Virus record (IMG/VR): IMGVR_UViG_3300013126_000031
Location: 205-64,204 of that record
Strand: one strand, 5' to 3'
Length of the DNA stretch: 64,000 bases
Source: a virus
Lineage: Duplodnaviria > Caudoviricetes
In this document: piece by piece, positions 1 to 64,000 of the stretch
Position numbering within the stretch: position 1 is the first letter of the stretch
Layout of the letters: each line of letters opens with the position of its first letter
Notes under the pieces: generated by a model
Databases searched by the model: none
What the model was told of the DNA's origin: nothing
The model's input: the letters and a program-made list of their open reading frames with translations, nothing else
Translations under genes and position numbers: made by a program

Positions 1-241
1 AAATATCAAATAAACAACCAAATTTAAGATTTCAATAGTATTTCTTTGATGTCGTTAACCAGTTTTCTATGACCATCACCGTATGGTGTCCAAGCTAATC
101 CCATTTTCTTTAAGTCATAGTGTTTCCACTACACTAATGAATTAACTACATCCTTTTGTTCGGCAAAACTCCATTCAGTAGACGGATTATACGATATTAA
201 GCAGATTGCCGTCCGCTATCATTTGCACTCCCCTATTTTGT

Positions 242-320
242 TGACACAGAGTGGGCTCGAACCACTATTTCTCTCTTTGTACGTACCGCAGAGCGCATTA
301 TCCAATTATACTACTGTTCA
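242..320 (-). ncRNA. tRNA-like element with aberrant anticodon arm
   Basis: D-arm (TAGTATAATTGGATAATGC), T-arm AGTGG-TTCGAGC-CCACT, bulged acceptor; anticodon stem CTCT/AGAG closes a ~13-nt loop. Confidence 0.55.
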
Positions 321-665
321 ATCCATGAGCAATATTTTTAGGTTAAAACATTACTCACCTAAATGCTTTTATCTGGTAAAAGCTAAACCTCTGAACCCCA
401 TACTTTTTTCATTTAACGTCTTGAAAAAAGTTCCTCGACAAACAGAGCAACCGTAAAAAGACGACCTATGGTACTCTCACAAGGTTGCTACCCTTAGATG
501 GAGTTCTCATCTCTTGGAGTTTACTAACATGGTGTACTTTTCTATAACCTTCTATATCCCCTCACAAGAATAATCACTCTTGCTACTTGTATAGCCGCAC
601 GTAGGCATTGCCATGTTTCCATTTTCTGCTGATTAGGCCGAATCCAGCAATTGGATGAGAGTAAT

Positions 666-769
666 TGGTTGCGATGGAAGGACTCGAACCTTCATTCTCT
701 GGCACATGTACGCCAACGATGTATTCCTTTCTCCGTTTGTAAACCATCCATTTCGTGTTGTACACCACT
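666..769 (-). ncRNA. tRNA-like element with encoded CCA and non-canonical 5' half
   Basis: T-arm GAAGG-TTCGAGT-CCTTC then CATCGCA-A-CCA; GTGGTG at 763-768 can pair as acceptor; D region expanded, no 7-nt anticodon loop. Confidence 0.45.
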
Positions 770-890
770 ACGTTTAAAAACAAACATCAACAAAAGACTA
801 CCATTCATCTTCATCGGGTAAAGTTTAAATTTGGGCCGAGAGTTTTAACACTCCGAGTTCCACCACTTTGTTTTACTAAACAAAGAAAAA

Positions 891-986
891 AGGATAGGGA
901 CTAGTGGGAATAAACCCATTGTGGCCACAATCTCATTCAACCTACGGTGACACACCGCAATAATTGAACTAACACTAGTTTATCCT
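891..986. ncRNA. structured RNA candidate (long closing stem)
   Basis: AGGATAGGGACTAGTG...CACTAGTTTATCCT inverted ends with internal hairpins; no ORF. Confidence 0.4.
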
Positions 987-988
987 TG

Positions 989-1066
989 TACAGCGTGTAG
1001 GACTCGAACCTACGCCCCATCCACCAGTTAAAACCAGCAGTGCTCTACCAGCTGAGCTAACGCCAT
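989..1066 (-). tRNA. atypical/pseudo tRNA (Lys-like TTT loop, extended anticodon stem)
   Basis: ATGGCGT/ACGCTGT acceptor, canonical D and T arms; anticodon arm CTGCTGG-TTTTAA-CTGGTGG. Confidence 0.55.
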
Positions 1067-1076
1067 AAGTGAGTAC

Positions 1077-1203
1077 CAAGATTGCCTTTCTTTACATGCT
1101 ACCATTACACCACACGCCCTACCTCTGTTCGGACATGCTGGGATTCGAACCCAGACCCCTTGTTATCCATACAATTTTTAAGTTAAATTGCTGAAACAAT
1201 CTT
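1077..1203 (-). ncRNA. YrlA/Y-RNA-like permuted tRNA mimic (CWGCAA-stem family, copy A)
   Basis: Order: closing stem AAGATTGTT, CAGCAA, T-arm CTGGG-TTCGAAT-CCCAG, acceptor hairpin CATGTCC/GGGCGTG closed by a loop, D-arm, closing strand GGCAATCTT. Confidence 0.75.
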
Positions 1204-1246
1204 TTAATTACTCTAGTTAAGGAGCAGAGGACTCCAATATTGAGGT

Positions 1247-1294
1247 CAAGATTACCTTTTTTCATACGTGCTCTACCCACTGAGCTACGGTACC
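1247..1294 (-). ncRNA. 3' half of a second Y-RNA-like element
   Basis: GGTACCG + D-arm TAGCTCAGTGGGTAGAGC + AAAGGTAATCTTG, collinear with the 3' half of 1077-1203; no T-arm partner nearby. Confidence 0.55.
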
Positions 1295-1302
1295 ATATTT
1301 TG

Positions 1303-1374
1303 TAGCCCCACCTAGAATCGAACTAGGAATTAATCTTTAGAAGAGATTTGTTATATCCATTTAACTATGGAGCC
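1303..1374 (-). tRNA. tRNA-Arg(TCT)
   Basis: cloverleaf, AATCT-CT-TCT-AA-AGATT. Confidence 0.9.
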
Positions 1375-1384
1375 ATTTTATATG

Positions 1385-1458
1385 TGGTCCATGTAGGACT
1401 CGAACCTACGACCTTCTCGTTATGAGCGAGCTGCTCTAACCAACTGAGCTAAAGGACC
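1385..1458 (-). tRNA. tRNA-Met/Ile2(CAT)
   Basis: cloverleaf, CTCG-CT-CAT-AA-CGAG, paired G1-C72 (elongator type). Confidence 0.9.
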
Positions 1459-1462
1459 ATAT

Positions 1463-1638
1463 GTAACCGAAGATAGTTTTATCGGGAATCTGGGGCTGTA
1501 TCACTACAGTGCTTCACACGCCATTAGAGAGTCGGGTTGTTACATCAATACAGTTATGTTAGATTGAAGACCTATCCTTAGTGTGTACCCTTGCGACACG
1601 TCTCTCCACGTCTACTATCCTACGCTTTTTTCGGTTAC
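1463..1638. ncRNA. structured RNA candidate
   Basis: GTAACCGAA...TTCGGTTAC terminal inverted repeat, GC-richer than flanks, internal hairpins, no ORF. Confidence 0.45.
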
Positions 1639-1647
1639 TATTTTTTT

Positions 1648-2109
1648 TTAGATTACTTCAATGTAATCACATTTAGCAAATACTTTACCTAACCCTTGGA
1701 TTTTAGTTAAAGATTTTTCTGTTAATGTTCTTTTGTAAACATGGTCGTTATCAATCACTCTTTCAAAAGCGTTTGCACCATAAAAAAGTTTACCATTAAT
1801 CAATGTTTCGTTGTTCTCTGTTAAACGATTGTACAATTGAGATGTCAATTCGTTTTTCTTAATAACAGCAACTTTAGTAAAATTGATTGTTAACTTTGTG
1901 TTAGACTTAACACTAGGTTTTGTAATTTTGTTAGCTTTAGTAACATCAGACTTTAAAAAATCATTTGATACTTCACCTTTTCTTTTCATTGCTGCTAACA
2001 CACCAGCAAAAGTCATTGTAGGCACACCTAATTTAGTAGCCATTTCAGCGTTAGTTAATTTGTCCCCTTTTTTAAGGATGAACGATTTGATTTGTTTAGA
2101 ACTTTTCAT
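1648..2109 (-). CDS. hypothetical protein, possible N-terminal HTH
   Basis: ORF; LTNAEMATKLGV resembles an HTH; start placed at MKSSK downstream of the promoter. Confidence 0.65.
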   Translation of the reverse strand: MKSSKQIKSFILKKGDKLTNAEMATKLGVPTMTFAGVLAAMKRKGEVSNDFLKSDVTKANKITKPSVKSNTKLTINFTKVAVIKKNELTSQLYNRLTENNETLINGKLFYGANAFERVIDNDHVYKRTLTEKSLTKIQGLGKVFAKCDYIEVI

Positions 2110-2135
2110 ATTTATTTTTGTTTTTAAATTTAACA

Positions 2136-2169
2136 TTGCAAATGTACTAACTATTTTTTATAGTTGCAA
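2136..2169 (-). promoter_or_regulatory. Bacteroidota-type promoter (TTG...TACATTTG), near-identical to that of the DUF2828 gene
   Basis: 30/34 nt identical to 41514-41547. Confidence 0.7.
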
Positions 2170-2374
2170 ATTTTTTTTAACATTTTTTTTTAATCTAAAT
2201 AAATGTCATGATATACAATAGCATATGCATTAATCATCGCACCTATTTCAAAATAATAATTAAACATAGCCTTACTACGTGTATGTTCTAACATACTGAT
2301 TACATAATCGGCAAGAATCTGTAATACTTTTATTTTAAGTTCTTTTTTCATAATACAAATGTACAATTAAAATT

Positions 2375-2554
2375 TTACTTTTTCAAATCTTCTCTTAAAT
2401 TTTTATTAGCTTTTGTGTGTGCTGGGTTGAAAGGGCAATGTCTACAACCGCTTCCGCAGCATATCCCTCTTTTTTTAAGATAATGTTCTGTGTATATAAT
2501 TTTACCTTTTTCCAAGTAATAATCAATACCTTCTTCAAAACTAAATTTTTCCAT
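2375..2554 (-). CDS. small Cys-rich protein (DUF5522-like)
   Basis: MEKFSFEEGIDYY...RGICCGSGCRHCPF; ATG just after tRNA-Ala. Confidence 0.7.
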   Translation of the reverse strand: MEKFSFEEGIDYYLEKGKIIYTEHYLKKRGICCGSGCRHCPFNPAHTKANKNLREDLKK

Positions 2555-2555
2555 G

Positions 2556-2629
2556 TGGAGTAGATGGGAAACGAACCCACCACAGATTGCTTGCAAAGCA
2601 GTCTCGCCAGCCTTGGTACATGCTACCCC
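2556..2629 (-). tRNA. tRNA-Ala(TGC)
   Basis: TT-TGC-AA loop; G3:U70 Ala identity pair. Confidence 0.85.
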
Positions 2630-2635
2630 AATTAG

Positions 2636-2707
2636 CGGTCCCGAAGGGAATCGAACCCTCATCTTCTGATAGACAGTCAGACATCGTAGCCATTGGACCA
2701 CGGGACC
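2636..2707 (-). tRNA. tRNA-Asp(GTC)
   Basis: TCTGA-CT-GTC-TA-TCAGA, G73. Confidence 0.92.
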
Positions 2708-2711
2708 AAAT

Positions 2712-2854
2712 AAAACATTAAGTTACACAATTTGTCCTACACCAAACTCAATACTTCGAACAAATCCCTTCAACTAACTAATCGTTTGGTTCTTTCGTTA
2801 GTCTCCCCTATTTAAGGGTTAGAAGCCTACCAGTCTTACCTCACTTAATGTTTT
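2712..2854. ncRNA. structured RNA candidate between tRNA-Glu and tRNA-Asp
   Basis: 12-bp terminal inverted repeat AAAACATTAAGT/ACTTAATGTTTT fills the spacer. Confidence 0.45.
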
Positions 2855-2855
2855 G

Positions 2856-2929
2856 TCACCCGTATGGGATTCGAACCCATGCTCTTCTCCGTGAAAGGGA
2901 GACGACTTAAACCGCTTGTCCAACGGGCG
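2856..2929 (-). tRNA. tRNA-Glu(TTC)
   Basis: TCTCC-CT-TTC-AC-GGAGA. Confidence 0.92.
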
Positions 2930-2935
2930 TTACTT

Positions 2936-3011
2936 TGGTGGGACGGGAGGGATTCGAACCCCCGACACTCGCATCTTCAGTGCGATGCTCTACCAACTGA
3001 GCTACCGTCCC
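2936..3011 (-). tRNA. tRNA-Phe(GAA)
   Basis: TCGCA-CT-GAA-GA-TGCGA, encoded CCA. Confidence 0.95.
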
Positions 3012-3072
3012 ATTTTGTTAATACAAATGTATGAACTATTTTTTAATTATCCAAATTATTTTGTATTTTTTT

Positions 3073-3714
3073 TTAATTAATTTCTTTTAACCATAAATTA
3101 TAAGGATAAAAAGCTTCCATATATTTTATATAACCACTTTCTTTATTTCTAATCTTACTTTCCCATGAGTTATACTTTATCGTATAATACCATAACTCTT
3201 GTCTAGTCCAATTTAATTTATTCTCCACATATTTTGCAACTTGATATCCAGTTCTATCAGCACCATGTGTGCAATGTATTAAAACATGTCCGTTTTGTAA
3301 TAGTGGTTGTATTTGATTTAATGATTCAACATAACCCTTTCCTTTTACATAACCTAAATGTGCATTAACCCAAACATATTTAACACCCATGCTTTCAACT
3401 AAGTGTTTTTCTTGCTCTGGTGATACGTTTGTAGTTTCTTTAGCATTCATTCTTATGACGGTTTTAATATCATACGTTTTCAAAATCGCTTCCATTTGTT
3501 TTAAAGATGGTTGCGAACTTCTAAAAACATAATTACCCCCAGGCACCGTATCAAAGTTTTTCGGTAAATTAGTTATCCTAACAAAATGATAAGTAGTATC
3601 TTTTATTTCCACTTTAACAACTTTGGTAGTATCAACCAATTCTACTTTTTTATCAACAGATTGACTAGAGCATGCTGTTGAAATCAATAACCCAATAAAA
3701 ATAAATTTCTTCAT
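3073..3714 (-). CDS. lipoprotein Cys-based tyrosine/dual-specificity phosphatase
   Basis: HCTHGADRTG (CX5R) motif, FRSSQP motif, lipobox LISTAC. Confidence 0.8.
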   Translation of the reverse strand: MKKFIFIGLLISTACSSQSVDKKVELVDTTKVVKVEIKDTTYHFVRITNLPKNFDTVPGGNYVFRSSQPSLKQMEAILKTYDIKTVIRMNAKETTNVSPEQEKHLVESMGVKYVWVNAHLGYVKGKGYVESLNQIQPLLQNGHVLIHCTHGADRTGYQVAKYVENKLNWTRQELWYYTIKYNSWESKIRNKESGYIKYMEAFYPYNLWLKEIN

Positions 3715-3795
3715 AATCTTAAATTGTTTATACAAATGTAATAACAATTTTTTAATTATCCAAATTTTTTAACTAATATTTCAAAGAACTTAAAT

Positions 3796-3825
3796 AAAAA
3801 AAGGTTGGCGTTTCGGCCAACCTTT
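3796..3825 (-). terminator. attenuator terminator 1
   Basis: AAAGGTTGGC-CGAAAC-GCCAACCTTT followed by U-tract. Confidence 0.85.
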
Positions 3826-3849
3826 AAATCAATATCGTTAAACAGTTTG

Positions 3850-3939
3850 TTAACTTTTGACATGAGTTGACCTTCCTAGGCTAAAATCGGCCTCGGCTGC
3901 AAAGAAATCAAACTCAAATATGTTATTAACTGTTTTCAT
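3850..3939 (-). CDS. leader peptide 1 MKTVNNIFEFDFFAAEADFSLGRSTHVKS (F/E/D/A sensing)
   Basis: 29-aa ORF between promoter and terminator; 12 consecutive F/E/D/A codons. Confidence 0.85.
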   Translation of the reverse strand: MKTVNNIFEFDFFAAEADFSLGRSTHVKS

Positions 3940-3988
3940 CGTTTTTATATTAAATATATTGTTTTTTCTAAAAATTCAATTTATACTA

Positions 3989-4019
3989 CAAATGTACAAC
4001 ATTATTTTTAATTTGTCAA
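3989..4019 (-). promoter_or_regulatory. promoter of attenuator cassette 1
   Basis: TTGACA-N17-TACATTTG, conserved at 5985-6015 and 26160-26190. Confidence 0.75.
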
Positions 4020-4037
4020 GTTTTTTTTGTTTTTTTT

Positions 4038-4688
4038 TTATTTTCTTATACCACTTAAAAAATCTTTAGCATTGTTAAAACCAATAATACCAATTATTTG
4101 TTTTAAAAAACTATTTTTATCTTTAACATTACTTTCTTTATATTTGTTGATGAGATTCACAACTTCTTGTTCTTTTTCTCTACCCAACTTTGTTTTATAA
4201 TCAGCAACATCTGCCATGTTCATAAAATAATACCCATTTATAAAATCAGCATCTTTTAATATTTCATTTGTTGACCTAACTTTTACATCAGCATATCTAC
4301 CACTAGCTTTTTCTGGTGACCAAAGTGTGAATGCTTCAATACTACCATCTTGTGTCGGTCTGTAAATACCACCATTTTTCAATTCTTCTGTTAATCCAGC
4401 TTGAACCCAAAGTTCTTCGTTAGGTATTACAATATCTAAATCTCCAATAGTTCCAGTCAACCCAAATGCATCTCTTAATTTAGGATACAAATACAATCTA
4501 GCTGAACCAGCAATAAAATAAACTCTATCTTTTGGGTTTATTTTAAATTTTTCAAATATAATTTTGTTAGCTTGAGATAACAATGAGTCTAAACCACCAC
4601 CATCAACTTCATCTAACAAATCTTCACTTACTTGAGACCAAAATTCTTTTAAAAAGAATTCTTTAATGTAAATCTCACTTAATCTCAT
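4038..4688 (-). CDS. putative pol-beta-type nucleotidyltransferase
   Basis: hAGS...GDLDIVI motif. Confidence 0.55.
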   Translation of the reverse strand: MRLSEIYIKEFFLKEFWSQVSEDLLDEVDGGGLDSLLSQANKIIFEKFKINPKDRVYFIAGSARLYLYPKLRDAFGLTGTIGDLDIVIPNEELWVQAGLTEELKNGGIYRPTQDGSIEAFTLWSPEKASGRYADVKVRSTNEILKDADFINGYYFMNMADVADYKTKLGREKEQEVVNLINKYKESNVKDKNSFLKQIIGIIGFNNAKDFLSGIRK

Positions 4689-4998
4689 ACTTTTTTAATT
4701 TTTTTAACACTTCTTTATTGTAAACGTTTTCCAATGTTAATGGTTTAAATGATAAATACATTTGTTTAGGGCTTGGTCCTTTCAAAAACAAAAAGTTATA
4801 TGCTGACCATTCACTAGTTAAATAATATCCATTCTCATTTTTCATCTTATCAAGCAAACACTCTGGATTTTCATTGATATATTTCCAATCATATTTGTTA
4901 CACATTTTACTAACTTTACTTAAAAAGATTCTTACTTCAAAGTATCTTGCTAGTAATAAAAAACAAATACCCCACATTACCATCGTTAACGTTATCAT
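4675..4998 (-). CDS. hypothetical protein with N-terminal TM
   Basis: ORF, start MITLTMVMWG. Confidence 0.6.
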   Translation of the reverse strand: MITLTMVMWGICFLLLARYFEVRIFLSKVSKMCNKYDWKYINENPECLLDKMKNENGYYLTSEWSAYNFLFLKGPSPKQMYLSFKPLTLENVYNKEVLKKLKKYEIK

Positions 4999-5072
4999 AT
5001 TATAAATATTAGTGTTAAAACAAATGTAAGAATAATGTTTTAAATATCCAAATAAAAGACATTTTTTTTTTG

Positions 5073-5146
5073 TATCTTCGGTGAGATTCGAACTCACACT
5101 GTATAGGGTCTAAGCCTATTGCCTCTGCCAGTTGGGCTACGAAGAC
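5073..5146 (-). tRNA. tRNA-Leu(TAG), short variable arm
   Basis: ATAGG-CT-TAG-AC-CCTAT. Confidence 0.88.
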
Positions 5147-5149
5147 ATT

Positions 5150-5237
5150 TGGTAGGGCGAGAGGGAGTCGAACCCTCACGGGACTAAGCCCAAGGGATTT
5201 TAAGTCCCTCATGTACTACCAATTTCATCACCGCCCC
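5150..5237 (-). tRNA. tRNA-Leu(TAA)
   Basis: AGGGA-CT-TAA-AA-TCCCT, long variable arm, CCA. Confidence 0.93.
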
Positions 5238-5261
5238 ATATTATAATATCAAAGAACTTTG

Positions 5262-5334
5262 TAGGGGTAGAGGGATTCGAACCCCCGACCTATTGCATGT
5301 AAGGCAATTGCTGCTACCGCTGAGCTATACCCCT
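5262..5334 (-). tRNA. tRNA-Val(TAC)
   Basis: ATTGC-CT-TAC-AT-GCAAT. Confidence 0.92.
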
Positions 5335-5724
5335 ATTTTTTATCATTAATCATTTTACTCGCACAGCACTCATATATTTCTGCTATGTTTTTCTTTCTTG
5401 GATTTGTGCCTGGTACGTCTAGTTCATCTAGCAACCCACTATCAATCCATTTCTGAATTATTTCTTCACGTCTTTTTTTTCATATGTACAATATTTTCAG
5501 ATATTGTATGACCTAAATTTTCCATGTTCTTATTTTTACTTTCTTTTAGTCTTTAACAACTTTCTTATTATTTTACCCCAATCAAAGTTATTTTTAACTT
5601 CGTTTACTTTTGGTCTAAGGTATTTTCTAGACCCTTCCATTTTGCCAGTGATAACTGTCCTAGTTACCATTTTTTCTTTGTTTGTTTCCATACTCTTTTT
5701 TTACTTTTAACATTATTATTTTTG

Positions 5725-5798
5725 AGCACCGAGTAGGATTCGAACCTACGAATAACGGTTTTGCAGACCGCCCCCTTAAACCACTTGAGCATCGGTGC
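5725..5798 (-). tRNA. tRNA-Cys(GCA)
   Basis: GCGGT-CT-GCA-AA-ACCGT, U73. Confidence 0.92.
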
Positions 5799-5805
5799 AT
5801 AAATT

Positions 5806-5835
5806 AAAAAAGGCCCATCGTTTCTGATGAGCCTT
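5806..5835 (-). terminator. attenuator terminator 2
   Basis: AAGGCTCATC-AGAAAC-GATGGGCCTT + U-tract, just upstream of tRNA-Cys. Confidence 0.85.
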
Positions 5836-5861
5836 CATATGTAGTTATAATTAGTTAAACT

Positions 5862-5936
5862 TTAACATACGTAGCCCACCTTGTCTACCACTAGTAAACA
5901 TAACAATAAGGCAATTTGTGTGTATAAAGTTTTCAT
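5862..5936 (-). CDS. leader peptide 2 MKTLYTQIALLLCLLVVDKVGYVC (L/C/V sensing)
   Basis: 24-aa ORF between promoter and terminator; run TTA TTG TTA TGT TTA CTA GTG GTA. Confidence 0.85.
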   Translation of the reverse strand: MKTLYTQIALLLCLLVVDKVGYVC

Positions 5937-5984
5937 AGTTTTTGCTTTTTATAATTAAATATATCTATTTCTTTAAATGTTATA

Positions 5985-6015
5985 CAAATGTACAACATTT
6001 TTTTTGATTTGTCAA
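5985..6015 (-). promoter_or_regulatory. promoter of attenuator cassette 2
   Basis: TTGACA-N17-TACATTTG. Confidence 0.75.
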
Positions 6016-6058
6016 GTTTTTTTAATTTTTTTTTAAATATTTATATAAAAAAAGTATC

Positions 6059-6685
6059 ATGATTAAAGATTTATTAAAAAAATACCTTTTAGAATATATT
6101 GATGAAGCTGCACCGATGGGTCACTTTAATGACCGTGTTAGTGAAGTTGTCGAAGACATTATAGGTGTAACAATACCACCTAATGTGTATGTTGCTGGTG
6201 CAACAAAAGAACAACAAGATGCTTGGGTTATTTCTCAAATTCAATCTAAACTTAAAGAAAAAATAAACGCTGTGATAGCAACTGATTTCCCAATAGGTAA
6301 GGGTAATAAAGAAGGTATTTGCGTTTTAGTTCCTCTAGGTATGGTTAAAGTACAACCATTAAAAGGTAATCCAGTTACAGTTACAGTTACTGCTAAACGT
6401 AAGGAGGATGTTAGAAGTGGTATTTCTTATTACATCGGAATATATGATAACCGTATGCCAAGTTTAGTTTTGGCTGACCCTACTATTGCAGCAAACAGAA
6501 GTCCACATTTACAGCTTCAAGCACATATTACCAACAACATTAAAAATGGTTGGCCAGTAAACAAAGAACGTTCTTATGTTGATAAATCATTCATGGACAA
6601 CATTGTTGTAAACATGGCTGATTTTAAAATAACTAAAAAAGAACCAGGAGCCGAAGCTCCTTCTTCAACCGTAGATATTGCTTAA
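6059..6685 (+). CDS. hypothetical protein
   Basis: 208-aa ORF preceded by ATATTTATA. Confidence 0.75.
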   Translation: MIKDLLKKYLLEYIDEAAPMGHFNDRVSEVVEDIIGVTIPPNVYVAGATKEQQDAWVISQIQSKLKEKINAVIATDFPIGKGNKEGICVLVPLGMVKVQPLKGNPVTVTVTAKRKEDVRSGISYYIGIYDNRMPSLVLADPTIAANRSPHLQLQAHITNNIKNGWPVNKERSYVDKSFMDNIVVNMADFKITKKEPGAEAPSSTVDIA

Positions 6686-6939
6686 AACTCAATATAAACA
6701 TTTATTACGTTTTCTTTTGTTTTAACAGTTGCTTGTTTAACATCGCCAGTGATGTTATCATTAAGTATTGTTTGTAATCGTTCAATATCAAACTCAATAT
6801 CTAATCTTGAGTTAAAATCAATCATTGCATCGATTGGTTCGTTAGTTGTTGTAGGTGTGATGCTAGATAAATCAAAACTAGTAACACCAAATTCAGCAAC
6901 TAAAGATAAATAAAGACCAGTTAAATTTACATTTTTCAT
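6682..6939 (-). CDS. hypothetical protein
   Basis: ORF with TACATTTG promoter upstream. Confidence 0.6.
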   Translation of the reverse strand: MKNVNLTGLYLSLVAEFGVTSFDLSSITPTTTNEPIDAMIDFNSRLDIEFDIERLQTILNDNITGDVKQATVKTKENVINVYIEF

Positions 6940-7046
6940 AATGTTATTTTTTAATTATATTACAAATGTAGAAAAACTTTTTTAATCTACCAAATAATTT
7001 CAATAAAATATTTACACATAAATAAAAAATACCTATAATTACAATT

Positions 7047-7170
7047 ATGGGATATGTTTATTTATTATTTTGTGTCGGTTTAGATGGTAGTGAAGGTTAT
7101 AAGATTGTCAAAAGTATGTAAAGGTTTGAAGAAAACATCTGGTGGTTTTAAATGGGAATATTATGAATAA
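7047..7170 (+). pseudogene. remnant: GIY-YIG N-terminus + NUMOD1-like fragment
   Basis: MGYVYLLFCVGLDGSEGYKI, then in another frame LSKVCKGLKKTSGGFKWEY. Confidence 0.55.
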
Positions 7171-7495
7171 AGGTTTTGTTTATCTACTATTAGTTATTAA
7201 TGATAATGGGTGTGAAAACTATAAAATAGGTGTGACTAAACGTAATATCGATAAACGAATTAGTGAATTACAGACTGGTAATGATTCTAAAATTCAACTT
7301 CTTAAACATTATCAATCTGAAAACTATCTAAAAGTTGAGAAATGGTTACATAGGAAATATAATTCATTTAAAACAGAATCAAATAACGAATGGTTTGCTT
7401 TGCTACCAGAACATGTTATTTCATTTCTTAAAGATTGTAAGGAAGCTGACGATAATATCAACTTCCTACTTGAAAACAATCCTTTTTATAAATGA
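7163..7495 (+). CDS. GIY-YIG nuclease (T5orf172/MUG113-like)
   Basis: GFVY...YKIGVTK...RISELQTGN...EWF. Confidence 0.85.
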   Translation: MNKGFVYLLLVINDNGCENYKIGVTKRNIDKRISELQTGNDSKIQLLKHYQSENYLKVEKWLHRKYNSFKTESNNEWFALLPEHVISFLKDCKEADDNINFLLENNPFYK

Positions 7496-8679
7496 TAAAA
7501 ACTTTTTCTAATTTTAATCAATAAATCGTTAACTAAATCCTTATCAATACTGTTTGGTAAATCAGAGTTATCAAAGATTTCATCCATTCTTGTAATCTCT
7601 TCTTCAGCCATATCAATAAGATTATCTAAATCAACTTCACCACGTCTAATTGATAATAGTTCTTGCGCATCTAGTCTGCGTACAATGATACCTTTACCAG
7701 CACCAATTTCTTGTGCCATTCTGATAAGTCTCATACAATGCATCATGTTTTTACCATCAATCTTTTGACCATGCTCTTGTGTTTCAACATATCTGGTTTC
7801 ATTTCTATTCTCTAACCATTCTTGATACTCTTTGTAATCTTTACAATGCATTGAGTAACCGTCTTTGTTATAAATGATATTACAGATAGGTTTCTCACCT
7901 TTTGGGATACTGGATAGTCTTAATTGGTTAGATTCAGCCATGTTATCACCCTCACCACTCTTTATAAGTCCCTTATAACCAAAACCCATTGAATGACCAT
8001 CTTCTTTTCTCCATGCTATAGAAGCTTCCCTCATGTGTTCTGGGATTTTTTCGTTAAAGCAATTGTTAGCATCATAATCAAAATAAACAGCATATAAATC
8101 TTTAGCATTGGGTACATTTACAACACCACAAAACTTTTCATTATAGATTTTATTATCTGGTGATTCTTTATCCTCATTCCATACTTTCCATGGAATACTC
8201 TTCTCACCTTTAATAACATAAACAAAATCTAAGACATCTTTACGTGTTACTTTATCACGTTCCCAGTTTTGTTTCTTGTTCAGTCCTTTTGCTTTTTTGA
8301 TTTGCTGCACAGCATAACCACCAAATGAGTTTTTACAAATCTTCGTAATAAACTTATCTTTTTGTTCCAATATCAAATCAAACATTGGGTGTTTGGTTAC
8401 AATACAATCCTCTGGAGAGTTAAGCAACTCTAATACAGTAGGGTTGTTAGATGCCATAAGTTCTAAAAAACGTCTGATTTCCCAACCAACATAATCTTTA
8501 TTTACGTTAAGTTGTTCAATGTAACCAGTACCCAAGATATAATCTTCTGGTAGGATATAAACAAATTTCTTGTCAATATCACTTGTTGGTGTTTGAGTAC
8601 CATAGGCTTGTGAACCTACGATAGTTTCAAACAAAATAAGACCATTCTTTTCTAAGTATTCGTGTGTAATCTTTTCCAT
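7486..8679 (-). CDS. nucleotidyltransferase (YcgL/RlaP-like)
   Basis: GSQAYGT..PTSDID, NPTVLELL, KNMMHCMRL, LLSIRRG. Confidence 0.85.
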   Translation of the reverse strand: MEKITHEYLEKNGLILFETIVGSQAYGTQTPTSDIDKKFVYILPEDYILGTGYIEQLNVNKDYVGWEIRRFLELMASNNPTVLELLNSPEDCIVTKHPMFDLILEQKDKFITKICKNSFGGYAVQQIKKAKGLNKKQNWERDKVTRKDVLDFVYVIKGEKSIPWKVWNEDKESPDNKIYNEKFCGVVNVPNAKDLYAVYFDYDANNCFNEKIPEHMREASIAWRKEDGHSMGFGYKGLIKSGEGDNMAESNQLRLSSIPKGEKPICNIIYNKDGYSMHCKDYKEYQEWLENRNETRYVETQEHGQKIDGKNMMHCMRLIRMAQEIGAGKGIIVRRLDAQELLSIRRGEVDLDNLIDMAEEEITRMDEIFDNSDLPNSIDKDLVNDLLIKIRKSFYHL

Positions 8680-8680
8680 A

Positions 8681-9310
8681 TTAATCCCACCATTTTCTAA
8701 TGTTTTCGTCTAACAACTTGAACAATAGTCTTTGGCAACGTTCTTGGTTTTCATGAGCAATCTCCATTGCATAGATTCTTTTGTTTTCAGATTCGTTTTC
8801 ATCTCTTCTAAATCTTTTCAATTCACCACTTACAGCTTTTTTATATTGTCTTGGGTATTTTTTGAAAAATTCATCAAATCTTTCTGATAGTTCTTCAGAC
8901 TTCCATTCATACATTTTTTCTTCACCATGTACTTTATCAATCTCAACAAAATAATTTCTAGACTTGTGATAATCCATGTACTCCATGTTATATGTTTCAT
9001 CTTGAACTTTATCAATCAATCTAACAACTGTCATCATGATTTCAGCATCACGTTTTGCATTCATGTGTATGTCACGACTACCAATATATTTAGCTTGTTT
9101 TTCAATTTTAAATTTCAAAACTTGAAAAATATAAAAATGGTCCCAATCTCTATCTCTCCAAATAACTGGCAACCATTTCCATAAGTTTTTAACACCAGTT
9201 ATGAAAGATTTAGGATAAAACCTAGCATCTTGTAACCACCATTTTATTTTTTCAAAAATTGTTGGTTTATAATTTTCAAAATCAAATTCTATTTCTTTTA
9301 CGTTATCCAT
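8681..9310 (-). CDS. hypothetical phage protein
   Basis: 209-aa ORF. Confidence 0.75.
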   Translation of the reverse strand: MDNVKEIEFDFENYKPTIFEKIKWWLQDARFYPKSFITGVKNLWKWLPVIWRDRDWDHFYIFQVLKFKIEKQAKYIGSRDIHMNAKRDAEIMMTVVRLIDKVQDETYNMEYMDYHKSRNYFVEIDKVHGEEKMYEWKSEELSERFDEFFKKYPRQYKKAVSGELKRFRRDENESENKRIYAMEIAHENQERCQRLLFKLLDENIRKWWD

Positions 9311-9349
9311 TGTTTCTTATTTTATACAAATGTATTATTTTTATTTTAG

Positions 9350-9880
9350 TTATGCAAATTTAATAAAACCTTTTTTTATTAAATCGTGAATATATTTTGA
9401 ATGGTCTATGTTTTTATCGTTTGTATACCCAATTGACATGTGCATTCCAAAATATGGTCTACCTAACCCTAATTCATCTCTAATTGATTGTAACAACCCT
9501 CTTTCTTCATGAGGAATATTTAACCACCAGTGTTCATCGTTTGTTTTAGGGTTCAAATCCAACACAATAGGTATTTGTTTTCCATCCCACTTTTGTTTTA
9601 CAGATTCCCATAACGATTCAACTTCTTCAACAGTCTTTTCACCGTTTTGTGTTAAATCTCTCATACTATCGTTTATAAATGATATGTGAGCACCACGCAA
9701 TGGTTTATTTAACGTTAGGTTGTATCTTTTCTTTATAAACCAAGCATAATATTCAGCAGCATCACCGTCAATGAAAACCATAGCAATTTTCTTCCAACTA
9801 GCTTGATTAGCATGCTTGTTAGTTCTGTTCTCTGGCTCGAACCCAATAGTTCCATATAGCGTTATTCTTTCTTGCATCAT
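9350..9880 (-). CDS. 2H phosphoesterase-like protein
   Basis: two HxS motifs (AHISF, MHMSIG) ~80 aa apart. Confidence 0.6.
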   Translation of the reverse strand: MMQERITLYGTIGFEPENRTNKHANQASWKKIAMVFIDGDAAEYYAWFIKKRYNLTLNKPLRGAHISFINDSMRDLTQNGEKTVEEVESLWESVKQKWDGKQIPIVLDLNPKTNDEHWWLNIPHEERGLLQSIRDELGLGRPYFGMHMSIGYTNDKNIDHSKYIHDLIKKGFIKFA

Positions 9881-9931
9881 TTTACACGGCCCTTAACCCA
9901 ACCTCTTACTATATATTCATCAAGTTCAATA

Positions 9932-10639
9932 TTATAATAATTTTTTATCTTTTAAAAATAACCTTAAAAAAGCATTTGTTTCACCACCTATTTTATCTAA
10001 CCATTGTTTATAATTAGTAGCGTTTCTTTCTTCCAATTGAGATAAAGCTTTCTCAGATGGTTTATTTCTAGAATAAGGTAAAACTTCTGGTACAAAATCT
10101 GGGTATAAGTCACGATTCCAAACTCTTTCATCTACTAAAAAACAAATAGATGTTAAGGAATTATTTAAATCTGGTTCTCTAAATTCAGCAAATAAAACAC
10201 CATTGTTTTTTAATAACTCTCTATTTTTTTGCATAGACCCATAATTATTTGAATCATCATTAGTTGTACCACCATTCAAAATTATAAACGTTTTATCTTT
10301 AGTAGCCCATTTATTATAAAATTCTTCATGTGGTGGTAATTCTCTAACTATTTGTTGATATTCAACGACTGCGTGACCAAACTGTATACCACCATGTATT
10401 GTACCACTTAATTGATAATTACCAAGACCATACATTCTACGTTCTAAGTACAAATCTGTTTTACGTGGTGTAGAATTAGGTTTAACTTTACATAACTCTA
10501 TACGTCTGTAAAATTCTTGTACGTCAATCTTTTCTTCGTAATAAGATTCGGTATAGAAAACCCAATTAGTGTCCCAAGATGATAAATCTAATATTCTCAT
10601 ATTAGCATCTAAACACCATTCATATCCAGTTTTTAACAT
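9932..10639 (-). CDS. PTH2-like peptidyl-tRNA hydrolase domain protein
   Basis: GIQFGHA...IILNGG...FREPDLNNSLTSICF. Confidence 0.6.
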   Translation of the reverse strand: MLKTGYEWCLDANMRILDLSSWDTNWVFYTESYYEEKIDVQEFYRRIELCKVKPNSTPRKTDLYLERRMYGLGNYQLSGTIHGGIQFGHAVVEYQQIVRELPPHEEFYNKWATKDKTFIILNGGTTNDDSNNYGSMQKNRELLKNNGVLFAEFREPDLNNSLTSICFLVDERVWNRDLYPDFVPEVLPYSRNKPSEKALSQLEERNATNYKQWLDKIGGETNAFLRLFLKDKKLL

Positions 10640-10938
10640 ACTTCTAATTTTTCATGATTTTTAATACCTTCACGATACCCATTCATCACTAATGCAGAAT
10701 AAAATACATCTCTAAATTCATTAAAATCTTCCACTAAAAGTGCACCACCATCCATAACTCCAGTACCATCTTTGAAAAGTTTAATGGTGAATTGCCATAT
10801 TGTGTCACAACATAACCCATATTGGTTACCAAAAATTTTTTCGTCTAAAGCATACATACTATAGTTTTTTTCTTCACTTGTTTTAACATAACCCAATGTT
10901 TCCAAGCGGTTTCCCGTAATTTTTAAAATTTTACTCAT
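10633..10938 (-). CDS. hypothetical protein
   Basis: ORF in operon. Confidence 0.6.
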   Translation of the reverse strand: MSKILKITGNRLETLGYVKTSEEKNYSMYALDEKIFGNQYGLCCDTIWQFTIKLFKDGTGVMDGGALLVEDFNEFRDVFYSALVMNGYREGIKNHEKLEVC

Positions 10939-10964
10939 AATTCACTTTTTTTTATTTTACTTTA

Positions 10965-12272
10965 TTAATTTCCAATTTCAATTAAATGTGATACAGTACA
11001 TTGTGCAGAATTATATACTATATATTCGTTATTTCTTAGGTCAGCACCACCTTTGGCAAACACACTGTCAAACCCTTCACTATCCAACACTTTCTTAGAT
11101 AATCTGTAACAGCTTGAGTCATGATGTAATATTTCTTTTTGTTTACCTAAATGTACATCAAACAATGCCAAAAATGCTTTGTTATCACCACCATGAGCCC
11201 AATAAGACCCTCTTAACGATGTGTAACCGATAGATTTCTGTGCTTTATCAGCAAAGTAGATACCATCACCAAACATTGACCCAGTATGTACCGCACCAGA
11301 TGGTCTAATAAGCAAACCAGTTTGTAAAATGTTAAACCAGTTCTCATTTCTAGACCCATGCCAGTAAAGTCGTTTCTTTTTAACTTCAACTTTAGCCATG
11401 TGTTTATCAAATATTTTCTGTGTTTTGTTATTAACAACTTTAAATACACGTTTCATTTGACCAACATTTGACCCAATCAATTTCTTGATAAGTTCTAATG
11501 TTTCTGTATTGTTTTCAACTTCGATAGATAATCCCATTTGGTCTAAGATGGTCACTTCGCTAACTTCTTCTTTTTTACCTTCAGCTTTAGCCTCAGCAGC
11601 TTTTCTAGCAGCTTCTCGTTGTTGTTTCAATAACTCAACTTGTCCAGCCATCGTATCTAACGCTGATTGCTCATTGTCGATTAATCTCTGAGCCAATGAT
11701 AATGTACCATCGTCTTTGATTTCTCTAAACAAGTGGTCTTTAACATTATCCATTCTTCTAGGGATAACCGTATAAAGTTTCAATAACATATCGTTGATAT
11801 GTTTGATATCTACACCAATCGCAATCAAACCACTAATGTTACTAATGATTTCTTGTGCAGCAGTAACTTGCTGCTCAGATACCGCTTCTTGTGTTACCTT
11901 ATAGTTTCTTTGGATTGACTTGTTAGCAAATGACATTAATTCATCAACCAATTTTCTAACAATCTCATCTTTAATATTTGCAACTTTGTTATCAACTGGT
12001 TTTGATTCATCAACAACTGGTTCGGCCAACAAATCAGTAACATCAGTATAACCTTTTGTTTTAGATAACTTCTGTTTCAAAACGCTATCCCATTTAGAGC
12101 TAGGTTTGTATTCAGTCACCAATGACTTACCAACACGACCATATTCACATTTGATACGACCATCTGGTAATTCTTCCATAATATATACTTTGTTACTATT
12201 GCTAGTCAACCCGTTGTCTACTGATACGTGTATCAATTTAGCGTATCTTAATCCATTTTCTTTAACAATCAT
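10965..12272 (-). CDS. PARP-family ADP-ribosyltransferase with WGR-like domain
   Basis: YGRVG (WGR), LYTVIP helical region, WHGS / MFGDGIYFAD..KS.GY / NEYIVY (H-Y-E triad). Confidence 0.92.
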   Translation of the reverse strand: MIVKENGLRYAKLIHVSVDNGLTSNSNKVYIMEELPDGRIKCEYGRVGKSLVTEYKPSSKWDSVLKQKLSKTKGYTDVTDLLAEPVVDESKPVDNKVANIKDEIVRKLVDELMSFANKSIQRNYKVTQEAVSEQQVTAAQEIISNISGLIAIGVDIKHINDMLLKLYTVIPRRMDNVKDHLFREIKDDGTLSLAQRLIDNEQSALDTMAGQVELLKQQREAARKAAEAKAEGKKEEVSEVTILDQMGLSIEVENNTETLELIKKLIGSNVGQMKRVFKVVNNKTQKIFDKHMAKVEVKKKRLYWHGSRNENWFNILQTGLLIRPSGAVHTGSMFGDGIYFADKAQKSIGYTSLRGSYWAHGGDNKAFLALFDVHLGKQKEILHHDSSCYRLSKKVLDSEGFDSVFAKGGADLRNNEYIVYNSAQCTVSHLIEIGN

Positions 12273-12330
12273 AATAAAACCTTTAATACATTACAAATGT
12301 AATAAGTATTTTTTTATAAAACAAATATTT

Positions 12331-12822
12331 TTAGAATAAATCTTCCATTTCTTTTGGAACATCGTCCACTATGTGTCTTTTCCACCAGTTTTTGAACTTT
12401 CTTTTTGTGTTTTCTTTAAAGAAATAGAACCACATATCTAAATCAGAAATTTTTCTACCTAACCATGTGTAATCTGGGTAACCATCTTCATCATAGTCAT
12501 ATTCTGCACACGGATATGGTCTACCACGCTCATCCAAATATTGCCAATAACCATCTTCTTCTTTGGTTATTTTATCAATATATTCATCACCTTCGTGCTC
12601 AATCCATCGCCAATCCTTACCTTCAATACCTTCTGGTTCATCAATAGGAAGACCTTCTTGTGGTTTACCATAGTGCCAATTACATGAACAACCAATATCT
12701 TCTGGTGAAGATATACAATCATCACAGATATAAGGGTTAGAACCATCAGCATAACCAGCCATGTACAACCAAACCGCTACGTTTCCGCAGTCACATTTCT
12801 TTTTACCACGTTCTAGTATCAT
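12331..12822 (-). CDS. Cys-rich hypothetical protein
   Basis: CDCG, CDDC, GCSC. Confidence 0.7.
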   Translation of the reverse strand: MILERGKKKCDCGNVAVWLYMAGYADGSNPYICDDCISSPEDIGCSCNWHYGKPQEGLPIDEPEGIEGKDWRWIEHEGDEYIDKITKEEDGYWQYLDERGRPYPCAEYDYDEDGYPDYTWLGRKISDLDMWFYFFKENTKRKFKNWWKRHIVDDVPKEMEDLF

Positions 12823-13003
12823 CTACGAATAAATCTTTATTGTTATTAATAAAATTAACAAATAATTGTTGCATTTCAAAAGGTAGTGGGAATCCACCCA
12901 TGTAGACAACTCCCATTACCATTTCTAATTCTTGTCCAGCTTTTAGTTCAATACCATTAGCAACGACAACATCTTTTTTAAGTCTATAAACTAGTCCGTT
13001 CAT
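12803..13003 (-). CDS. hypothetical protein
   Basis: overlapping-operon ORF. Confidence 0.6.
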   Translation of the reverse strand: MNGLVYRLKKDVVVANGIELKAGQELEMVMGVVYMGGFPLPFEMQQLFVNFINNNKDLFVDDTRTW

Positions 13004-13424
13004 CTTTAATCAATTTAATATTTGCTTTTATATAAGCTAATTCTGGTGTTTCAAAAATATTAGCTTTTTGAAACTTTTTCAATGTAGTGTTTTCTTTTTT
13101 TGTTACTAAGTTCCATAAACCATATTTAGTATAATATAACTCAGTAAATTCTGCTAGACTATTTGGTGGTGTTTCCAATAATAATCTAGCAGATATTTTT
13201 CTAGGAAATTGATGTTCTTTAACTAATTTATTATAAGGTTCCAATAATCCATTTTCTGAAATCAAACCAGTGTATGTTTTTTTTGTTATTGGAAGATAAT
13301 AAATACCAGCTCCAACAATAGTTTCAATGAATGATTTACCATAAACATCAGCTTCATCCCATTGTTTTTTTAAATTTAATATAGCATTATATAATTCATT
13401 AAATTTAACTAGATTTTTATCCAT
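12984..13424 (-). CDS. hypothetical protein, possible His-Me nuclease fold
   Basis: EHQFPR...NLVTKKEN. Confidence 0.55.
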   Translation of the reverse strand: MDKNLVKFNELYNAILNLKKQWDEADVYGKSFIETIVGAGIYYLPITKKTYTGLISENGLLEPYNKLVKEHQFPRKISARLLLETPPNSLAEFTELYYTKYGLWNLVTKKENTTLKKFQKANIFETPELAYIKANIKLIKDERTSL

Positions 13425-13425
13425 A

Positions 13426-13890
13426 TTAAGCCATTTTAAAGAACATTTCTCTTACTTTTGCAGAAATGTATTTATTTATTTCTTTTGGTTCCAATTGGTT
13501 CTCAACCAATGTATCCATTTCTTCTTTGATAACATCGTTAACAACCCATCTAATAACCTCACCCATTTTTTTAACATCAATAGGTTCGCTATTAGGGAAT
13601 ACATTCTCCAAAGCTTGATTAAATCTACTTTCAGATACAGCATAGTCAACAAACTCTTTGATAGAGTTCAATTTCTCAACATCAACAGCTGCTAATGTTT
13701 TTACTTTAGATGAACTATGTTTCTCACCTTTTACTTTGAAACGGTGAACAACACCTTTTACTTCAGCAGTCCATACAATACCCTCACCAATCATACTAAT
13801 TTCAACATTAACATCTTCATTTAATTCAGAAACTACTTTATCTTCATTTCCAAATTCTTTTAATTTAATAATATATTCCATTTTATTCAT
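13426..13890 (-). CDS. Rnl2-like RNA ligase, C-terminal fragment
   Basis: motif IV GEGIVW and motif V FKVKGEKH after a 33-aa unrelated N-terminal segment. Confidence 0.8.
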   Translation of the reverse strand: MNKMEYIIKLKEFGNEDKVVSELNEDVNVEISMIGEGIVWTAEVKGVVHRFKVKGEKHSSSKVKTLAAVDVEKLNSIKEFVDYAVSESRFNQALENVFPNSEPIDVKKMGEVIRWVVNDVIKEEMDTLVENQLEPKEINKYISAKVREMFFKMA

Positions 13891-14842
13891 CTAAACATTT
13901 TACTTTCCAACCATTAGTTGATTTATTTTTACTTTTTAATTTAAAATTAATAACACCATCAATTATATTTTCTTTTCTAGGGTATTGTAACCCATTTTTA
14001 TTAAAAAATTCTCTGAAATTAAACGTTTTATATGTTTTACCATCTAAATCAGTTATTATCCATCTTTTGGATGTAGTGCTACCAAACTCACCATTTTTTA
14101 ACCTAATATCATCTTTGTGTATTCTATGAAAATTACCATCCCAATCTTTAGCTGTAATAAATCCAATTCTTATTTCAGATAATTTATTTTTTAGTTCAGC
14201 ACTATGTTTTCTACCTTTATTATGGTGTTTGTATTTGTCTTTATTATTATTAAACTCTTCTTTAGTTATCATTTTTTTATTATTAGTTTCTAATTCTATA
14301 ACTGAAACTAAACCAACTGTATGTCCAGAAAGGTTTATATCAGAATCAAAAACTTCTTTAGAAACTCTAACTTTTTCATTTGTTAATACATTAATAGCGA
14401 CAACTTCATTGGTTTTACCATACATTGGATTGTCTTCACCATACATAGGGGTCAATTTATGATATTTACCTTTTTCATGGTTGTCTTTAGCTATTTTTGA
14501 TAACATTGTTTTGTGTTCATCTGTAATCATCATACCAAAAAAACCATTTATATTAGCTAAAGATTCATTCATATACTCATTTGACTTAACAACATTTCGT
14601 TCTTTTTGAACCCTCAATTCTTCAGCTAAAGCATCTTGTCTAGTTCCATGATAACTTAATATTTCCGATTTAAAAAGTTCTCTATTGTTTTTAACTTCTA
14701 TCTCAAAAATACTTTTCCATCTTTTAGATTTAACACTACCTAAATAACCTTTATTAATTTTTTCCATACTAGTAGACCCAATATAATATTTTGGTAACTT
14801 ATTACCGCTATATGTAACTAAATAAACAACATATTTTCCCAT
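13883..14842 (-). mobile_element. free-standing GIY-YIG (Seg-like) homing endonuclease splitting the Rnl2 gene
   Basis: VVY...YYIGS...YLGS, NUMOD-like NPMYGK and HSAELKNKLSE. Confidence 0.8.
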
Positions 14843-14891
14843 AATTAAACTATTTATTAATAAATATCTAGGTATTGTATGGAAAGACAAA

Positions 14892-15734
14892 CTATTTTAA
14901 AGAAAATTTAATAAAATTAACACCATTAGGACTTTTAAGACGTTTTTCTTTGAAAATAGATTTTAATTTATCTTTAATCGGGTTGGTAAAATTGGGTAAT
15001 GATTCATTTTCAAACCAAATATTTCCATTTTCATCTTCATATGCAGTATTGTTTTCTAAAACAGAGAAACCAAAATGTTTAGCAACTGGACATTCTTCCT
15101 CAACAGCAATAGTCAATTCAGATAACTGATTTTGTACCAATTGTGGCATGTTAAAATCGATATCGATTGAGTGTGTAGAAAAGTCATCGATATTGTAAAT
15201 TTTAGCATCATTATCCTTCAAATAAGAATAATCAACCCAATATGCTGGATTAGCTTTCAATTCTTCTTCAGTTTCAGTGTGTGGTGTAATTTTAACACCA
15301 AAAATAAAGAATGATTTAGGTAAGTTAGTAACACCAACACCTTTTTGAATATTAGCACCAGCCCACTCACCGTAAATGGTGATTGTATTTTTATGCGTGT
15401 CGATATTTTCATTTACCGCCACATCATGAAATAATCTCATGAATTCAACTTCATGTGAATGAGCAAAAAATGCAAACCCAGCATTATCTTTTTCTGGTGT
15501 GATGATATTCTCACGTGATTGAGCCCACATACCAGATGGCGCATTATATGAAACAGCAGCGTTAGTACCATGTATTTTCACAGTACCTTTGAATGCAATC
15601 GTTGGTTTTGGTAACGTTGGGTCATAGATTGCTTCTCCGTTATCATCTAAACCAACAAAATTATAATGTCTATTGATATTAGAAATTACTGTTCTAAATT
15701 GTTCAATAGATGGAAATTTAATCATTTTTTTCAT
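14892..15734 (-). CDS. Rnl2-like RNA ligase, N-terminal fragment
   Basis: motif I KIHGTN, QSR, YGEW; ends in a 56-aa unrelated tail after CPVAKHFGFS. Confidence 0.82.
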   Translation of the reverse strand: MKKMIKFPSIEQFRTVISNINRHYNFVGLDDNGEAIYDPTLPKPTIAFKGTVKIHGTNAAVSYNAPSGMWAQSRENIITPEKDNAGFAFFAHSHEVEFMRLFHDVAVNENIDTHKNTITIYGEWAGANIQKGVGVTNLPKSFFIFGVKITPHTETEEELKANPAYWVDYSYLKDNDAKIYNIDDFSTHSIDIDFNMPQLVQNQLSELTIAVEEECPVAKHFGFSVLENNTAYEDENGNIWFENESLPNFTNPIKDKLKSIFKEKRLKSPNGVNFIKFSLK

Positions 15735-15743
15735 TTTTTTATT

Positions 15744-17138
15744 TTAAACAGTTAAACCTATTGCTGCATTTTGTATTTCAATACACTCGTCAAGTGAGTT
15801 AGCTTCTGATTTGTCATCTCTAAAGTGTTTAAACGCTGGATATAACAACGAGTAAGCACCAGTATGGTCAAAAGATAACCCAGAACACTTAACTTCAATA
15901 ATTGTACCTAATAACTTATCTTGATTTTCTGTAATTTCAGTCATAAGTGCTTCAGTTAACCCTTGTGGTCTTGTTTTTAACTTACCACATGATGTTTCAG
16001 CATTAAAAGAACTGATTACATTCTCGTTTTTCGTACCTTTAGTACCATAATTAAACCCAGTTATAACCAAATCCAATGTTAATTCCAACTTCATCTTGAT
16101 TTGATGTGTTGGTTTACCATCTTTCCATTCACCATCGTAAGCTTTTAAGATAGTCCCTTCTTCACCACGACCCAAAATCTCTTGGAAATGGTTCATAGCT
16201 TCTTCATATGTGTTAACAACCGTACCCTCTACGATAGATACACGTGTTACATCGATTGCTTTTAACGCTCTGTTTAATTCAATAGCACGTTTGCTGTATG
16301 GTACAGTAGATTTAGCATCAAAATACTCATCAACACTAATTCTATCCCATACTGTATATCGTATTTTAGATAAAGCTTCATCAAAATCACCATGTTTTTC
16401 AACAAACGCTGATAATTTCTTTTCGTTTTCCTTATCAGTACGACTATCTCTCTTACCACAGATGTCAATTATAGATGCAATAATACCGTTTGACTCATAA
16501 CGTGGTATACCATCCATTGTTAACTCACCATTTAAGACACAATCCTCTAGTTGTGCAAGTTCTTCAGCAAATTTAGCACCAGTCACAATAGTAGGTTCAC
16601 CTTGTCTTGACTCCAATTCAACCTCACCATTTCTAATAACAGCGTTACAGTAACGACCATCCATTTTTACTTGTGATATACCTTTACCACCTTTTTCAAA
16701 AATCTTACGTGCTTTTTTCTCATCAAATGATACAGCACCCATGTATGGTGTTTCTTCAATCAACCCTTTAAATAGTTTGTTGATAAAAGTTGTACCCATA
16801 CCAATTTTACAATCTTTATCGATAATACGTTCAATGATATACGCATCATCAGCAGATACATTCTCTAACCAAATTGTTAACTTATCAATTGCATTCTGAC
16901 CAGTAATATCACGGTTTGCAATTTCCATAAGCATACCCAACGCTTGTTCCAATGTCCAAGACACTTCATTATGTGTGTATTCTGGTACTCGTTTGATGTA
17001 AAACTTAACTCGTTTAGAGTTAGCCATATAAAGTACTCGTCTTAACAACTCATTGTCAGTGTATTTCTTTAATACATCAATCTTAGCATTGTTACCACTT
17101 GTTGATGCAATTTCGTCAAAGATTTCTTTAATTGTCAT
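15744..17138 (-). CDS. ATP-dependent DNA ligase
   Basis: KMDGR, LNGEL, EGTILK, KMK motifs, OB-fold C-terminus. Confidence 0.93.
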   Translation of the reverse strand: MTIKEIFDEIASTSGNNAKIDVLKKYTDNELLRRVLYMANSKRVKFYIKRVPEYTHNEVSWTLEQALGMLMEIANRDITGQNAIDKLTIWLENVSADDAYIIERIIDKDCKIGMGTTFINKLFKGLIEETPYMGAVSFDEKKARKIFEKGGKGISQVKMDGRYCNAVIRNGEVELESRQGEPTIVTGAKFAEELAQLEDCVLNGELTMDGIPRYESNGIIASIIDICGKRDSRTDKENEKKLSAFVEKHGDFDEALSKIRYTVWDRISVDEYFDAKSTVPYSKRAIELNRALKAIDVTRVSIVEGTVVNTYEEAMNHFQEILGRGEEGTILKAYDGEWKDGKPTHQIKMKLELTLDLVITGFNYGTKGTKNENVISSFNAETSCGKLKTRPQGLTEALMTEITENQDKLLGTIIEVKCSGLSFDHTGAYSLLYPAFKHFRDDKSEANSLDECIEIQNAAIGLTV

Positions 17139-17171
17139 ATGTTTTTAATTTTATAATACAAATGTATAAAA

Positions 17172-17681
17172 TTAATTTGATTCCACCAAATTTATTTTCA
17201 ATAATTTTTCTAAATGTTCCCACAATTTGTGTGCTGAAACGGGAGTGCTCAAATACAAAGCACCCTTAAACTCTTGATATTCTTTAGCATACATATCAAT
17301 TTTACCACCATGTTCAATGTTAGCAATTCTATCAGCTAACTTTAAAATAACAGCATCTGGATTACTAGCAGTCTTTGGAAGGGTTTTTGATTTCTTCTCT
17401 TTACGGTTTCTACCTAACTCATCGGTTACACAATAAACCATTTCGGCAATTTCCTCACCAAAATGTCTTTTCACATCATTGTAACTTAATCCAGTATCCT
17501 CTAGGATATCATGTAAATAACCAGCTATAATGAATTTACCAGAATAACCGAATCTTTTTAATACATCAACAACATCATCCAAATGTTTTTCGTATGGAAA
17601 CACTTCATCATACGTTTGTGAAGAATGAGCTCTCTTGGCTACCATTCTTGCTTCTCTGTAATTCTTCTCACTATAAGTCAT
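17172..17681 (-). CDS. HD-domain (p)ppGpp hydrolase-like (SAH/Mesh1)
   Basis: AH..Q, PY..H, LHDILEDT, VTD, KLADRIAN. Confidence 0.88.
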   Translation of the reverse strand: MTYSEKNYREARMVAKRAHSSQTYDEVFPYEKHLDDVVDVLKRFGYSGKFIIAGYLHDILEDTGLSYNDVKRHFGEEIAEMVYCVTDELGRNRKEKKSKTLPKTASNPDAVILKLADRIANIEHGGKIDMYAKEYQEFKGALYLSTPVSAHKLWEHLEKLLKINLVESN

Positions 17682-18046
17682 AACTCTTTTTTTCTTTTTT
17701 CTTCGTGTGTATCACACAATGTTTTTATCCAACCACCATCTCTACGTTCACCTTTCTCACCACAAACTTCACATATCTCATATGATAATCTTTCGTATGT
17801 TAATATTACTTCTTGCATCTCTGGTGTCGGTTCTTTTATGTAGAAATTAAGTCCACCAAACTTCTCTTTTGACAAATACATGTGTCTATCCCATCCCAAT
17901 GATATAAGTTCATCTATGAGGTTCTTTAATAGCTGAAACCAACCCTCACCAACACCAAACACATATGGGTTAGTGCGGTTGACACCTCTCCAACTATAAA
18001 CACCACCAATCGATACTAGATATTCTTCAAATTGTTCTTTATTCAT
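17678..18046 (-). CDS. hypothetical phage protein
   Basis: KEKFGGL, CEVCG...TLC. Confidence 0.75.
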   Translation of the reverse strand: MNKEQFEEYLVSIGGVYSWRGVNRTNPYVFGVGEGWFQLLKNLIDELISLGWDRHMYLSKEKFGGLNFYIKEPTPEMQEVILTYERLSYEICEVCGEKGERRDGGWIKTLCDTHEEKRKKEL

Positions 18047-18324
18047 TTTTTACTTTCTTTTAATATTCCCCAATAAGTCCCCAAAGTTCCCCCTATCAAA
18101 TAAGCTAATATGGGTAAAAATTCACCATGCATAATAGAATTACCACCGATAGACATAGAAACCAACCAAGCTAACCCAATACCATTGCCACTTATAATTG
18201 CTGGTAGTATTCTTCTTTCAGATGTGTAAATAACATTGATTGTTCTCAAATATATAAACACTATCTGACTAACTAATACCACCAACGCAGATAAATAAGG
18301 GTTAGATAAAATATAATTCATCAT
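18043..18324 (-). CDS. small membrane protein
   Basis: three hydrophobic segments. Confidence 0.65.
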   Translation of the reverse strand: MMNYILSNPYLSALVVLVSQIVFIYLRTINVIYTSERRILPAIISGNGIGLAWLVSMSIGGNSIMHGEFLPILAYLIGGTLGTYWGILKESKK

Positions 18325-18325
18325 C

Positions 18326-19450
18326 TTATAACATCTTATATAACGTTTTATCGTCATAGTTAAACATAAAATCCTCAACAGATTCAATTTTACGGTCTTT
18401 CAACCCAAAATACAATCCAGTGAACATTTTCACATCATATTTCTCACAAACTTCAAAAACAGCTGCCGCATATTTTTTTTGTTCTTCTTTTGTTACGTTT
18501 TTTGGTCTACGCAATTGTAATTCATCCCAAACAACATTCAATTTACCAACCAAAGCATCGTAAGATACTTTAAGACGTAAAAGTTCATCTTTTCTTTCTG
18601 GGAAAGTAGATGCAAATTCTTCTATCTCATTAGTTTTCACGATAGTCAATATATTGTGTTCAGCAGTTTTACCTTTCAAGTGGTGAACCGCAACATATGC
18701 TGGGTTTTTAACTTTAACACGATTGTCATTACCATCACGTACAACATACCCTTCTTCAGACCATGGCATACCTTCAAATGTTTTCAACAAGTGACCAATA
18801 TTTGATGCGTTTATATCAAAAGATTTAACCAATGGTACACCTATTGATATAGCAACCATTTCTAAGTCTTTTCCAGACAACTCAACTAGTGTTTCTCTGT
18901 TTCTAACTGTCAACAATGTTGCAGATGATTCACCATGTGGTTTAACAACTATATTATATGGTGTAGTCAACTCAAAAACGTATATATAATCTTTATTTAA
19001 CAAACATTCGTTAAATGTATATTTGTTATTTAGAGTATCCCAAAACAAATCGTTAAATGTAGTACCATTTTTGTTGTTTACTTCACCTTCACCATTAGCA
19101 GTACCAGTAGTACCAGCATACCAAGTCATATCATGCCAGTCATAGTACACTTGTATCATAGTACCATCTAATTTTTCAAGTACTTGTGCTGTATTCCAAT
19201 CTATTTTAGCAGCGTTTCCTTCTTCAGCGTTGAAGAATTTACGAAAAGCCAATGACATTACTTTCCATGTACCTTTTTCTAAGATGATTCCACGACAATC
19301 TTGCATCTCTGGCAAAGCCATAAGAGTTGGAGATACTAATTGGTTATATTTTAGTAAAATTTTTGATGGGTAATGTTTACAAATTAAACTAAAATCATTT
19401 ATAGCTTTTTCCAAACCGTGTGTTCTTAAATAATTTTGTATAGCTAACAT
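18326..19450 (-). CDS. T4 Rnl1-like RNA ligase
   Basis: CRG, KFFN, EKLDGT, FEL, EGYVV, KVKN. Confidence 0.9.
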   Translation of the reverse strand: MLAIQNYLRTHGLEKAINDFSLICKHYPSKILLKYNQLVSPTLMALPEMQDCRGIILEKGTWKVMSLAFRKFFNAEEGNAAKIDWNTAQVLEKLDGTMIQVYYDWHDMTWYAGTTGTANGEGEVNNKNGTTFNDLFWDTLNNKYTFNECLLNKDYIYVFELTTPYNIVVKPHGESSATLLTVRNRETLVELSGKDLEMVAISIGVPLVKSFDINASNIGHLLKTFEGMPWSEEGYVVRDGNDNRVKVKNPAYVAVHHLKGKTAEHNILTIVKTNEIEEFASTFPERKDELLRLKVSYDALVGKLNVVWDELQLRRPKNVTKEEQKKYAAAVFEVCEKYDVKMFTGLYFGLKDRKIESVEDFMFNYDDKTLYKML

Positions 19451-19515
19451 ACTTTTGATTTTAAATGTTAGACAAATGTAGTAGTAATATTTTAATAAAA
19501 CAAATAAAAGGATGA

Positions 19516-19869
19516 TTATTTTTCATCATCGTTTTTATCGTTATCTTTTTTTCTCATCTTATTGATTTTCTTGACGAACTCTTCATAAGTTTCATCATCT
19601 AATCTTTGATTAAACAAATCCTTTATTGGATTTTGTTCCTCATGCATAGCATCTAATATCTTTTTTGATGAAAACATGGATACCAAGTCCGAAAACTTAA
19701 AAATATCATCATCACCACCAATCAACAAACCACTCATAAAGATTAAAATAGTGCCAACTTGAGCTAATGCTATATCTTTGTTTTCTCTACCTTCATTCAT
19801 TAGAGATTGACCCATTTTCATGAATTTGGCACTCAAATCCAATCTTCTATCGATTTCTTTTCCTTTCAT
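19516..19869 (-). CDS. hypothetical protein
   Basis: ORF. Confidence 0.65.
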   Translation of the reverse strand: MKGKEIDRRLDLSAKFMKMGQSLMNEGRENKDIALAQVGTILIFMSGLLIGGDDDIFKFSDLVSMFSSKKILDAMHEEQNPIKDLFNQRLDDETYEEFVKKINKMRKKDNDKNDDEK

Positions 19870-19904
19870 AAAACTATTTTTAACAAATATACTAAATAAA
19901 ACTA

Positions 19905-20561
19905 TTACTTGCAATAATAACTTGAATCGATTCTGATAGTAACACCATATTTTCTGGATAATGCATCTAACCTAGTATCAAGTTTCTTATCTTCACCGAA
20001 TGTTTCTTCCAATTCACCCATTTCATCAACAAAATAAATCACGTATGAATTATCACCCCATGATTTTCTTACGAACTCAACTTTTATCTCACCTTTGAAA
20101 TGTTCGTTAATCGCTTTTGAAACATCTTCTTTTATAGCTTTAACATCTACATTGTATTTGTATTGAATACCCATGTCATTCATAGATTCAGACACTAATT
20201 TGTTGTATTTACCAAATCTACCGTTCACCAAAACTTCCATTGGTTGCCATTTAACAACATGTGGTTCATTATGGTCTATTGTACCAGAATAATCAGCCAA
20301 ATAAGTGAAACCCATAAAACCATCTTTATGAATTGCAAATATAAGTCTTAGGTTGGTGACATCTAAACCAGTTTCTTCTTTGGTTTCACGAATAGCTGTG
20401 ACTTTAGGGTCTTGACCATCTTCTGGGTCCATCTTACCTCCAGGTAATCCAAAATCATTGTGGTCGTCTTTTCTAGAAACGCCTAAAATATATCCCTCTG
20501 GGTTAATCAAAACTACTTGTGCTGAAACTTTAATATCTTTATCAATCATCATATCTTTCAA
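19905..20561 (-). CDS. Nudix hydrolase
   Basis: PGGKMD...AIRETKEETGL Nudix box. Confidence 0.88.
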   Translation of the reverse strand: MKDMMIDKDIKVSAQVVLINPEGYILGVSRKDDHNDFGLPGGKMDPEDGQDPKVTAIRETKEETGLDVTNLRLIFAIHKDGFMGFTYLADYSGTIDHNEPHVVKWQPMEVLVNGRFGKYNKLVSESMNDMGIQYKYNVDVKAIKEDVSKAINEHFKGEIKVEFVRKSWGDNSYVIYFVDEMGELEETFGEDKKLDTRLDALSRKYGVTIRIDSSYYCK

Positions 20562-20760
20562 ACTTTGTTATTTTTAAATTAGAGTCAATGAAAATATCCG
20601 CAATATTTAATATTTCTCTAACATGGAAAATCTCAGTTTTAACATCACAAAGAATGTTATTATCTGGAACAAATTTTATTTTGTAAAGGTTCCCTTCAAT
20701 CCATAATACCTCAGCATATACTAACCCCCATCCTTTTAAATGTAATTTAACGTCACTCAT
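20542..20760 (-). CDS. hypothetical protein
   Basis: operon ORF. Confidence 0.55.
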   Translation of the reverse strand: MSDVKLHLKGWGLVYAEVLWIEGNLYKIKFVPDNNILCDVKTEIFHVREILNIADIFIDSNLKITKFERYDD

Positions 20761-21689
20761 TGTTTTTTGATTTCAGAAACAACTCCATTAACCATAAATT
20801 TCTTAATGGGTTGCCATTTTGTTATTTGATTACTCATTGCTGGTTTACCACCATCTGGATTAACCGCAATAGTAATGTGTGGTGTTTCATTTTTAGATTG
20901 GTAACCACTAACCTTTACAGCCATAGCCATATCAGATAAACCTAATTCACCAACAGTTAAAGTAACTTGTTTACCTAAATCAGTTTTATCTTTAAGTTCA
21001 CCCAAATTTATTGTCATATGATGAGCAATTACTTTCCACCCCTCTGGTATTCTATCACCAATCATATCTAACAATGTTGTTCTAGATTGATTATCCAACA
21101 ATACACAAGAGTACAACACATCAGATTGTTTGTACATATCTTTCGAGTCTAAAACACTTTTAAGCGTAAGAGGACCTTGAGCTGTATGACTAGCTATCAT
21201 GGCTTCAATCTTTTCTAAAGGTACACCGTGTGCGTTTCTTTTAGCCAACTCAGCTGCCTCTAAACCAGCAGTACCTATATCGACAAATTTAATGTTGTTA
21301 TCAGCATAACCCATTTCCAACGCAGCCACAATATAAGCTTTGGACTCATTTTGTTTTATATTTGTATTGTCTATGATTACTGGACTAATACCAGATTTCA
21401 TAGATGCAATAGCATTCTTTAAATTTGTTGAGTGAGCTCTACTTAATGGTGTAAAATCTTTAGATGCTATCATCTTAGCAAAAAATTCATTGTAATCACC
21501 ACCAGCTTCAATAACATCATCAGTCGAGTGTATTTTACCTTGACCAACAAGTGACTTAGCTTTTGTTGATTTTCCAGCACCTGGGATTCCACGCATAACA
21601 ATGAGTTGTTGATTAGGTTTTGTTACTGTAACACCTAGGATATTTTTGGACATAGATTCCCTTAATATTTGTTTAATATTTTCTTTCAT
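20757..21689 (-). CDS. P-loop polynucleotide kinase fused to 2H cyclic phosphodiesterase (RNA end-healing)
   Basis: GIPGAGKST, IDNTN, RNAHGVP; HHMTI and PHITI motifs. Confidence 0.85.
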   Translation of the reverse strand: MKENIKQILRESMSKNILGVTVTKPNQQLIVMRGIPGAGKSTKAKSLVGQGKIHSTDDVIEAGGDYNEFFAKMIASKDFTPLSRAHSTNLKNAIASMKSGISPVIIDNTNIKQNESKAYIVAALEMGYADNNIKFVDIGTAGLEAAELAKRNAHGVPLEKIEAMIASHTAQGPLTLKSVLDSKDMYKQSDVLYSCVLLDNQSRTTLLDMIGDRIPEGWKVIAHHMTINLGELKDKTDLGKQVTLTVGELGLSDMAMAVKVSGYQSKNETPHITIAVNPDGGKPAMSNQITKWQPIKKFMVNGVVSEIKKQ

Positions 21690-21738
21690 ATCGCAAATGT
21701 ATGGATTATTTTTTAATTAGACAAATTTTTTGATGAAA

Positions 21739-22407
21739 TTATGAATAATATTCATCATAAATGTCTTGGGTTAAGCCGAAATCAACAATAACAATAATAT
21801 CCTCACCATTTCTATTAACAATACCATATGAGTTTAATCTCATTAAATCACCAGCTGGTGAATCAGTATTTAACATAAATTCACAAATAGTTTGTGTAAA
21901 TTGATTTTCATCTAGTATTTCTTTGTGTGCTTCAGTCATATCATAAAAAGGTTTTCTACCTTTGTTTGTTAATTCAAAATTTTTAAGATATCTACCAAAT
22001 TCATCAAAGTTAATACCTTCTAATCTTTGGAAATCAGATTTCTTAACTTTTTTAGCCAACTCCATTTCCACCCATAAATCATCTGGGTGATATTCAATAG
22101 TTCTAGCTAATATTTCATCAAAATAACTATCGCCACCCCATTGTATTTCGGTAGAACATTGAGCCAAACCTTTAGCGTTCTTAGCTAATTTTAATACTTT
22201 GGTATCGTCAACTAAATAAACTATTCTTGATGAACCAGAAGAAATTTTTCTTAAATGCTCATTACAATATTTAATTCTTTGAGTAAAATTTGTTAACGAT
22301 TTAAATTCGTCCATATTAAAACTTGATGGATATTCTTCACTCATGAACCTTTCAATAAGGTTATATGTCATTTCTTCAGAAATTCTTTTTTTAATAAAAT
22401 CTTTCAT
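21739..22407 (-). CDS. protein kinase-like protein
   Basis: SGSSRIVY, VLKLA, GDL...NSYG, IVDFG. Confidence 0.65.
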   Translation of the reverse strand: MKDFIKKRISEEMTYNLIERFMSEEYPSSFNMDEFKSLTNFTQRIKYCNEHLRKISSGSSRIVYLVDDTKVLKLAKNAKGLAQCSTEIQWGGDSYFDEILARTIEYHPDDLWVEMELAKKVKKSDFQRLEGINFDEFGRYLKNFELTNKGRKPFYDMTEAHKEILDENQFTQTICEFMLNTDSPAGDLMRLNSYGIVNRNGEDIIVIVDFGLTQDIYDEYYS

Positions 22408-22441
22408 TGTATTTTTTATTATATTTTTTATTATAAATATC

Positions 22442-23377
22442 TTAATATTTTTGGTTATTTATCTTCATAGCACTTCCATCACTATAAAGGTAAATAATTA
22501 ACCCATTATAGTCACCAGTAACATCTTGACCTAATGTGTTCACTGTTTTAATAACATATGGTTTATCTTTTATTTTTGTATCAACTGAAATAATTTCACT
22601 ATATTCAAACTTACCATCATAATCAGTTTGTTTTAATCTATAATAAGTAATTATTGGTTGTACATTTGTGTCATGGAACTCATAATATAATTGATGTAAA
22701 GAATAACCAGCACCTTCTATATGGTCAACAATATTAAAAACATAACCATCATAGCTTTTTTCAATTGTAAAATAATCGTTGTTGATTTCAGATGCTGTTG
22801 ACCAAAATAAAATATTGGTTTCATTCTCATACTTACCTTTAAAATATAATAATGTAATTGGTAAACCAATTGGTGGTGATTCTACTATTGTAACATCATC
22901 TATATAAATCGATGTCGGACCACCATATACAGTGTTAGCAACTATTTGAAAATACATAACACCAGTATATGATGCTATATAAGTATCACTCCATTCATAC
23001 CACGTTGAAAAATTTGAATTACAGTTTGAATTGGAATAGCTGTCTGAACTTAATAATGTTGTCTGATTAGCAGTTTCATTTGTGTTTATGGTTAAACTAC
23101 AAATTCTTTTAGTCCAAAATGTTATAGTATAAACATACCCATCTTGAACATTAATCGGAATATAAATATATTTACCATTGTTATTTTGAGCACTAGATAA
23201 TCGTAATGCATATGCACCAGAACGTGCGTTTCCAACACCATAATTGCTTATAGCCCACCCAGATGGTGTTGTGGTTAACCAACCACTTGGTGCTGTAGCA
23301 GAAAATTGCTCATTTATTAGCGTTGTTTGACCGAAAGAATATATGGTCATTAACAAGAAAATTATTATCAGTCTCAT
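22442..23377 (-). CDS. secreted Bacteroidota-type protein (CBM-like + LPITL Ig-like module)
   Basis: signal peptide; LPITLLYFKG...WSTASEINNDYF.IEKS...YYRLKQTDYDG. Confidence 0.75.
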   Translation of the reverse strand: MRLIIIFLLMTIYSFGQTTLINEQFSATAPSGWLTTTPSGWAISNYGVGNARSGAYALRLSSAQNNNGKYIYIPINVQDGYVYTITFWTKRICSLTINTNETANQTTLLSSDSYSNSNCNSNFSTWYEWSDTYIASYTGVMYFQIVANTVYGGPTSIYIDDVTIVESPPIGLPITLLYFKGKYENETNILFWSTASEINNDYFTIEKSYDGYVFNIVDHIEGAGYSLHQLYYEFHDTNVQPIITYYRLKQTDYDGKFEYSEIISVDTKIKDKPYVIKTVNTLGQDVTGDYNGLIIYLYSDGSAMKINNQKY

Positions 23378-23432
23378 ATCATATTGTTTATTAATAAATA
23401 CCAATATACTGATAAAAAATTTATTAATCAAG

Positions 23433-23518
23433 AGGAGAGCAGAGGAATCGAACCTCACACCAAAATAGGTGCGTCACGATTAGCAGTCGGACCCTATCGC
23501 CATCAAGGATTACTCTCC
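23433..23518 (-). tRNA. tRNA-Ser(GCT)
   Basis: CGA-CT-GCT-AA-TCG, long variable arm. Confidence 0.8.
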
Positions 23519-23524
23519 ATATTG

Positions 23525-23597
23525 TACACCTATAGGGATTCGAACCCCAACGAATTGCTTAGAAGGTAATTATGCTATCCAGTTACATCATAAGTGC
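23525..23597 (-). tRNA. tRNA-Arg(TCT)
   Basis: ATTAC-CT-TCT-AA-GCAAT. Confidence 0.88.
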
Positions 23598-23606
23598 ATA
23601 TTTTAG

Positions 23607-23679
23607 TAGTTCCCACGAGATTCGAACTCGTACTACAACTTTCGTAGAGTTGGGTGCTAATCCGTTACACCAAGGAACT
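23607..23679 (-). tRNA. tRNA-Arg(ACG)
   Basis: CAACT-CT-ACG-AA-AGTTG. Confidence 0.9.
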
Positions 23680-23701
23680 AAATGTACAAAAAAAGTCAAG
23701 G

Positions 23702-23771
23702 TACCGACCATGAGGTTCGAACTCACTTAATCATCCATATGAGGGACGACCCTTTTCCACTAAGTGTCGGC
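23702..23771 (-). tRNA. tRNA(CAT), probably Ile2; compact D-arm
   Basis: CGTCC-CT-CAT-AT-GGATG; T-arm GTGAG-TTCGAAC-CTCAT. Confidence 0.7.
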
Positions 23772-23779
23772 ATAAAAAT

Positions 23780-23866
23780 AAATGTCGCCAGTTCCTCATG
23801 TCTAGCAATTATGTCTAGACTGTCCTATTGTTTCTGCGTTCTCAATTTCAAACGTTTGGGACATTT
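23780..23866. ncRNA. small structured spacer RNA candidate
   Basis: AAATGTCGCCA...TGGGACATTT inverted ends, internal GTCTAG/CTAGAC hairpin. Confidence 0.35.
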
Positions 23867-23872
23867 ATTTTG

Positions 23873-23974
23873 CTCTTCGGGGGAATTTCGAAATCCCGAC
23901 CTATCGGTTAACACTCCTTGTATGAACTTACTTATCATACCTAGCCGATTGCTCTACCTCTGAGCTACCGAAGA
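23873..23974 (-). tRNA. tRNA-Asn(GTT) with 30-nt insertion/intron at position 33/34
   Basis: ATCGG-CT-[23913-23942]-GTT-AA-CCGAT; rest of cloverleaf intact. Confidence 0.85.
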
Positions 23975-23981
23975 ATAATTA

Positions 23982-24323
23982 TTATAATTTAATTAAACCA
24001 TCATGAACTTCTCTATGACAATTTGAACATAACATGATACATTTATCTAGTTCTGTTTTAACTTTTTCCCAAGACCTAGTATAACCTTTATGCGATATAC
24101 CAAAATCTTTTTCATTAGGATTCAAATGATGAAATTCTAAAGCTCCATTACATCTATCATAACCACAAACTTGACATTTACCACCTTTGTATTCAATAGC
24201 CATTTCTTTTACTTTATCTCGCCTTCTTTGAACAGCATCTACAGCACATTTTTTACATCTATGACCACCATCTTGTCTTAAAACATATTCTGTGAGCCCA
24301 TGTATTTTACATTCTTTTTCCAT
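23982..24323 (-). CDS. HNH endonuclease
   Basis: CQVCG...LEFHH...LCSNCHREVH. Confidence 0.88.
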   Translation of the reverse strand: MEKECKIHGLTEYVLRQDGGHRCKKCAVDAVQRRRDKVKEMAIEYKGGKCQVCGYDRCNGALEFHHLNPNEKDFGISHKGYTRSWEKVKTELDKCIMLCSNCHREVHDGLIKL

Positions 24324-24382
24324 ATATCTTTTATTATAAATATACGGATTAACAAAATAATGTAAACCGTTAATTAAATTTG

Positions 24383-24455
24383 CGGACTACCTTGGATTCG
24401 AACCAAGACCATCGATATTAACAGTATCGAGCACTACCAGTTATGCTAATAGTCC
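24383..24455 (-). tRNA. tRNA-Asn(GTT)
   Basis: CGATA-CT-GTT-AA-TATCG. Confidence 0.9.
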
Positions 24456-24465
24456 ATAATTTTTG

Positions 24466-24537
24466 TTGTCTAACCCAGACTCGAACTGGAAATACTGCCG
24501 TATCAGAGCAGCGTGATAACCATTTCACCATTAGACA
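24466..24537 (-). tRNA. tRNA-Ile(GAT)
   Basis: CTGCT-CT-GAT-AC-GGCAG. Confidence 0.88.
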
Positions 24538-24548
24538 AGATTGTGGAA

Positions 24549-24737
24549 TTACTTCCACTGTGTTTTTCGGTAGTGTTTCCAAGTTTTGTACATTCTAACT
24601 TGATAACTCATTTTATTTCCATAAAACGTAATACCTTCATCCCAATAAATTGGATATAAATCATTGATTAACATGATTCGGTATTGTCTACCATTTTGTG
24701 CTTTGTTCAGTTTTGCTCTGTTAATGTTTACGCTCAT
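24549..24737 (-). CDS. small basic hypothetical protein
   Basis: MSVNINRAKL...TWKHYRKTQWK. Confidence 0.6.
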   Translation of the reverse strand: MSVNINRAKLNKAQNGRQYRIMLINDLYPIYWDEGITFYGNKMSYQVRMYKTWKHYRKTQWK

Positions 24738-24806
24738 AATGTTGTGAGTCTGTGAATAGCAGACCTTACAACATATCAAATTTCTTTTTCATAGTTTTAA
24801 AATTTG

Positions 24807-24893
24807 CGGAAGAGGAGAGATTCGAACTCTCGGAGCCCTTTCGAGCTCGCTGGTTTTCAAGACCAGTGCCATAAACCACTCGGCCACCCTTCC
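24807..24893 (-). tRNA. tRNA-Ser(TGA)
   Basis: CTGGT-CT-TGA-AA-ACCAG, long variable arm, G73. Confidence 0.95.
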
Positions 24894-24904
24894 AGTTTAT
24901 TTAG

Positions 24905-24975
24905 CACAACTATACAGATTCGAACTGTAAACGCTGGTTTTGGAGACCAGAATGATACCATTTCACCATAGTTGT
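24905..24975 (-). tRNA. tRNA-Trp(CCA)
   Basis: CTGGT-CT-CCA-AA-ACCAG. Confidence 0.9.
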
Positions 24976-25022
24976 GTATTTATTAATAACCAATATGTCA
25001 AAGAACATTTTAAGTTCAAAAG

Positions 25023-25095
25023 GGTGATTAACCAGAATCGAACTGGTATCAATAGAATCACAATCTATCATGTTAACCGTTACACCATAACCACC
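25023..25095 (-). tRNA. tRNA-His(GTG)
   Basis: ATAGA-TT-GTG-AT-TCTAT, G-1:C73. Confidence 0.92.
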
Positions 25096-25097
25096 AT

Positions 25098-25676
25098 TTA
25101 TTTATTCTTACCAGCGTATGTTTCAGTCTGTGAATGACAATTAGGGCACATAAAACGTAAATTTTCTATTCTATTATCATTATTTATGCCGTTAATATGG
25201 TCTATTTGTAATATTAACTTACTACCCATCCATTCACCAATATTACCACAACTTACACATTTATACTCTAATAAATTACTTCTTAATACTCTATTCTTCA
25301 AATGACCAGAATTATATTGTGAATTCTCACAAAATATTTCAGAATCACTATATTTTACCTTAGTAACGTTTCTTCTAGGGTTACCTTTATATAAATCATT
25401 ATCTATTTCATATAAATCAAAATACCTTTTTAACGTTCTATAATTTCCAGCTTTTAATGTTAAACCCATTTTTTCTAACACTTCAGCTTTAGAGGTTGAA
25501 GAATCTATCAACGGTTTTAACTCTTCAAAACTCCATTTATGATAATATTTTTTAGGTTTAACATCATATTTATTCGCCCAATATCTTATAGTTGTTAGTG
25601 ATTTATTAGTTCTTTTACTTATTTCTCTTAAAGATAAACCTTCTTTAAGAAGCTTTTCTAAATCTATTTTTTCCAT
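25098..25676 (-). mobile_element. HTH-HNH homing endonuclease
   Basis: N-terminal HTH; CVSCG...IDHING...NLRFMCPNCH. Confidence 0.88.
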
Positions 25677-25733
25677 ATTTATGTTTTTATATAAATATAT
25701 AATAATAGTTCAAAAAGTAAATACCACTTTAAA

Positions 25734-25768
25734 AATCTAGCACTCTAACCAACTGAGCTAACACCACC
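25734..25768 (-). pseudogene. 5' half of a tRNA-His-like gene
   Basis: G-GTGGTGT-TAGCTCAGTTGGTTAGAGTG-CTAGATT, breaks at the anticodon loop. Confidence 0.65.
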
Positions 25769-25942
25769 ATCTATTGTAACAAATATAAGAATGTTACCTT
25801 TTTCTTTTTTAAATCTTAGGTCACCGTTGTAACCCATGTTTATTGCTTTTTGTTTATACTCGTCAACAATGTTGTCAAAGTTTTCTTTGAACTTAGTTGC
25901 TTTGACTTTTCCGAGTGGTCTTACTAATTCTTCTTTACTCAT
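25745..25942 (-). CDS. hypothetical protein
   Basis: 65-aa ORF directly after terminator 3. Confidence 0.55.
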   Translation of the reverse strand: MSKEELVRPLGKVKATKFKENFDNIVDEYKQKAINMGYNGDLRFKKEKGNILIFVTIDGGVSSVG

Positions 25943-25953
25943 AGCATTAAAAT

Positions 25954-25988
25954 AAAAAAGCCTTAGATTTTTTGGTCTAAGGCTTTTT
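25954..25988 (-). terminator. attenuator terminator 3
   Basis: AAAAAGCCTTAGA-loop-TCTAAGGCTTTTTT. Confidence 0.88.
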
Positions 25989-26011
25989 AAATTTATCTTT
26001 AAAATGTTTTA

Positions 26012-26107
26012 TCACTTTGCGATGTCATTTAACATACCTTGACCAGTATGGATGCTATTGCGTCTCCAATTACTAATCGAAATCATATGTATGTTAATTG
26101 TTCTCAT
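26012..26107 (-). CDS. leader peptide 3 MRTINIHMISISNWRRNSIHTGQGMLNDIAK (I/N/H/S/W/R sensing)
   Basis: 31-aa ORF between promoter and terminator; codons 4-20 are all I/N/H/M/S/W/R. Confidence 0.88.
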   Translation of the reverse strand: MRTINIHMISISNWRRNSIHTGQGMLNDIAK

Positions 26108-26159
26108 TGTTTTTTATATTAAATATGTTATTCTTTTAAAAAGTTTTAATTTTATAGTA

Positions 26160-26190
26160 CAAATGTACAAACTATTTTTATATTTGTCAA
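26160..26190 (-). promoter_or_regulatory. promoter of attenuator cassette 3
   Basis: TTGACA-N17-TACATTTG. Confidence 0.75.
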
Positions 26191-26209
26191 GTTTTTTTTA
26201 AATTATTTT

Positions 26210-27004
26210 TTAAAAACCTCTTTCACGTCTAAAAGTATCTTCATCATGTTGTATTTGAACCCATGTAATATAATCCATATCATTACTTAACCCTTGTTTA
26301 ACTGAATCTGATAAACCTTGATAACCATTATTGATATAATTGCTCAGCTCATGGTTTAATTCTAATTCACTATTAACATATCTAGAAATGTACTCTTTCA
26401 TCTGTTCTTGGTCTGGTGTTAACTGACCTAAATCTGATAATTCTGGTTGTTCTTGATATGGGTCTAAACCATATTCAGCACTTCTATGTTGTCTACCAAT
26501 TTCACCCATATCTAATTCATTTTCATTAACAACACCAACATGATATCTTAAAATAAATTGTAAAATTCTTTCAGATGTTTCATCAGCACCTTTATATGTG
26601 TATTTAAATGTAGAATCACCTTCAATAAAAGAACCAGAATGTTTATCATACATTAAGAACGCTATTTTACCACCTTGTGGATTCATTACTTTAAGACCTT
26701 TTACACCGAACTCATTAACTATTTCACCGATAACACCATCTAATTGTTTATCTTCGGTTACTTTATTCATTTCACCAGTCTCTGGATTATATTTACCACG
26801 AGTGTGAAGTGTTCTTATTAAACTAATTGGTTTTCCAATTAATTCATTTAATTTATCTTCGGCTGTTACCGCTTCACTAACTTCATTCTCATCAATACGT
26901 TTGATTTTGTTAAATGTTTTTGCGAATGATTCTAATATAGCTTTTTCTTTATCAGCAATGATAGCTTTTCTTTTTGCTTCAGTTAAAAATTCTTTCTTTT
27001 TCAT
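26210..27004 (-). CDS. hypothetical protein, probable virion/head component
   Basis: LTE/IDE/VNE motifs. Confidence 0.7.
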   Translation of the reverse strand: MKKKEFLTEAKRKAIIADKEKAILESFAKTFNKIKRIDENEVSEAVTAEDKLNELIGKPISLIRTLHTRGKYNPETGEMNKVTEDKQLDGVIGEIVNEFGVKGLKVMNPQGGKIAFLMYDKHSGSFIEGDSTFKYTYKGADETSERILQFILRYHVGVVNENELDMGEIGRQHRSAEYGLDPYQEQPELSDLGQLTPDQEQMKEYISRYVNSELELNHELSNYINNGYQGLSDSVKQGLSNDMDYITWVQIQHDEDTFRRERGF

Positions 27005-27005
27005 A

Positions 27006-28016
27006 TTAATCTGGTTTTATTATTTGAGCAAATGTACCTGGTTCTAGACCAGCTGGAACTACATTTTTATTTAAGTATGAGAATTTTTTATTTTCTCCAT
27101 CAACTTGCATAGCACATCTTATATAAGATATTTTATCTAAATCTAAATTTTTAAAACTATAAAGGTTTTCCACTGCAAATATTTCTTGTGCTGCTTCTTG
27201 GTTTTCCATACTTAATAATCTATATGGCATTTTAGACTCTCTAGATGTTGTATCTAATACATTAAAAAGGAAATTCATTTCTTCTGGTGTTAATTCTTTA
27301 ATTTCACCTTCAAAATTTAAGAAAAATTTACTTTTACCACTTTTAATTGATTCTCTTTTACCATAAATTGCTAATCTTTTTGTACCAGTATCTTGATGTT
27401 GTGAAAATGGTGTGCCTTGAATTGGTTCCCAACCTCTACCTCTTTTATCGTTAACATCTATCTCACCACCTTCTGGCCATTCGATACCGTATTTATCATA
27501 AACACTTTTAACAGCAGCATCTTTATCCGCTTTGCTTCTAATATTACCCCATTGAATTGTGAAATTTTTAGTTGAATACACTTGAGAAGGGATTTTAACA
27601 CCTTTCTCGGTTCTAGGCGCATAAGGGTTTTTAAAACCTTTACCCTTAGCAACAGCAGTTTTCCAAGCATCAGATTCAATCATATGGTTAAAAATCGGAC
27701 TATTTAATTGTCTAGCCATACCTTCAATTTGTGCTAAATTTTCATTTTTAATTGTAACACTAATATCAACTGTATTAACATAACCAACTGTCATAAACCA
27801 ACTATTGTTAGGTTTGTATTTAGAAAACATTTTAAGCAATGTATCAACATTATCTGTTACATCACCAAAAAATTCAGACATTGATATCCTTTCAGCTTCG
27901 TATAAATCTGACTCGTCAACAATGTTTTCTTTTATAATACCTTTTGATTGCAAATATCTTTGCTCAGCCAATAAATTAGCTTTTTGAATGTTTTTTGTTT
28001 TATCAAATCTTCTCAT
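27006..28016 (-). CDS. hypothetical protein, probable virion/head component
   Basis: ATATTTATA upstream; IKE/VDE motifs near the N-terminus. Confidence 0.7.
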   Translation of the reverse strand: MRRFDKTKNIQKANLLAEQRYLQSKGIIKENIVDESDLYEAERISMSEFFGDVTDNVDTLLKMFSKYKPNNSWFMTVGYVNTVDISVTIKNENLAQIEGMARQLNSPIFNHMIESDAWKTAVAKGKGFKNPYAPRTEKGVKIPSQVYSTKNFTIQWGNIRSKADKDAAVKSVYDKYGIEWPEGGEIDVNDKRGRGWEPIQGTPFSQHQDTGTKRLAIYGKRESIKSGKSKFFLNFEGEIKELTPEEMNFLFNVLDTTSRESKMPYRLLSMENQEAAQEIFAVENLYSFKNLDLDKISYIRCAMQVDGENKKFSYLNKNVVPAGLEPGTFAQIIKPD

Positions 28017-28048
28017 TATAATATTTTAATTATAAATATCATAAAAAA

Positions 28049-28492
28049 TTAAAAAATCTGAGCTGTAATATAAACACTTTGTGTTTCTGCTATTAGTTCT
28101 CTTCTCTTCAACCAATCTCCTAAATTGTTAAGTGATTTTAATTGTTGACCCCATATGTAATCAATCTCTAATGTGTTTGGATAATCTTTTAATTTATTAC
28201 CCCAACCTTGACCTCTTACTTCTTCACTAACAGCTATTACAACACCTTCAACACCTTTTAAATTAACATATTTTTCATCTTCAACCAATGAACTTAGCTG
28301 ACTATCCCCTAACAAATAAACACCTTTAATGTCATTGTTTTCATCAACTAGCATAGCTGATATGTCCCAGTTAGATTCTTGTTCCAATATTGCATGGAAA
28401 TAATATTCTGATGTGACATCTTTGAAATATTGAAAAGTCCAAGTTATTAGTTCTTTTCTTCTTTCTTGTGGTATACCTTTAATTAATTTCAT
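28049..28492 (-). CDS. GNAT acetyltransferase-like
   Basis: IAVSEEVRGQGWG acetyl-CoA motif. Confidence 0.7.
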   Translation of the reverse strand: MKLIKGIPQERRKELITWTFQYFKDVTSEYYFHAILEQESNWDISAMLVDENNDIKGVYLLGDSQLSSLVEDEKYVNLKGVEGVVIAVSEEVRGQGWGNKLKDYPNTLEIDYIWGQQLKSLNNLGDWLKRRELIAETQSVYITAQIF

Positions 28493-28958
28493 AACCAGTT
28501 ACTTCAAAAAATTGATAATCTCTCCCTCTCCAAACATAATCTAAATCTTCTTTATCGTATTTTATTTCACCTAACCATGGGTCTTTAACGCTATAAAAAT
28601 TTTCATCACATCCATCAACAATAATCCAATGTGGTATACCTTGTGTAAATGTTCTTAACAAAGGAATATTACCATTATCAATTACAGTTTTAAGTAATTC
28701 AAAAGGATGTGGTGATGATATGTATTCTACATATTTTAATTTTAAAGCATCTAAACCTAAAATCATTTTATCTGGTGGTGTCCCTACCGACCAATCAGTT
28801 GTACAAAGAGTTGCTATGTCCTCAATACTATATTTCATATCAATATCAAACTGAATAGTATTGTTTTTGTTGATGAGGTGATACCAAGCCATATAAATAC
28901 ATGCTGGACCACATGTATTACCAGATGGTTGTTTGAATAGTTTAATAGTTGTCATCAT
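28479..28958 (-). CDS. C39-like cysteine peptidase
   Basis: Q....CGPAC, HWIIV, DPW. Confidence 0.8.
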   Translation of the reverse strand: MMTTIKLFKQPSGNTCGPACIYMAWYHLINKNNTIQFDIDMKYSIEDIATLCTTDWSVGTPPDKMILGLDALKLKYVEYISSPHPFELLKTVIDNGNIPLLRTFTQGIPHWIIVDGCDENFYSVKDPWLGEIKYDKEDLDYVWRGRDYQFFEVTGYEIN

Positions 28959-29337
28959 ATTCATCATCGTAGAAATTTGTACCATATCCATCGTACCCAT
29001 CATCATCGAATTCGTCATCTTCACCATCAAAATCATCATCTTCCTCAACTATCCCTTCTAAAAAATCAATTCCTATGAAAACACCAAAATCATCATTGAA
29101 TAATTTTTTAAGTGTTTTTGAATCCTCAAAAGATACTTCTTTAAAATCAATTTTAGAAAGTAAATCATCCCCATTTGAAAACTCTAATTCATATTCACCA
29201 ATCTTATAAGTGAACGGCCACGTAATACTGTACGCTAATTCTTCATACTCGTCCACTTCTTTTTCAGTGAAAACGGTAAAACCGTTGATTTCAATATCAT
29301 CAACGGTATCATTAAAAATTGCTATAAATTTTGCCAT
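28942..29337 (-). CDS. highly acidic hypothetical protein
   Basis: D/E-rich ORF. Confidence 0.7.
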   Translation of the reverse strand: MAKFIAIFNDTVDDIEINGFTVFTEKEVDEYEELAYSITWPFTYKIGEYELEFSNGDDLLSKIDFKEVSFEDSKTLKKLFNDDFGVFIGIDFLEGIVEEDDDFDGEDDEFDDDGYDGYGTNFYDDEYDDNY

Positions 29338-29389
29338 AATTTTTTTTTAAAACTAAATGTAATGTTATTATTTTAAAAAATAAATATAA

Positions 29390-30505
29390 TCATTTTAAAA
29401 GTTTTTTAAAGTTATCTTTCTCAATACTTTGTATTGCTTTACCCAATTCTGGACCAGGTTTCAATCCCATTTTATCCATAACTTCTGGACCAGTAACACT
29501 TAAACCAAATTTTAAAAACGCATCAACTAACTTTTCATTAATACCTTCTAATTTAGAAAATTTAGTTATTTGCTCTGGTGTTATACCAGAATGTTTTTGT
29601 GCTTTTTTAAGTATAACAGCTGTATCAACAGATAGTTTTAATAACCCAACTAAAAATACAACACCTTTAATTTCTTCGGCTGAGTATTTTAATGTGTTTA
29701 ATTGTTTATTTAACATATCGATATCGTTATGCTTCAATAATGTTGCCAAAATTATAATTGGGTCATTATCCTCAATAAATCTTTTGTCAACTTTTAACCC
29801 TTTAAAGACCCAATCAAATAATCCGTATTTGTCAATCATTTTTAAAAATGATTTAACTGATTTAGCTGATTTTATCCCTTTTAAAAATTCATCTCTAATT
29901 CTTTCACCAGATATACCTTCAAGACTTGCATCTTTTTTTAATGCAGCATCTGTTGATGGGTCTAGCTGATTTCCAAACCTACCAGCAAATCTTATCGCTC
30001 TAAGTATTCTAAGTCTGTCTTCGCCAAATCTATCTTCTGGTGAACCAACTGTTCTTACAACACCATTTTTAAGGTCTTCCACACCACCAACAAGGTCAAC
30101 AACCTCTTGTGTATCTATATCATAAAATAAAGCGTTAATTGTTAAATCACGTCTTTTAACATCGCCTTCTATGTTTGTAAAAGACACAGCGTCTGGTCTT
30201 CTACCACCAGATAAATCATTTCTAAAAGTAGCTACTTCATACTCTCCCATATCAGTAAAAACATTGATAACACCAAAAGCTTTACCAGTTGGTAAAGTTT
30301 TAAGACCAGCTTTAGCCATCATTTCTTCAACCTTGTCTGGTATAGCATCTGTTGCCAAATCGTAGTCTTTAGGTTCTTTACCTAACAACGCATCTCTAAC
30401 AGCACCACCAACAACAAATAATTTAAAACCATTATTTTTAAACACATTAGCTATTTCTAAAATGTCTTTAGGTATTGGTATATCAAATTTAATTCTCTTT
30501 TCCAT
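29390..30505 (-). CDS. cca: CCA-adding tRNA nucleotidyltransferase
   Basis: VGGAVRD, DYD, RRDLTINA, EDRLRILRAIRF. Confidence 0.9.
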   Translation of the reverse strand: MEKRIKFDIPIPKDILEIANVFKNNGFKLFVVGGAVRDALLGKEPKDYDLATDAIPDKVEEMMAKAGLKTLPTGKAFGVINVFTDMGEYEVATFRNDLSGGRRPDAVSFTNIEGDVKRRDLTINALFYDIDTQEVVDLVGGVEDLKNGVVRTVGSPEDRFGEDRLRILRAIRFAGRFGNQLDPSTDAALKKDASLEGISGERIRDEFLKGIKSAKSVKSFLKMIDKYGLFDWVFKGLKVDKRFIEDNDPIIILATLLKHNDIDMLNKQLNTLKYSAEEIKGVVFLVGLLKLSVDTAVILKKAQKHSGITPEQITKFSKLEGINEKLVDAFLKFGLSVTGPEVMDKMGLKPGPELGKAIQSIEKDNFKKLLK

Positions 30506-30599
30506 ACTACAAATGTAATAATATAATTTTAAATATACAAATAAAAATAAAAAAACCCAGACATTAAATCTGGGTTTTTATTTTTTTTTCCGAATTAGA

Positions 30600-31016
30600 T
30601 TAAACCACTTCAACAACTTCTAAATCGAAGATTAAGTCTTTACCAGCCAATGGATGGTTCGCATCCAATACAACTGTGTTCTCTTTAACTTCAGCAACCG
30701 TTACTATAATTGGCCCTTGCGGTCCGTTTGCTGTTAATTGTGCTCCAACTTCAACTCCTTCTGGTACAAATTGTTTTTCCACTTCTTGAGTCATGTCTTC
30801 TCTAACTGGACCATAAGCTTCAGCAGATGGGATAGTGATTGTTTTCTTCTCACCAGCTTTCATACCTTGTAATCCTTGCTCAAAGCCTGGTATTAACATA
30901 CCTTTACCTAACTCAGCTGTTAATGGTTCTCTATCAATAGATGAATCAAAAACTGTGTTATCTTCTAATCTACCAGTGTAATGTACTTTTACAGTACTGT
31001 TTTCGTTTACTGTCAT
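30600..31016 (-). CDS. FKBP-type peptidyl-prolyl isomerase (SlyD/FkpB)
   Basis: VHYTG, FDSS, LIPGFE, DANHPLAGKDL. Confidence 0.93.
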   Translation of the reverse strand: MTVNENSTVKVHYTGRLEDNTVFDSSIDREPLTAELGKGMLIPGFEQGLQGMKAGEKKTITIPSAEAYGPVREDMTQEVEKQFVPEGVEVGAQLTANGPQGPIIVTVAEVKENTVVLDANHPLAGKDLIFDLEVVEVV

Positions 31017-31072
31017 ATTTTACTTTTTAAATTAATTTATTTTAACAAATATACAATTAATATTATTACTTG

Positions 31073-31624
31073 TCAACTATATTTGAAAATAATTTTTCCT
31101 AATCTAATTGCTTTTTCTTTGAATTGTTCATAAGTGCCATTATTTTCAATGATTATGTCAGCACACGATTTGTCAATGTTGAATGAACTAGCATCTTCGT
31201 TAGGTAATCTATCAGATGCATCCACCCAAAGAACCAAATCAAAAATACCTTGTCTTAAACATTCTTCAATCTCATCTCTATCACGCATTCCAACGTAACA
31301 ATCTGAACGTTCTAAAATACCTTTGGCTAATCTAGCTCTATCATTTTTGTTGTAATCACAAATAGCTTCATACCATTCTTGTCTGTGATTTACTCGGTCC
31401 TCAAAACATTCTTCTGGTGTTTTGTAACCATACTTATCTTTCAATAAATCATACAAAAAGATATTTGCAGCTGATTGTGATGATGATTCAAAAGTATAAC
31501 CAAATTCTTCATTGAAAATCTCTGCCAACGAATCCTTTCCGTGGCGCATGTTACCTATAATCAACAATTTAGGTTTACTTTCTTTACCAATTAATCTTTT
31601 TAAGATTTTTGTTTCTACATCCAT
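31073..31624 (-). CDS. P-loop kinase (dNMP kinase-like)
   Basis: GNMRHGKDS, GMR...E, DIIIENNG. Confidence 0.7.
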   Translation of the reverse strand: MDVETKILKRLIGKESKPKLLIIGNMRHGKDSLAEIFNEEFGYTFESSSQSAANIFLYDLLKDKYGYKTPEECFEDRVNHRQEWYEAICDYNKNDRARLAKGILERSDCYVGMRDRDEIEECLRQGIFDLVLWVDASDRLPNEDASSFNIDKSCADIIIENNGTYEQFKEKAIRLGKIIFKYS

Positions 31625-31645
31625 TATATTATTATTATTTAAAGT

Positions 31646-31906
31646 TTAATCCCATTCTAAAATATTTTGGTCACGGTCTTCAATGACACAACGTAACCCT
31701 TTTTCCACATCACAATGATAAGTAATATAATCATTACCTATAACCATACATGTATTAACACCCAACGCTTCATAAAATTTATCACTATCTATTTTGTATT
31801 TTTCTAAAATAAATTCTATCTCACCACTAGTAAACCCTTCTTTATGTTTGGTTTTATAAGTGTCAATAAATAATTCTAAATTTTCACTTGTTAATTTCTT
31901 TACCAT
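31646..31906 (-). CDS. hypothetical protein
   Basis: ORF. Confidence 0.6.
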   Translation of the reverse strand: MVKKLTSENLELFIDTYKTKHKEGFTSGEIEFILEKYKIDSDKFYEALGVNTCMVIGNDYITYHCDVEKGLRCVIEDRDQNILEWD

Positions 31907-32024
31907 CTTTTTCTATTTTTTATTCGACTTTTCTTATTAAGAATAACAATAAGTATTATGAATATAATAAGAATCATTTTTTACAAATTTACATATTTTT
32001 TTGTTATTATGCAAGTATAAAACA

Positions 32025-32051
32025 AAAAAAGCCATCATTTAGATGGCTTTT
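32025..32051 (-). terminator. terminator of the fMet/Y-like RNA cluster
   Basis: AAAAGCCATC-TAAAT-GATGGCTTTTTT. Confidence 0.8.
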
Positions 32052-32059
32052 AATAAGGT

Positions 32060-32137
32060 CAGAATAGTCTTTGTGGAATTGAACCACTAATCAAATTTGC
32101 AATTTAATATTAACCTTAGTTTTGCTGGAACTATTCT
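32060..32137 (-). ncRNA. CWGCAA-stem RNA copy B with anticodon-like loop (GCA) and T-arm
   Basis: AGAATAGTT-CCAGCAA...TTAAA-TTGCAAA-TTTGA...GTGG-TTCAATT-CCAC...GACTATTCT. Confidence 0.7.
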
Positions 32138-32143
32138 TTTTAG

Positions 32144-32214
32144 TAGCGTAGCGTGGAGTCGAACCACCCTTCAAGGTTATGAGCCTCGTGTGCAACCTCT
32201 TACACCATAACGCA
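32144..32214 (-). tRNA. tRNA-fMet-like (CAT), irregular acceptor/T stems
   Basis: CGAGG-CT-CAT-AA-CCTTG, 1-72 mismatch. Confidence 0.75.
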
Positions 32215-32273
32215 ATATATCCTCGGCACCAGTTACGTTACCACTAAGGTAAGAGGCTTTACTGGGCCATTTG

Positions 32274-32345
32274 TAGCGGAAGATGGACTCGAACCACCGA
32301 CCTCAAGGTTATGAGCCTTGCGAGCTTCCTCTGCTCTATTCCGCA
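32274..32345 (-). tRNA. tRNA-fMet(CAT)
   Basis: CAAGG-CT-CAT-AA-CCTTG, T1-T72 mismatch. Confidence 0.9.
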
Positions 32346-32435
32346 ATGTTGTATCCTAGGTTGGCAGTGAGCCAACTATTAAATAGTTGCTTGGCACCCA
32401 TTTAATAAGGACAATTCCTCTAGAATAAGTTTGGC

Positions 32436-32499
32436 CAGAATCTTCTTTTTTACTTTTGTTTTCTGAATAATAGTATAAATAAATTGCTGAATAGATTCT
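32436..32499 (-). ncRNA. CWGCAA-stem RNA copy C (minimal)
   Basis: AGAATCT-ATTCAGCAA...AGATTCT-G. Confidence 0.6.
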
Positions 32500-32519
32500 T
32501 TCTGCCAATAAGTTTATCT

Positions 32520-32779
32520 CAAGATGGTTTTCTTAATATTTTTCATCCCAGCGGATTAACCCTTTTTACGTCTTCGGCTTAGCTTTGGCGAGAGTCTACT
32601 GTTCTTCAACTACATCCTACTCGCACCTATTGGGGTGGTTGTGACGTGATTTTTGTTTTAGTTGGAAACCTAACCAATTTTGTTTAATTCCGTTGTTAAA
32701 GCATGTTTTCACATTTCTAACATACCAATTAAACGAATCATAGTTGTATCTGTTTTTGTTTGGTTGCAGAACCCATCTT
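32520..32779 (-). ncRNA. CWGCAA-stem RNA copy D (long)
   Basis: AAGATGG-GTTCTGCAA...~240 nt...CCATCTT-G. Confidence 0.6.
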
Positions 32780-32894
32780 TTTTAGATAATATTTTTAATA
32801 AGTTAAAGAACGTTGTTTTTAATTATATTACAAATGTACAAATAAATATCTCGTTTGTCAAGTAAAAACCAAAATATTTTTAAAAAAAAATAAA

Positions 32895-33104
32895 TTATTC
32901 TGGTTTTATTGGTTGGTTGAACTCTTCAACCACCACAAACACATAGTGTTTTTTCTCAAGATTGTGTACCACATTTAAAACACGATAATATCTATCGATG
33001 TAAATAAATTCATCCCTTCTTGGTATAATAGTAAATTTAACATCTATTTTTAAAGGTTGCCATTTACTATCCAATAATGTTATATTATATTTTCGTCTAA
33101 ACAT
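32895..33104 (-). CDS. hypothetical protein
   Basis: ORF. Confidence 0.6.
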   Translation of the reverse strand: MFRRKYNITLLDSKWQPLKIDVKFTIIPRRDEFIYIDRYYRVLNVVHNLEKKHYVFVVVEEFNQPIKPE

Positions 33105-33179
33105 GATTAAATATATGATTATTTTTATTATTAGTCAATATTTATAGATAAATAACGAATAACTTAAAACTTAGAAATT

Positions 33180-33767
33180 ATGGGATGCGGAATATATAAA
33201 ATTATTAACAACGTTAATAATAAATTATATATTGGTAGTTCTATGAATATTAAATCTAGATTTAGTAAGCATAAATCATTATTAAAAAATAACAAACATG
33301 ATAATGATTATTTACAAAATTCTTTTAATAAATATGGTATAGATAATTTTTCATTTGAAGTTATTGAATTTTGTGAAGTTAGTGAATTAATTGATAAGGA
33401 AAATTATTATATCAATTTTTATAAAAGTAATAATCTAAACTTAGGTTATAATTTGGCAACTGTTAATGAATTTAGAAGAAATAATTATAATAAGGAAGTT
33501 AAAATTAAAAACTCTAAAATAAACTTATTAAAAAACGGTAATTTTACTAATTTTAAAGCAATTAATTTAACAACAAATGAAGAAATAATATTTGATTCAT
33601 TAGTCACCGCTGCCGATTATTTAGCTAACAAAAATTTTTCAAAAGGTAAATTATCTAACATAAGACAAAAGATATCTTATTGTTTAAGAGGAAAGAAAGT
33701 TAATAATGGTTCTAAAGGTTCAATTAGAAAAACCGCCTACAATCATTTGTGGGTTATAATAAAATAA
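33180..33767 (+). mobile_element. GIY-YIG homing endonuclease
   Basis: GIYKI...YIGSS...R..H...E, GYN; NUMOD1-like C-terminus. Confidence 0.88.
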
Positions 33768-33791
33768 CATAAATAAAAAAGACAGAAAAAA

Positions 33792-33878
33792 ATGGTAAAA
33801 CAAGATTTAAATTTTGGATGCGGATGCGGTAAACCAAAAACTAACACAACAACACCTCCACCACCACCAAGTAAATAA
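33792..33878 (+). CDS. 28-aa GCGCGK peptide
   Basis: MVKQDLNFGCGCGKPKTNTTTPPPPPSK; A-rich upstream region, terminator downstream. Confidence 0.55.
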   Translation: MVKQDLNFGCGCGKPKTNTTTPPPPPSK

Positions 33879-33896
33879 TGTGTTGTTAAAGAAATT

Positions 33897-33921
33897 AAAA
33901 GGGGCTTATTGAGCCCCTTTT
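33897..33921. terminator. bidirectional terminator
   Basis: AAAAGGGGCT-TATTG-AGCCCCTTTT between convergent genes. Confidence 0.8.
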
Positions 33922-34263
33922 TTATTCTATTGGGTCTGGACCAGTTGGCATATCTACTGATTGAGTCTGTGTTGTACCAGATGGTGATGTTGTTTGTGTA
34001 TCACCACTAGTTGGTGCTTTAGGTTCTTCTGGTTTTTCCTCTTCTTTTTTACCAAACCTTTCTAATAATATAGCACCCATTCCAATTTCAACAATCCATT
34101 CCATTGATTTGAACATATGCTCTTCGACTTTAAACCCCAAATATAAATTCGATATAAAGCCAATTACCATCATTAAAAAAGCTAAAAAGGCAATAAACCT
34201 TTTGCTCGATACATCGCTTTTAGAACTAAAAGCCTTTAATAAAAATTTTTTAAAATCGTTCAT
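33922..34263 (-). CDS. two-TM membrane protein (holin-like)
   Basis: SSKR + two hydrophobic helices. Confidence 0.6.
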   Translation of the reverse strand: MNDFKKFLLKAFSSKSDVSSKRFIAFLAFLMMVIGFISNLYLGFKVEEHMFKSMEWIVEIGMGAILLERFGKKEEEKPEEPKAPTSGDTQTTSPSGTTQTQSVDMPTGPDPIE

Positions 34264-34378
34264 AGTTTTACTTTTAATATAAATATATCAAAAATAAAAA
34301 ACCCCCAGTAAAGCGACTTACTGAGGGTCATAATTTCATTTCTCGTGGCGTGTTGTTTGAGAATGAATCTGTTAGAAG

Positions 34379-34732
34379 TGGAGATAATGGGATTCGAACC
34401 CATGTGTTGAATATTCTTCGATGCTTTCTACATGTTTAGGTCATGATTTTCTAACCATCCGAAACTTTCCTTAATTTTATAGTGGTTTTGGTTCCACTAG
34501 TATTCATACCATAGATGGTTTACCATCATCTCGTTAGTGGATTACCACTATCAGCAGTGTTAGGCAACTGCAAGCTCTCCGTTAGAAACGAATGTCGCTT
34601 CGTCAAGGAAATTTTCTGATACGATTAAATCGTTGTCATTTCTTGTTCTAATAGTATTTTTTAAAGTGCTTCCAATCTAGCACTACATGCTTACTACCTA
34701 CGACTATACCCAGTCAATACCGTCATATCCCC
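34379..34732 (-). ncRNA. ssrA: tmRNA
   Basis: GGGGATA/TATCTCCA acceptor with G3:U70, TTGAC 5' motif, GCATGTAG helix, T-arm, tag ORF ending ...GELAVA-stop. Confidence 0.92.
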
Positions 34733-34993
34733 ATAATTTTAAAGAACGTGTCTTTTAATTTACTAAGTAAAAAACCTCACCATTGTAAACAATGAAATTA
34801 AAATAATTTTTTGAAGACTTAGAGTATTCTAAAGTCTCGTTTTCTAAATTTAAGAAAACAGAATTATTTATAAATTTTACTGTATTCATAATGTGTTTTA
34901 TAAATATGTGGGTTTTCGTTAAAAAACCCACTTTATTTATTTTCTTATTACAAATGTACAAACATTTTTCAAATAATGCAAATATTTTTGCAA

Positions 34994-35710
34994 TTATTTT
35001 TTCTTTTTTGTTGTTATGATATGGTCAACAATACCATAAGCCAATGCTTCATCAGAATTTAACCATAAATCACGACTTGCATCTTCCATAACTTGTTTAG
35101 GGTCTTTATCAGTGTATTTACCTAACAACCCGAATAATAACTCGTTATATTTTTCACCCTCAGCAATTGAACGTCTGATGTCTTGGATATTACCTTGAGC
35201 ACCAGTCGATACTTGGTGTAGCATAACTCTACTAAAACGCAGCGTATAACGTTTACCTTTTGTTCCAGCACCTAATAATATACTCCCCATACTTGCAGCC
35301 ATACCAGTATTGATAGTGATGCAATCAGATGTGATGTAGTCCATTACGTCAACAATTGATAACCCAGATTTTACTGAACCACCTGGACTATCGACATGTA
35401 ATGTGATGTCTTTTCTTTCTAAATTATCTAAGAACATCAACTGTGCTTGTACAACTGTACTCATTCTGTCGTTAACTGGTCCAGCTAACCATATAATTCT
35501 ATCCATCATCATTCTGGAGAAAATATCCATCTGTGTCACTCTTAATTCTCTTTCTTCAAGAATGTATGGTGTTAATGACGCTGAAGGAACCATAAGTGAT
35601 GCTTGAGAACCGTAAAGTTTTTCTTGCATTTGTTCCCATTGGTAAAAATCCGTTGAAGAAATCCCCATATGCTTAATAGCATAATCTTTAAATTCGTTAG
35701 TTAAATTCAT
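34994..35710 (-). CDS. clpP: ATP-dependent Clp protease proteolytic subunit
   Basis: DIFSR, SPGGSV, GMAASMG, MLHQ, RDLWL. Confidence 0.95.
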   Translation of the reverse strand: MNLTNEFKDYAIKHMGISSTDFYQWEQMQEKLYGSQASLMVPSASLTPYILEERELRVTQMDIFSRMMMDRIIWLAGPVNDRMSTVVQAQLMFLDNLERKDITLHVDSPGGSVKSGLSIVDVMDYITSDCITINTGMAASMGSILLGAGTKGKRYTLRFSRVMLHQVSTGAQGNIQDIRRSIAEGEKYNELLFGLLGKYTDKDPKQVMEDASRDLWLNSDEALAYGIVDHIITTKKKK

Positions 35711-35711
35711 A

Positions 35712-35966
35712 TTATTGTATTTTTCCATCTTTTTTAATAACACACTCACCAGACATCATTAAAAATTCATATCTGTTTAATGTTTCTAATTTATCATCAG
35801 CTTCTGTCAATGCTGCTAAAGCTTCTTCAGCGTTTTTATAATAATCATCAGTTGAATGGTCACCAATACCTACTGAATGGTGAGATAACAATTGAAGAGT
35901 TAATAACGCTTTTTGTCTTTGAGCTTCTATCGATGCTCTTAACATTTGTTTTAATGGTTTATTCAT
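35712..35966 (-). CDS. hypothetical protein
   Basis: VGIGDHS motif. Confidence 0.7.
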   Translation of the reverse strand: MNKPLKQMLRASIEAQRQKALLTLQLLSHHSVGIGDHSTDDYYKNAEEALAALTEADDKLETLNRYEFLMMSGECVIKKDGKIQ

Positions 35967-35969
35967 ATC

Positions 35970-36266
35970 TTATAAAAAACTACCTCTAATAAATACTGGT
36001 GTGTTTTCACCCAACCAAGCACCTTTAATATTATACTCGAAATACTCAATCGCCATTATATACTTTTCACTTTCAATTTCATCTTCAGTCATACCTTCAG
36101 TATCTTCCAATTCCATTTGTTTTGATAGTATATCAACTATTTTTTCTTCGTCATAGGCGACAACTGGGCCGAGGTTAATTCTCTCGGCCATGCCTATGAT
36201 AGCACTATCAAATCCATCAATTAATAATGCTTCTTCATTTATTTCAGCTATCTCTTCTCTAGTCAT
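35970..36266 (-). CDS. hypothetical phage protein
   Basis: DGFDSAIIG...EYFEYNIKGAWLGENTP. Confidence 0.75.
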   Translation of the reverse strand: MTREEIAEINEEALLIDGFDSAIIGMAERINLGPVVAYDEEKIVDILSKQMELEDTEGMTEDEIESEKYIMAIEYFEYNIKGAWLGENTPVFIRGSFL

Positions 36267-36718
36267 TAGTATGCTTTTACTTTTTTACTCGTTGCGCTAG
36301 AAGCCTCATCTTCAGCTTGTTTTGCTGCATCATAAAGAGACTTAATAGATTCTCTTAATGTGTTCCATTTCTCGAATGTATGTTTAGATAACACACCACT
36401 GAAAGTGATAACATCTGCTTTTGTGATTACTAACTTATCGTTTTCGGTATCATAATGAATACTAGCTAATGATTCTTCAACTACAATACGTCTTTGTTCG
36501 TCAGTTAATTGTTCAAAGATTTGTTCATTAAGAACGATAATGATGTCATCACCAGTTCTATACTTCAATAATTCGTTAGCCTTGTTAACTTTGAACAATT
36601 CTTTTGCTCTGTTATTAACTAATACTGTGATGTTAACGTATTGGTCTAAACCAACAGCTTTAATTACTTCGTTGTACAAATCCAACGTGTCTTCAAATGG
36701 TTCTTCAAATTTTGCCAT
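36266..36718 (-). CDS. phage metallopeptidase-like protein lacking HExxH
   Basis: IIVLN..FEQL...VVEESLASI. Confidence 0.55.
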   Translation of the reverse strand: MAKFEEPFEDTLDLYNEVIKAVGLDQYVNITVLVNNRAKELFKVNKANELLKYRTGDDIIIVLNEQIFEQLTDEQRRIVVEESLASIHYDTENDKLVITKADVITFSGVLSKHTFEKWNTLRESIKSLYDAAKQAEDEASSATSKKVKAY

Positions 36719-36763
36719 ATTACTTTTCTTTTTATTTATTAAACATTTATTTATACAAATATA

Positions 36764-37813
36764 CTAATTTGTTTTCTCGGTTTCAACCTTTTTATCTAAT
36801 TTTTCTTTTAAATTGATGATAAGTGCTTTAGTGTCATCATCTATTTTTTTAGGTATATCAATTCCTAATGTTATTAGAATATCACCTCTATTTTCCCTAC
36901 CATATTGTCTAGTTCCTTTAAACGGTATTCTAAGGTTAGAACCAACATCACTATGTTCTGGTATTGATATTCTTATTTTAGAACCTTCGATTGTATCTAT
37001 TTCTATTTTATCACCTAATATTAATTGTGGGTAACTTAATTTCAACGTCATTTTTAAATCAGCACCAGACCTTGTAAATATATCATGTTTTGTTTCATGA
37101 ACTCTTATGTGTAAATCACCTTCCTTACCACCTTTAACCCCATGACCTTTACCTTGCATAATAAAAGTCATACCATCCATCACTCCAGATGGTACTTCAA
37201 CTTCAACGGTTTCTGTGTTATCAACAACACCGTTTCCATTACATGTTTTACAAGCTTTGGTATAAGATTTACCTAACCCATCACAAGCTTGACAAGTTAC
37301 CATTTGTTGAATAATACCCATAGGTGTTTTTATAACATTTATTGAAACACCAGAACCGTTACAAACACTACATTGTGTCACATCTTCACCGCCATGTCCA
37401 TCACACGTCTTACAACTAACTTTTCTAGTGTATTTGTATGTTTTTTTAACACCGTTAAACGTTTCCTCTAATGTTAATTTTAAAACTAATGACATATCGG
37501 AACCAACCCTAATTTGGGGTTCGCTATGGTATCCACCAAAACCACCACCGAACCCATTTCCAAAAGGGTTTCTAAAACCACCAAAAGGGTTTCCACCTTG
37601 CTGTGGACCAGAGTGACCAAATCTATCATAATTAGCCTTCTTATCGCTATCTGATAATGTTTCGTATGCTTCTGATATTTCCTTGAATTTTTGCTCATCA
37701 CCACCTTTATCTGGGTGATATTCTTTTGCTAGTTTTCTATATGCTTTTTTTATTTCGTCTGGACTAGCACCTTTCTTGATACCTAATACATCGTAATAAT
37801 CCCTTTTACTCAT
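36764..37813 (-). CDS. dnaJ: DnaJ chaperone
   Basis: J-domain HPD, G/F region, four CxxCxGxG. Confidence 0.95.
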
Positions 37814-37863
37814 ATTAATCTTTATTTTTTTACAATATTACGTATTTTTATTATTAATTTCAA

Positions 37864-38523
37864 GTGTTTATGATTTATAGAGTGATTTTAACATCAAATG
37901 GGGAATATAAGAAAACGTTATACAAATGCAAAACAAAAGAATCTGTTTTCTTAAAATACCATAAGTTGAGAGAAGATAATGATATTTTATTTCCAAAAAA
38001 GTTTTTAAACACAAATGGTATTAGACCAGTGAGATATGAGATATGTGTTATTAAACCAACAGAAGAAACTGATACATTTAGATTATTGAGGGATGAGTAT
38101 GGTAAACTATACACTGAAAAACCTCTAGGTGATTGGACTATATTAGCTTCTGATGAATATAATCTAGAGGAAACGTTTTATATCTATGGTCATGAATCAG
38201 AAGAACGTCCAACGATTAGAGAAGTTGTCAAAAGACTTATGATTGGTGCCCATTCAAAGAAAATGGTTAAACAAATTATTGTTGTTCATAATAAATTATT
38301 AATTTACAGTGAAGACCAATTTGATATGATAATTTGTAAAAACTTAGAAGAAGCTCAAAGACTACACCATACTTTGGCTAGAATAGCCAAAAAACAAAAG
38401 ATAAAAAGTTTGTTATTCATGGGTACAGCCACACCAGCCAATATCGGTAGAATGTATGATGTCATACATGAAGAAACTGGTTGGCCATACACAAAAATAA
38501 GAAGGACTAGTACTAGGCCTTAA
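37864..38523 (+). CDS. hypothetical protein
   Basis: 219-aa ORF. Confidence 0.7.
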   Translation: MFMIYRVILTSNGEYKKTLYKCKTKESVFLKYHKLREDNDILFPKKFLNTNGIRPVRYEICVIKPTEETDTFRLLRDEYGKLYTEKPLGDWTILASDEYNLEETFYIYGHESEERPTIREVVKRLMIGAHSKKMVKQIIVVHNKLLIYSEDQFDMIICKNLEEAQRLHHTLARIAKKQKIKSLLFMGTATPANIGRMYDVIHEETGWPYTKIRRTSTRP

Positions 38524-39712
38524 TCACGTGTTTCAGTCACAAAATCAATAAGGATTTCACCAATATTTTCATCAACACCTTTTTGATAAACAAATACTTT
38601 ATTTTCTGGTAGCGTTGCATCTAAATTTACTGGATACCTAAGACTTACAAATGTTACACCTTCTTTTTCTGTGTTAAATGGTATTTCCTTTATCAAGATA
38701 TCAAATAATGTAGGGTGAACTGATATACCAATTTCAGCATTTTCATCTAACACCTTTATTTGTATTGCTAAAAAATTAACTTTAGTAACAAATGTACTGT
38801 TCCAATCTTTTTGCATAGTATCACGGTTTGGGATTATATCTAAATAATCTTTCCAACCGTAGTAATTCCATTTTTCCTTCCATTTAGTTTCCATACTTAA
38901 TCCAAATATAGTTTTTCTAAGTTTCTAACCAAAACATCTAATCTAGCATTATTTCTATCAATGATTTCTTGTTTGTCTTGTGGTATGTTGAAAACATACT
39001 CTGATTTTATTTTAGATATTTCTCTTTGTAGTCGGTCACTTTCTCTGATATAATCATCATATAACCTTGCTTTGTCTTCTCTAGTCATTACATTTACATT
39101 TACCGCCTGGATTATTACCACAGTCACATGGTTTTTCAATTACTTCTTCAATTTCTATTTCTTCGTCTTCTAAACCTAAATCCTCACCAACAGAAAAGCT
39201 TTTCTTTATATCTTCAACCATTTCGTTTATTTTAGCCATATCTGGTTCAGACACTATCATTGGATTGATACACTCAACTCTTTCCTCCCCTTGTGTTGGG
39301 ATAAAGAAAGCCATTGCGTTTGCATTTTTATGTGCTAACATATTATTTACTGAATCAGCAAATGGTTGAATTATTTCTTTGATTTTCATCATTTCAGCGT
39401 CCAAATAGAACACAATTATTAATGGGTAATTTTCTTTCATTGTTTAATTTTTAAGTATTCCAAAAATGTTACTTCTTGAATTATTTCTTTCTTATCTATT
39501 TTACTAAGTGTTTCGTTATTAATAAAATGTTCAATAATAAGTTCGTTGATTCTAGCTTCTTTGTTTTGTTCACCATATTCAGTAAACCCATGTAAAACAA
39601 TATCACCACCACCTTGATTTAAAATTAAATAAATTAGATACTCTGAAACTAGTTTATCACCAAACATACTACTTTTTAATTTGTCGATTTCTTTTACAAC
39701 AATTCTTTTCAT
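38520..39712 (-). CDS. four small hypothetical proteins (38520-38894, 38897-39088, 39081-39440, 39437-39712)
   Basis: abutting ORFs. Confidence 0.6.
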
Positions 39713-39792
39713 TCTATATTCTTTAAATATGTGTTATTTTTAAATGTTAATTAAGTTTATCGATTTTTTTTAATATAGTAAAGTATAAAAAC

Positions 39793-39821
39793 AAAAAAAG
39801 GACCCAAAATGAGTCCTTTTT
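39793..39821 (-). terminator. terminator after CWGCAA RNA copy E
   Basis: AAAAAGGACTC-ATTTT-GGGTCCTTTTTTT. Confidence 0.8.
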
Positions 39822-39836
39822 AATTGGTGTTTGTAA

Positions 39837-39994
39837 CAAAATGCGGAGGTAGTTTCAATTCTAAACCTTATAAAGAACCCCAGTTTTAGTGACGTGGTTC
39901 ACAATTAAGCCACATCTGGTTTTGATAGACTGGAAACTATGCTGTCTGAACTATATTAATTGTATAAATTTTTTTAAGTTGCAGAAAGCATTTT
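39837..39994 (-). ncRNA. CWGCAA-stem RNA copy E, directly downstream of the DUF2828 gene
   Basis: AAAATGC-TTTCTGCAA...GCATTTT-G; internal TAGTTTC/GAAACTA stem. Confidence 0.65.
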
Positions 39995-40041
39995 TCTATA
40001 CAAACATTTGAAGAAAATTGGGGCTTTTACACCCCAACTTC

Positions 40042-41481
40042 TTAGATTGTTACTGGTGAGTAACGCTCAGAGTTGATGACACTCAACATCATTGATATTG
40101 GTGATAAATCTCTTCCAGCTAACAAGTTTGTTAATAAAGAAGGTGAAAAACCACTAACTAAACAAGTACCATTCGTGTCAAAGTGTACTGGCTTGTTGTT
40201 ATCGCCTCTTGATTGGATGTTCCAATATACAACTTTTGGTGTTTTGTATCCAGCCTCAGCGTACATTGACTCAATCATTTTTTGAGCAGTTGGGTTCCAA
40301 CCTCTACCTCTTACAGCAGAATTGAACTCCATGTCAGACAAGATTAAAATCATTGTCGGCATCTCTGATTGTGGCACGTTAGACTCTTTAGCTTTTTTAA
40401 GGATTAACTTAAATACAGCTTCCAAGTTTGTTGACATATCCCAATCAGCTCTTTGAAGTTGGTTGTAACGCTCGTTCAAGCTACCTTTCAAGATTTGTAA
40501 TTTTGGACTTTCAGAGAAAGTCACAAAAGCATCTTGGAAAGGACCTACGTTTCTTTCAGAGATGTATAATCCCAAAGAGATTGCTACATCCATACAAGTA
40601 ACGTTAGGGTTACCACCAGCTGGGCATGACATTGACCCAGAAACGTCAACTACTGGTAATACATACTCTTCGTTAGTAGCCATGTAGTTTGGTAATGCTT
40701 TCCATTGCTCGTTAGCACCTCTAGCATTACCATACTTCAAGTTTTTTACAATGTCATATGGGTACACCGCTCCAGCGTTAATCTTAGTTTCACCTTTTTC
40801 AAGAGAAGCTAAATAAGCTTGGAATCTCTCTAAGTCGTTCTTAGAGAACGCTTTCATGTAGTCACTCATTGCTTTTGATGGCAATTTAGAGTACTCAATC
40901 TTAGAGTATTCTCTAGCACACATTAATTGCTCAACTGTGTTAGAGTTTTCTGACAATAACTTACGGTATTGTTTTGGTGTAAGACCCAAATGTTTTCTCA
41001 ACACATTTGCCCATCTTTTTTTCTCACGGTTAGATACGTTTGGACGTGGCATCCATTTAGCTGCTAATCCATCTTTTCTATCTAACGCATCAGAGATTAA
41101 GTTCAACGCTTTAGTTTGCAATGGTGTACCAACAAGAGTTAGTAAATCATCCCAACGACCATACTCGTTGAACAAATGTAAGTTCTTACCTAAAGTCTCA
41201 GTACGGTTTTCAGCCAAGTACGCAACAATATCTCTAAAGATTTGTCTTTCTCCAGCTCCACCTCTGATATCACGAGCCCAAAATAACAATTTCATTGCAT
41301 GTAACGGGTTCTCAGCAAATGCTTTCGTAAAAGCATTGATAAGTCTTTGCTTATCTTGACCTCTCATCGCACCAATTTGGAAGAATAAATCTACACAGTG
41401 GTTCAAAGATGATGAGTTTGTTGCCATTCCGTTTTCAGTTAACGAATCTGCTGTTTGCATTGCTTTTAAAAATGTGCTCAT
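40042..41481 (-). CDS. DUF2828-family TROVE/Ro60-like vWA protein
   Basis: TENG, RDIRGGAGER, YGRWDDL, AKWMPR, vWA MIDAS DVSGSM, SDMEF, YWN, SGFS. Confidence 0.85.
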   Translation of the reverse strand: MSTFLKAMQTADSLTENGMATNSSSLNHCVDLFFQIGAMRGQDKQRLINAFTKAFAENPLHAMKLLFWARDIRGGAGERQIFRDIVAYLAENRTETLGKNLHLFNEYGRWDDLLTLVGTPLQTKALNLISDALDRKDGLAAKWMPRPNVSNREKKRWANVLRKHLGLTPKQYRKLLSENSNTVEQLMCAREYSKIEYSKLPSKAMSDYMKAFSKNDLERFQAYLASLEKGETKINAGAVYPYDIVKNLKYGNARGANEQWKALPNYMATNEEYVLPVVDVSGSMSCPAGGNPNVTCMDVAISLGLYISERNVGPFQDAFVTFSESPKLQILKGSLNERYNQLQRADWDMSTNLEAVFKLILKKAKESNVPQSEMPTMILILSDMEFNSAVRGRGWNPTAQKMIESMYAEAGYKTPKVVYWNIQSRGDNNKPVHFDTNGTCLVSGFSPSLLTNLLAGRDLSPISMMLSVINSERYSPVTI

Positions 41482-41513
41482 AAATTTTAGTTTTTAAGAT
41501 TAATAATTAAGTG

Positions 41514-41547
41514 TTGCAAATGTACTAACTATTTTTTGTTTTTGCAA
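41514..41547 (-). promoter_or_regulatory. promoter of the DUF2828 gene
   Basis: TTGCAA...TACATTTG; near-identical to 2136-2169. Confidence 0.7.
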
Positions 41548-41600
41548 CTTTTTTTTAAAAAATTTTTAAATTATTTTTTACTTTATTGATTTTCAGTTAA

Positions 41601-42119
41601 TTAAAGTTTAGTAAACCAAGCTTTTACTGTCATAGTAGTATTTTGTATGTTTGTAAATTCAGCATTGGCAATAAAACCATCACTAACAAAATAATACCCA
41701 ACTTGTGCACTATAATGACTCCCACCAAATGGTGCAAAATAATATAATGCCAATGTTTTATTTGTACTACCAGCACTACTACTTAATTGGTATGGTCTTA
41801 TAGCCCCATTATTTAAAGTATAATTAGTATTACCAACAAATCTAATCGTATCGTTAGGATAAGATGTGGCAAATGCTGTAACCACTTTTGTTAATACCCA
41901 TGTAGTTCCATATAAATCATTATTTTGATTGGGGCTCCAATTTGGTAATGTTCCACCATTACCATATTGCCAAACCCATGTTGTTGTATCTTCTGGTGGG
42001 TCTACATTAGGGTTATAATTTCCAGGTGTTATCGGTTCTTTTTTACATGATGCCAACAACAAACACGTTAAAAAACTAATCAAGATAATTATTAATGATG
42101 TTTTAGTAATCTTATCCAT
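41601..42119 (-). CDS. lipoprotein
   Basis: lipobox LLASC followed by KKE. Confidence 0.75.
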   Translation of the reverse strand: MDKITKTSLIIILISFLTCLLLASCKKEPITPGNYNPNVDPPEDTTTWVWQYGNGGTLPNWSPNQNNDLYGTTWVLTKVVTAFATSYPNDTIRFVGNTNYTLNNGAIRPYQLSSSAGSTNKTLALYYFAPFGGSHYSAQVGYYFVSDGFIANAEFTNIQNTTMTVKAWFTKL

Positions 42120-42155
42120 TTTTTTAATTTATAATACAAATGTAATAATAAATTT

Positions 42156-42764
42156 TTAATCCACCAAATTTTTTACGAAATTTTTTACATATTGTGTTCT
42201 ATGATATTTGTTAGAACCATTTTTCTTCAACGCTTCAATATGGTCTGGTGTTAAATAACCCTTGTTTTTACACCAATTATACTCTGGATGCAATAAATGT
42301 AATTTACACATATATTCGTCACGTCTAACTTTAGCAACAATAGCGGCTGCTGCGATGCATGTGTAAGTATCATCACCTTTTGGCACAAGAGTTACTTCTG
42401 GGTCTTGTTCACGTTCATTCCATACCGTACCATCAATAAGAATGTGGTCTGGTTTAACTGTTAATTCATCAATACATTTATACATAGTGTTAAATGTTGA
42501 TGGGTTAATACCTATTTCATTGATTTCTTTTACTGAACCAGCATGACATGATACAGCCACAGCATTAGCCATAATAAGGTCATACGCTTCTTTTCTTTGT
42601 TTTTCAGATAGTTTCTTTGAATCTCTTATCAATGGAGAGTTAAACCCTTTTGGTAATATTACAGCAGCTGTTACCACTGGACCAGCACCACACCCTCTAC
42701 CAACTTCATCTAAACCAGCGACATATTGGTGTGTTCCGTATTCTTCTAATAATTTTTTACCCAT
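42156..42764 (-). CDS. rnhB: ribonuclease HII
   Basis: GLDEVGRG..AGP, DSKKL, IDG, KGD, AAAAIVAKV.RD, KGY. Confidence 0.93.
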   Translation of the reverse strand: MGKKLLEEYGTHQYVAGLDEVGRGCGAGPVVTAAVILPKGFNSPLIRDSKKLSEKQRKEAYDLIMANAVAVSCHAGSVKEINEIGINPSTFNTMYKCIDELTVKPDHILIDGTVWNEREQDPEVTLVPKGDDTYTCIAAAAIVAKVRRDEYMCKLHLLHPEYNWCKNKGYLTPDHIEALKKNGSNKYHRTQYVKNFVKNLVD

Positions 42765-42811
42765 ACATTTTTTTTTACAAATGTACAAATTTTAAAGTTA
42801 AATACAAATAT

Positions 42812-43259
42812 TTATTCAGTTTTTTTGATAAATCTAACTAAGATTCCACCTAACTCAACCTCAAATTCATCAGTATATATACACGGTTCAGTCATAGGGT
42901 TAGATTTGTAAAACAATTCTTCAGTTGTTTTTTTATGGTTTTTTTCATCTAAATAATATACTAAAACTAAACCATCTTTTATGATGTTTTCATTATTATA
43001 TATTTCAGATATTGTTTCTATTAATTCTTGATATCTCATATTATAACGTTCTAAAAATTTTTTTAAAGAAATTTGAAACCTTTTTATACCATGGTTGTTT
43101 AAGTATTTTGACTTTGTTTGGGTTCTTTTTTATTTCATCACCTAAACCATTTTTTAAATCCCCAATAAATTTTTTCTTTCTAATTTCTGTCATAAACATA
43201 TCGGCTTTAATTTCATTTTCGATTTGTTTAATTTCTTTATCAATCATTTTATCATTCAT
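42812..43259 (-). CDS. two small hypothetical proteins (42812-43039, 43041-43259)
   Basis: abutting ORFs. Confidence 0.55.
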
Positions 43260-43813
43260 ATCCTATTAATTTTTTCAGCTAAACCTTTATATAACGGTGT
43301 TGGTAATTTATTTTTAGAAAACCAACCATAGTTTAAATTTTCATGGTCTAATTTAGGGATAAATTCTGACATTGTAAACCCTTTATAATAGTGAAAATTT
43401 CTATTTTTCTCTGGTATATATTCTGTTCTGTCGTATTCAAATTGAATTAACTTGTCAGCATCTATACTTAATTCTTCACCTATTTCTCTGATAAGTGTAT
43501 CAACTGGTTTTTCACCTTCATCCATACCACCAGACATAAGAGCCCATTTAGGGCTAGGGTCATTTCTATAAAGTAAAAAAACACGATTAGTTGTTAAGCA
43601 TTTAATTAATACACCAGCAACATTCTGTTCACCTTCCGATTCATTCAATGTTTCATCATCGTATGGTGGTTCATTATCGTGACCACATTTATGACAAACA
43701 TATAAATCAGATTTGTCTGATTCTGAAGCGTTCCAATGCCAATCACAAGCTTCACACGTTATGGTGAAATCTTTTATCGCCTCTTTTAATAAATTCTTAA
43801 TAAGTGTTTTCAT
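43256..43813 (-). CDS. Nudix hydrolase with N-terminal Zn ribbon
   Basis: CEAC/CHKC; GGMDEGE....LIREIGEEL. Confidence 0.82.
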   Translation of the reverse strand: MKTLIKNLLKEAIKDFTITCEACDWHWNASESDKSDLYVCHKCGHDNEPPYDDETLNESEGEQNVAGVLIKCLTTNRVFLLYRNDPSPKWALMSGGMDEGEKPVDTLIREIGEELSIDADKLIQFEYDRTEYIPEKNRNFHYYKGFTMSEFIPKLDHENLNYGWFSKNKLPTPLYKGLAEKINRI

Positions 43814-43875
43814 ACTTCTTTTTAATATAAATATTGACTAAATGAATCATAATACGTATATTTAAACAAAAAACT

Positions 43876-44220
43876 ATGATTACATTAATTTTTATTCTTA
43901 TTTGCTATGGTGCTTGTAATAACATGATATACGGTTCCGTATTTGAAGGTTGGAGAAGCTTTTTAGCAAAAATGGGTACTGGAGGTTACAGTATTCATAA
44001 ACTATTCACATGTTTTATGTGTTTAGGGACATGGATGGGGTTTGCCGTTTCTGGGATTATGTTTTATTTCGGATACAGTAAATTAACACCCATGGGTAGT
44101 TTAGGTGTTGATTCACCTTATTTACTCGTTTTCTTTAATGGTTTAATCTCTGCTGCTGGTGTTTGGTTGATACACACAGTACAAGAGGCGTTTGAACGTG
44201 CTTTTGCCGAAAAAAAATGA
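43876..44220 (+). CDS. membrane protein (DUF1360-like)
   Basis: LFTCFMCLGTWMG, three TMs. Confidence 0.65.
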   Translation: MITLIFILICYGACNNMIYGSVFEGWRSFLAKMGTGGYSIHKLFTCFMCLGTWMGFAVSGIMFYFGYSKLTPMGSLGVDSPYLLVFFNGLISAAGVWLIHTVQEAFERAFAEKK

Positions 44221-45126
44221 TTAAACTTTGTATGGGACGTATCTAACCAACCTTTTCATGAATTTATCAAATAAGGTTGGTTTGGTAGCCCAATTTTGAG
44301 CGGTTGCAACGAATTGATAAAAGTTGTGTCTTAACCCTCTAAAATTTTTAGAACTTACACCATTTTCAGTAAACAATCTAATAACGCCATCACTATAATA
44401 CTCTTTATACAAAACATTTGCTGAAAATCCATTTTTCAAACTTTGTATAATATACCACAAACTTTTAATTAAATCATTTTTAGTTTCCTCATCAGTAACT
44501 AAATTTAAATTCTTAGTTATTGTTGTAATAAATTCATGTGAAAAAGCATCAAATTCATATGGTAATTTATCATATTCAATTTCTTTATCATTAAAATTTT
44601 TCGCTATTTTTTTGTTCACAACTTTTGGGTCAGCAGCATGTATCAATTCATGTCTTATTGTTGATTCTAATTGATTCAAATTATTCATACTTAATTTAGC
44701 AACATTTATTGCTATACCATTGTTTTCAGTTTCAAAGTACGCTATATTGTTTGCGTTCTTATAATAGAAAAAACCAACCGATATTCTTTTGTTGCTACCT
44801 CTTAAAGTTTTTACCTTATAAATTTTATAAAAGTCACCAGGTCTTACATAAGCACCAACAGTTTCAAAATTCTTATTAAATGTTTTAGTTTTATTATCAA
44901 CGATTTTAGGAAATATTTTTTTAATGGTGTTTTTTTCATCATTAGTCAACGATTGATGTTCACCTCGTTTAATTTTGTTTATACCACGATATAACGATTT
45001 AACTATTGGAAAAACAACTGTACGAGTTATCTCATCAGCATCTGGTGAAACCCTATCAATAGTAATAATATTTGATTCGTCAACGTTTAGAACTTCTAAA
45101 AGTTTAGACTTAATAAAATCTTTCAT
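44221..45126 (-). CDS. HExxH zincin-like protein
   Basis: RHELIH...PYEFDA. Confidence 0.6.
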   Translation of the reverse strand: MKDFIKSKLLEVLNVDESNIITIDRVSPDADEITRTVVFPIVKSLYRGINKIKRGEHQSLTNDEKNTIKKIFPKIVDNKTKTFNKNFETVGAYVRPGDFYKIYKVKTLRGSNKRISVGFFYYKNANNIAYFETENNGIAINVAKLSMNNLNQLESTIRHELIHAADPKVVNKKIAKNFNDKEIEYDKLPYEFDAFSHEFITTITKNLNLVTDEETKNDLIKSLWYIIQSLKNGFSANVLYKEYYSDGVIRLFTENGVSSKNFRGLRHNFYQFVATAQNWATKPTLFDKFMKRLVRYVPYKV

Positions 45127-45206
45127 TTGTTTTTACTATAAATATTTTGAAAAATAAAAAAGCCCTTTAAAAGGGCTTTAATATTTTAATTTTAATCACA
45201 ATCGGG

Positions 45207-45890
45207 TTATCTTGGTGGTAATTCTACTTTAGAAGAAATGTTTTTTAGCTTGTCATTTTGTTTCTTAGCTTTTATCATTTCCATGTTTCTTTTAGCTCTT
45301 TCCTCTTCTTCAATCATTTCTAACTCTTCTTCAGAAAGTTCTATTGGAGTTCCGTTTTCATCTAAATATGTAGGTATTGATTGTTTAACATCAAATTTTT
45401 CCTCACCAGAAGTTTGATATTCTTCAACATTTTCTGGGTACAAATTAGGTTGTGGTGTTTCAACAATCTCTTCCTCATAAGATTCATCAATATCAACATC
45501 TACATCAAACTCATTTAATTTAGGAACTAAATCTTCTTCAGTAAAATTGAATTTCAATCGTTTTAGTTTATCTAACGTATGTTTTTTGAATAACTCTTTT
45601 AATTCATTTACCTTCTCACGAAGTAGTTCGTGTTTCTTTTCACGTTCAACGTTTATGTCTATTGTTTTTTTAACATAACCTAACAGCTCATCTAAACCAA
45701 CCCCTTCTATTTCGCTAAATAACATATAGTAATTCATTTCCTCATTACCTTTAACTTTTTTAACTCTAGGGTCTTCTGGCACCATCCAGCCTTCTTTAAA
45801 CACCGCATCTACTAACGGTGTACCTTCTAAATAACGGATACCGATAACGTATGGTTGTAAAGAATCTAATGTTTTTTGTATATTTGACAT
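45207..45890 (-). CDS. hypothetical protein
   Basis: 227-aa ORF. Confidence 0.7.
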   Translation of the reverse strand: MSNIQKTLDSLQPYVIGIRYLEGTPLVDAVFKEGWMVPEDPRVKKVKGNEEMNYYMLFSEIEGVGLDELLGYVKKTIDINVEREKKHELLREKVNELKELFKKHTLDKLKRLKFNFTEEDLVPKLNEFDVDVDIDESYEEEIVETPQPNLYPENVEEYQTSGEEKFDVKQSIPTYLDENGTPIELSEEELEMIEEEERAKRNMEMIKAKKQNDKLKNISSKVELPPR

Positions 45891-45902
45891 ATGTTAAAGT
45901 CT

Positions 45903-46115
45903 TTAAATTGTTATGCCAGTAAAAATAGCAGATAAAATATATGCGATAGATATACCCAATAAATACAATGAAAGGTTTTCTATTTTGTATTTTTTAGGTT
46001 CTTCTTCTGTTGAAGTTAGAACTGCTTGTGAAAAATAAAAGACATGTCTTAATATATTCAAACACGACATAATAAACAACATTATCAATATTTTATTAAG
46101 TATACCTATTAGCAT
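45903..46115 (-). CDS. small membrane protein
   Basis: two TMs. Confidence 0.6.
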   Translation of the reverse strand: MLIGILNKILIMLFIMSCLNILRHVFYFSQAVLTSTEEEPKKYKIENLSLYLLGISIAYILSAIFTGITI

Positions 46116-46130
46116 ATTTTTATTTTTTAA

Positions 46131-46316
46131 TTAAGCAGTTTTAGCTGTTTTATTCTTTGCAGAAACGTCTTGTCTTAATGTTTGTGACAATGTTCTGATT
46201 TCTTGTAACCCTTTTCTAAGTCTTACACCAGCAGCCTTGTTACCTTTTTCGTAAAATTTTGCAGCATCTTCTTCAATAGAAGCAATCAACGTTTTTAATT
46301 CTTCAAATTTTTCCAT
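46131..46316 (-). CDS. histone H1-like Hc1 protein
   Basis: KFYEKGNKAAGVRLRKGLQEI. Confidence 0.85.
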   Translation of the reverse strand: MEKFEELKTLIASIEEDAAKFYEKGNKAAGVRLRKGLQEIRTLSQTLRQDVSAKNKTAKTA

Positions 46317-46317
46317 T

Positions 46318-47074
46318 TTAGTTTTCTTTTTCGTTTTTGTTATTGTTATTTAATAGATTACCAAACGTGGCAATCGCATTTTCAGTACTAGAAAGTCTAT
46401 ATAGTATAGCCTTAGCCTCAGCCATTTTTGAATCGATAGATTTATCCTTATCATTAATGATTCTTTCTAAATCATCTTCAAGTTTCATCTTATCCATGGT
46501 CATATCAGTCATAACCAAGTTAAATAATCTTTCCGTGTTCATAATTTTTATTTTAAAACTAATACATTTTTTTATAAAAATAAATAGTAAAACCTATTTT
46601 TTATTCACTAATCAGTGATTTTTCAAAAATATTATAAACTTCAATCATTGTATCTATATCAGCTTGCGTTTTTGGTTTATCATAACTTAGAACATTTTCC
46701 CATATTTTTAAAATACCAGAATCACTATAATTTTGTTGTTCTTTACCATCATACATATAAAACACCTCTAACATAAACTCTAAAAAATAATTATATAATT
46801 TAGGGTTTTTGATATAAATACCTTCTTCTTTGAAATTATCAACCACTTTATTCCAACACCATCTAAAATGTTTTATCTGGTCCTCAACCTTCATGTATTC
46901 ATCACCCAAATATGTGTCAAACACCAATGACAATAATGATTGAATGAAATCATTATACAATTCACATTTTTCATATAGTATATTATTGGAAGCATAGATA
47001 ACTGAAACGCTCTCTTTGCTTATTTGGTTATGAAGGTATGCCAACAGACTTGTCTTATCAAATTTATTATCCAT
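46318..47074 (-). CDS. two hypothetical proteins (46318-46542, 46601-47074)
   Basis: ORFs. Confidence 0.6.
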
Positions 47075-47120
47075 AGTAAACTTTTAAGGAATATAATATC
47101 TACCCCTAAAAAATAAAGAC

Positions 47121-47732
47121 TTATTTTATGTCAGTTGAATTTAATAAAGTATATGAGAAAGAATTACCATGTATCTTAGCCGCTCTTCTTACTATAACCA
47201 TAAACGCATCAAAATCCATAGCTCTTTTGAATACTTGACAACCAGCACTCCAGTTTTCAACCCATGTAGAATCTCTACCAGCTTTGTGTATATTTATACC
47301 GTAAATACCTTCAGTTATTTTGTTCTCATCATATTCTAAATCAAAATCAGCATCACGGTAAACTTTAACTTTACCATTTCTTTGACATAACGCATCGTAT
47401 TTACCTTGATGTTTATCAATCTTCCATGTACTTCTATATTGACCTTCCACCAATCTGGCACAACCACCGCTAATACCCATTTTGTTCCATTCTAACATTG
47501 ATTTTTTACCTGGGTCGGTTGTTGCCGCCCATGCGTAAAATTGCCAAACACCCTTCTCATCTTTAAACGATACTGTCAATGTGTCATCAAATACGTTAGT
47601 AACTTTTTTACCAGTAGCGGCATTTCTAATACCTACAATATTAACATCATAAGTTTTGTTAGCGTCATCATTAAACCATTTAAAACCTTTAGCTTCTACA
47701 GCCGCTTTGATTTGTTCTCTTGTGTAACTCAT
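47121..47732 (-). CDS. L,D-transpeptidase-like cell-wall enzyme
   Basis: GINIH...WSAGCQV His/Cys motif. Confidence 0.7.
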   Translation of the reverse strand: MSYTREQIKAAVEAKGFKWFNDDANKTYDVNIVGIRNAATGKKVTNVFDDTLTVSFKDEKGVWQFYAWAATTDPGKKSMLEWNKMGISGGCARLVEGQYRSTWKIDKHQGKYDALCQRNGKVKVYRDADFDLEYDENKITEGIYGINIHKAGRDSTWVENWSAGCQVFKRAMDFDAFMVIVRRAAKIHGNSFSYTLLNSTDIK

Positions 47733-47733
47733 A

Positions 47734-48291
47734 TTATTTCTTTTTATCCATTTTATCTGAGGCGTATTTCACCCCCATTATTGTACCTATTATACTAAAA
47801 CTGTTTGTTAACAAAATACCAAACATATTCGCCCATGATGATTCAATTATCGTTGAATCACCACCTATACTAATTATGTAAATATATATGGCTGTTGTTA
47901 TAACACCAACACCTATTATAATCGATAGAGCTATTTTTACTGTTAAACCTATCAATTCAAATTGAGTTCTTCTTTGAAGTAAATCTAAATCACTTTCAGC
48001 TAATTCTTTTGCTTCTTTTGTTTGAGCTAACGCTATTTTAAGCTCTTCATTGATTCGCTCATTTTCTTCCTTTGCTTTTGTTAATTCAGTGTTTTGCGCT
48101 TGTACTTGTTTTGTGATTGTTAATCTTTTTCTTCTATTCTCATTATCATTTTCAATACAAGTTTCTAAATATTTTTTAAAAGCTTCATCATCAGTTTGAA
48201 TTAATTTGACAATATTACCTTCTAAACCTATTTTTTTAGATTCATATAACTTTAATAACTCGGTAATTGTTTTTTTATCAAAACTTATCAT
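47734..48291 (-). CDS. coiled-coil two-TM protein
   Basis: coupled to the response regulator gene. Confidence 0.7.
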   Translation of the reverse strand: MISFDKKTITELLKLYESKKIGLEGNIVKLIQTDDEAFKKYLETCIENDNENRRKRLTITKQVQAQNTELTKAKEENERINEELKIALAQTKEAKELAESDLDLLQRRTQFELIGLTVKIALSIIIGVGVITTAIYIYIISIGGDSTIIESSWANMFGILLTNSFSIIGTIMGVKYASDKMDKKK

Positions 48292-48728
48292 TATTTGTAT
48301 ATTTTAAATTTGGATTTACCATTTTTATATTTATCAAAATCGGCTCTAAAAGCTTCTAATCTTGGTTCTATGTCATCTGTTTTAACAATCCAAAATTGAG
48401 CACCAGCCTTTACTGCCTTTGCTTGTTCTTCTGGTTCATCACTAGATGAAATAATTCCAATGATAACATGATTACCATATTCAAAATTTATTCTTCTAAC
48501 CAACTCGATACCGTCAAAACTAGACCCAATCATGTTTAAATCTACAAAAACACATTCTGGTCTTTCATCTGTTTTATTCTGCTCATACCATGCTTTAAAC
48601 ATTTTCTCAGCTTCATCTGCTGATGAAACGCTTTGTAGTGAGAGTGTAATATCTAGAAGACTGCAAGCATCTTCAAAAACTAAGTGGAATAAATCTTCAT
48701 CATCCACTAATAAAATTGAATCTATCAT
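48291..48728 (-). CDS. single-domain response regulator
   Basis: LLVDDE, VDLNM..DG, SSS, K. Confidence 0.9.
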   Translation of the reverse strand: MIDSILLVDDEDLFHLVFEDACSLLDITLSLQSVSSADEAEKMFKAWYEQNKTDERPECVFVDLNMIGSSFDGIELVRRINFEYGNHVIIGIISSSDEPEEQAKAVKAGAQFWIVKTDDIEPRLEAFRADFDKYKNGKSKFKIYK

Positions 48729-48730
48729 AA

Positions 48731-50491
48731 CTATTTAATTTTAATTCTAATCTTAGTCCCTTTATCTTTTTCACATGTAATACCAAAACCATGTTCTTTT
48801 AGTATTGCAACACATATGCTTAACCCTAGACCAGTTCCTGGTTCTTTTTGATTCCTTTTTCTGGAATAAGGTTTTGAATAAAGTTCGAATTCTTTTTGTG
48901 ATAACCCTCTACCGTTATCTTGTACAACCAACGTATCTTCATCTTCCATGTAAATATTGATTAGTTTACTATTTGAGTCATTATACTTCAAACCATTTCT
49001 AATTAGATTATCGATTGCTGTACAGAATAATGATTCATTCACTTCATGGTTTGGTAAATCATCTATTTTAACTTGACTTAAATAAGCTGTTGATTTTAAA
49101 AAATTAATTAATTTTTCTCTTAGATTATGATAATCTTTTGATAACACAGCATCTTTTTTAACTAGATTTGTAAATTCATAAACACCTTTGTAAACTTTTT
49201 GTGTGTGTTTCAAACCCTCTTTCAACATTTTTAACGGTGCTTCTAGTTTTAATTTATCTACCAATTCTGGTGTTAATCTTCGTTCTAACGAACTTATACC
49301 TCTTGGGATATATGTGTTTATCCCAGAATGCATATCGTGTCTTAAAATCTTCGCAGCGTGTTCTAAATAAGTATTCTTTTTGTTTATTTCATTTAGTGAT
49401 TCATATAACTCTGTTACATCTTGTCTAATTGACATAAAACCTAATAATTCACCAGTTTCTTGGTCAAAATCAGCTTTAATGTAAGTATCAACATAATATA
49501 GTGTACCATTCTTTCTTTTATTGATAACTAAATCGTGCCAAATCTTTTTTTCAGAAACCGTTTTTTTATACATTTTAGACCAATAGTCTTTTGTTTGTAT
49601 TCCAGAATTAACAATATTGTGGTCTTTACCTATTATTTCTCTTAATGAATAACCACATACTTCTGAGAATTTTTTATTAGCATATGTTATTTTACCATGT
49701 TTATCAGTTTTTGAAATTAAAGCTGTTTCATTTACAAATTCTTCAAATTCGATAAGATTTTGTTCTACTTTTTTATTTTCTTTAACTGAATACATAAATG
49801 CAAAAATAGATGATAACATTTCTGAAAAATTAATCTCAACTTTATGCCATTCTCTTTGTTCTAATGATTCTAAACAAATAACCCCAATAACTTTACCTTT
49901 ATAGATAATTGGAACGTCCAACATAGATTTGATACCCAATGGAATTAAATATGATTCACCAAAACATTTTGTAGATTGATGTGTTAAGGCATCATCTGCA
50001 ATAATTATAGGGTCAACTATCAACGAATTAAAATAAGGTTCGTAATCTTTCTTGTATAACGTAATATCTGTATACCATTTATCTTCTGATTTGATATAAA
50101 GTTGTTCACATTCTATTGCTGTCTTATCTTCATTGTATAACCATATTGAACATCTATCCACACCAGTTGCTAACGTAACTTCTTTAGTTAAATGTTTTGA
50201 CCCTTCAACTACATTACCATCATAAAATAATTGATTGTGTGATTGTTTAATCAATATTTCATTTAAATTTTTAGCGTAATAGTTTAAATTGGTAGACTCT
50301 TTGCTTTTTCTAATGTAGTTTCTTATAAATAAAGTAGATGGTATTGAAAACAATAAAATAGTAACGTAATTAAAAACAGCCACTTCTTTACACATGGGAA
50401 AATAATCTAACATTAATAATGTATGTATTAAAATATAAAACACTATAATTGTTGAGCAAACACCTATGTATATTCTGTTTAATTTTTCCAT
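48731..50491 (-). CDS. sensor histidine kinase (TM-GAF-PAS-HK)
   Basis: RHDM H-box, NLIRNGLKY, DNGRG, GTGLGL. Confidence 0.9.
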   Translation of the reverse strand: MEKLNRIYIGVCSTIIVFYILIHTLLMLDYFPMCKEVAVFNYVTILLFSIPSTLFIRNYIRKSKESTNLNYYAKNLNEILIKQSHNQLFYDGNVVEGSKHLTKEVTLATGVDRCSIWLYNEDKTAIECEQLYIKSEDKWYTDITLYKKDYEPYFNSLIVDPIIIADDALTHQSTKCFGESYLIPLGIKSMLDVPIIYKGKVIGVICLESLEQREWHKVEINFSEMLSSIFAFMYSVKENKKVEQNLIEFEEFVNETALISKTDKHGKITYANKKFSEVCGYSLREIIGKDHNIVNSGIQTKDYWSKMYKKTVSEKKIWHDLVINKRKNGTLYYVDTYIKADFDQETGELLGFMSIRQDVTELYESLNEINKKNTYLEHAAKILRHDMHSGINTYIPRGISSLERRLTPELVDKLKLEAPLKMLKEGLKHTQKVYKGVYEFTNLVKKDAVLSKDYHNLREKLINFLKSTAYLSQVKIDDLPNHEVNESLFCTAIDNLIRNGLKYNDSNSKLINIYMEDEDTLVVQDNGRGLSQKEFELYSKPYSRKRNQKEPGTGLGLSICVAILKEHGFGITCEKDKGTKIRIKIK

Positions 50492-50559
50492 TTATTGTTT
50501 TAACTATAAATATTAAAAAAAAATGAAAAACCCCAGCCGTAGCCAGGGTTTTATTAATT

Positions 50560-51021
50560 TTATTTGGTGAAATATAAATCAGCTTCTGCTTGTCTTCTTA
50601 ATACCAATCCTTTTAACACTTTATTTGAAGCTTTTGTCCACTTCATAAATTCAGCTCTGATTGTTTCGTCATTAGGATTTGCATTAACTTTTTTAAGTAA
50701 CGTACTACTTTTAAGATTATTTGGTCCTAAATTATAACAAAATGATACCAAAGCATCAAATTGATTTTGTGTAATCGTATCAATACAATAAGAGTCAACA
50801 TATTGTTCAAATTTTGATAACATAGATTTTAATAACGCAACACCTTCTTCTTCAGTGATTGCTTTATCATTCATTGTTACTTTTTTACCATCTGGATAAA
50901 ATGTTGCACCATATCCTATAGTACAAATTTTTGCTGGACATAAATAAGGCTTACTTCTAAAACCTTCAAATTTTTTGATTAATTCGATACCTTTGGTACC
51001 AGTTTTTGTAATTTTTCCCAT
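50560..51021 (-). CDS. GH24 lysozyme (endolysin)
   Basis: FEG..Y.C....TIGYG, FDALVSF.YN.G, GLVLRR.AE. Confidence 0.92.
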   Translation of the reverse strand: MGKITKTGTKGIELIKKFEGFRSKPYLCPAKICTIGYGATFYPDGKKVTMNDKAITEEEGVALLKSMLSKFEQYVDSYCIDTITQNQFDALVSFCYNLGPNNLKSSTLLKKVNANPNDETIRAEFMKWTKASNKVLKGLVLRRQAEADLYFTK

Positions 51022-51102
51022 AACTTTTTATTTATAAATATCCAGAATGAAAAAAGGTACCCGTTATGAGTACCTTTTTTATATTTAATTTATTCATTTA
51101 TT

Positions 51103-52971
51103 TTAAAATTCTTCATCACCTTCTTCATACATACCTTCTTCATACATACCTTCTTTATACATACCTTCTTCATACATACCTTCTTCATACATACCTTCTT
51201 CATACATACCTTCTTCTAATTCATTTGCGGCTGGTTCACTTTTCTTTTTGGTTGGTTTTTTAAAATCAGCCATTATCATTGGAACTAAAGTTCTTTCAAG
51301 ATAATTAAAAGCTTTATCATTAATTGAATTTACATCACCTTTTACAACCTCATATCCTTCAGCACCAACATGTATTAACACACCATCAACACCAAATAAT
51401 ACCCCATTCTCATCAAATCTTTGAATATTACCAATTTGTAAAATAGCGTCTTTAATTTTTGGGTTTAAATAAGATGAAAAATTTGTTAGCTTTCTTCCAT
51501 ATTTTGAAGCTTTTAATTTATCATCTTTTAATTCATACCCTATTTTTTGATTCCAAGCAATATCCGCAGCTCTTGCTGCCAAACCAGTTGAGATTTCATC
51601 AATTGTTTCTTCCATCCATGATTCATTCATCGGTTCAAATTTGATACCACCTAAAACAACGCTTTCAGTTACTTCTTCTTTACCTTCAGTTTCTAAATTA
51701 GCTTTAGATTCTTTACCCATGTGGATATGTTTTTTAGCTTCAGCAGCATGAGGAACTTTTATTTCATCCCAGTTACCTTCTTTTGTTTTACCTTTTGCAA
51801 TGTTTTCAGATTCTTCCATTTCAACACCTTCTTCCATTTCAACAGATTCTTTCATTGTTACATGTTTAGTTGCTTCTGGTGCTGATTTTTTTATTTTTTC
51901 AAATTCACCAGTTTTAGGTGTTGGTGCTTCAGTTTTCTTTTCAGTCGGAACCGAACCTTCTACATGTTTTTTAGCTTCTGGTGCATGTTTAACCGCATCG
52001 TCAGCATCACCTTCTTTTGCATCAACTGATTCGATGTCTTCCATTTCCATCAATTGTCTAGTTTTTTTCCAGATATCTGTAAATTTAGCGTTTTCATCTA
52101 ATCTAGATTTACCTTTAACAGTACCCAATGTTTCTTGAGATTTATACCCCATAAGGTGTTTCATCTTTTGCATATCTTCATTAACCAAGTTTTTGTCAGA
52201 TGCCATAAGTACAACAGCTTTACCTTCAGTTAAATTACCTTCCCAACGGATTTTATAGTTTTCAACACCGTCAGTCATTTCAAATACTTTGTTATCTACT
52301 TTGTACGATTCTGGTATCATTTTAAGTGCATTTCCTACACCGTTAAACTCTTTTTTGAATTTAAGTCTTTTCATTGTTTCTTTTATTTGTGGTTTATTGT
52401 TATCATTGTTTTCTGCTAAAGCTGAAAATCTAGCCATTGGTTTTGAACCTTTTGGTAGTGTTTCAATATCCTCACCAAAACTAATAATACCTTTTTCAGC
52501 ATCAATTCTTTTTTTGAATGAAGCTTCAGCGTTTTTAACTAAATTTTTACCGAACTCTGGACCAGTGAATCCTTGTTGGGCTGGAATAACGTTAGCCCAT
52601 TCATTTGAATTACCCATTCTAGCTGAACCTTCAATTGCTTCTTTTGCTCTATCTTTAAATTCTTGGATTGGGTCTCTATCATATTGAATCATCTCTTGAC
52701 CATTCATGATTTCCATTTGGTTATGGAATTCAACTTCTTTATCATTTGAATAATTAAATTTATTCTCAACTTTTGTTGTATCCATACCCTTTTTTAAAGA
52801 TTTTTCATAATCAGCCAAACCTTTATCCATATCTTTAACAGCTTTTTTGTTTTCTTCACCAGATTTCTTTTTAGCAGCATCAGTTACAGTAATACCTGGT
52901 GTTGCTGTTTCTTCTTTGGCTTCGTTAACAAATTTTTGTGTCAAATGTTTTTTTATTATATTTTTATCCAT
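51103..52971 (-). CDS. large acidic probable head/scaffold protein
   Basis: repeated APEAKKH and xxE motifs, C-terminal EEGMY repeats. Confidence 0.7.
   Translation of the reverse strand: MDKNIIKKHLTQKFVNEAKEETATPGITVTDAAKKKSGEENKKAVKDMDKGLADYEKSLKKGMDTTKVENKFNYSNDKEVEFHNQMEIMNGQEMIQYDRDPIQEFKDRAKEAIEGSARMGNSNEWANVIPAQQGFTGPEFGKNLVKNAEASFKKRIDAEKGIISFGEDIETLPKGSKPMARFSALAENNDNNKPQIKETMKRLKFKKEFNGVGNALKMIPESYKVDNKVFEMTDGVENYKIRWEGNLTEGKAVVLMASDKNLVNEDMQKMKHLMGYKSQETLGTVKGKSRLDENAKFTDIWKKTRQLMEMEDIESVDAKEGDADDAVKHAPEAKKHVEGSVPTEKKTEAPTPKTGEFEKIKKSAPEATKHVTMKESVEMEEGVEMEESENIAKGKTKEGNWDEIKVPHAAEAKKHIHMGKESKANLETEGKEEVTESVVLGGIKFEPMNESWMEETIDEISTGLAARAADIAWNQKIGYELKDDKLKASKYGRKLTNFSSYLNPKIKDAILQIGNIQRFDENGVLFGVDGVLIHVGAEGYEVVKGDVNSINDKAFNYLERTLVPMIMADFKKPTKKKSEPAANELEEGMYEEGMYEEGMYEEGMYKEGMYEEGMYEEGDEEF
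51118..51216 (-). repeat. 15-bp tandem repeat x6.6 (EEGMY)
   Basis: accttcttcatacat units with one substitution. Confidence 0.95.
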
Positions 52972-53016
52972 TTTAATCGATTTAATTATAAATATCTTAG
53001 TTTTTAATAAAGTTTA

Positions 53017-54660
53017 TTACTTATTCTTTTTTGATTCAATTATTCTTTTTACTTCATCTATCGTTTTACCAGTTTGTTTAGCAATAGTTTCATAGATTTT
53101 GTTTTCAGCCAACGAAGGTGCGTTTACGCTTCCCTTAGCTTTTCTTAATTTAACAACACCATCAACTGCACCAGCACTACAACCAGCACCAGCTGGTTTA
53201 TTGTTTAGTTTAGTACAATCATTAAATTCAACAAATGCACCTCCAGCATATTGTGGTGTTTTTTCAGCTTTAGTTTTACCAACATTTTTAAATTCACCAT
53301 TTCTACCTATTGGTAATGCGTTTGCATCGTATTGACCTATTGAACCTTCACCTTGTGTTGTTTCATTTAATTCTTCTTTAAATGTTCTTTTTAAAGGTTC
53401 ACCAAATTTACCAACTGGTGTGTTTAATCTAGCACCAGCACCGCCACCTCCAAAAACACTAGTACCACCACCTATAGCACCAGAAGTGGTTGCTTCATCA
53501 AAAGGTAATCTTGTTTGTGTATAATTAGGGTTTTTTGATTGTGGTAATTCTATTGTTTTACTAGTCACACCTTTAGCACTTGCAGAGTTAGCTGCATCTC
53601 TTTGTGCAAATCTTTCAGCGTCTTGTGCTTGTGACCTAGCTCTAATTGCCGCTAATTTTTGTTTAATCATTTCTTTTTCTTCTGGTGATTTTTCTTCATA
53701 ACCACTAGGTTGTTGTTTGAATGGTTCACCTAATTTAGATTTGATATCAGACATTTCCATTTCGTTAACAGCAGACAATAAAGATGTTAATTTTGTATCT
53801 TTATCATAAAGGCTCAATAATTCATTTTTAAGCGCATCATCTATTTTAACCAATTCAACACCGTTTTCCCAATCTTCCAAACCTTCACCAGCTTCATTTG
53901 CTATCTCGTCAGCATATGCCGCTAGTACTATTGGTTCTTGTGCTTCATTACCTCTCCAATCATAATGGTATTCAAAATCTGGCATACCATCTTCATCTTT
54001 ACCTATAAATTCTTCTTCAGCAAAACCTAAGTCATACGCTATCGAATCCAATTCTTTTTCTGGAACGTTATCATGATAAAAAGCGTATAATGAACCAGAT
54101 TTATCTTTTAATAGTGCAATCTCACCATTTGAAAATAACCCTTCAAAACTTAATTTATTACTATCAATACTTGCTTTAGAATATGATGGGTCTTTTTGAT
54201 TCCATGGAGCATTAGGGTCAGCATCTGCACCCATAGGATAATTATAGTTATCGTATTCAGTTATCTCACCACCAATCATTTTCGATAATTCTTCTTCTAG
54301 TTTTTCTTTAGCTTTTTCAGCTGAACCCAATGATTTAGATATTTCATACTTGCCGTCTTTTTTAATAATCATACCTTTCGATTCTAATGTTTCACATATA
54401 TCATCGTATGTTAAATCATGGTTAGCCCAAAATGGTGAAAAATCTTCACTTTTTCTGTAAAGATATTTAATAAGTTCAACAGTTTCATGTTTTAAATCAG
54501 CGTCTGATTCTCTTATGAACTTTTTAACTTCAGAACCAGAAAAAGCCATCTTAAATGTTTTATCAACTTTTTTACCCATATTAGGTATTGCTGGCATATT
54601 TTCATTTATTAAACTAACAATTTTATTATATTGTTCTTTGGTAATTTTTAATTTTTTCAT
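53017..54660 (-). CDS. probable virion protein
   Basis: MKKLKITKEQY..I...INE N-terminus, many xxE motifs. Confidence 0.65.
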   Translation of the reverse strand: MKKLKITKEQYNKIVSLINENMPAIPNMGKKVDKTFKMAFSGSEVKKFIRESDADLKHETVELIKYLYRKSEDFSPFWANHDLTYDDICETLESKGMIIKKDGKYEISKSLGSAEKAKEKLEEELSKMIGGEITEYDNYNYPMGADADPNAPWNQKDPSYSKASIDSNKLSFEGLFSNGEIALLKDKSGSLYAFYHDNVPEKELDSIAYDLGFAEEEFIGKDEDGMPDFEYHYDWRGNEAQEPIVLAAYADEIANEAGEGLEDWENGVELVKIDDALKNELLSLYDKDTKLTSLLSAVNEMEMSDIKSKLGEPFKQQPSGYEEKSPEEKEMIKQKLAAIRARSQAQDAERFAQRDAANSASAKGVTSKTIELPQSKNPNYTQTRLPFDEATTSGAIGGGTSVFGGGGAGARLNTPVGKFGEPLKRTFKEELNETTQGEGSIGQYDANALPIGRNGEFKNVGKTKAEKTPQYAGGAFVEFNDCTKLNNKPAGAGCSAGAVDGVVKLRKAKGSVNAPSLAENKIYETIAKQTGKTIDEVKRIIESKKNK

Positions 54661-54667
54661 ATTAGTA

Positions 54668-54910
54668 TTAATTATTTTTATTTGACAAGTTATTAACCCA
54701 AGTTGCCCTTTTTATCCAAAGTGTTTTGTAAAGTTGTGTTAATACATTTTTAGTTATATCAACAATTTTATCTTCCAATTCTTTTTCATTTTTAAGTCGG
54801 TCTTTGACAATTTTTTCTATTTTGTTTTTAAACTCAGAAGAATCTAAATAAACTTTTATTTGTTTATTAACATCAGTCTTTGTCATATCCTCATTTAATT
54901 TTTTTTTCAT
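54668..54910 (-). CDS. hypothetical protein
   Basis: ATATTTATA upstream. Confidence 0.65.
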   Translation of the reverse strand: MKKKLNEDMTKTDVNKQIKVYLDSSEFKNKIEKIVKDRLKNEKELEDKIVDITKNVLTQLYKTLWIKRATWVNNLSNKNN

Positions 54911-54993
54911 ATAAGGGCTTTTTTATATATAAATATAATAAATAAACAAAAAAAGCCCTAAGATTAGGGCTTTATTTAATTATTATAGTAATA

Positions 54994-55686
54994 TTATTTA
55001 ATCATGTAATCGCTAGGTGAAATAACTAGTTCACACTCTGAAAATGAACCATCTGAATAATCAAGCGTTCCAAAATCTATTGATTTAATCTGACACCCAG
55101 TCATTATCCAACTTTCATAAACAACACCATTTGGTTCTAAAATTTCAATTTTCATCCCAAAATATTTTTGGTTTAAACCATATTCTAACAATTTTTTGTT
55201 TATTCCATTAGTAAATGCTGATTTAAACTTTAAAATAACATCTTCTATTTCATATTTTTTTATTAAGGTTTTGATTCCTAATATTTTAACATTGTCAAAA
55301 TTTATCCTTGGTCCATTTACACTACTAACATAAAAGGGTTCTATACCTAATTCTTTATCTAATACAACCAAAAATCTATTTTTTCTACCAAATTCTGGTA
55401 AACCAATATGTTTACCAGTTGTTGGTATTTTATGGTTATCACCATGTTTTGTTTTGGAGATAGCGTCTTCATTTTTTACCAACAAAGGATTTTTTTTACC
55501 AGTTAATTCTTCATAGTACGGATTAGGTTCACCAGTGTATGGGTCATACATAGGTATCTCTTTTTTCTTTTGTTCTACATAATCTTTAGGTAAAGGTTTA
55601 GACATAATTGCTTTTGGTGGTTGCACTTTTCGTGTTCTTTGTTTATAATTTTTTTTCTTACTTTGTTGCGGTGTTTGTTCGCTCAT
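54994..55686 (-). CDS. tail-tube (T4 gp19-like) domain protein with N-terminal extension
   Basis: RKNRF...IEILEPNG.VYESW...GC.IKSIDFGTLDY. Confidence 0.6.
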   Translation of the reverse strand: MSEQTPQQSKKKNYKQRTRKVQPPKAIMSKPLPKDYVEQKKKEIPMYDPYTGEPNPYYEELTGKKNPLLVKNEDAISKTKHGDNHKIPTTGKHIGLPEFGRKNRFLVVLDKELGIEPFYVSSVNGPRINFDNVKILGIKTLIKKYEIEDVILKFKSAFTNGINKKLLEYGLNQKYFGMKIEILEPNGVVYESWIMTGCQIKSIDFGTLDYSDGSFSECELVISPSDYMIK

Positions 55687-55690
55687 AAAA

Positions 55691-56254
55691 CTATTCTTTT
55701 ATCTTTATGTTATTTATAACACTAATAGTGTCTTTCATACATTCACTATAAACTTTGGCATTGTAATAAGGTTTAAATTTCAATAAACCCCATAAGTATT
55801 TTTTCTCCCAATCTTTATATAGAAATGTTGTTATATTATCATTAAATTCTTTGTTAGTAAATGATATTGAATCTCTTTTGATATAACCAGAAAAATTATA
55901 ACATTTCTCTTTTAATGTAAAATAACTTTTCTCAGATACACTATCAGTTTTTAATACTGTTGATGTAACTACAGAATCTCTGAACCTATATTTAGTATCA
56001 ACAATATTTGTAATATACTTTGTTTTTATATTCAAAACTTTAGCCAAAGAATCATATTTAGGATATAACTCTTTTAATTCTTTAGCTGTCAATTCTTGTT
56101 GTCTAGATTTATCTGTAATCAATGCAACCATGTTGTTGCTAAATCTTTTTCGCTCTTCTTTTTCGTTTTGATAAAGTTTAAAAATACCAGCTAATGTAGT
56201 GAACAATAATATCACTACCACTACCAACCCGATTAAAATTCTATTTTTTAACAT
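55691..56254 (-). CDS. membrane-anchored coiled-coil protein (spanin-like)
   Basis: N-terminal TM, coiled coil. Confidence 0.55.
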   Translation of the reverse strand: MLKNRILIGLVVVVILLFTTLAGIFKLYQNEKEERKRFSNNMVALITDKSRQQELTAKELKELYPKYDSLAKVLNIKTKYITNIVDTKYRFRDSVVTSTVLKTDSVSEKSYFTLKEKCYNFSGYIKRDSISFTNKEFNDNITTFLYKDWEKKYLWGLLKFKPYYNAKVYSECMKDTISVINNIKIKE

Positions 56255-56265
56255 GTTAATTTTGT

Positions 56266-56802
56266 TTATTTTTTGTCTAATTTTTCATCATAAAGATATT
56301 CACTGGTACCAGTTACATCATCCCTTAGATTATCTAAAAACCCTTGTAATTTTTTGATTATTTCATTTGGTTCATCACCTTCAACATTTTCACTAGATGT
56401 TAATACATCTTTTTTAGATAACGCCATTGTGAAATACAACCCAGAATTTTCATATTGTAAAGCTTCACCAGAAACAACTAAATCTTTGTTTGGTGATACA
56501 TATACACTAGTTACTTCAACGTTTGCTATATCTTCTAGTTTTTTAGATACGTCTTTAACTCTTTGGTCATCTTTTGATAACTCAATGTATGAACTATTTA
56601 ATTTAATCATAGGCTCACGACCATCTGATGGAGATTTAGCTAATTTTTCTTCTGGTTCTGGTAAATCATCACCAGGTACTAATTGTTGTTGAACTGGTGC
56701 AGTTTGTATTTCTTCAACTTCTTTTATTAACGATTTTTGTTGACCTCTCATGATTTGCATCATTTTTTTTGTCATGTCGTGTTCGTTTATGTTTTCTTTC
56801 AT
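56266..56802 (-). CDS. hypothetical protein
   Basis: ORF. Confidence 0.65.
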   Translation of the reverse strand: MKENINEHDMTKKMMQIMRGQQKSLIKEVEEIQTAPVQQQLVPGDDLPEPEEKLAKSPSDGREPMIKLNSSYIELSKDDQRVKDVSKKLEDIANVEVTSVYVSPNKDLVVSGEALQYENSGLYFTMALSKKDVLTSSENVEGDEPNEIIKKLQGFLDNLRDDVTGTSEYLYDEKLDKK

Positions 56803-56806
56803 TTGT

Positions 56807-57415
56807 TTAGTTTTTATTTTCTAGTTTATTTTTAAATTCATCGCAATCCCATGCTGGTGATACATCAAAATAATGTTTACCTATATTGCTTTTATACAAC
56901 ACTCCATTATACTCAGATATATCTTCAATTTTTGTATTATGTCCTATCGCTATTTTTGGAATAAAGAAATCTTCACATAAAGTGTTAACTAATTCAACAC
57001 AAGCATTCATTTGTTCTTGTGTGTAACTAGCCCATTTGTTAAACCCTTTCCATAATTTACCAACGACTATACCATTATAAATATTACCTTTCCAATCATA
57101 AAATCGTTCATCTGGTAAATTTCTAGATAACCAACCCTCATTTTCTAATAAAATAACAATTGATTTGGTATTTTGTTCTAGTGTTGAGAAATATTTGGAT
57201 TGATAACTAGGTTCAAAGTGTTTATAAACAACACCAGCCGCATCTATTGTAAACGCAGATGTTTTGTTATACTTCCCATTATTTCTTTTTTTCCAACCTA
57301 TAACATGTTTCATGTTGCTGTTGTATGTATTACCTATGACTATTTGTTTTTTAATACATTCAATAGGTATATAATGTTTATCTTCTAATCGATAAGTTTG
57401 GTCATCTATAATCAT
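56807..57415 (-). CDS. amidase_2-like protein with degenerate Zn ligands
   Basis: IVIGNT, FTID..G, SIVILLEN.G, YTQEQ, GH, DVSP. Confidence 0.65.
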   Translation of the reverse strand: MIIDDQTYRLEDKHYIPIECIKKQIVIGNTYNSNMKHVIGWKKRNNGKYNKTSAFTIDAAGVVYKHFEPSYQSKYFSTLEQNTKSIVILLENEGWLSRNLPDERFYDWKGNIYNGIVVGKLWKGFNKWASYTQEQMNACVELVNTLCEDFFIPKIAIGHNTKIEDISEYNGVLYKSNIGKHYFDVSPAWDCDEFKNKLENKN

Positions 57416-58701
57416 TATCCACGTCTGAAAAATACTTTGTTATTGTCACCGTTTTTTATTAGTTTATTTGAACCTATTCTTTCAATTGTGTTGCTTGTTT
57501 TTGGTTTAGGTATATCTACCGAAAAACCTCTGCTACCTTCTTTTATTTCTTTAATATCCTCTAAATTAACTTTACCAGTTGGTATTACTGGTTCTCTTTT
57601 AGATTTTTGTTCTATTTCTTCTGGCATAGGTTTTAAATCCCATGGTTCGATTACTTCCTCAACCACATCTTCTTCAATTAAATCTAATGGTGACATTTCG
57701 TCTTCATCATGTTGCTCATCTGGCATTGTTGGTTCCTCTTCTGGAATAAATATCTCTTGTGGTATTGGTAATTCTTCTTTTGCTATTTTTACCTCACCAG
57801 TTTCCTCATTCCATTCATATTCTTTAGCGTTTTCCTTCATTACTTCAACAATCGTTGTTGGTGTTTCAGCAGATGGAGAAAAATCAACTTTAGGTTCTAA
57901 CGGAGTTTGTTTACCTTCTAACTCAAATATTCTGTTAGTTACCAACACCAATGCTATTGCCAATGGGTCAAATACAAATATAAGTAACAATATCAAGTAG
58001 TTAACAACATTCGCCATCGGAATACCAGTCAATTGTGAAATATATTTAAGTGGTCCAACTTCACCAGCAATATCGCTACCAGCTTTTAATTCAATAGCTT
58101 TAACATTATAGGCATTTACTGAATCAGATAATACAATATTTTTAGCATTAAGTGCATCTATTTCAGTGTTTAATGTTTGAATTTGTTTATCAGAACTTTC
58201 AATATCTCTTCTAGCGTTTCTTTGATTTCTATTGTTAGTTGAATTATCTAATCTCGTTTCTTGATTACCTCTAAGATTATTTAATTGGTCAACACGTTTT
58301 GTTTTTGTTTCAATAATTTTTGTATTGTCAGCAATAGTCTTTTCAAATGTTTGCTTTTTAGCTTCTAACACACCTAATTCACCTTCATGTATTTCTAACT
58401 TATTTGCAGTTGATTGATAGGCATTTGACAAGAAACCATAAATACCAACAGATGTTATTATCATAAGAATAGCAACACTTATCGTTAAATAAAATTTTAA
58501 CCCTCTGGCTAATTTATTCCAATAAGTATGTAACGCAGTTGTTGTAACAACCTTACCAATTTCAAGTGCAGATGCCATAACGATAACAGCTGTACTAGCA
58601 CCAGCAAATAATTGACTCAAACCCCATATTGAAAAATATGCAGCACACCCAGCAACTGTTAGTGCTAATATTAACATTATGTAACTAAATTTTAATTTCA
58701 T
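57415..58701 (-). CDS. multi-TM coiled-coil protein
   Basis: three N-terminal TMs, coiled coil, GPLKY, FDPLA. Confidence 0.75.
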   Translation of the reverse strand: MKLKFSYIMLILALTVAGCAAYFSIWGLSQLFAGASTAVIVMASALEIGKVVTTTALHTYWNKLARGLKFYLTISVAILMIITSVGIYGFLSNAYQSTANKLEIHEGELGVLEAKKQTFEKTIADNTKIIETKTKRVDQLNNLRGNQETRLDNSTNNRNQRNARRDIESSDKQIQTLNTEIDALNAKNIVLSDSVNAYNVKAIELKAGSDIAGEVGPLKYISQLTGIPMANVVNYLILLLIFVFDPLAIALVLVTNRIFELEGKQTPLEPKVDFSPSAETPTTIVEVMKENAKEYEWNEETGEVKIAKEELPIPQEIFIPEEEPTMPDEQHDEDEMSPLDLIEEDVVEEVIEPWDLKPMPEEIEQKSKREPVIPTGKVNLEDIKEIKEGSRGFSVDIPKPKTSNTIERIGSNKLIKNGDNNKVFFRRG

Positions 58702-58757
58702 ACTCTTTGTTTTTAAGATAAATATATTTAAACCAAAAAAGGGTTAAAAACCCTTTT

Positions 58758-59585
58758 TTATTCGTTAATTAAATCATACAAATCATGTGCATTATGCCTC
58801 AATTTTCTGATTGCTTTTTCTTTTATTTGTCTAATTCTCTCTTTCGTTAATCCGTATCTTTCACCAATCGCTTCTAATGTCATTGCTTCACAATTAGTAT
58901 CGATACCAAAATAACATTGAATTATGGTTCTTTCTCTATCATCTAAAATAGAAAGAGTTTTGTTTAATTGATTTTTTATTCTCTCATCTATTTCTAATCT
59001 ATCTTCATCTGGAACTTCACCAGCTATTAAATCAATTAATTCATCACCTTCTTCATTAATGTGTTCATTTAATGATGCACATCTTTGATTTTTAAGCAAA
59101 ATAAATTCTATTTCATCATCCGTAAGTTCAGTATCCATTGGTTCTCTTTCGTTAGCGAATTCAAACTTAGAAATTTCTTTGTTTAATTTTGAAATCTTAT
59201 TGATAACATTTGCTGGTAATCTAACCATTCTAGCGTTATCATTTAAACTTTGTAATATCGATTGTCTAATCCACCACACAGCATAAGATATAAATCTAAA
59301 ACCTCTTTTATGGTCAAACCTAGTAGCAGCCTTTACAAGACCGTAATTACCCTCACTAATTAAATCTGATAAAGGTAACCCTTGTCCTTGATATTCTTTT
59401 GCTATTGAAATAACAAATTTCAAATTAGCATTAACTAATTCTTCAATAGCTTTTTTATCACCGCTTTTTATTCTTTTAGCCAATGAAGCTTCTTCATTAG
59501 AAGACAAGGCTGTGGATTTTCTTATATCTTTAAAATATTTTGTTACACTATCCTCTGAATCAAAATTTACATATTTTTTATTCAT
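58758..59585 (-). CDS. RpoD/SigA-family sigma factor
   Basis: NLKFVISIAK, DLISEGN.GL, RFISYAVWWIRQ, TKERIRQI. Confidence 0.93.
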   Translation of the reverse strand: MNKKYVNFDSEDSVTKYFKDIRKSTALSSNEEASLAKRIKSGDKKAIEELVNANLKFVISIAKEYQGQGLPLSDLISEGNYGLVKAATRFDHKRGFRFISYAVWWIRQSILQSLNDNARMVRLPANVINKISKLNKEISKFEFANEREPMDTELTDDEIEFILLKNQRCASLNEHINEEGDELIDLIAGEVPDEDRLEIDERIKNQLNKTLSILDDRERTIIQCYFGIDTNCEAMTLEAIGERYGLTKERIRQIKEKAIRKLRHNAHDLYDLINE

Positions 59586-59671
59586 CAAAACTTTACATTT
59601 ACTCTCATATTGTTATCTTTAATCTCTTAAATATACTACAAAACCTTCAAAAAGTCAAGTATTTTAAGGGT

Positions 59672-60205
59672 TTATTTTACCAAAAACGGTAATATTTTTT
59701 TATCGTAATCGGTCAAATTTTCAACACCTTTATCAATGATAGTATTCATCAAAGTTTCTTTTTCTGATGGTGTCATCGATTCAATTTCATCCAAAGATAA
59801 TCGTTTAGGTCTAATAGAACCCTTAACATCAATAGGTTTATCAAACTTAATTTTTTTGCTATTTTCTTGAATAATTTTGGCATCCTCAATAGCACTCATT
59901 AAATCCGATGCTCTTTTATCTAAAATATCTTTGTTCATAACACCTAAGAACCCAAATAACCCTTCATGGATTTCTTTCTTCGTTATATTAAAACCAGAAA
60001 TACTTAAATCGAAAACAAAATAACTTCTGTTATTCATTTTAAACCATTCATTAAGTTCATTTATTCTAAGTGTTGATGAAAAGGTTGCGATGACAATACC
60101 CTTAGCATCCAATATATTGGGTTTGTCTTCGCTTACTTTTTCTATCTCGGTAAACACATCTTTTGTGTCCCCCATGATAATTACGCAATAATTTCTAAAT
60201 CTCAT
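59672..60205 (-). CDS. hypothetical protein
   Basis: ORF. Confidence 0.7.
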   Translation of the reverse strand: MRFRNYCVIIMGDTKDVFTEIEKVSEDKPNILDAKGIVIATFSSTLRINELNEWFKMNNRSYFVFDLSISGFNITKKEIHEGLFGFLGVMNKDILDKRASDLMSAIEDAKIIQENSKKIKFDKPIDVKGSIRPKRLSLDEIESMTPSEKETLMNTIIDKGVENLTDYDKKILPFLVK

Positions 60206-60257
60206 AACCCCCCTTTTTTTTAAACAAATATACAGCATTGTTTTTAACAATACAATA

Positions 60258-62501
60258 TTATTTCATTGAAATTTTTGAGATGTTATTATTCCCCTTAACC
60301 ACAGTCACTACATTATCACCCCAATCTTTGACCAAATCATTGTGTGTAATGAAGAATACAATCTCATACATATCTTTTATTTTATCAAAAAGTACTTTCA
60401 ATTTTTCTAGGTTTTCTGGGGCCACTTTACCTAACACTTCATCAAATGTTATAAAATTTGGCATAGGTAATGTTGATAATTTACCTAATACCGCTCTTAA
60501 CGCTAAACTGGCAGCAGTTTTTTCTAACCCAGAACCAGATTTAAGTAATTTAGAGACCTCATCTTTAACCAATAAAAATTGAACATCGTTCTTATCATTA
60601 ATAAATATCTCAACATCGAAATCTACAACCTCATCTAACAATCTTTGTACTTCAGAATTTATAATTGGTAATACAGAACGCAACACTAATTTACTAATAC
60701 CTTTTTTACCAACTAATTCAATATAAGTTTTAAATATTTTATCTATTTCTTCTTCTTTTTTAATAGTTTCGATAAGTTTTGTTTTGGTTTCAATACCAGA
60801 TTTATGATTTTTTATTTCTGTTTGAACCCTTTCAATTTTTGTAATCGTGTCATCTTTAGTATGTTCCAATACTGAAAGTTTAGTTTTAACGTTGGTTATT
60901 TCAATATCAATCTTTTTGTTTAACTCGATTGCATCTAAATTAAGTTTGTATTTTTTCAAGTCATTTCTCTTTTCAACTATTTTATTTCTAAGAGAACCAA
61001 TCTCAACTTCTAATCTATCTTTAGCAAGTTCCAATTTATTTTTTTCGTCAACTAATTTTTTTGTGGTGTTAAGTTCATTTAAACCTTTTTCTAAATCCTC
61101 TTTAGTGTCAGTCAACTGATTCATTAATAAATGAATTTCATGTAATTGCTTAGAATGTGTTTCTATGTGTTCAGTATTATCAACATCATCTAATTTTCTG
61201 TTACATGATTGACATATACCACCAGCAACTAAATCTTCAATAACCTTGTCAATTCTTTTGTATTCAGCATCATTCAAAGCTAAATCAGTATTAGTTTGGT
61301 TTAATTGTTTGGTCCATTCAAAATGCGTGTCCTCATCAAAAACTAATACACCAATTTCATCTATTTTGGTTTTAAGTTCCTTAACATCATCAGCCAAACT
61401 AGTACCTTTTTCAGTTATTTTTTGAATGTCGCTTTCTAATGACTCTGGGTTTAATTCAGAAATGGTCACATCTATTTTTTCTTTACTGTTAATTAACGTT
61501 TCTTTTTCAGTGGTTAATTTTGTAATATCTTTTTTAGTCGTTTCCAATCTTTCATTTAAAGACTTTTCTAGGTCAGCACATTCTTGTCCTTTTTCTTTAT
61601 GGTCTTCAATTTCTTCAGTCAACGTAATAACATCATAGTCATTAGATTTTTTCTTTTTGGCAAACTCGTTATACATATCCCTAGCAGCCTTTTCTTTTAG
61701 TTCTAATATCTCTAACCCTATAAGTCTAGTTAACACTTTACCAGATTCAGTAGTAGTCAAACCAATTAAATCATCCAAATTCTTTTCAGTTGCCAATACA
61801 AGCATCTCAAAATCTTTTTCACTACCAATAGTTTCTTTTAATTTTTTAGTTGTTCTGGTAGCATCTTCTTCATTTAATTGTTTTTCTTCGCCATCTGGTA
61901 ATAATTCATAGTAATTAACTTTGTTAACAACAGTCCAACCACCACCTTTTTTGGTAGTTCTTTTCATTTTACGTTCAATTATTACTTCTTCACCTTCAAT
62001 ATCAATCATCCCTCTTACAACTAACTCATCTTTGTTACTGTATTGGTTGAAAATTTGCTCGTTTGTATCAGTTTTGGTTGTACTACCATGTAATAAGAAT
62101 TTCATCGCATCGATAGTCATAGTTGTATTATGTGATACAATACCGTTAGTATAATATTGGTGAACTTCTGCTACTTGAATATCGTATAGAGTATCCTTAA
62201 AATCCATCAATTCAATAGATTTTATCCTACTTATACCATCAATTGTTTGTATTGGTAACCCTACTTCAGCTTCTTTTAAATGAATAAAATCACCATTCTC
62301 GTGTTTTAATCTATGATAATCAGCACCCTCAACATACATCCCGTTTTCAAGTTCACATTTATAAACATCAGCATTTTCTTCAGTGATACCACACCATTCA
62401 ATATCTTTATACCCATAAGGTGTATCAACTTTAAAACCTAAATCCCCATATTTTTGGTAAATTTCATTTAATTCACCAATTGTTATTTCTTTTATACTCA
62501 T
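60258..62501 (-). CDS. SbcC/Rad50-like ATPase C-terminal part preceded by a 125-aa C-intein
   Basis: ...LYDIQV..VHQYYTNGIVSHN/T; coiled coil, CQSC hook, SGLE signature, FDE, ITH. Confidence 0.9.
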   Translation of the reverse strand: MSIKEITIGELNEIYQKYGDLGFKVDTPYGYKDIEWCGITEENADVYKCELENGMYVEGADYHRLKHENGDFIHLKEAEVGLPIQTIDGISRIKSIELMDFKDTLYDIQVAEVHQYYTNGIVSHNTTMTIDAMKFLLHGSTTKTDTNEQIFNQYSNKDELVVRGMIDIEGEEVIIERKMKRTTKKGGGWTVVNKVNYYELLPDGEEKQLNEEDATRTTKKLKETIGSEKDFEMLVLATEKNLDDLIGLTTTESGKVLTRLIGLEILELKEKAARDMYNEFAKKKKSNDYDVITLTEEIEDHKEKGQECADLEKSLNERLETTKKDITKLTTEKETLINSKEKIDVTISELNPESLESDIQKITEKGTSLADDVKELKTKIDEIGVLVFDEDTHFEWTKQLNQTNTDLALNDAEYKRIDKVIEDLVAGGICQSCNRKLDDVDNTEHIETHSKQLHEIHLLMNQLTDTKEDLEKGLNELNTTKKLVDEKNKLELAKDRLEVEIGSLRNKIVEKRNDLKKYKLNLDAIELNKKIDIEITNVKTKLSVLEHTKDDTITKIERVQTEIKNHKSGIETKTKLIETIKKEEEIDKIFKTYIELVGKKGISKLVLRSVLPIINSEVQRLLDEVVDFDVEIFINDKNDVQFLLVKDEVSKLLKSGSGLEKTAASLALRAVLGKLSTLPMPNFITFDEVLGKVAPENLEKLKVLFDKIKDMYEIVFFITHNDLVKDWGDNVVTVVKGNNNISKISMK

Positions 62502-63511
62502 ATCTTTAAAAATTCTCTACATTTATCTATTATTTCTTGTTTATTACCCCATCTATATTCAGAATCCCATATAACCATTACCTCAAAACCTTTTTCATTT
62601 GCAAGATTTAATTTTTGTTTATCCTTATCCCACATTTCTTGTGCTGTTATGTTTTTTCTAAAAGGGTGGGGTTTTTCATAATTTTTATACTTTTTAGGGT
62701 TACCATGATAGTCATCACCATGATATTCAATTATTTTTTTATTTTTGGTATCAGTGAAGTCGTATAACCAAACACCACCTTCTTTTTTTTCTAATCCGAA
62801 TTCTTTATTATGTGAACCAAAATAAATTTTATCTCTTTTATTAACATTATAAAATTCTAATAATTTATAGAATAATTCTTGTGATATTTTAGAATAACCT
62901 ATTTTTAGATTACCACCAGATGATAATGATTCGCCCCATTTAATTTGTCTATCAGTGAATCGTTTTTTTCCTTCTTCTTCACCATATTTTAGAATACATT
63001 TTTCAAGGGTAAAAGTTGATTGTCGTTCTGACCTTAATTTTTTTGCTTCTTCTTCGGAGTAACCTTTATTTATCCAATATTGTAAATTAGCAGAACCCCT
63101 TTTACCAGCTTCACTTCTTTTACTTTCTCTTTCTTCCCATATTTTGACACCTTCTTTTTCACCAAACCTAGCAATACAACCTCTTAATGAAACCATTTTT
63201 TGTCCTTCTATTTGTAACACAGCTTCTTCTTCTGAATAACCATTTTTAATCCAATACTCAACATTAACTGGTCTTAATGTTTTAATATGTTCTTCAAATT
63301 TATTTTCATCTAACCCTCTCTCTAACCAGTATTGTTTTGAATACGGTGAACCCTTTGGTATATTAATACCTATTTTTTTCAACCTACTAACAATGACACT
63401 AGGGTCAACTTTAAAAATTGTTGCTATATTGTTTGTCGATTCGAAATCTTCTTTATACATTTTAACTATATTATCAATTTCTTCATCAGTGAATTCTTTT
63501 CTTTTACCCAT
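62498..63511 (-). mobile_element. free-standing endonuclease (Vsr/DUF559-like) between the split-intein halves
   Basis: YDF...IIEYHGDDYHG...VIWDSEY; YW..GYSEEEA repeats. Confidence 0.75.
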
Positions 63512-63568
63512 TTTAATTTTTATTTATAAATATAACCGTTTAACCAGAAAGGTAAGGGTATTTGTTAA

Positions 63569-64000
63569 TCATTTTAATTCATCTGGTAAAAAACCTAGTT
63601 TTTTAATTATTTCATCTGAGTTATAAGATATATTTACCTTAGTGTTAGACCTAATACATTTACCACCTTGGTTTGCTGGAATAGAATTTACAACTGTTAA
63701 ACCTCTTAGTTTACTAAATGGTAAATAATTATCTTCACCAAAAGATAAAAAGTTATTTATCATAACCCATTTAACACTCCAATGTCTGTGTTGCGTTTCA
63801 TTTATATCTACATTTAATTCACCATTAACTTTGTCATCTAAGGCAAGTATTCTATTAAAGTCAACGTTCTTACCATCTCTATCAATTAACTCTTTCATAA
63901 GGGCTCTTTGATAGTTTACATCCATGATGTTTTCAATACCAGCACCAGTGATTTCAATCAAATCACCACTAGCTGTTTTTCTAACTGGTCTATAAACAAC
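63569..64000 (-). CDS. SbcC/Rad50 N-terminal part (runs off the window) ending in a 29-aa N-intein
   Basis: INNFLSFG...NQGGK/CIRSNTKV...; frame open to the window edge. Confidence 0.85.
   Translation of the reverse strand, partial: VVYRPVRKTASGDLIEITGAGIENIMDVNYQRALMKELIDRDGKNVDFNRILALDDKVNGELNVDINETQHRHWSVKWVMINNFLSFGEDNYLPFSKLRGLTVVNSIPANQGGKCIRSNTKVNISYNSDEIIKKLGFLPDELK

What the first reader, a model, noticed from the sequence alone, without database searches (positions are those of the whole stretch)
1077..41547. DUF2828 (TROVE/Ro60-like) protein with a dispersed family of Y-RNA-like ncRNAs
Seen: five minus-strand elements (1077-1203, 32060-32137, 32436-32499, 32520-32779, 39837-39994) share a covarying ~7-bp terminal stem, followed on the 5' side by NTYCWGCAA and ending TG on the 3' side, but carry different cargo. 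One lies directly downstream of the DUF2828 gene; one has the permuted T-arm/closed acceptor/D-arm layout of bacterial YrlA. The DUF2828 promoter (41514-41547) matches 30/34 nt the promoter upstream of the cluster holding copy A (2136-2169). Established: Ro60/Rsr binds the terminal stem of Y RNAs. Inference: a parallel Ro-like RNP with a distinct binding motif and interchangeable effector modules.
Basis: partly seen in the sequence, partly recalled or inferred. Interest (0 to 1): 0.82.

Follow-up and report, generated by a model that had tools for sequence, protein, structure and literature searches.

The report
Phage Ro-like protein's partner RNA family
A large phage carries five small RNA genes that share one closing stem and one short signature, and the same RNAs travel with one Ro-like protein gene in very different phages, pointing to an undescribed RNA-protein particle.

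Summary
All five minus-strand elements have a perfect 7-bp Watson-Crick terminal stem, then three bases, CWGCAA, variable cargo, the 3' stem strand and a final G.

The signature is not chance. In 62 IMG/VR loci that encode a DUF2828 homologue, 57 have a sense-strand element and 45 have one within 700 nt of the gene. The antisense control gives 2 of 62.

A covariance model of the short form hits 5 of 5 DUF2828-positive phage genomes and 0 of 5 DUF2828-negative ones. The elements lie beside the gene in 7 of 9 cultured phage groups examined, and near or in tRNA clusters about 10 kb away in the other two.

Starting from the RNA pattern alone, 46 of 74 IMG/VR stretches lie on DUF2828 contigs. The base rate is 711 of 50,697 phage records.

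Cargo ranges from none to permuted tRNA-like modules.

Best reading: these are partner RNAs of a Ro60-like DUF2828/vWA protein, with a binding signature different from Y RNAs. Binding and discrete expression are not shown. TROVE membership is not met by sequence.

The signature also matches the architecture of Dictyostelium Class I RNAs, but below Rfam's cut-off.

The parts
40042..41481 (-). Gene for a 479-aa DUF2828 + DUF7788 (vWA) protein, PHROG 850 'RNA-binding protein'. The MIDAS residues D279, S281, S283, T351 and D383 are invariant, as is an R70-D71-x-R73-G74-G75-x-G77-x-R79 motif.
41514..41547 (-). Sigma-70-like promoter (TTGCAA, 17 nt, TACATT) ahead of the DUF2828 gene. It is one member of a promoter family in this phage.
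39837..39994 (-). Element E (158 nt). It starts 47 nt after the DUF2828 stop and lies before the terminator. It has the terminal stem, CUGCAA, and a conserved 3' module (a hairpin whose loop can pair with a downstream CYCC).
39793..39820 (-). Hairpin followed by a T run, read as the terminator of the DUF2828-E transcription unit.
   Evidence: sequence read
32833..32861 (-). Promoter (TTGACA, 17 nt, TACATT) of the D-C-tRNA-tRNA-B cluster.
32520..32779 (-). Element D (260 nt): terminal stem, CUGCAA and a large cargo. Contigs of relatives in RNA libraries share its 3' two thirds and diverge at 32695-32698.
32436..32499 (-). Element C (64 nt), the minimal form: stem, CAGCAA, A/U-rich linker, A-rich 3' strand. 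It is the best match of model R1 (49.8 bits, but it was in the training set) and of Rfam Dicty_Class_I_RNA (29 bits, cut-off 41.5).
32060..32137 (-). Element B (78 nt): stem, CAGCAA and a T-arm-like hairpin. It scores 27.8 bits with R1 and was not in the training set.
32027..32051 (-). Intrinsic terminator of the 32-kb RNA cluster.
1077..1203 (-). Element A (127 nt), inside a tRNA cluster: stem, CAGCAA, a small hairpin, then T-arm, closed acceptor-like hairpin and D-arm (a permuted tRNA-like module).
2136..2169 (-). Promoter of the same family, 31/34 identical to the DUF2828 promoter, ahead of ORF 1648-2136 and the tRNA cluster that holds element A.

Best explanation
The five elements are genes for a family of small non-coding RNAs. 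I call them CAGCAA-stem RNAs.

Shared module. It consists of:
- a 7-bp helix that closes the 5' and 3' ends; the outer five pairs are partly conserved within a genome and the inner two vary freely;
- a single-stranded N-U-W-C-A/U-G-C-A-A on the 5' side;
- an A-rich strand opposite it;
- one unpaired 3' G.

Inferred role of the shared module. It is the docking site for the phage's DUF2828/DUF7788 protein. That protein has a helical N-terminal domain followed by a vWA domain with an intact MIDAS site, which is the Ro60 architecture.

Inferred role of the variable inner part. It is the working module. In many copies it is a tRNA mimic, either T-arm, closed acceptor and D-arm, or D-arm, anticodon arm and T-arm. 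Such a module could recruit or decoy tRNA-handling enzymes or tRNA-cutting defence nucleases. In other copies it is nothing, or a larger structured domain.

Expression. The RNAs are made as parts of tRNA operons or of the DUF2828 mRNA itself (its 3' UTR here, its 5' leader in other clades) and are then cut out.

Shown versus inferred. Shown here: the family, its structure signal, its modular cargo, and its tight genomic coupling to DUF2828. Inferred: binding, processing, and the role in RNA repair, RNA quality control or counter-defence.
For: Family and structure.
- Five of five window copies have perfect stems.
- There are 281 distinct elements in related loci. The consensus is A92 G83 A A U90 N N N U96 W C A81 G C A A at the 5' side and C83 U93 G100 at the 3' end.
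- In 28 short copies all 7 stem pairs show changes on both sides. Those copies were chosen for pairing, so the count is not independent.

Coupling, from protein to RNA.
- 57 of 62 IMG/VR loci with a homologue have a sense element, and 45 of 62 have one within 700 nt of the gene. The antisense control gives 2 of 62.
- The element is downstream of the gene in the 60-99% identity clade and upstream in the 43-50% identity clade.

Coupling in cultured phages (9 of 9 groups examined).
- Felixounavirus, Pecentumvirus and Faithunavirus.
- Fletchervirus, Sextaecvirus, Schiekvirus and a Kyanoviridae phage.
- Angelvirus and Schizotequatrovirus, which were not used to train the model: 43.7, 31.0 and 37.9 bits. 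In the Angelvirus phage the two hits sit at the head of a tRNA cluster on the same strand. In the Schizotequatrovirus phage the hit lies inside the tRNA region, on the strand of the DUF2828 gene but opposite to the tRNAs as that record annotates them.

Negative controls. T4, T5, Bxz1, SPO1 and phiKZ lack PF11443. None has an R1 hit at E<=0.01; the best is 17.9 bits.

Coupling, from RNA to protein. 46 of 74 pattern matches in IMG/VR lie on DUF2828 contigs, against 711 of 50,697 phage records overall.

Ro60-likeness of the protein.
- vWA with an invariant MIDAS site.
- A profile hit to the Thermus phage Ro60 structure 9L5Y, E 0.011, over the MIDAS stretch.
- hhalign against Bxz1 Ro gives probability 63% over the same stretch.
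- With its own families left out, 30 of 30 nearest named Atlas clusters are TROVE/vWA_Ro60, scores 0.91-0.93.
- Fusions to KH domains exist.
- Annotators call it 'Ro-like RNA binding protein'.
- The PhageMaP preprint reports that Bas63 gp130 is structurally like Ro60, lies upstream of the tRNA genes and counters the Ppl defence (passage of PMC11482910). That gp130 is the DUF2828 homologue is my inference from the synteny seen.

Other points.
- The outer stem is more alike within a genome (0.72) than between genomes (0.49). The inner two pairs give 0.37 against 0.28.
- RNA-repair genes lie nearby: an Rnl1-like ligase and a nucleotidyltransferase in the window, and RtcB and an RNA ligase in Listeria phage LP-124.
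Against: - No binding data exist.
- No RNA ends or discrete species have been shown. The only expression evidence is contigs from RNA libraries of three freshwater studies that cover relatives of D and C. Such libraries can contain DNA, and I laid no silent control stretch.
- The N-terminal domain gives no TROVE hit by Pfam or hhalign. The structure could not be predicted here.
- The elements sit in tRNA operons, so a processing signal is a live alternative.
- In 17 of 62 loci no element lies within 700 nt of the gene, and 5 of 62 have none in the DNA held. Three of those five give little or no DNA downstream of the gene. The other two, L008 and L042, hold several kb on both sides.
- 28 of 74 pattern matches could not be tied to a DUF2828 gene. 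Four of them were searched on whole contigs that are 15-38% complete and were negative, one was not held, and 23 were searched only within the locus.
- The greater within-genome likeness of the stems may simply reflect recent duplication.
Confidence: 0.62

Rival explanations
1. The stem plus CAGCAA is a processing or stability cassette. A host or phage RNA enzyme (RNase P, E, Y or Z, the CCA-adding enzyme, or an RNA ligase) recognises it and releases or protects RNAs in tRNA operons. On this reading DUF2828 is merely a neighbour in the same early/tRNA region.
For: - The elements lie inside tRNA transcription units between one promoter and one terminator.
- A 7-bp terminal helix plus one unpaired 3' base resembles an acceptor stem with its discriminator base.
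- The phage encodes a nucleotidyltransferase and an Rnl1-like ligase.
- In PX29 the hits sit at the head of a tRNA cluster about 10 kb from the gene. In Vibrio phage 1.081.O the hit lies inside the tRNA region about 10 kb from the gene.
Against: - tRNA-rich phages without DUF2828 (T4, T5, Bxz1) lack the signature.
- The hosts span Actinobacteria, Firmicutes, Proteobacteria, Campylobacter and cyanobacteria, and their RNases differ, yet the core motif is the same.
- In 45 of 62 loci a copy abuts the DUF2828 gene, on either side. Some of these genomes show no tRNA in the stretch examined, for example LilDestine.
Confidence: 0.17
2. The elements are mainly cis-regulatory. The DUF2828 protein, or another factor, binds copies in its own mRNA leader or trailer to set its own expression. 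The dispersed copies are by-products.
For: - In the 43-50% identity clade a 38-40 nt minimal element ends about 12 nt before the start codon, right at the ribosome-binding site.
- In Campylobacter, Listeria, Enterococcus and Synechococcus phages the elements lie in the leader.
- In the window element E lies in the 3' UTR.
Against: - Most copies are far from the gene. Window elements A-D are 7 to 39 kb away, under their own promoters.
- Many copies carry elaborate tRNA-like cargo that a leader does not need.
- Autoregulation is compatible with the main reading and may be part of it.
Confidence: 0.08
3. The elements are decaying or rearranged tRNA genes and tandem-tRNA look-alikes, without a function of their own. 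The shared ends would come from common descent by duplication.
For: - A half-tRNA with a similar 3' end lies beside element A at 1240-1300, and Rfam YrlA weakly matches the junction of tRNA-Arg and that half (20.5 bits).
- Chen et al. warn that dimeric tRNAs mimic YrlA (passage of PMC4201824).
Against: - The minimal class has no tRNA part at all.
- The core is invariant, while the stems covary across phages of different phyla.
- Element E has a conserved non-tRNA 3' module with compensatory changes.
Confidence: 0.05
4. The match is a chance or DNA-level signal in AT-rich DNA, such as a promoter, a terminator or a repeat.
For: The window is 30.6% G+C. The Rfam Dictyostelium model also gives a 24.3-bit hit in T4, and that hit lies inside a coding gene.
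Against: - Sense, antisense and shuffled counts are 138, 37 and 21.
- The strand always matches that of the gene, and pairing is Watson-Crick with G-U tolerated.
- The distance between the two stem strands varies from 31 to 418 nt, which no promoter or terminator allows.
Confidence: 0.01

Closest known systems
Ro60 (TROVE + vWA) with Y RNAs, especially bacterial and phage YrlA (Rfam RF02553)
   Same: - A helical domain followed by a vWA domain with a MIDAS site.
- The partner RNA genes lie within a few kb on the same strand.
- The RNA has a closing stem formed by its 5' and 3' ends plus a variable module.
- In YrlA and in element A that module is a permuted tRNA: T-arm, closed acceptor, D-arm.
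- RNA-repair genes are nearby.
Sources: passages of PMC4201824.
   Different: - The protein gives no Pfam TROVE hit.
- The RNA signature is N-U-W-CAGCAA after a 7-bp stem, not GNCGAA in a bulged helix.
- Rfam YrlA scores are 21.7 bits or less, against a cut-off of 69.
- Bxz1, a true-TROVE phage, has a YrlA-like hit (32.5 bits) and no CAGCAA-stem RNA.
- There are many copies per genome, including minimal copies without cargo.
Dictyostelium Class I RNAs (Rfam RF01414)
   Same: [quoted passage not shown]
- A single-stranded conserved motif right after the 5' strand, with the same CAGCAA core.
- An A-rich 3' part, and the 3' end C-U-G.
- A variable middle, a length of about 60 nt for the minimal class, and many genes per genome.
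Sources: the Rfam consensus printed, and section 11 of PMC7919456. The Rfam model's hits at E<=1 fall on the new elements in 7 of 8 cases across five DUF2828 phages.
   Different: - All scores (14-29 bits) are below the cut-off of 41.5, and T4 gives a chance hit of 24.3 bits.
- There is one base fewer between the conserved U and CAGCAA.
- The phage RNAs are cut from operons, not made from a DUSE promoter.
- The known direct binder in Dictyostelium is the RRM protein Rnp1A.
- I could not find out whether dictyostelids have a DUF2828 protein.
Thermus phage phiLo Ro60 with Yrl1/Yrl2 (PDB 9KOP, 9L5Y)
   Same: A phage-encoded Ro-type protein with phage-encoded partner RNAs upstream of its gene. It forms a particle with host PNPase and is proposed to act in counter-defence (abstract and passages of PMC12135203).
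   Different: That protein is a true TROVE protein, and its RNAs carry the CGAA motif. The profile of the present family matches it only over the MIDAS stretch (E 0.011).

Membership tests
Ro60/TROVE-Y RNA particle | TROVE domain (Pfam PF05731) in the protein | tested here: not met
   No TROVE hit at E<=1 for the window protein. No hit at E<=10 in 23 phage and 11 eukaryotic members. No PF05731 in three DUF2828 phage genomes, while Bxz1 scores 77.9 bits.
Ro60/TROVE-Y RNA particle | C-terminal vWA domain with a MIDAS site | tested here: met
   DUF7788 and VWA_2 hits. D279, S281, S283, T351 and D383 are invariant in 23 sequences. The domain aligns to the MIDAS stretch of phage Ro60 proteins. One eukaryotic member hits vWA_Ro60 at E 0.0068.
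Ro60/TROVE-Y RNA particle | Ring of HEAT-like repeats (the fold) | not testable with these tools
The leads are Atlas features, with 30 of 30 nearest named clusters being TROVE, and the PhageMaP remark on Bas63 gp130 (passage).
Ro60/TROVE-Y RNA particle | Partner RNA genes close by on the same strand | tested here: met
   45 of 62 loci have an element within 700 nt. The elements are adjacent to the gene in 7 of 9 cultured phage groups.
Ro60/TROVE-Y RNA particle | Ro-binding RNA motif (GGUCCGA / GNCGAA in a bulged terminal helix) | tested here: not met
   The conserved motif is N-U-W-CAGCAA after a regular 7-bp helix. The Y RNA motif is taken from passages of PMC4201824.
Ro60/TROVE-Y RNA particle | Physical binding of the RNA by the protein | not testable with these tools
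   Needs RIP/CLIP or gel shifts.
YrlA (Rfam RF02553) | Score at or above the gathering cut-off (69 bits) | tested here: not met
   Element A gives no hit at E<=10. The LilDestine counterpart scores 21.7 bits.
YrlA (Rfam RF02553) | Permuted tRNA-like domain: T-arm, closed acceptor, D-arm | tested here: met
   Met for element A. The T-arm comes before the D-arm in 9 of 9 aligned elements, and 3 T-stem pairs show compensatory changes. It does not apply to elements B-E.
Dictyostelium Class I RNA (Rfam RF01414) | Score at or above the gathering cut-off (41.5 bits) | tested here: not met
   The best score is 29.0 bits, for element C. Five other phages give 14.3-24.7 bits. A chance hit of 24.3 bits lies in a T4 coding gene.
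Dictyostelium Class I RNA (Rfam RF01414) | Short terminal stem starting with G, and an 11-nt single-stranded motif with near-invariant T3, C6, C9, A10 and A11 | tested here: inconclusive
   G is at stem position 2 in 83% of elements. C, C, A and A are invariant, and a U is 96% conserved but lies one base closer to the core (compared with section 11 of PMC7919456).
Dictyostelium Class I RNA (Rfam RF01414) | Length 42-65 nt, own upstream DUSE promoter, found in dictyostelids only | tested here: not met
   Only the minimal class fits the length (C is 64 nt; the family median is 66). The phage copies sit in operons.

The most novel reading that the evidence does not exclude
The phage CAGCAA-stem RNAs and the Class I RNAs of dictyostelid amoebae are the same kind of RNA. 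Class I RNAs have been held to be unique to those amoebae and have had no known mechanism since 2004. On this reading both are the cognate ligands of DUF2828/vWA (Ro-like) proteins. That protein family also occurs in plants, fungi, Naegleria and a dinoflagellate. There would then be a second Ro/Y-like particle lineage shared by phages and eukaryotes. In phages its tRNA-mimic cargo would serve counter-defence or tRNA repair.
Probability: 0.25. Interest if true: 0.93.

Novelty: new variant of a known kind. Interest (0 to 1): 0.84.

Why it matters
- Reach. Homologues of this protein are in 711 of 50,697 deposited phage genomes. They include widely used Felix O1-like, Listeria P100/A511-like, KVP40-like, Campylobacter and cluster L mycobacteriophages. 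The family has 8,844 representative clusters at E<=0.001.
- What is new. A defined RNA signature gives that protein a testable ligand. It explains unannotated gaps, and at least one probably spurious ORF, beside the gene. It extends the Ro/Y RNA principle, a docking stem plus an exchangeable module that is often a tRNA mimic, to a second protein family with its own recognition code.
- Link to function. One preprint already ties what I infer to be the Felixounavirus homologue to escape from the Ppl defence.
- Prior reports. My literature searches found no description of these RNAs. They cover only the held open-access papers and preprints. Supplements, for example Table S2 of Chen et al. 2014 and Fig. 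S7E of the PhageMaP preprint, could not be seen.
- Dictyostelium. The resemblance to Class I RNAs offers a concrete handle on a long-standing orphan RNA class.

Tried and rejected
- Structure prediction of the protein was not available at any attempt, so no fold search was run.
- Relatives of a virus record cannot be drawn, so I used handles of fetched loci instead.
- Profile comparisons with TROVE found only the MIDAS stretch. Pfam at E<=10 gave no TROVE hit.
- Rfam has no family at gathering score for any element. Searches at E<=10 over A, over B-D and over E gave only sub-threshold matches.
- Single-sequence folds are not exceptional: z is -1.1 to -2.0 for A, B, D and E, and +0.07 for C. 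The evidence for structure is therefore comparative.
- RNA-library runs each hold only 4-9% of the sampled words. One of the four runs laid gave nothing (X2). The laid contigs are relatives and cannot show ends or strand.
- Looking for a dictyostelid DUF2828 protein failed.
  - Three protein searches listed plants, fungi and protists only.
  - Ten of the 150 best representatives, chosen for AT-rich-type composition, included Naegleria gruberi but no dictyostelid.
  - This does not show absence.
- Avesson et al. 2011 and Aspegren et al. 2004 are not held.
- A sixth window copy near 46164 was rejected because it has no stem partner.
- The literature search was swamped by the cytokine receptor gp130.

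Full report
WHAT THE WINDOW IS

The window is almost all of a 64,204-base virus contig with 30.6% G+C. Nearly every gene is on the minus strand.

It carries 19 tRNA genes and a tmRNA. It also encodes:
- a nucleotidyltransferase, an Rnl1-like RNA ligase, a DNA ligase and an SbcC-like protein;
- RNase HII, ClpP, DnaJ, an FKBP isomerase and a GIY-YIG endonuclease.

Close relatives in IMG/VR sit on contigs of up to about 360 kb, so this is a fragment of a large phage.

The ORF at 40042-41481 (-) encodes a 479-aa protein. It matches Pfam DUF2828 (132.5 bits) and DUF7788 (170.4 bits), weakly matches VWA_2, and matches PHROG 850 'RNA-binding protein'.

THE OBSERVATION

Each has:
- a 7-bp stem with only Watson-Crick pairs;
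- three bases and then CWGCAA;
- variable cargo of 64 to 260 nt overall length;
- the 3' stem strand and a final G.

TYCWGCAA occurs ten times on the minus strand. These five occurrences are the intergenic ones with perfect stems.

A relaxed scan of both strands finds no sixth copy with a perfect stem, the 3-base spacing and the usual stem start. Two further perfect stems carry a variant motif ending in T: one lacks the stem start and the other has a 4-base spacing.

Element E starts 47 nt after the DUF2828 stop and lies before a terminator.

Elements D, C, two tRNA-Met genes and B lie between one promoter (32861-32833) and one terminator (32051-32027).

Element A lies inside a tRNA cluster. 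It reads as T-arm, closed acceptor-like hairpin, D-arm.

The promoter match is 31/34. The same promoter type recurs at 26190, 12324, 6015, 3763 and 3054 with 8-9 mismatches, and ahead of the 32-kb cluster. It is a general promoter family of this phage and not a specific link.

IS IT MORE THAN CHANCE, AND DOES IT FOLLOW THE PROTEIN?

I fetched 62 IMG/VR loci that encode homologues of 40-99% identity.

Counts over those loci plus the window, for CWGCAA with a 7-bp partner (at most one G-U pair) followed by G:
- sense strand: 138 of 615 motif occurrences;
- antisense strand: 37 of 638;
- shuffled sequence: 21 of 394.

At the level of loci:
- 57 of 62 have a sense element outside the gene;
- 45 of 62 have one within 700 nt of the gene;
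- the antisense control gives 2 of 62.

The adjacent copy is downstream of the gene in the closer clade. In the 43-50% identity clade two or three copies lie upstream, and the last one ends about 12 nt before the start codon.

The stems differ between loci while pairing is kept. In 28 short copies all 7 pairs show changes on both sides. These copies were selected for pairing, so that count is not an independent test. The independent tests are the strand and shuffle controls and the location.

A covariance model (R1) built from the 28 short copies was run over whole phage records.
- Five DUF2828-positive genomes gave 11 hits at E<=0.01.
- Three of those hits are in two genomes that were not used for training: PX29 with 43.7 and 31.0 bits, and Vibrio phage 1.081.O with 37.9 bits.
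- The PX29 hits sit at the head of a tRNA cluster on the same strand. The Vibrio hit lies inside the tRNA region, on the strand of the gene but opposite to the tRNAs as that record annotates them. Both are about 10 kb from the gene.
- Five genomes without PF11443 (T4, T5, Bxz1, SPO1, phiKZ) gave no hit at E<=0.01. The best score was 17.9 bits.

Four more cultured phages from other groups all carry copies abutting the gene: Campylobacter CP39, Staphylococcus S-CoN_Ph12, Enterococcus Bill and Synechococcus BUCT-ZZ01. With Felixounavirus AYO145A, Listeria LP-124 and mycobacteriophage LilDestine that makes 9 of 9 groups with the RNA. In 7 of the 9 it is adjacent to the gene.

In the reverse direction, one stem class written as a pattern found 74 stretches in IMG/VR.
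- 29 hold a DUF2828 gene within the DNA fetched.
- 12 more lie on contigs already known to carry one (contig names; one of them shares its contig with a DUF2828-positive locus).
- 5 of 9 larger contigs searched whole have one. The four negatives are 15-38% complete.
- The total is 46 of 74, against 711 of 50,697 phage records that carry the gene at all.
- The other 28 are unresolved, not negative.

ANATOMY OF THE FAMILY

There are 281 distinct elements, 31-418 nt long with a median of 66. The consensus is:
- 5' side: A92 G83 A57 A76 U90 N N, then N U96 W, then C A81 G C A A;
- an A/U-rich stretch and then an A-rich stretch;
- 3' side: N N A90 U77 Y C83 U93 G100.

The outer five stem positions are more alike within a genome (0.72) than between genomes (0.49). 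The inner two are near random (0.37 against 0.28). This fits a genome-specific reader of the outer stem, but shared descent of the copies would give the same pattern.

Cargo falls into classes.
- Minimal: 40-70 nt, as in element C.
- A single T-arm-like hairpin, as in element B.
- Permuted tRNA-like: T-arm, closed acceptor, D-arm. This includes element A and counterparts in Felixounavirus, LilDestine, Enterococcus phage Bill and several IMG/VR contigs. The T-arm comes before the D-arm in 9 of 9, and T-stem pairs change on both sides.
- A class of about 99 nt with D-arm, anticodon arm and T-arm in normal order.
- Larger domains. The gene-adjacent E class shares a 3' module with a covarying helix.

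In all, 35 of the 281 elements carry a T-loop-like motif.

THE PROTEIN

Sequence methods see only the vWA part as Ro-like:
- the profile hits the Thermus phage Ro60 structures 9L5Y and 9KOP at E 0.011-0.012 over the MIDAS stretch;
- hhalign against the Bxz1 Ro protein gives 63% probability over the same 42 columns;
- Pfam TROVE is not hit.

With its own families left out, all 30 nearest named clusters in the ESM Atlas are TROVE/vWA_Ro60, at 0.91-0.93 with about 166 of 256 shared features. By that tool's own calibration this is a lead and not a proof.

Other support:
- SEA-PHAGES records call the homologue 'Ro-like RNA binding protein'.
- The PhageMaP preprint states that Bas63 gp130 is structurally like Ro60, lies just upstream of the tRNA genes, counters the Ppl defence, and that some 'tRNAs' might be Y RNAs (passage read). 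That gp130 is the DUF2828 homologue is my inference from the Felixounavirus gene order.
- LeBron gp53, a Ro-like protein, is toxic when overproduced (passages of PMC13148394).
- Some homologues are fused to KH domains.

MECHANISM

I commit to a Ro/Y-like particle. The closing stem, the CAGCAA strand and the A-rich strand dock the protein. The inner module acts.

Reciprocal specificity supports a private code. Bxz1 has a true TROVE gene with a YrlA-like hit 190 nt upstream (32.5 bits) and no CAGCAA-stem RNA. DUF2828 phages show the opposite pattern.

The tRNA mimicry, the nearby RNA ligases and RtcB and the Ppl result point to tRNA repair, RNA quality control or counter-defence. Leader copies at the ribosome-binding site suggest autoregulation as a side function. 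All of this is inferred.

The main rival is a processing cassette. It is weakened by the absence of the signature from tRNA-rich phages that lack the gene, and by its constancy across hosts with different RNases.

THE DICTYOSTELIUM RESEMBLANCE

Rfam's Dicty_Class_I_RNA model was built from amoeba sequences only. It aligns end to end with element C (29.0 bits, E 0.0036 in a 901-nt search, cut-off 41.5). In five DUF2828 phages, 7 of its 8 hits at E<=1 fall on R1 elements.

Shared features:
- a 5' G;
- a stem of 6-7 bp;
- a conserved U;
- the CAGCAA core;
- an A-rich 3' part;
- a 3' end of C-U-G;
- a length of about 60 nt;
- many genes per genome.

These come from the consensus printed and from section 11 of PMC7919456.

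Against homology:
- all scores are below the cut-off;
- T4 gives a 24.3-bit hit inside a coding gene;
- the spacing differs by one base;
- the known direct binder in Dictyostelium is an RRM protein.

Kjellin et al. report that Class I RNAs were not found outside Dictyostelia (abstract and passages). The preprint version names an uncharacterised pull-down partner, DDB_G0281243. I could not determine whether it, or any dictyostelid protein, belongs to this family.

VERDICT

The RNA family and its coupling to DUF2828 are solid. The particle itself is a strong inference. Strict membership in the TROVE, YrlA or Class I families is not met.

I found no description of these RNAs in the held literature. 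Supplements were closed.

Noticed in passing
window 32346-32435 (-): A cloverleaf-like RNA lies between element C and tRNA-Met. It has an 8-bp closing stem and three hairpins. Its MFE is -28.7 kcal/mol, z is -5.3, and 0 of 200 shuffles fold as well. Neither ARAGORN nor Rfam calls it a tRNA, and it has no CAGCAA motif.
   Followed up: partly
window 988-1066 (-): A tRNA-like gene with an 8-base anticodon loop. ARAGORN reports 'anticodon ttta' and Rfam tRNA scores 41.4 bits. It may be a suppressor or a frameshift-type tRNA, and it lies directly after element A.
   Followed up: no
window 1240-1300 (-): The 5' half of a tRNA (acceptor strand plus D-arm) is followed by an A-rich run and a 3' end very like that of element A. 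Rfam YrlA weakly matches the junction of tRNA-Arg and this half (20.5 bits). It may be a decayed copy or a tandem-tRNA look-alike.
   Followed up: partly
window 34378-34732 (-): A phage-encoded tmRNA with a 20-residue tag. Enterococcus phage Bill also has an annotated tmRNA near its DUF2828 gene.
   Followed up: no
window 41547, 32861, 26190, 12324, 6015, 3763, 3054, 2169 (-): A promoter family of the form TTGACA/TTGCAA, 17 nt, TACATTTG lies ahead of tRNA and ncRNA clusters and of several ORFs.
   Followed up: partly
L050 9952-9989, L051 9949-9988, L060 9949-9988: Minimal 38-40 nt elements end about 12 nt before the DUF2828 start codon, at the ribosome-binding site. This suggests autoregulation.
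   Followed up: partly
L151 8806-8895 (Staphylococcus phage S-CoN_Ph12): The annotated 'hypothetical protein' CDS0026 overlies one of three elements directly after the DUF2828 gene. It is probably a spurious ORF.
   Followed up: no
proteins P0007, P0081, P0254, P0005, P0010: DUF2828/DUF7788 is fused to KH domains in some metagenomic proteins. It also occurs in Naegleria gruberi, land plants, Sordariomycete fungi and a dinoflagellate. The family has 8,844 representative clusters at E<=0.001.
   Followed up: partly
window 32465-32698 (-): Contigs from RNA libraries of three freshwater studies match relatives of elements D and C. All of them diverge at 32695-32698, so the 3' two thirds of D are the conserved core.
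   Followed up: partly
window 33180-33767 (+): A GIY-YIG endonuclease ORF lies beside the ncRNA cluster. It is on the plus strand, while nearly all of this contig's genes are on the minus strand.
   Followed up: no

What the first reader, a model, noticed from the sequence alone, without database searches (positions are those of the whole stretch)
2556..26190. Codon-matched leader-peptide attenuators controlling three phage tRNA clusters
Seen: three cassettes share one architecture on the minus strand: TTGACA-N17-TACATTTG promoter, ATATTTAAT, a 24-31 aa ORF, an intrinsic terminator, then a tRNA cluster. Each ORF has an uninterrupted codon run whose amino acids match the downstream tRNAs. 3850-3939 has FEFDFFAAEADF before Phe/Glu/Asp/Ala; 5862-5936 has LLLCLLVV before Cys/Val/Leu/Leu; 26012-26107 has INIHMISISNWRRNSIH before His/Trp/Ser/Ile/Asn/CAT/Arg. 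The three sets do not overlap. In each leader a segment just after the run is complementary to the terminator 5' arm. Established: this is the logic of trp/his/ilv-type attenuation. Inference: the phage senses shortage of particular charged tRNAs (starvation or host anticodon nucleases) and induces only the matching tRNA set. I know of no description of leader-peptide attenuation of tRNA genes. Prediction: Gly/Pro/Thr/Tyr/Gln/Lys tRNAs, absent here as canonical genes, lie elsewhere behind a matching leader.
Basis: partly seen in the sequence, partly recalled or inferred. Interest (0 to 1): 0.96.

Follow-up and report, generated by a model that had tools for sequence, protein, structure and literature searches.

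The report
Leader-peptide attenuators gating phage tRNA clusters
This fragment of a giant lake phage puts a tiny translated test gene and a switchable transcription stop in front of each tRNA gene block, each test gene written in exactly the codons its own block's tRNAs read, so the phage probably makes a block only when ribosomes read those codons slowly.

Summary
Three minus-strand cassettes have the stated parts: TTGACA-N17-TACATTTG promoter, ATATTTAAT, a 24-31 aa ORF, an intrinsic terminator. Each ORF has an uninterrupted run (12, 8 and 17 residues) drawn only from the amino acids of the tRNA block behind it. No random peptide reached these runs (0 of 200,000 each). Every run codon is readable by an own-block tRNA and none by another block.

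A fourth leader class (T/Y/Q/P/K/G run) precedes Pro-Gln-Tyr-Thr-Gly-Gly-Lys-Lys tRNAs, so the four classes cover all 20 amino acids. This record is about 18% of a roughly 350-kb genome.

The segment after each run pairs with its own terminator's 5' arm and not with other classes' arms.

Caveats:
- Class A blocks keep their own proximal promoter.
- Class C has ORFs between terminator and tRNAs.
- There are no expression data.

Six literature searches found no description of this control for tRNA genes. The scan has noted it before on other DNA. I read it as a new variant of classical attenuation.

The parts
3989..4019 (-). Cassette 1 (class A) promoter TTGACA-N17-TACATTTG
   Evidence: 4 matches, 0 expected; top sigma-70-like match
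3949..3957 (-). ATATTTAAT box of cassette 1, in the 5' UTR
   Evidence: conserved in all cassette classes
3850..3939 (-). Leader ORF 1, 29 aa. The run FEFDFFAAEADF is codons 8-19 (3883-3918).
3865..3872 (-). Region 2 of cassette 1 (GGUCAACU), which pairs with terminator 5' arm GGUUGGCC (3815-3822)
   Evidence: G003 variant pairs with 9 perfect bp, read from the sequence; dG -17.6.
3800..3825 (-). Intrinsic terminator 1 (10-bp stem plus U-tract)
3024..3050 (-). Ordinary TTTG...TACATTTG promoter directly upstream of tRNA-Phe; it bypasses attenuator 1. A second such promoter, with its TACATTTG box at about 3733-3740, serves the 224-aa ORF.
   Evidence: conserved in L041, L044 and G003
2555..3011 (-). 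Class A tRNA block: Phe(gaa) 2936-3011, Glu(ttc) 2855-2929, Asp(gtc) 2635-2707, Ala(tgc) 2555-2629
   Evidence: Ala appears only (weak). A canonical Ala(tgc) is present in relatives L044 and G003.
5985..6015 (-). Cassette 2 (class B) promoter
5862..5936 (-). Leader ORF 2, 24 aa. The run LLLCLLVV is codons 10-17 (5886-5909). The ATATTTAAT box is at 5954-5962.
5873..5880 (-). Region 2 of cassette 2 (GGUGGGCU), which pairs with terminator 5' arm GGCUCAUC (5826-5833)
5809..5836 (-). Intrinsic terminator 2 (11-bp stem plus U-tract). tRNA-Cys begins a few bases after the U-tract.
5072..5798 (-). Class B tRNA block: Cys(gca) 5724-5798, Val(tac) 5261-5334, Leu(taa) 5150-5237, Leu(tag) 5072-5146
26160..26190 (-). 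Cassette 3 (class C) promoter
26012..26107 (-). Leader ORF 3, 31 aa. The run INIHMISISNWRRNSIH is codons 4-20 (26048-26098). The ATATTTAAT box is at 26118-26126.
26036..26044 (-). Region 2 of cassette 3 (GGUCAAGGU), which pairs with terminator 5' arm GCCUUAGACC with one bulged A
   Evidence: Relatives with arm GCCUUGACC pair 9 of 9.
25955..25988 (-). Intrinsic terminator 3 (13-bp stem plus U-tract)
23432..25094 (-). Class C tRNA block, interrupted by HNH ORFs: His 25022-25094, Trp 24904-24975, Ser(tga) 24806-24893, Ile(gat) 24465-24537, Asn 24382-24455, tRNA with a 30-nt anticodon-loop insert 23873-23974, weak CAT tRNA 23702-23771, Arg(acg) 23606-23679, Arg(tct) 23524-23597, Ser(gct) 23432-23518

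Best explanation
Each cassette is a ribosome-mediated (leader-peptide) transcription attenuator placed between a dedicated TTGACA-N17-TACATT promoter and a block of phage tRNA genes.

How it works. The leader ORF holds one uninterrupted run of codons, with at least one codon for every tRNA species in the block behind it. If ternary complexes for all those codons are plentiful, the ribosome runs through the run and onto the next segment (region 2). The terminator hairpin then forms and transcription stops before the tRNAs. If any one of those tRNAs is scarce, uncharged or damaged, the ribosome stalls inside the run. Region 2 stays free and pairs with the terminator's 5' arm (antiterminator), and RNA polymerase reads into the tRNA block. 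With no translation at all, the run itself pairs with region 2 and the terminator forms.

Net effect. This is codon-resolved negative feedback that sets the supply of each phage tRNA block. Four such sensors in the complete phages cover all 20 amino acids.

Shown here, by computation only: the anatomy, the codon/anticodon match, the class-specific complementarity of region 2 and terminator, the coding constraint on the leaders, and conservation in relatives.

Inferred: translation in vivo, termination and read-through, and the physiological trigger. My favoured trigger is a shortfall of host tRNAs during infection, through a codon-usage gap or tRNA-cleaving defence. Plain dosage feedback fits equally well.
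For: 1. Codon match
- Runs of 12, 8 and 17 residues come only from the own block's amino acids. Monte Carlo gave 0 of 200,000 for each. Next-best among 418 short ORFs were 4, 8 (one tie) and 7.
- At codon level, A 12/12, B 8/8 and C 17/17 run codons are readable by an own-block tRNA and 0 by another block. The tRNA lists for this count were entered by hand and include the relaxed or weak Ala, Ser(gct) and CAT calls.
- The cross-class matrix is diagonal: 12/12, 8/8, 17/17 and 16/17 on the diagonal, and at most 1/17 off it.
- Over 16 cassettes, 99 of 99 anticodon species found in the blocks are probed by at least one run codon, and 200 of 237 run codons are read (default ARAGORN).
- The runs use codons that are rare in the phage's own genes but needed to probe specific isoacceptors. 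Shares among synonymous codons are CGC 0.00, TCG 0.04, GCC 0.05, AGC 0.05 and CTA 0.06.

2. Prediction fulfilled
- A fourth leader class (MKTTVTTYQPKQTQGGKP... / MKTTYMTYQPKQYTKGGQPQ...) precedes Pro, Gln, Tyr, Thr, Gly, Gly, Lys, Lys in relatives.

3. Structure
- The three leader terminators are detected.
- In 8 of 8 representative cassettes, the no-ribosome MFE pairs the run with region 2 and forms the terminator. With a ribosome masked on the run, region 2 pairs with the terminator 5' arm.
- In the swap control, own-class dG averages -12.9 (n=26) against -7.5 (n=74) for other classes. The identity pairing ranks 1 of 24 in two sets. The two class D subtypes each fit only their own terminator.
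- Shuffle tests give p = 0.001-0.04 in 8 cassettes with distinct terminators.
- The switch boundary coincides with the end of the run. Antiterminator forms for 12/12, 8/8, 15/17 and 13/15 run codons, against 3/11, 4/8, 0/12 and 4/14 post-run positions.

4. Coding constraint
- Frames are kept, and ORF length differences are multiples of 3.
- Ser AGT<->TCG and Leu TTG<->CTT replacements occur, and most in-run replacements stay within the set.

5. Context
- The same fragment carries matches to a CCA-adding enzyme, Rnl1-like and Rnl2-like RNA ligases, an AAA_33 kinase-like protein and RlaP, plus a tmRNA.
Against: - Class A blocks have an ordinary promoter directly before tRNA-Phe in 4 of 4 loci (window, L041, L044, G003). 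Their tRNAs need not depend on the attenuator.
- Class C has a conserved ORF of about 60 aa, and in this window an added HNH ORF, between terminator and tRNA-His.
- 37 of 237 run codons have no detected cognate tRNA in their own block under default ARAGORN. Some of these may be real losses that the leader did not follow: L013 lacks Ile(gat), L002 lacks Asn and L038 lacks Ser(tga).
- One class C variant has Phe inside the run, and class D runs hold a Val or a Met.
- In nascent RNA cut before the 3' arm, the 5' arm also pairs upstream without any ribosome (5-12 arm nt). Thermodynamic folds alone therefore cannot show the switch; it would have to be kinetic.
- The class B run of 8 is tied by one unrelated hydrophobic short ORF.
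- All cassettes come from one narrow phage clade and the four classes are paralogues, so the tests are not fully independent.
- There are no expression data and no known host.
Confidence: 0.8

Rival explanations
1. The leaders are real translated sensors, but their regulated output is not tRNA transcription. They might instead gate the protein ORFs that follow (the ~60-aa ORF of class C, the phosphatase-like ORF here), or act as stand-alone short transcripts. The tRNA blocks would then be driven mainly by their own promoters.
For: - A proximal promoter lies before tRNA-Phe in 4 of 4 class A loci.
- A conserved ORF lies between terminator and tRNA-His in class C.
Against: - Classes B and D have the first tRNA directly behind the terminator, with no room for or sign of a promoter.
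- The only feature shared by what lies behind all four classes is a tRNA block whose anticodons match the run.
- The phosphatase-like ORF is absent from L041, L044 and G003.
Confidence: 0.08
2. The switch is an RNA-only, T-box-like element. Uncharged tRNAs would bind the codon run directly and stabilise the antiterminator, without translation.
For: It would also give a codon/tRNA match and an antiterminator/terminator pair.
Against: - No T-box or other Rfam leader family matches at E up to 1 over the cassettes.
- Eight to 17 contiguous codons in one conserved frame behind a conserved ATG, in-frame indels, and a three-base Ser AGT->TCG change point to translation.
- No conserved acceptor-binding bulge was seen.
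Confidence: 0.03
3. The short ORFs encode functional small peptides, or are chance ORFs in a repeated promoter-terminator module. On this view the amino-acid match is coincidental.
For: - The class B peptide is hydrophobic, and one unrelated short ORF ties its run length.
- The cassettes are paralogous repeats.
Against: - Monte Carlo gave 0 of 200,000 for each run.
- The cross-class matrix is diagonal.
- The fourth class was predicted before it was found.
- A conserved nucleotide motif (G)UAUGUUA sits in different reading frames in different classes, which argues for an RNA-level rather than a peptide-level role of the 3' part.
Confidence: 0.02

Closest known systems
Multivalent leader-peptide attenuators of enterobacterial amino-acid operons (thrL for Thr+Ile, ilvL/ivbL for Leu/Val/Ile; also trpL, hisL, leuL, pheL). 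Recalled from textbook knowledge. PMC1183508 was seen only as title and abstract in the listing.
   Same: A short translated leader with a run of regulatory codons. Three alternative pairings: run with region 2, region 2 with terminator 5' arm, and the terminator. An intrinsic terminator before the regulated genes. More than one amino acid is sensed by a single leader.
   Different: The regulated genes are tRNA genes, not biosynthetic enzymes, so the sensed molecule is itself the product (direct feedback). Up to 9 anticodon species are probed by one leader, with one or more codons per isoacceptor, including codons that are rare in the phage. Four leaders divide all 20 amino acids among them. 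The carrier is a phage. There is no sequence match to the Rfam leader families.
pheST (pheM leader) attenuator of E. coli phenylalanyl-tRNA synthetase. Recalled. only lists papers that hold the terms, and none was read.
   Same: Leader-peptide attenuation applied to a gene of the translation apparatus rather than to amino-acid synthesis.
   Different: It senses one amino acid and regulates a protein (a synthetase), not tRNA genes. It is chromosomal, not viral.
T-box riboswitches (recalled)
   Same: They read the state of a specific tRNA through a codon-like specifier and switch between terminator and antiterminator.
   Different: T-boxes bind tRNA directly, without translation, and have one specifier each. 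They regulate synthetases and amino-acid genes. There was no T-box match here, and the leaders show coding constraint.
Phage tRNA arrays as replacement for host tRNAs lost to tRNA-targeting defences (PMC10264068: abstract start in the listing, plus a term search)
   Same: The phage carries a large tRNA set, plausibly to keep translation going when host tRNAs are depleted. RNA ligase and CCA-adding genes lie nearby.
   Different: That work concerns the tRNAs' sequences. The words attenuat-, leader, terminator and promoter do not occur in its main text. The element here is a regulatory layer on top of such arrays.

Membership tests
Leader-peptide (ribosome-mediated) transcription attenuators | Short translatable ORF in the 5' leader of the transcript | tested here: met
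   ORFs of 24, 29 and 31 aa lie behind a conserved ATG and an A-rich upstream region. Frame and in-frame indels are conserved in relatives. Translation itself was not observed.
Leader-peptide (ribosome-mediated) transcription attenuators | Run of regulatory codons cognate to what the operon supplies | tested here: met
   Runs of 12, 8 and 17 residues. All run codons are read by own-block tRNAs. The cross-class matrix is diagonal. 99 of 99 anticodon species are probed.
Leader-peptide (ribosome-mediated) transcription attenuators | Intrinsic terminator between the leader and the regulated genes | tested here: met
   Stems of 10-13 bp plus U-tracts at 3800-3825, 5809-5836 and 25955-25988.
Leader-peptide (ribosome-mediated) transcription attenuators | Mutually exclusive antiterminator that uses the terminator's 5' arm, and an anti-antiterminator pairing with the run | tested here: met
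   8 of 8 cassettes. The swap control is diagonal, and the identity pairing ranks 1 of 24 twice. Shuffle p = 0.001-0.04.
Leader-peptide (ribosome-mediated) transcription attenuators | Geometry: a ribosome stalled in the run leaves region 2 free, and a ribosome that runs on covers it | tested here: met
   Per-codon masking: antiterminator for 12/12, 8/8 and 15/17 run codons in the window, against 3/11, 4/8 and 0/12 post-run positions. The test is thermodynamic only, and the arm also pairs upstream with no ribosome.
Leader-peptide (ribosome-mediated) transcription attenuators | Regulated genes depend on read-through (no bypass promoter) | tested here: inconclusive
   Met for class B, where tRNA-Cys abuts the terminator, and for class D in relatives. 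Not met for class A, which has a promoter before tRNA-Phe in 4 of 4 loci. Class C has ORFs in between.
Leader-peptide (ribosome-mediated) transcription attenuators | Read-through rises when the cognate charged tRNA is scarce | not testable with these tools
   No RNA run holds the stretch, and the runs laid were contigs only.
Leader-peptide (ribosome-mediated) transcription attenuators | Regulated genes are amino-acid biosynthesis or synthetase genes (true of the described families, as far as I recall) | tested here: not met
   The downstream genes are tRNAs. This is the respect in which it is a new variant.
Rfam leader families (Trp, His, Thr, Leu, Phe leaders) and T-box (RF00230) | Match to the family covariance model | tested here: not met
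   cmscan with E up to 1 over 1-6200 and 23300-26250 lists no leader or T-box family. None appears at gathering score in the whole window.

The most novel reading that the evidence does not exclude
The four leaders together form a complete, codon-resolved monitor of the infected cell's decoding capacity, with at least one probe codon for every phage tRNA isoacceptor. This would let a giant phage switch on exactly the tRNA block whose host counterparts have been cut or depleted, for example by anticodon nucleases or other tRNA-targeting immunity. The phage would hold that block at a set point by direct product feedback. Working with the phage's own RNA ligases, CCA-adding enzyme and tmRNA, this would be the first known regulatory sensor of tRNA damage in a virus, and the first attenuator whose output is the sensed molecule itself.
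Probability: 0.4. Interest if true: 0.95.

Novelty: new variant of a known kind. Interest (0 to 1): 0.88.

Why it matters
It has been unclear for decades why phages carry tRNA genes and how those genes are controlled (abstract starts of PMC10264068 and PMC13015707 in the listing).

- These cassettes would show that a phage measures decoding speed codon by codon and supplies tRNAs on demand. That turns a static 'codon compensation' picture into a feedback circuit.
- They extend the classical attenuation mechanism to stable-RNA genes and to a multiplexed design of up to 9 isoacceptors per sensor and 20 amino acids in four sensors.
- The runs state which tRNA each codon is meant to test. They therefore give a direct, testable read-out of which tRNAs matter during infection, and a natural template for synthetic tRNA-supply sensors.
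- The promoter also fits the sigma-70 consensus at 10 of 12 positions, so a defined in-vitro test may be feasible without the unknown host.

Tried and rejected
Expression data. The look-up of sequencing runs listed no RNA holder. The two runs labelled 'RNA?' were judged 'probably DNA' when laid, and all four runs laid were contigs. Nothing on transcription can be said from them.

Cultured relatives. blastn 'distant' with the cassette regions and tblastn with leader 3 against 50,697 GenBank phage records gave only tRNA, HNH or chance AT-rich matches. No cultured phage carries these cassettes.

Bacterial and archaeal genomes. The cassette pattern found 0 stretches in genome contigs, so there is no host hint from that source.

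Other phage groups. My generic detector takes a short ORF before two or more tRNAs and scores its in-set run. It recovered the positives (WIN, L012, L002, L044). It found nothing below a corrected p of 0.4 in 3 of 3 unrelated tRNA regions: Klebsiella phage Muenster, Bacteroides phage DAC15 and Prevotella phage Lak-A1. Lak-A1 was read with table 11, although Lak phages are said to recode a stop codon (recalled). Three regions are far too few to say the device is clade-restricted.

Fourth TTGACA promoter (32831-32861). I considered it as a fifth attenuator. Its short ORF is MGSATKQKQIQL here and MGSATKTDTITMRV in L025, so it is not conserved. It has no ATATTTAAT box and no terminator. I rejected it as a leader.

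Class A antiterminator. GGCCGAUUUU at the end of the run was first seen as the partner of the class A terminator arm. I dropped it in favour of GGUCAACU, which sits at the position homologous to the other classes and wins once three loop bases are added to the arm.

Rfam. No family matches the leaders or the conserved RNA at about 32350-32700.

Literature. Six searches and term finds in PMC7824862 and PMC10264068 gave no description of leader-peptide attenuation of tRNA genes. Subscription journals and supplements were not searchable.

Full report
What is there. The window is almost all of a 64,204-base viral record. CheckV rates it 18% complete. Four related contigs are rated 9-36% at 31.6-126.5 kb. 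G+C is 30.6%. About 20 promoters of the form TTTG...TACATTTG face the genes on the minus strand. From recalled literature this is the Bacteroidota promoter type. Four promoters stand apart as TTGACA-N17-TACATTTG, against 0 expected by shuffling. Three of them are followed by ATATTTAAT, a short ORF and a strong terminator, exactly as the finding says.

The codon match is real.
- The leaders carry uninterrupted runs of 12 (FEFDFFAAEADF), 8 (LLLCLLVV) and 17 (INIHMISISNWRRNSIH) residues. Each run is drawn only from the amino acids of the tRNA block behind it.
- Those amino-acid sets make up 24%, 15% and 29% of the phage's proteins. No random peptide of the same length reached the observed run in 200,000 trials each.
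- Among 418 short ORFs of the window the next-best runs are 4, 8 (one hydrophobic ORF ties class B) and 7.
- At codon level every run codon can be read by an own-block tRNA and none by a tRNA of another block. That count includes the Ala(tgc), Ser(gct) and CAT tRNAs, which only relaxed ARAGORN or sub-threshold Rfam scores show.
- Both Leu, both Arg and both Ser isoacceptors each get their own codon.
- The runs use codons that the phage otherwise avoids. Shares among synonymous codons are CGC 0.00, TCG 0.04, GCC 0.05, AGC 0.05 and CTA 0.06. This looks like a design with one probe per tRNA, not ordinary coding.

Relatives and the prediction.
- Pattern scans gave 7 viral loci, 19 viral loci of which 10 hold a cassette and 9 are chance matches, and 23 metagenome loci of which 20 gave a cassette in my finder.
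- Many loci are copies of the same contig. Distinct cassette sequences number 3 for class A, plus one with a variant TTGACA-N17-TATATT promoter found by reading G003. There are 2 for class B, 13 for class C and 5 for class D.
- Class D is new to this window. Its leaders MKTTVTTYQPKQTQGGKP... or MKTTYMTYQPKQYTKGGQPQ... are followed by a terminator and then by tRNAs Pro, Gln, Tyr, Thr, Gly, Gly, Lys, Lys.
- The four classes (FEDA / LCV / INHMSWR / TYQPKG) cover all 20 amino acids without overlap.
- In G003 the order is B, A, Met/Arg tRNAs, then D about 16 kb on. The window ends about 4 kb after A, so D probably lies beyond the fragment's end.
- A cross-class table is diagonal: 12/12, 8/8, 17/17 and 16/17 run codons are read by the own block, and at most 1/17 by any other.
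- Over 16 cassettes with default ARAGORN, 200 of 237 run codons are read by the own block. All 99 of 99 anticodon species found in the blocks are probed.

The switch.
- In all 8 representative cassettes (two per class) the full leader without a ribosome folds so that the run pairs with the segment just behind it (region 2), and the terminator forms.
- With a ribosome masked on the run, and the RNA ended before the terminator's 3' arm, region 2 pairs with the terminator's 5' arm.
- Region 2 sits at the same place in every class (codons 19-26). It lies just before a nucleotide motif (G)UAUGUUA that is kept in different reading frames.
- The terminators differ between classes, and region 2 differs with them. 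Own-class duplexes average -12.9 kcal/mol (n=26) against -7.5 (n=74) for other classes. The true pairing ranks first of 24 permutations in two independent sets. The two class D subtypes each fit only their own terminator.
- Shuffling the post-run segment gives p = 0.001-0.04 in 8 cassettes with distinct terminators. The Fisher combination is 4.5e-10, but the cassettes are related, so this overstates independence.
- Sliding a ribosome mask codon by codon puts the switch point at the end of the run. Antiterminator forms for 12/12, 8/8 and 15/17 run codons in the window's three cassettes, against 3/11, 4/8 and 0/12 later positions.

Evidence that the leaders are read as codons.
- ORF lengths differ only by multiples of three.
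- Ser AGT is replaced by TCG (three base changes) and Leu TTG by CTT.
- In-run replacements mostly stay within the class set: E/D in class A; S/N and I/H/R in class C, with one exception of F.

What weakens the simple picture.
- Class A tRNA blocks have an ordinary promoter immediately before tRNA-Phe in the window, L041, L044 and G003. Attenuator 1 can therefore only add to a basal supply.
- In the window, a phosphatase-like ORF with its own promoter has been inserted as well.
- Class C has a conserved ORF of about 60 aa running up to tRNA-His. In the window an HTH-HNH endonuclease gene has been inserted there, leaving a 5' stub of tRNA-His.
- Some relatives lack a detected tRNA whose codons remain in the leader. 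This may reflect tRNAs that ARAGORN misses, or real losses.
- The folds are thermodynamic. In the truncated RNA the 5' arm finds an upstream partner even without a ribosome, so the decision must be kinetic, as in classical attenuators.
- No RNA data exist.

Context. The same fragment carries Pfam matches to several RNA-handling proteins:
- a CCA-adding enzyme (29390-30505),
- an Rnl1-like ligase (18326-19450) and an Rnl2-like ligase (14892-15734),
- an AAA_33 kinase-like protein (20757-21689),
- RlaP (7486-8679).
It also carries a tmRNA. From recalled knowledge, T4 uses Pnk and Rnl1 to mend tRNA cut by the PrrC anticodon nuclease. The neighbourhood fits a phage that expects damage to tRNAs, but that is circumstantial.

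How it most likely works. This is a classical three-pairing attenuator in which the sensed quantity is the rate of decoding at codons served by the block's own tRNAs. Any one slow codon stalls the ribosome in the run, frees region 2, blocks the terminator and lets the polymerase read into the tRNAs. Once the tRNAs are plentiful and charged, the ribosome runs on and transcription stops. The anatomy, codon match, class-specific complementarity and conservation are shown. Translation, termination, read-through and the natural trigger are inferred.

Known or new. By recall, multivalent attenuators (thrL, ilvL) and the pheST attenuator are the nearest relatives in logic. T-boxes are the nearest in what they sense. 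The cassettes match no Rfam leader or T-box model. Six full-text searches and term finds in a jumbo-phage comparative paper and a phage-tRNA paper turned up no description of attenuation of tRNA genes. These are unchecked AI notes, and I re-derived every point used here. I class it as a new variant of a known kind of control, well supported in silico and of high interest.

Noticed in passing
window 32350-32861 (-); L025: A fourth TTGACA-N17-TACATTTG promoter drives a roughly 300-nt RNA that is highly conserved between the window and L025, followed by two tRNA-Met(CAT). It matches no Rfam family at E up to 1. The short ORF at its start is not conserved. All four TTGACA-class promoters in the window precede RNA-gene blocks.
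   Followed up: partly
window 34376-34732 (-): Phage-encoded tmRNA (Rfam 65 bits; ARAGORN tag peptide VSENFLDEATFVSNGELAVA).
   Followed up: no
window 7486-21689 and 29390-30505 (-): An RNA repair and recycling set lies between the tRNA blocks. Pfam matches: RlaP (7486-8679), PARP catalytic domain (10965-12272), Rnl2-like ligase (14892-15734), ATP-dependent DNA ligase (15744-17138), Rnl1-like ligase (18326-19450), NUDIX (19905-20561), AAA_33 kinase-like (20757-21689), CCA-adding enzyme (29390-30505).
   Followed up: partly
window 23873-23974 (-): A tRNA (Rfam 44.4 bits) with a roughly 30-nt hairpin insert in the anticodon loop. Read by eye, the remaining loop gives anticodon GTT (Asn). An intact tRNA-Asn lies just upstream across an HNH gene (23982-24323).
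   Followed up: partly
window 25098-25770 (-): An HTH-HNH endonuclease ORF (25098-25676) is inserted before tRNA-His, leaving a 5' stub of a tRNA-His-like sequence at about 25735-25770. Relatives without the insert have tRNA-His at that place.
   Followed up: partly
window 988-1300 (-): A tRNA with an 8-base anticodon loop (ARAGORN anticodon 'ttta', Rfam 41.4 bits). Next to it are tRNA-like half pieces whose acceptor strands do not match each other.
   Followed up: no
window 1480-1650 (-): A G+C-richer stretch of about 170 nt between an ORF and tRNA-Met, with complementary ends (gtaaccgaa...ttcggttac). It looks like a structured RNA; no Rfam match.
   Followed up: no
relatives L002, L010, L012, L032 (spacers after tRNAs); window about 32800: A recurrent spacer motif (GTTCTTTGACATGTTGG and variants) follows several tRNAs and the class D terminator. 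It may be a processing or promoter signal.
   Followed up: no
window 3073-3747 (-): A 224-aa ORF with a signal-peptide-like start and weak dual-specificity/tyrosine phosphatase matches. It is inserted between attenuator 1 and tRNA-Phe only in this phage.
   Followed up: partly
window 40042-41481 and 48731-50491 (-): A DUF2828/DUF7788 protein and a GAF-PAS-HATPase_c (histidine-kinase-like) protein are encoded by the phage.
   Followed up: no

Follow-up and report, generated by a model that had tools for sequence, protein, structure and literature searches.

Positions 4019–3796, on the minus strand of a 64,000-nt stretch of viral DNA (the window), probably hold a ribosome-mediated attenuator that senses decoding by its operon's own tRNAs, a reading proposed from sequence and predicted folds to which we give a rough probability of 75%. 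Judged by its sequence, this element (attenuator 1) is a member of a family of paralogous cassettes heading the tRNA operons of very large uncultured phages. The window is an IMG/VR virus record of 64,204 bases less 204 bases, with a CheckV completeness of 18%. The observed basis consists of the parts of the cassette, their conservation, the match between leader codons and downstream anticodons, covariation between the tail of the leader ORF and the terminator, and the lack of other promoters for two of the paralogous tRNA clusters (B and D). From these we infer translation of the leader ORF, control of the fold by ribosome position and the direction of the response.

Parts of the proposed attenuator 1

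Read along the minus strand, 4019–3796 contains a promoter-like site, a 29-codon ORF, a 24-nt spacer and a hairpin with a T-run. The features are:

3987–4019, minus strand: predicted promoter of the leader transcript, a −35-like hexamer followed by an 8-mer −7 box (pattern and promoter scan)
3949–3957, minus strand: conserved, AT-rich 9-nt 5'-leader motif, common to all three cassettes of the window
3850–3939, minus strand: leader ORF, 29 codons plus stop, conserved as an ORF in 15/15 related stretches
3883–3918, minus strand: putative regulatory run, codons 8–19, all Phe, Glu, Asp or Ala (ORF translation)
3875–3896, minus strand: small conserved hairpin inside the ORF, its 5' arm in the last regulatory codons (RNAalifold and folds)
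3865–3872, minus strand: predicted antiterminator segment in the ORF tail, pairing with the terminator 5' arm at 3822–3815
3796–3825, minus strand: predicted intrinsic terminator, 10-bp stem at 3825–3800, 6-nt loop, T-run to 3796 (scan)

The promoter-like site at 4019–3991 received the top promoter score of the region. The 33-nt promoter pattern of 4019–3987 has one other copy, at 5983–6015 (two matches versus 0 expected), and the 8-mer −7 box is typical of the promoters of this record, occurring 25 times versus 6.5 expected, with 23 of the 25 copies on the minus strand. We take the promoter type of these phages to be Bacteroidota-like; this type, together with A-rich start regions that have no Shine-Dalgarno sequence, suggests that the host is probably a member of the Bacteroidota. 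A scan of IMG/VR with a 17-mer promoter pattern was also tried, and the 37 stretches that it returned were set aside, their number being compatible with chance. The 9-nt leader motif lies at 3949–3957, 5954–5962 and 26118–26126 in the window cassettes and is carried by the relatives too; it is not enriched across the window (nine matches versus 6.65 expected). This AT-rich motif was seen in every cassette, at a variable distance from the promoter box and the start codon, and may be a second promoter, a processing site or an initiation enhancer.

The original prediction had described codons 8–19 of the ORF as an unbroken series of Phe, Glu, Asp and Ala codons, and translation of the ORF confirmed it. 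Among the 315 ATG-started ORFs of 20–60 aa in the window the run of 12 is unique, the next longest being 4, and the background frequency of the four residues in the long ORFs of the window is 0.236. A short leader (29 codons) with 12 consecutive putative regulatory codons is what would be expected of an attenuator, and the predicted hairpin at 3825–3800 with its T-run lies between this ORF and the tRNA genes. The 5' arm of the terminator, 3822–3815, also serves as the partner of the antiterminator: the proposed 8-base pairing of 3872–3865 with 3822–3815 was found both in the MFE and in the centroid structure of a transcript cut before the terminator 3' arm.

The tRNA genes that the leader would serve form a cluster on the same strand:

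2556–3011, minus strand: tRNA cluster A (Phe, Glu, spacer, Asp, Ala-like element)
2936–3011, minus strand: tRNA-Phe(GAA) (ARAGORN, Rfam)
2855–2929, minus strand: tRNA-Glu(TTC) (ARAGORN, Rfam)
2708–2854, minus strand: structured spacer of 147 nt between tRNA-Glu and tRNA-Asp (fold)
2635–2707, minus strand: tRNA-Asp(GTC) (ARAGORN, Rfam)
2556–2630, minus strand: tRNA-like element with a TGC anticodon (sub-threshold)

Of the four tRNAs named at the outset, Phe(GAA), Glu(TTC) and Asp(GTC) were thus found by both programs, and Ala(TGC) was not, its place being taken by a sub-threshold tRNA-like element. This element received no ARAGORN call and matched the tRNA-Sec model of Rfam (25.6 bits, E 0.006) rather than the tRNA model; reading of the sequence reveals an apparent G3:U70 pair. 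A regular tRNA-Ala(TGC) occupies the corresponding place in relatives (13/16 loci). The spacer at 2708–2854 has a terminal stem of ~12 pairs (MFE −32.8 kcal/mol, z −1.8), is also present between tRNA-Glu and tRNA-Asp in the relative L040, and matched no Rfam family at E<=1; it is possibly a new small RNA or an intron-like remnant. A gene for a small DUF5522 protein (2375–2554, minus strand; Pfam E 1e-17) starts at most 2 bases past the 3' end of the Ala-like element.

Conservation of the leader and of its tRNAs

A 216-aa protein encoded just upstream of cassette A has relatives at 63–75% identity in seven IMG/VR loci, and the four of these that are distinct and full-length keep cassette A. In these relatives the leaders are near-identical, and the terminator stems are wholly different yet still paired. 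A search with the leader-A pattern found 15 stretches besides the window. Leader A is followed by tRNA-Phe and tRNA-Glu in 16/16 loci, window included, with tRNA-Asp called in 14 and tRNA-Ala in 13; the missing calls are accounted for by the atypical element of the window and by two loci that end early. Alignment gaps in the type-A leader ORF are 3 and 6 nt long, except for one offsetting pair of 1-nt gaps (L044). Among cultured phages, the neighbouring 216-aa gene had no protein match, nor was any near DNA match found.

These data bear on the idea that the leader is an untranslated RNA that binds tRNAs directly, in the manner of a T-box. Its position ahead of tRNA genes would suit such a sensor, and nothing further speaks for it. 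A cmscan of window positions 1–40000 at Rfam gathering thresholds returned only tRNA and tmRNA, with no leader family and no T-box (RF00230); the start codon, the in-frame stop and the in-frame character of the indels are conserved; and each run comprises 12–20 codons rather than one specifier. We therefore regard a T-box-like sensor as extremely improbable compared with a translated leader.

Two public sequencing runs (shares 0.07 and 0.05) were available as contigs only. One contig, of 176 nt, covers exactly 3796–3971; another, of 809 nt and from an RNA library, belongs to a relative that has no phosphatase-like gene (see below) and links the leader and terminator to tRNA-Phe. Contigs do not show RNA ends, and both may derive from DNA, so neither was counted as evidence.

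A family of cassettes at the head of phage tRNA operons

All 20 tRNA and tmRNA genes of the window are on the minus strand, and two further cassettes head tRNA clusters there:

5806–6015, minus strand: cassette B, promoter 6015–5983, terminator 5836–5809
5862–5936, minus strand: leader B ORF, 24 codons, rich in Leu, Cys and Val codons (ORF translation)
5072–5798, minus strand: tRNA cluster B, Cys(GCA), Val(TAC), Leu(TAA) and Leu(TAG) (tRNA calls)
25954–26192, minus strand: cassette C, promoter ~26192–26160, terminator 25985–25958, T-run to 25954
26012–26107, minus strand: leader C ORF, 31 codons, with a run of Ile, His, Met, Ser, Asn, Trp and Arg codons (ORF translation)
23524–25094, minus strand: tRNA cluster C, His, Trp, Ser(TGA), Ile(GAT), Asn, Arg(ACG) and Arg(TCT) (tRNA calls)

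Cassettes A, B and C have in common the promoter, the 9-nt 5'-leader motif and a similar leader N-terminus. The T-run of cassette B is 7 nt from tRNA-Cys. Between cassette C and its cluster are a small ORF, a tRNA fragment and an HNH gene; the fragment (25745–25790, minus strand) resembles the 5' half of a tRNA and is followed by the HNH endonuclease gene at 25098–25676 (Pfam HNH, E 3e-5). Homing-type genes, HNH or other, are also inserted 3' of attenuator A in G001 and L047. Between tRNA-Asn and tRNA-Arg of cluster C, at 23700–24000 (minus strand), we noticed tRNA-like halves with long inserts, called by neither ARAGORN nor Rfam, which may be intron-containing or split tRNA genes.

Cassette B is also present in the relatives L040–L043; L044 ends too near its tRNA-Cys to show it. 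When five related records were searched for the 5' motif together with the start, nine matches came up in three records, versus 0 in the reversed control, and a fourth cassette type, D, was found. Codons for Thr, Tyr, Gln, Pro, Lys and Gly abound in its leader, and the tRNAs that follow it are those for Pro, Gln, Tyr, Thr, Gly and Lys. A search of the window for type D found none in this record, which is 18% complete. In the 362-kb genome G001, rated 100% complete, all four cassette types are present; 38 of its 45 tRNAs lie inside the four cassette-headed clusters, and the amino-acid sets of these sum to all 20.

For a wider census we used an unbiased scan for a terminator with a short ORF ending <=110 nt upstream and tRNAs downstream, and sorted the matches by leader motif. 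This gave 48 unique cassettes (14 A, 10 B, 12 C and 12 D), in which the presence of a terminator in 48/48 is by construction of the scan. In all 48 the distance from stop codon to hairpin is 20–29 nt. As the cassettes form homologous families, the truly independent observations, counting the second lineage described below, amount to about seven types in two lineages rather than 48.

Leader codons match the tRNAs of the same operon

Within the window, we asked what fraction of leader codons 2–23 can be read by each tRNA cluster. For cassette A it was 0.50 with its own cluster versus 0.05–0.18 with the other clusters, for cassette B 0.50 versus 0–0.05, and for cassette C 0.64 versus 0.05–0.14. 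Conversely, the ARAGORN-called anticodons find a cognate codon in their own leader in 4/4 cases for cluster B and 7/7 for cluster C. The same comparison across the family was made on the 45 cassettes with at least three anticodons downstream. There, the fraction of cluster anticodons with a cognate leader codon was 0.97 for the own leader versus 0.45 for leaders of other types, and the fraction of leader codons 2–23 readable by the cluster was 0.56 versus 0.10. In G001 the leaders cover 25/25 anticodons of their own four clusters, among them Ser(GCT), the two isoacceptors each of Arg and Gly and all four of Leu. When leaders were permuted among clusters, the own assignment ranked 1/24 in G001 and 1/6 in the window. 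The regulatory codons are thus cognate to what the operon supplies, the supply being tRNA rather than amino acid.

Other measures of the match gave a weaker signal. Substitutions within the amino-acid set were significantly favoured in type A (5 in, 3 out; P=0.02) and type D (P=0.044) and not in types B or C, and this test is weak overall, with 28 in-set variants versus 18.9 expected. Binomial enrichment over the whole peptide was likewise weak for type A (P=0.047 in G001, and 0.14 in the window with the ARAGORN tRNA list). The leader A of the window has a His codon in its tail, yet cluster A has no tRNA-His, and the relatives that do have tRNA-His in cluster A have a leader without a His codon.

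A second lineage with a different tRNA grouping

In a distant DNA search of deposited phage genomes, only LR745206.1 matched apart from chance-level matches. This is an uncultured 635-kb phage in which the architecture of leader ORF plus terminator stands in front of three tRNA clusters. Its tRNAs are grouped differently from those of the window phages, and its three leaders track its own grouping: in-set residues make up 16/30 of the leader ahead of the His/Phe/Trp/Lys/Arg/Ser cluster, 29/37 ahead of the Asn/Arg/Leu/Val/Ile/Thr/Met cluster and 9/30 ahead of the Pro/Asp/Gln cluster. The own assignment again ranked first among the possible ones (1/6). We consider this re-grouping the strongest argument for a functional tie between leader text and operon content that goes beyond joint inheritance. 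One further tRNA cluster of LR745206.1 has the 5' motif and neither leader ORF nor terminator. Related 5' motifs were observed at its loci L109 and L111–L113, among them the one ahead of this leaderless cluster.

The ORF tail covaries with the terminator

An RNAalifold analysis of a MAFFT alignment of the 14 type-A cassettes gave a single consensus helix, the in-ORF hairpin 3896–3875, which has 5 pairs, 1 of them with a compensatory change. The terminators do not line up in this alignment, which is why it gave no other helix, and covariation was therefore assessed by a swap test, in which the last 48 nt of each ORF were paired with the 5' arm of every terminator. Tails paired with their own terminator arm at a mean of −13.4 kcal/mol, compared with −8.0 kcal/mol for arms of other cassettes sharing no 6-mer (n=1596) and −7.6 kcal/mol for shuffled tails (permutation p<=1e-4). 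The own arm was the best partner in 24/45 cassettes; the exceptions include three type-A relatives with a weak antiterminator (rank 21–27 of 36). The three LR745206.1 cassettes behaved similarly, with −9.2, −15.6 and −10.6 kcal/mol for the own arm against non-cognate means of −6.1, −8.2 and −7.3. Both the swap test and the MFE structure of the truncated transcript point to a tail that would compete for the 5' arm of the terminator.

Together, the conserved cassette, the paralogues with matching codon runs, the regrouped megaphage leaders and the covariation of tail and arm support the original reading of 4019–3796 as a leader-peptide attenuator. They also bear on a simpler account, in which the short ORFs would be nothing more than genes for small proteins, or small RNAs, each with its own promoter and terminator; the composition match would be non-regulatory, and the tRNAs would be expressed through leaky read-through. 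Leader B is indeed hydrophobic and resembles a small membrane peptide, and elsewhere in this AT-rich window a few small ORFs have runs of the B and C sets of similar length. Such an account would leave unexplained that each of the seven cassette types, across both lineages, matches only its own cluster, that the right codons are present for both Arg, Ser and Gly isoacceptors and for up to four Leu isoacceptors, and that tails covary with terminators, and we consider it very improbable.

Folding with ribosome footprints

The original prediction held that a ribosome stalled upstream would free the antiterminator. We modelled this on truncated transcripts of the 48 cassettes, cut before the terminator 3' arm and with the ribosome footprint masked. 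The predicted probability of pairing between 5' arm and ORF was 0.69 in the naked RNA, 0.72 with the footprint at the first codon of the run, 0.75 at mid-run, 0.25 at the last codon of the run and 0.48 at the stop codon. Types C and D kept the antiterminator mostly free with a ribosome at the stop codon (0.64 and 0.57). For cassette A of the window the value was 0.70, versus 0.81 with the footprint at the stop codon; here, the stop-codon ribosome gives rise to an alternative pairing further upstream, in which the last part of the run engages the terminator arm (0.81), such that the OFF state would need something beyond masking alone. No 1:2 anti-antiterminator hairpin was found, as the 5-pair hairpin 3896–3875 leaves the antiterminator uncovered; in these folds it is a possible pause or anti-antiterminator element.

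In full-length equilibrium folds with masked footprints, the terminator was retained in nearly every state (mean probability 0.63–0.97), and few cassettes switched. Pairing in the truncated RNAs varied with ribosome position (0.25–0.75), with no drop at the stop codon for the window copy, and the full-length RNAs showed no switch. These folds rule against a thermodynamic switch, and a switch would have to be kinetic, which is beyond what folding can show.

The same results invite the suggestion that the leaders do sense the listed codons but act through something other than competition of hairpins, with the tail pairing being secondary; a stalled ribosome might, for instance, act on factor-dependent termination or on how the precursor is processed or how stable it is. 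Such an output would agree with equilibrium folds that hold the terminator in nearly all simulated states, and with the antiterminator still predicted under a stop-codon ribosome in types C and D and in the type A of the window. It would not account for tails that covary with the terminator 5' arm in 45 cassettes and in the second lineage, nor for a stop-to-hairpin spacing fixed at 20–29 nt. In addition, the terminators of classical attenuators are likewise more stable than their antiterminators. For these reasons an output of this kind seems to us rather improbable.

Our preferred model, terminator–antiterminator competition, would work as follows. A short transcript would be made from the promoter and a ribosome would translate the leader of ~30 codons, the middle of which would be a codon list for the tRNAs encoded downstream. 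With quick decoding, the ribosome would cover the ORF tail while the polymerase makes the terminator; the tail would be unable to pair, the terminator hairpin would form, and transcription would end ahead of the tRNA genes. If any listed tRNA were scarce or uncharged, the ribosome would lag within the run and leave the tail free to capture the emerging 5' arm of the terminator, whereupon the polymerase would continue into the tRNA genes. The outcome would be a closed feedback loop on phage tRNA supply, one operon at a time. For an untranslated leader the model predicts read-through, unlike the trp paradigm.

Dependence of the tRNA clusters on read-through

A −7 promoter box lies 35–89 nt ahead of the start codon in all 48 leaders. 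Between T-run and first tRNA we found no −7 box in 10/10 type-B cassettes (4–54 nt), in 12/12 type-D cassettes (14–102 nt) and in three type-A cassettes (9–14 nt). The lack of boxes after these terminators indicates that clusters B and D, and the tRNAs behind the three type-A cassettes, can be reached by read-through only. Type C has a conserved small ORF of ~57 aa between T-run and tRNAs, and 9/14 type-A cassettes, that of the window included, have promoter boxes between terminator and tRNAs. In the window, this stretch measures 784 nt from the terminator to tRNA-Phe and holds two promoter-like sites and a gene:

3733–3763, minus strand: second promoter-like site, 3' of the terminator, −7 box at 3733–3740
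3073–3714, minus strand: 213-aa phosphatase-like gene with weak Pfam matches to tyrosine/dual-specificity phosphatases
3022–3053, minus strand: third promoter-like site, immediately 5' of tRNA-Phe, −7 box at 3024–3031

The site at 3733–3763 has a near-identical copy in front of tRNA-Phe. The 213-aa protein scored 24.4 bits with Y_phosphatase3 (cut-off 22.2) and 27.7 bits with DSPc, which is under the cut-off of 33.5. Its gene is absent from the corresponding place in most relatives and missing in L040–L044, and the RNA-library contig skips 3791–3078 and is thus without it. The later insertions (two promoter-like sites and the phosphatase-like gene) probably add attenuator-independent transcription of the tRNAs in the window, and its type-A attenuator would then probably add to tRNA transcription rather than be the sole control.

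Taken further, this would make attenuator 1 a bypassed relic, which still terminates its own transcript and has little effect on tRNA levels, tRNA-Phe, Glu and Asp being made mainly from the two later promoters. The 784 nt between T-run and tRNA-Phe, with three promoter boxes and the 213-aa gene, and the occurrence of such boxes in 9/14 type-A cassettes would be consistent with this. The window copy of type A has several weaker points, namely the extra promoters, the intervening gene, the atypical Ala tRNA and the second possible pairing. On the other hand, the cassette is intact, with ORF, terminator and pairing kept in 16/16 loci, and the direct arrangement of attenuator and tRNAs is kept in three relatives. 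Furthermore, a terminator scan found no minus-strand terminator-like site between 3796 and tRNA-Phe, so that read-through transcripts would still reach the tRNAs. We therefore think a relic unlikely.

Comparison with known leaders

Leader-peptide attenuators of enterobacterial amino-acid operons include trpL, hisL and pheL. The phage cassettes share with these attenuators a short leader ORF, a run of regulatory codons, an intrinsic terminator ahead of the regulated genes and an alternative pairing via the terminator 5' arm. They also share the use of several amino acids per leader: according to two reports, ilvL (Ile/Leu/Val) and thrL (Thr/Ile) are multivalent leader-peptide attenuators of enterobacterial amino-acid operons (PMC1183508, PMC3082878). 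The differences are several. The phage cassettes would regulate tRNA genes instead of biosynthetic enzymes, so that the product sensed is the product made; their leaders list 3–7 amino acids and cover almost all of the operon's anticodons; the predicted antiterminator lies inside the ORF, 5' of the stop; there is no clear 1:2 anti-antiterminator, and the naked RNA is predicted to read through; and they occur in phages, with starts that are not of the Shine-Dalgarno type.

The pheM leader of the E. coli pheST operon, which encodes phenylalanyl-tRNA synthetase, is another case of leader-peptide attenuation. Like the phage cassettes, it controls a component of the translation apparatus and not a biosynthetic pathway; it differs in controlling a synthetase gene and in sensing one amino acid. 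To our knowledge, control of the pheM type is not known for tRNA genes, which are generally thought to be promoter-controlled and not attenuated. With T-boxes the cassettes would have in common that the state of a particular tRNA gates read-through of a terminator; a T-box does so by direct binding of uncharged tRNA, independently of translation, whereas the phage element is an ORF of many codons. A full-text literature search, judged from titles and abstract openings and with subscription journals and supplements outside its scope, found no leader-peptide control of phage or other tRNA operons.

On balance, we lean towards the broader view that these giant phages run their whole imported decoding set in a closed loop, in which a leader polls each tRNA of its operon, isoacceptors included. 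If so, replacement tRNAs would be switched on exactly as the cell pool for the listed codons fails, and the grouping of tRNA operons would co-evolve with leader text. One may speculate that the pool fails through loss of host tRNAs or through tRNA-cleaving defences during infection. This bears on why phages carry tRNAs and on how their expression is timed. A loop of this kind would be a direct, sequence-readable feedback from decoding to tRNA synthesis and a testable model for the takeover of translation by huge phages. It would also provide a rule for finding sensors in other genomes, namely a leader that lists the tRNAs of its operon, and compact natural parts with which to monitor how available chosen tRNAs are.

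Other RNA-related genes

Several further observations were made in the window and its relatives. At 32345–32838 (minus strand) two tRNAs with CAT anticodons come after a promoter box, a 12-codon ORF and ~400 nt that are GC-richer and appear not to code for protein; this stretch is without the cassette architecture. A phage tmRNA (34376–34732, minus strand; Rfam 65 bits) encodes an unusual 20-residue tag and has a promoter box and a 45-codon ORF in front. Near the tRNA region, 7486–8679 (minus strand) encodes a 397-aa protein of the RlaP family of RNA-repair-associated nucleotidyltransferases (Pfam E 4e-24). Lastly, ARAGORN called a tRNA with a 4-base anticodon (8-nt loop) at 988–1066 (minus strand) and, in the relatives L048 and L073, tRNAs whose anticodons are the complements of the stop codons TAA and TAG. 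They may be frameshift and suppressor tRNAs, which would hint at recoding in this phage group.

Follow-up and report, generated by a model that had tools for sequence, protein, structure and literature searches.

Organization of the Locus

The window, by which we mean the whole 64,000-nt stretch of viral DNA analyzed here, is AT-rich phage DNA with 19 genes for tRNAs and one for a tmRNA, every one of them on the minus strand. We concentrated on a leader unit, LCV (5806-6016), which stands before a cluster of tRNA-Cys, tRNA-Val and two tRNA-Leu genes (Table 1). A small basic ORF lies within this cluster, and no PHROGs family was found for it; searches of the 208-aa and 216-aa proteins and the neighboring small ORFs against PHROGs and Pfam likewise gave no family.

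On the minus strand, the LCV promoter reads CTTGACAAAT, a 12-nt gap, and then TTGTACATTTGTA. This extended pattern occurs twice in the 64-kb window vs. 0 occurrences expected, the second copy belonging to unit 1, described below. The −7 box by itself occurs 15 times against 0.70 expected, with 15 of 15 copies on the minus strand, and we accordingly take it for the standard promoter box of this phage. In a sigma-70-like scan, the LCV promoter scored 10 out of 12, and we take it to match the TTG / TAnnTTTG promoters of Bacteroidota; by this promoter type, the hosts are probably Bacteroidota of fresh water. It is the sole strong promoter upstream of the Cys-Val-Leu-Leu genes, and the stretch that runs from the leader to the four tRNA genes has no second one with a TTG −33 element. 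The 5′ UTR motif that follows is present in all three of the window's units and also in units of relatives, while the leader ORF keeps its 24 codons and its stop position in five of five aligned homologues (one metagenome variant, L271, has a leader of 23 residues). An earlier reading of the locus made from the sequence alone (the sequence-only reading) had the U-tract of the terminator ending less than 10 nt from tRNA-Cys, and the spacing is indeed 7 nt.

Table 1. Features of the LCV unit, its paralogs and other elements of the window (positions are those of the window)
Feature	Position	Strand	Description and basis
LCV promoter	about 6016-5983 (−7 box 5992-5983)	minus	CTTGACAAAT (−33 region) and TACATTTGTA (−7 box); pattern count, sigma-70-like scan
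LCV 5′ UTR motif	5954-5962	minus	ATATTTAAT, conserved; 17 nt upstream of ATG
LCV leader ORF	ATG 5936, stop 5864-5862	minus	MKTLYTQIALLLCLLVVDKVGYVC, 24 codons and stop; ORF list, translation
Regulatory run	5909-5886	minus	codons 10-17 (L10-V17), TTA TTG TTA TGT TTA CTA GTG GTA; cognate to downstream anticodons
Hairpin H1	5900-5882	minus	ORF nt 37-55, within regulatory codons; predicted MFE structure
Region 2	5880-5873	minus	GGUGGGCU, candidate antiterminator 5′ strand, near-copy of terminator 3′ arm; duplex search
LCV intrinsic terminator	5836-5806	minus	11-bp stem (11 pairs, 5 G-C), 6-nt loop, T6 at 5811-5806
Terminator 5′ arm	5833-5826	minus	GGCUCAUC; terminator stem
Terminator 3′ arm	5819-5812	minus	GAUGGGCC; terminator stem
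Genes behind LCV terminator	5072-5798	minus	tRNA-Cys, 51-aa ORF, tRNA-Val, two tRNA-Leu
tRNA-Cys(gca)	5798-5724	minus	first gene after LCV terminator
51-aa ORF	5691-5536	minus	between tRNA-Cys and tRNA-Val; same place in relative L001
tRNA-Val(tac)	5334-5261	minus	LCV cluster
tRNA-Leu(taa)	5237-5150	minus	LCV cluster
tRNA-Leu(tag)	5146-5072	minus	LCV cluster
Unit 1 (FEDA)	4019-3800	minus	unit search
Unit 1 promoter	4019-3987	minus	same promoter as LCV
Unit 1 leader	3939-3850	minus	MKTVNNIFEFDFFAAEADFSLGRSTHVKS
Unit 1 terminator	3825-3800	minus
Phosphatase gene	3075-3714	minus	between FEDA terminator and tRNA-Phe
Unit 1 tRNA genes	3011-2635	minus	Phe, Glu, Asp
Unit 3 (INHSWR)	26200-25954	minus	unit search
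Unit 3 promoter	about 26200-26158	minus	slightly altered form of the extended pattern
Unit 3 leader	26107-26012	minus	MRTINIHMISISNWRRNSIHTGQGMLNDIAK
Unit 3 terminator	25988-25954	minus
65-aa ORF	25942-25745	minus	conserved
tRNA-like 5′ half	25727-25768	minus	by eye
HNH endonuclease gene	25098-25676	minus	Pfam HNH
Unit 3 tRNA genes	25094-23524	minus	His, Trp, Ser, Ile, Asn, Arg(acg), Arg(tct)
tRNA with four-base anticodon (ttta)	988-1066	minus	ARAGORN
tRNA-Arg	1302-1374	minus
Stretch before two tRNA-Met(cat) genes	32346-32838	minus	promoter CTTGACAAAC ... TACATTTGTA
tmRNA gene	34378-34732	minus	tag VSENFLDEATFVSNGELAVA
Histidine-kinase-like gene	48731-50491	minus	586 aa; Pfam HATPase_c, GAF, PAS_9

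Codon Content of the LCV Leader

The codon run had been proposed to use only codons read by the downstream tRNAs. Under standard wobble, this held for eight of its eight codons, and Cys(gca), Val(tac), Leu(taa) and Leu(tag) are each matched by at least one codon of the run. The corresponding codon set makes up a fraction of 0.135 of all codons in the 64-kb window, and across the six frames of the window this run is the only stretch of at least eight codons drawn from the set. At the amino-acid level, residues 2-21 of the leader include 10 Cys, Leu or Val vs. 3 expected (binomial P 2.6e-4).

Within codons 10-15, the five aligned homologues differ at four of six columns, and all of the changes are synonymous (TTA, TTG, CTT and CTA), while codons 4-9 and 16-19 vary non-synonymously. 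In the INHSWR family, to which unit 3 of the window belongs, one Ser position is AGT in some members and TCG in others. The retention of frame, ATG and stop, together with synonymous Leu and Ser changes even across codon boxes, points to decoding by ribosomes, and judged by these substitutions the LCV ORF is selected for codon identity.

The same evidence bears on a quite different explanation, namely that the short terminated transcript is itself the functional product (a small RNA, a decoy or a T-box-like tRNA binder) and that the tRNA genes are independent of it. A strong promoter followed by a strong terminator would give a short RNA, about 180 nt long, in abundance. The FEDA leader (unit 1) is very highly conserved at the nucleotide level in its 3′ part, and attenuator-derived RNAs acting in trans are reported in the abstract of one paper (PMC6614838). 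A product of that kind does not account for a kept reading frame in which Leu and Ser codons change synonymously, even between codon boxes; no T-box or other Rfam family matched the leader, and the LCV unit offers tRNA-Cys no other promoter. We therefore regard a functional short RNA as quite improbable.

For the Rfam comparison, matches at gathering scores in the window were to tRNA and tmRNA alone, with no amino-acid leader (His, Leu, Thr, Trp and others) and no T-box among them. At permissive E-values over positions 3750-6050, nothing fell on the leader (5806-5975), and a match to MIR8562 that overlaps unit 1 was at chance level (E 4.2, 17.2 bits vs. a gathering score of 211). None of the 24 sequencing runs found to contain DNA of window positions 3000-7000 is on record as RNA.

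Terminator and Competing Helix

The LCV terminator has a folding energy of −16.3 kcal/mol, and all of its 50 cells pair in the alignment of five homologues, with two compensatory pairs. The sequence-only reading also held that region 2 (5873-5880) can pair with the 5′ arm of the terminator (5826-5833), and the two segments, GGUGGGCU and GGCUCAUC, do form a duplex of 8 bp including 3 G-U pairs. This is the best site in the LCV leader for pairing with its own 5′ arm (−12.0 kcal/mol), an energy matched by 7 of 300 shuffles. In the five homologues, 40 of 40 cells of the predicted antiterminator pair, vs. 31-58% for controls in which the partner was slid. Four changes were seen in this helix, all one-sided and wobble-compatible, with none double-sided; since region 2 is invariant in the LCV family, changes can only fall on one side, and the argument from covariation therefore rests on the comparison of families.

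In that comparison, a strong terminator was present 125-153 nt after the ATG in all 17 distinct units of the initial collection. Immediately past the regulatory codons, the ORF of each unit contains a segment that nearly duplicates the 3′ arm of the unit's own terminator and that changes together with this terminator from family to family. Thus LCV region 2 (GGUGGGCU) faces a 5′ arm of AGCCCAUC, GGCUCAUC or GGCCUAUC, the INHSWR region 2 (GGUCAAGGU) faces GCCUUGACC, and the pairs in three further units are GGUCGG with CCGACC (L044), AUCGGGU with ACCCGAU (L007) and GACUGGG with CCCAGU (L025). The site at which the leader pairs with its own terminator 5′ arm lies at nt 47-79 of the ORF across the 17 units, and in 15 of them no more than 5% of 300 shuffles reach the energy of this pairing. 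The mean energy was −13.4 kcal/mol with the unit's own arm vs. −8.2 ± 2.0 kcal/mol with arms taken from other families, and the own arm was better than every cross-family arm in 13 of the 17 units. The two units that failed the shuffle test and the four that failed the cross-arm test did so partly because the automatic choice of arm is poor for interrupted stems.

Predicted folds followed the same two alternatives: transcripts cut after region 3 adopted the 2:3 helix in most units, LCV among them, and full-length transcripts adopted the terminator. In minimum free energy (MFE) structures, region 2 is paired with upstream codons, with partners that differ between LCV homologues, and a consistent 1:2 (anti-antiterminator) helix was not found in the LCV family. 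For hairpin H1, predicted within the regulatory codons, the five homologues show pairing in 39 of 40 cells and one compensatory pair, a result equaled by 98 of 500 shuffles; it may act as a pause hairpin.

Paralogous Units in the Window

The LCV unit is one of three paralogous leader units in the window. The leader of unit 1 carries FEFDFFAAEADF and that of unit 3 carries INIHMISISNWRRNSIH, each fitting the tRNA genes that follow (Table 1). Residues 2-21 include 9 from the unit's own set in unit 1 and 17 in unit 3, as compared with 10 in LCV (binomial P 7e-3 and 8e-8 for units 1 and 3, with the amino-acid frequencies of the window's long ORFs as background), and over the eight leaders tested P was as low as 1.4e-8.

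The correspondence between leader and cluster has exceptions in the window. The FEDA leader has three Ala codons, yet the window has no Ala tRNA, which is explained by the Ala tRNAs found behind the orthologous leader in a relative (see below). The INHSWR leader keeps AGT/AGC and ATA/ATG codons, and its cluster has neither Ser(gct) nor Met(cat). Between terminator and first tRNA, moreover, unit 1 has a second promoter and a phosphatase gene, and unit 3 has a small ORF and an HNH gene, so that control by an attenuator cannot be exclusive in these two units. No leader was seen before the window's Met/Arg cluster (1458) or its Met/Met cluster (32345).

Several other elements of the window deserve mention in their own right. 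The product of the phosphatase gene, which has its own promoter, is lipoprotein-like and of the dual-specificity or tyrosine type (Pfam Y_phosphatase3, and DSPc below the curated cut-off); the gene is missing at this place in the relative L001. Before the two tRNA-Met(cat) genes lies a promoter of the same special type, and the roughly 490 nt between it and tRNA-Met hold no ORF-plus-terminator unit and no Rfam match; this stretch may be a structured RNA or a long tRNA leader. Downstream of the unit 3 terminator, we noted by eye a tRNA 5′ half (acceptor stem, D arm, anticodon stem and U-rich loop) that overlaps the end of the conserved 65-aa ORF and is followed by the HNH endonuclease gene and then tRNA-His. 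Neither ARAGORN nor Rfam called this half, which has the appearance of a truncated tRNA gene or of one split by insertion of a homing endonuclease. Further tRNA-like 5′ halves with inserted sequence occur between the tRNA with a four-base anticodon and tRNA-Arg (988-1310), and 'tRNA-???' calls with 2- or 4-base anticodons were also found in L017, L267 and LR745206; such calls may represent intron-containing or frameshift-suppressor-like tRNAs. The window also encodes a GAF-PAS-histidine-kinase-like protein as well as the tmRNA, a rescue RNA for stalled ribosomes in a genome that seems to signal by ribosome stalling.

Related Units in Other Phages

We searched for further units in several collections, with varying yield. 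Viral contigs yielded 95 stretches in a pattern scan, most of them chance matches, and no match to the strict promoter pattern. A more specific scan of metagenome contigs returned 42 stretches, 38 of which were units. A scan of genome contigs with the unit pattern gave at least 120 stretches; among the matches listed there were no true units and no clue to the host, one of them being a chance ORF that adjoins a single tRNA.

One relative, L001, is a 137-kb viral contig in which the neighboring 208-aa protein is 82% identical to that of the window. It carries both orthologous units, and its FEDA leader stands directly before tRNAs for Phe, Glu, Asp, Ala, Ala and Glu. A fourth family, brought to light together with many further copies by the viral and metagenome scans, TYQPKG (TYQPKQ..GGKP; MKTTVTTYQPKQTQGGKP...), precedes tRNAs for Pro, Gln, Tyr, Thr, Gly, Gly, Lys and Lys. 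The four families of this phage type (F,E,D,A / L,C,V / I,N,H,S,W,R,M / T,Y,Q,P,K,G) cover the 20 amino acids, each exactly once, and out of the 24 permutations of leaders over clusters, the true assignment scored 56 and the next best 39. One unit, L044, retains Ile and Trp codons without those tRNAs nearby. Nine metagenome units (L257, L265, L268, L280, L284, L285, L289, L290 and L295) are variants in which the 5′ UTR is extended and a small G+C hairpin, such as GGGTTAAAACCC, separates ATATTTAAT from the ATG. In one of them, L265, tRNA-Phe comes directly after the FEDA terminator without a second promoter.

When the 'phages' collection was searched with leader DNA, the sole relevant match was LR745206, a 634-kb uncultured phage with 59 tRNA genes in clusters that are composed differently and with the UTR motif as well; the remaining matches were low-identity, AT-rich, and to homing-endonuclease genes. 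Three leaders were found in LR745206, and the same three families occur in its kin. The first, PQPQDQDP (MKTINVNIAPVNPQPQDQDP...), precedes tRNAs for Pro, Asp (four), Pro and Gln (three); the second, HKNFSKSHKWF (MTTNSTHKNFSKSHKWFS...), precedes His, Phe, His, Phe, Trp, Lys (four), Arg and Ser; and the third, TMNLNMTMNLTLNVVNITL (MTTMNLNMTMNLTLNVVNITL...), precedes Asn, Arg, Leu, Val, Ile, Thr and Met. Here too the true assignment of leaders to clusters was the best of 24 permutations. Cluster B of this phage is without a leader. At 364770-364870 (L117), a UTR-like element (AAAAGGGAGACAACCTTTTTAATATATA) stands before tRNAs for Met, Glu (four), Tyr (two), Ile, Gly, Met and Gly; it has no ORF or terminator and continues straight into tRNA-Met. 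The Tenacibaculum phage PTm1 shares a nucleotidyltransferase at 38% identity but gave no tRNA matches, and it is therefore unusable as a cultured test system; no phage in culture was found to carry the system.

We then pooled all units followed by three or more typed tRNAs, 37 in number; many of these units are homologous rather than independent, and they represent about seven independent families. In this set, 243 of 252 tRNAs have their amino acid among codons 2-24 of their own leader. The fraction of tRNA amino acids present in the leader was 0.97 for own leaders vs. 0.42 across families, and the fraction of leader residues 2-21 that fall within the tRNA set was 0.64 vs. 0.14. At the finer level of isoacceptors, for which the sequence-only reading had called for a comparison of leader codons with anticodon content in homologous loci, the unit's own leader contains a cognate codon for 94 of the 98 anticodon species counted in 17 units; AGA and CGC codons, for example, accompany Arg(tct) and Arg(acg), and GGC and GGA accompany two Gly tRNAs.

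These comparisons also bear on another explanation, in which the LCV ORF and its terminator form a gene for a small, hydrophobic membrane peptide, and both the proximity to tRNA genes and the codon match are coincidental. In favor of such a product, LLLCLLVV is hydrophobic and the peptide is conserved in about 10 related contigs. Its persistence irrespective of tRNA content had been named as the outcome that would speak against attenuation, and the opposite was found, with leader composition tracking tRNA content in seven families and two phage types. Paralogous leaders such as TYQPKQTQGGKP, INIHMISISNWRR and PQPQDQDP are not hydrophobic and each fits its own cluster, the C-terminal VGY is accounted for by the RNA helix, and both the selection on codon families and the segment complementary to the terminator recur in all families. 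Given that the remaining leaders are non-hydrophobic, we exclude the membrane peptide as an explanation and assign it an extremely small probability. The system is widespread in uncultured freshwater phages, occurring in contigs of up to at least 137 kb and in the 634-kb phage.

Proposed Mechanism

The ORF, the codon-anticodon match, the terminator and the helix that competes with it, all of which vary jointly in relatives, together make it likely that the LCV element is a ribosome-mediated (leader-peptide) transcription attenuator of a phage tRNA operon, belonging to a set with one attenuator per cluster. A Leu/Cys/Val attenuator with sensing at the level of isoacceptors is what the sequence-only reading had put forward, and every sequence-level test that we ran (ORF, terminator, competing helix and codon selection) agrees with it; the regulatory behavior that follows is our reconstruction from these features. 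Transcription would start at the Bacteroidota-type promoter, and the 24 codons would be translated first. With cognate charged tRNAs plentiful, the ribosome would run on over GGUGGGCU, the terminator hairpin would form, and the polymerase would halt just before tRNA-Cys. With any cognate tRNA scarce, the ribosome would stall in the codon run and leave region 2 free to pair with the terminator 5′ arm, giving read-through into the Cys-Val-Leu-Leu genes. Since the codons being sensed call for the very tRNAs that are encoded beyond the terminator, such a loop would be a negative feedback on tRNA supply, and the phage probably makes these tRNAs only on shortage. This scheme presumes coupling of ribosome and polymerase in the host, a switch that runs from stall to read-through rather than in reverse, and a trigger that is the supply of tRNA and not of amino acids.

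A switch with the same parts might nevertheless take another input or follow another logic, responding to general translation capacity or amino-acid starvation, or being operated by active translation that frees region 2. In the last variant, translation of the leader would itself give read-through, and the tRNA genes would be transcribed only while ribosomes work. The ORF, terminator and competing helix would be identical under any of these versions, and some of the geometry is in their favor. Region 2 starts 4-12 nt past the last regulatory codon, so near that a ribosome of the usual footprint, stalled on the last codons, would presumably cover it, for which reason the stall-to-read-through model should fit early stalls best. 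The distance from region 2 to the stop codon is 21-27 nt in most families, so that a terminating ribosome would leave region 2 uncovered. A sensor of general capacity, in contrast, has no need for leaders that list the downstream tRNAs cluster by cluster and isoacceptor by isoacceptor, and an amino-acid input sits poorly with a phage that provides tRNAs rather than amino acids. We consider these alternatives unlikely, if less so than the functional short RNA discussed above, and prefer the attenuator that responds to shortage of tRNA.

A stronger version of the attenuator reading can be offered only tentatively, as a possibility that we would not bet on: that the unit is a codon-resolved sensor of tRNA supply in which the 20 amino acids are shared out over a few clusters and each leader is a table of contents of its cluster, so that loss of a single isoacceptor switches on the replacement tRNAs, and that it is the first case of leader-peptide control of tRNA genes and a counter-measure to tRNA-targeting defence. 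If this were true, the loss of an isoacceptor could stem from a mismatch with the host tRNA pool or from host anticodon nucleases.

Codon usage and the replacement of degraded or cleaved host tRNAs are the usual explanations for tRNA genes in phages. If the proposed mechanism is true, a virus gauges tRNA supply by translation and answers by transcribing the tRNAs that are missing, and textbook attenuation is extended from amino-acid metabolism to tRNA genes. The combination of promoter, codon list and switch would also be a simple and portable design, reusable as a sensor for single tRNA species.

Comparison with Known Systems

In full-text searches of openly accessible papers, supplements aside, no report turned up of control of phage tRNA genes by a leader peptide or attenuator. 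Four of the features that define a leader-peptide attenuator are present here, namely a short ORF, a run of cognate codons, an intrinsic terminator and an alternative antiterminator helix. The genes behind the LCV terminator, tRNA genes and a small ORF of unknown family, fall outside the classical scope of such attenuators, which covers genes for biosynthesis, transport and aminoacyl-tRNA synthetases.

Multivalent attenuators are known from amino-acid operons of Proteobacteria (ilvL/ivbL and thrL), alongside trpL, hisL, leuL and pheL. As in the ilvL and thrL type, the phage units have a short ORF with a regulatory codon run followed by an intrinsic terminator, the terminator 5′ arm has an alternative pairing partner in the last part of the ORF, and one leader would sense several amino acids. 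Unlike that type, they precede tRNA genes rather than biosynthetic enzymes; their leaders list from 3 to 9 amino acids, at isoacceptor level and matching the downstream genes; and they are phage-borne, have a Bacteroidota-type promoter and show no sequence similarity to the known leaders, none of whose Rfam families matched. The leader pheM, through which pheST is controlled by attenuation of an aminoacyl-tRNA synthetase, is comparable in that a leader peptide adapts how much of a translation component is made to how much is needed, although pheM involves one amino acid, a protein-coding target and a host chromosome. T-box riboswitches bind uncharged tRNA directly, with one specifier codon, a conserved T-box sequence and no translation. 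The phage units resemble the T-box (RF00230) in that the state of specific tRNAs would be read by a switch between terminator and antiterminator, and differ from it in having an ORF that looks translated and contains many codons, and in giving no match to the T-box model.
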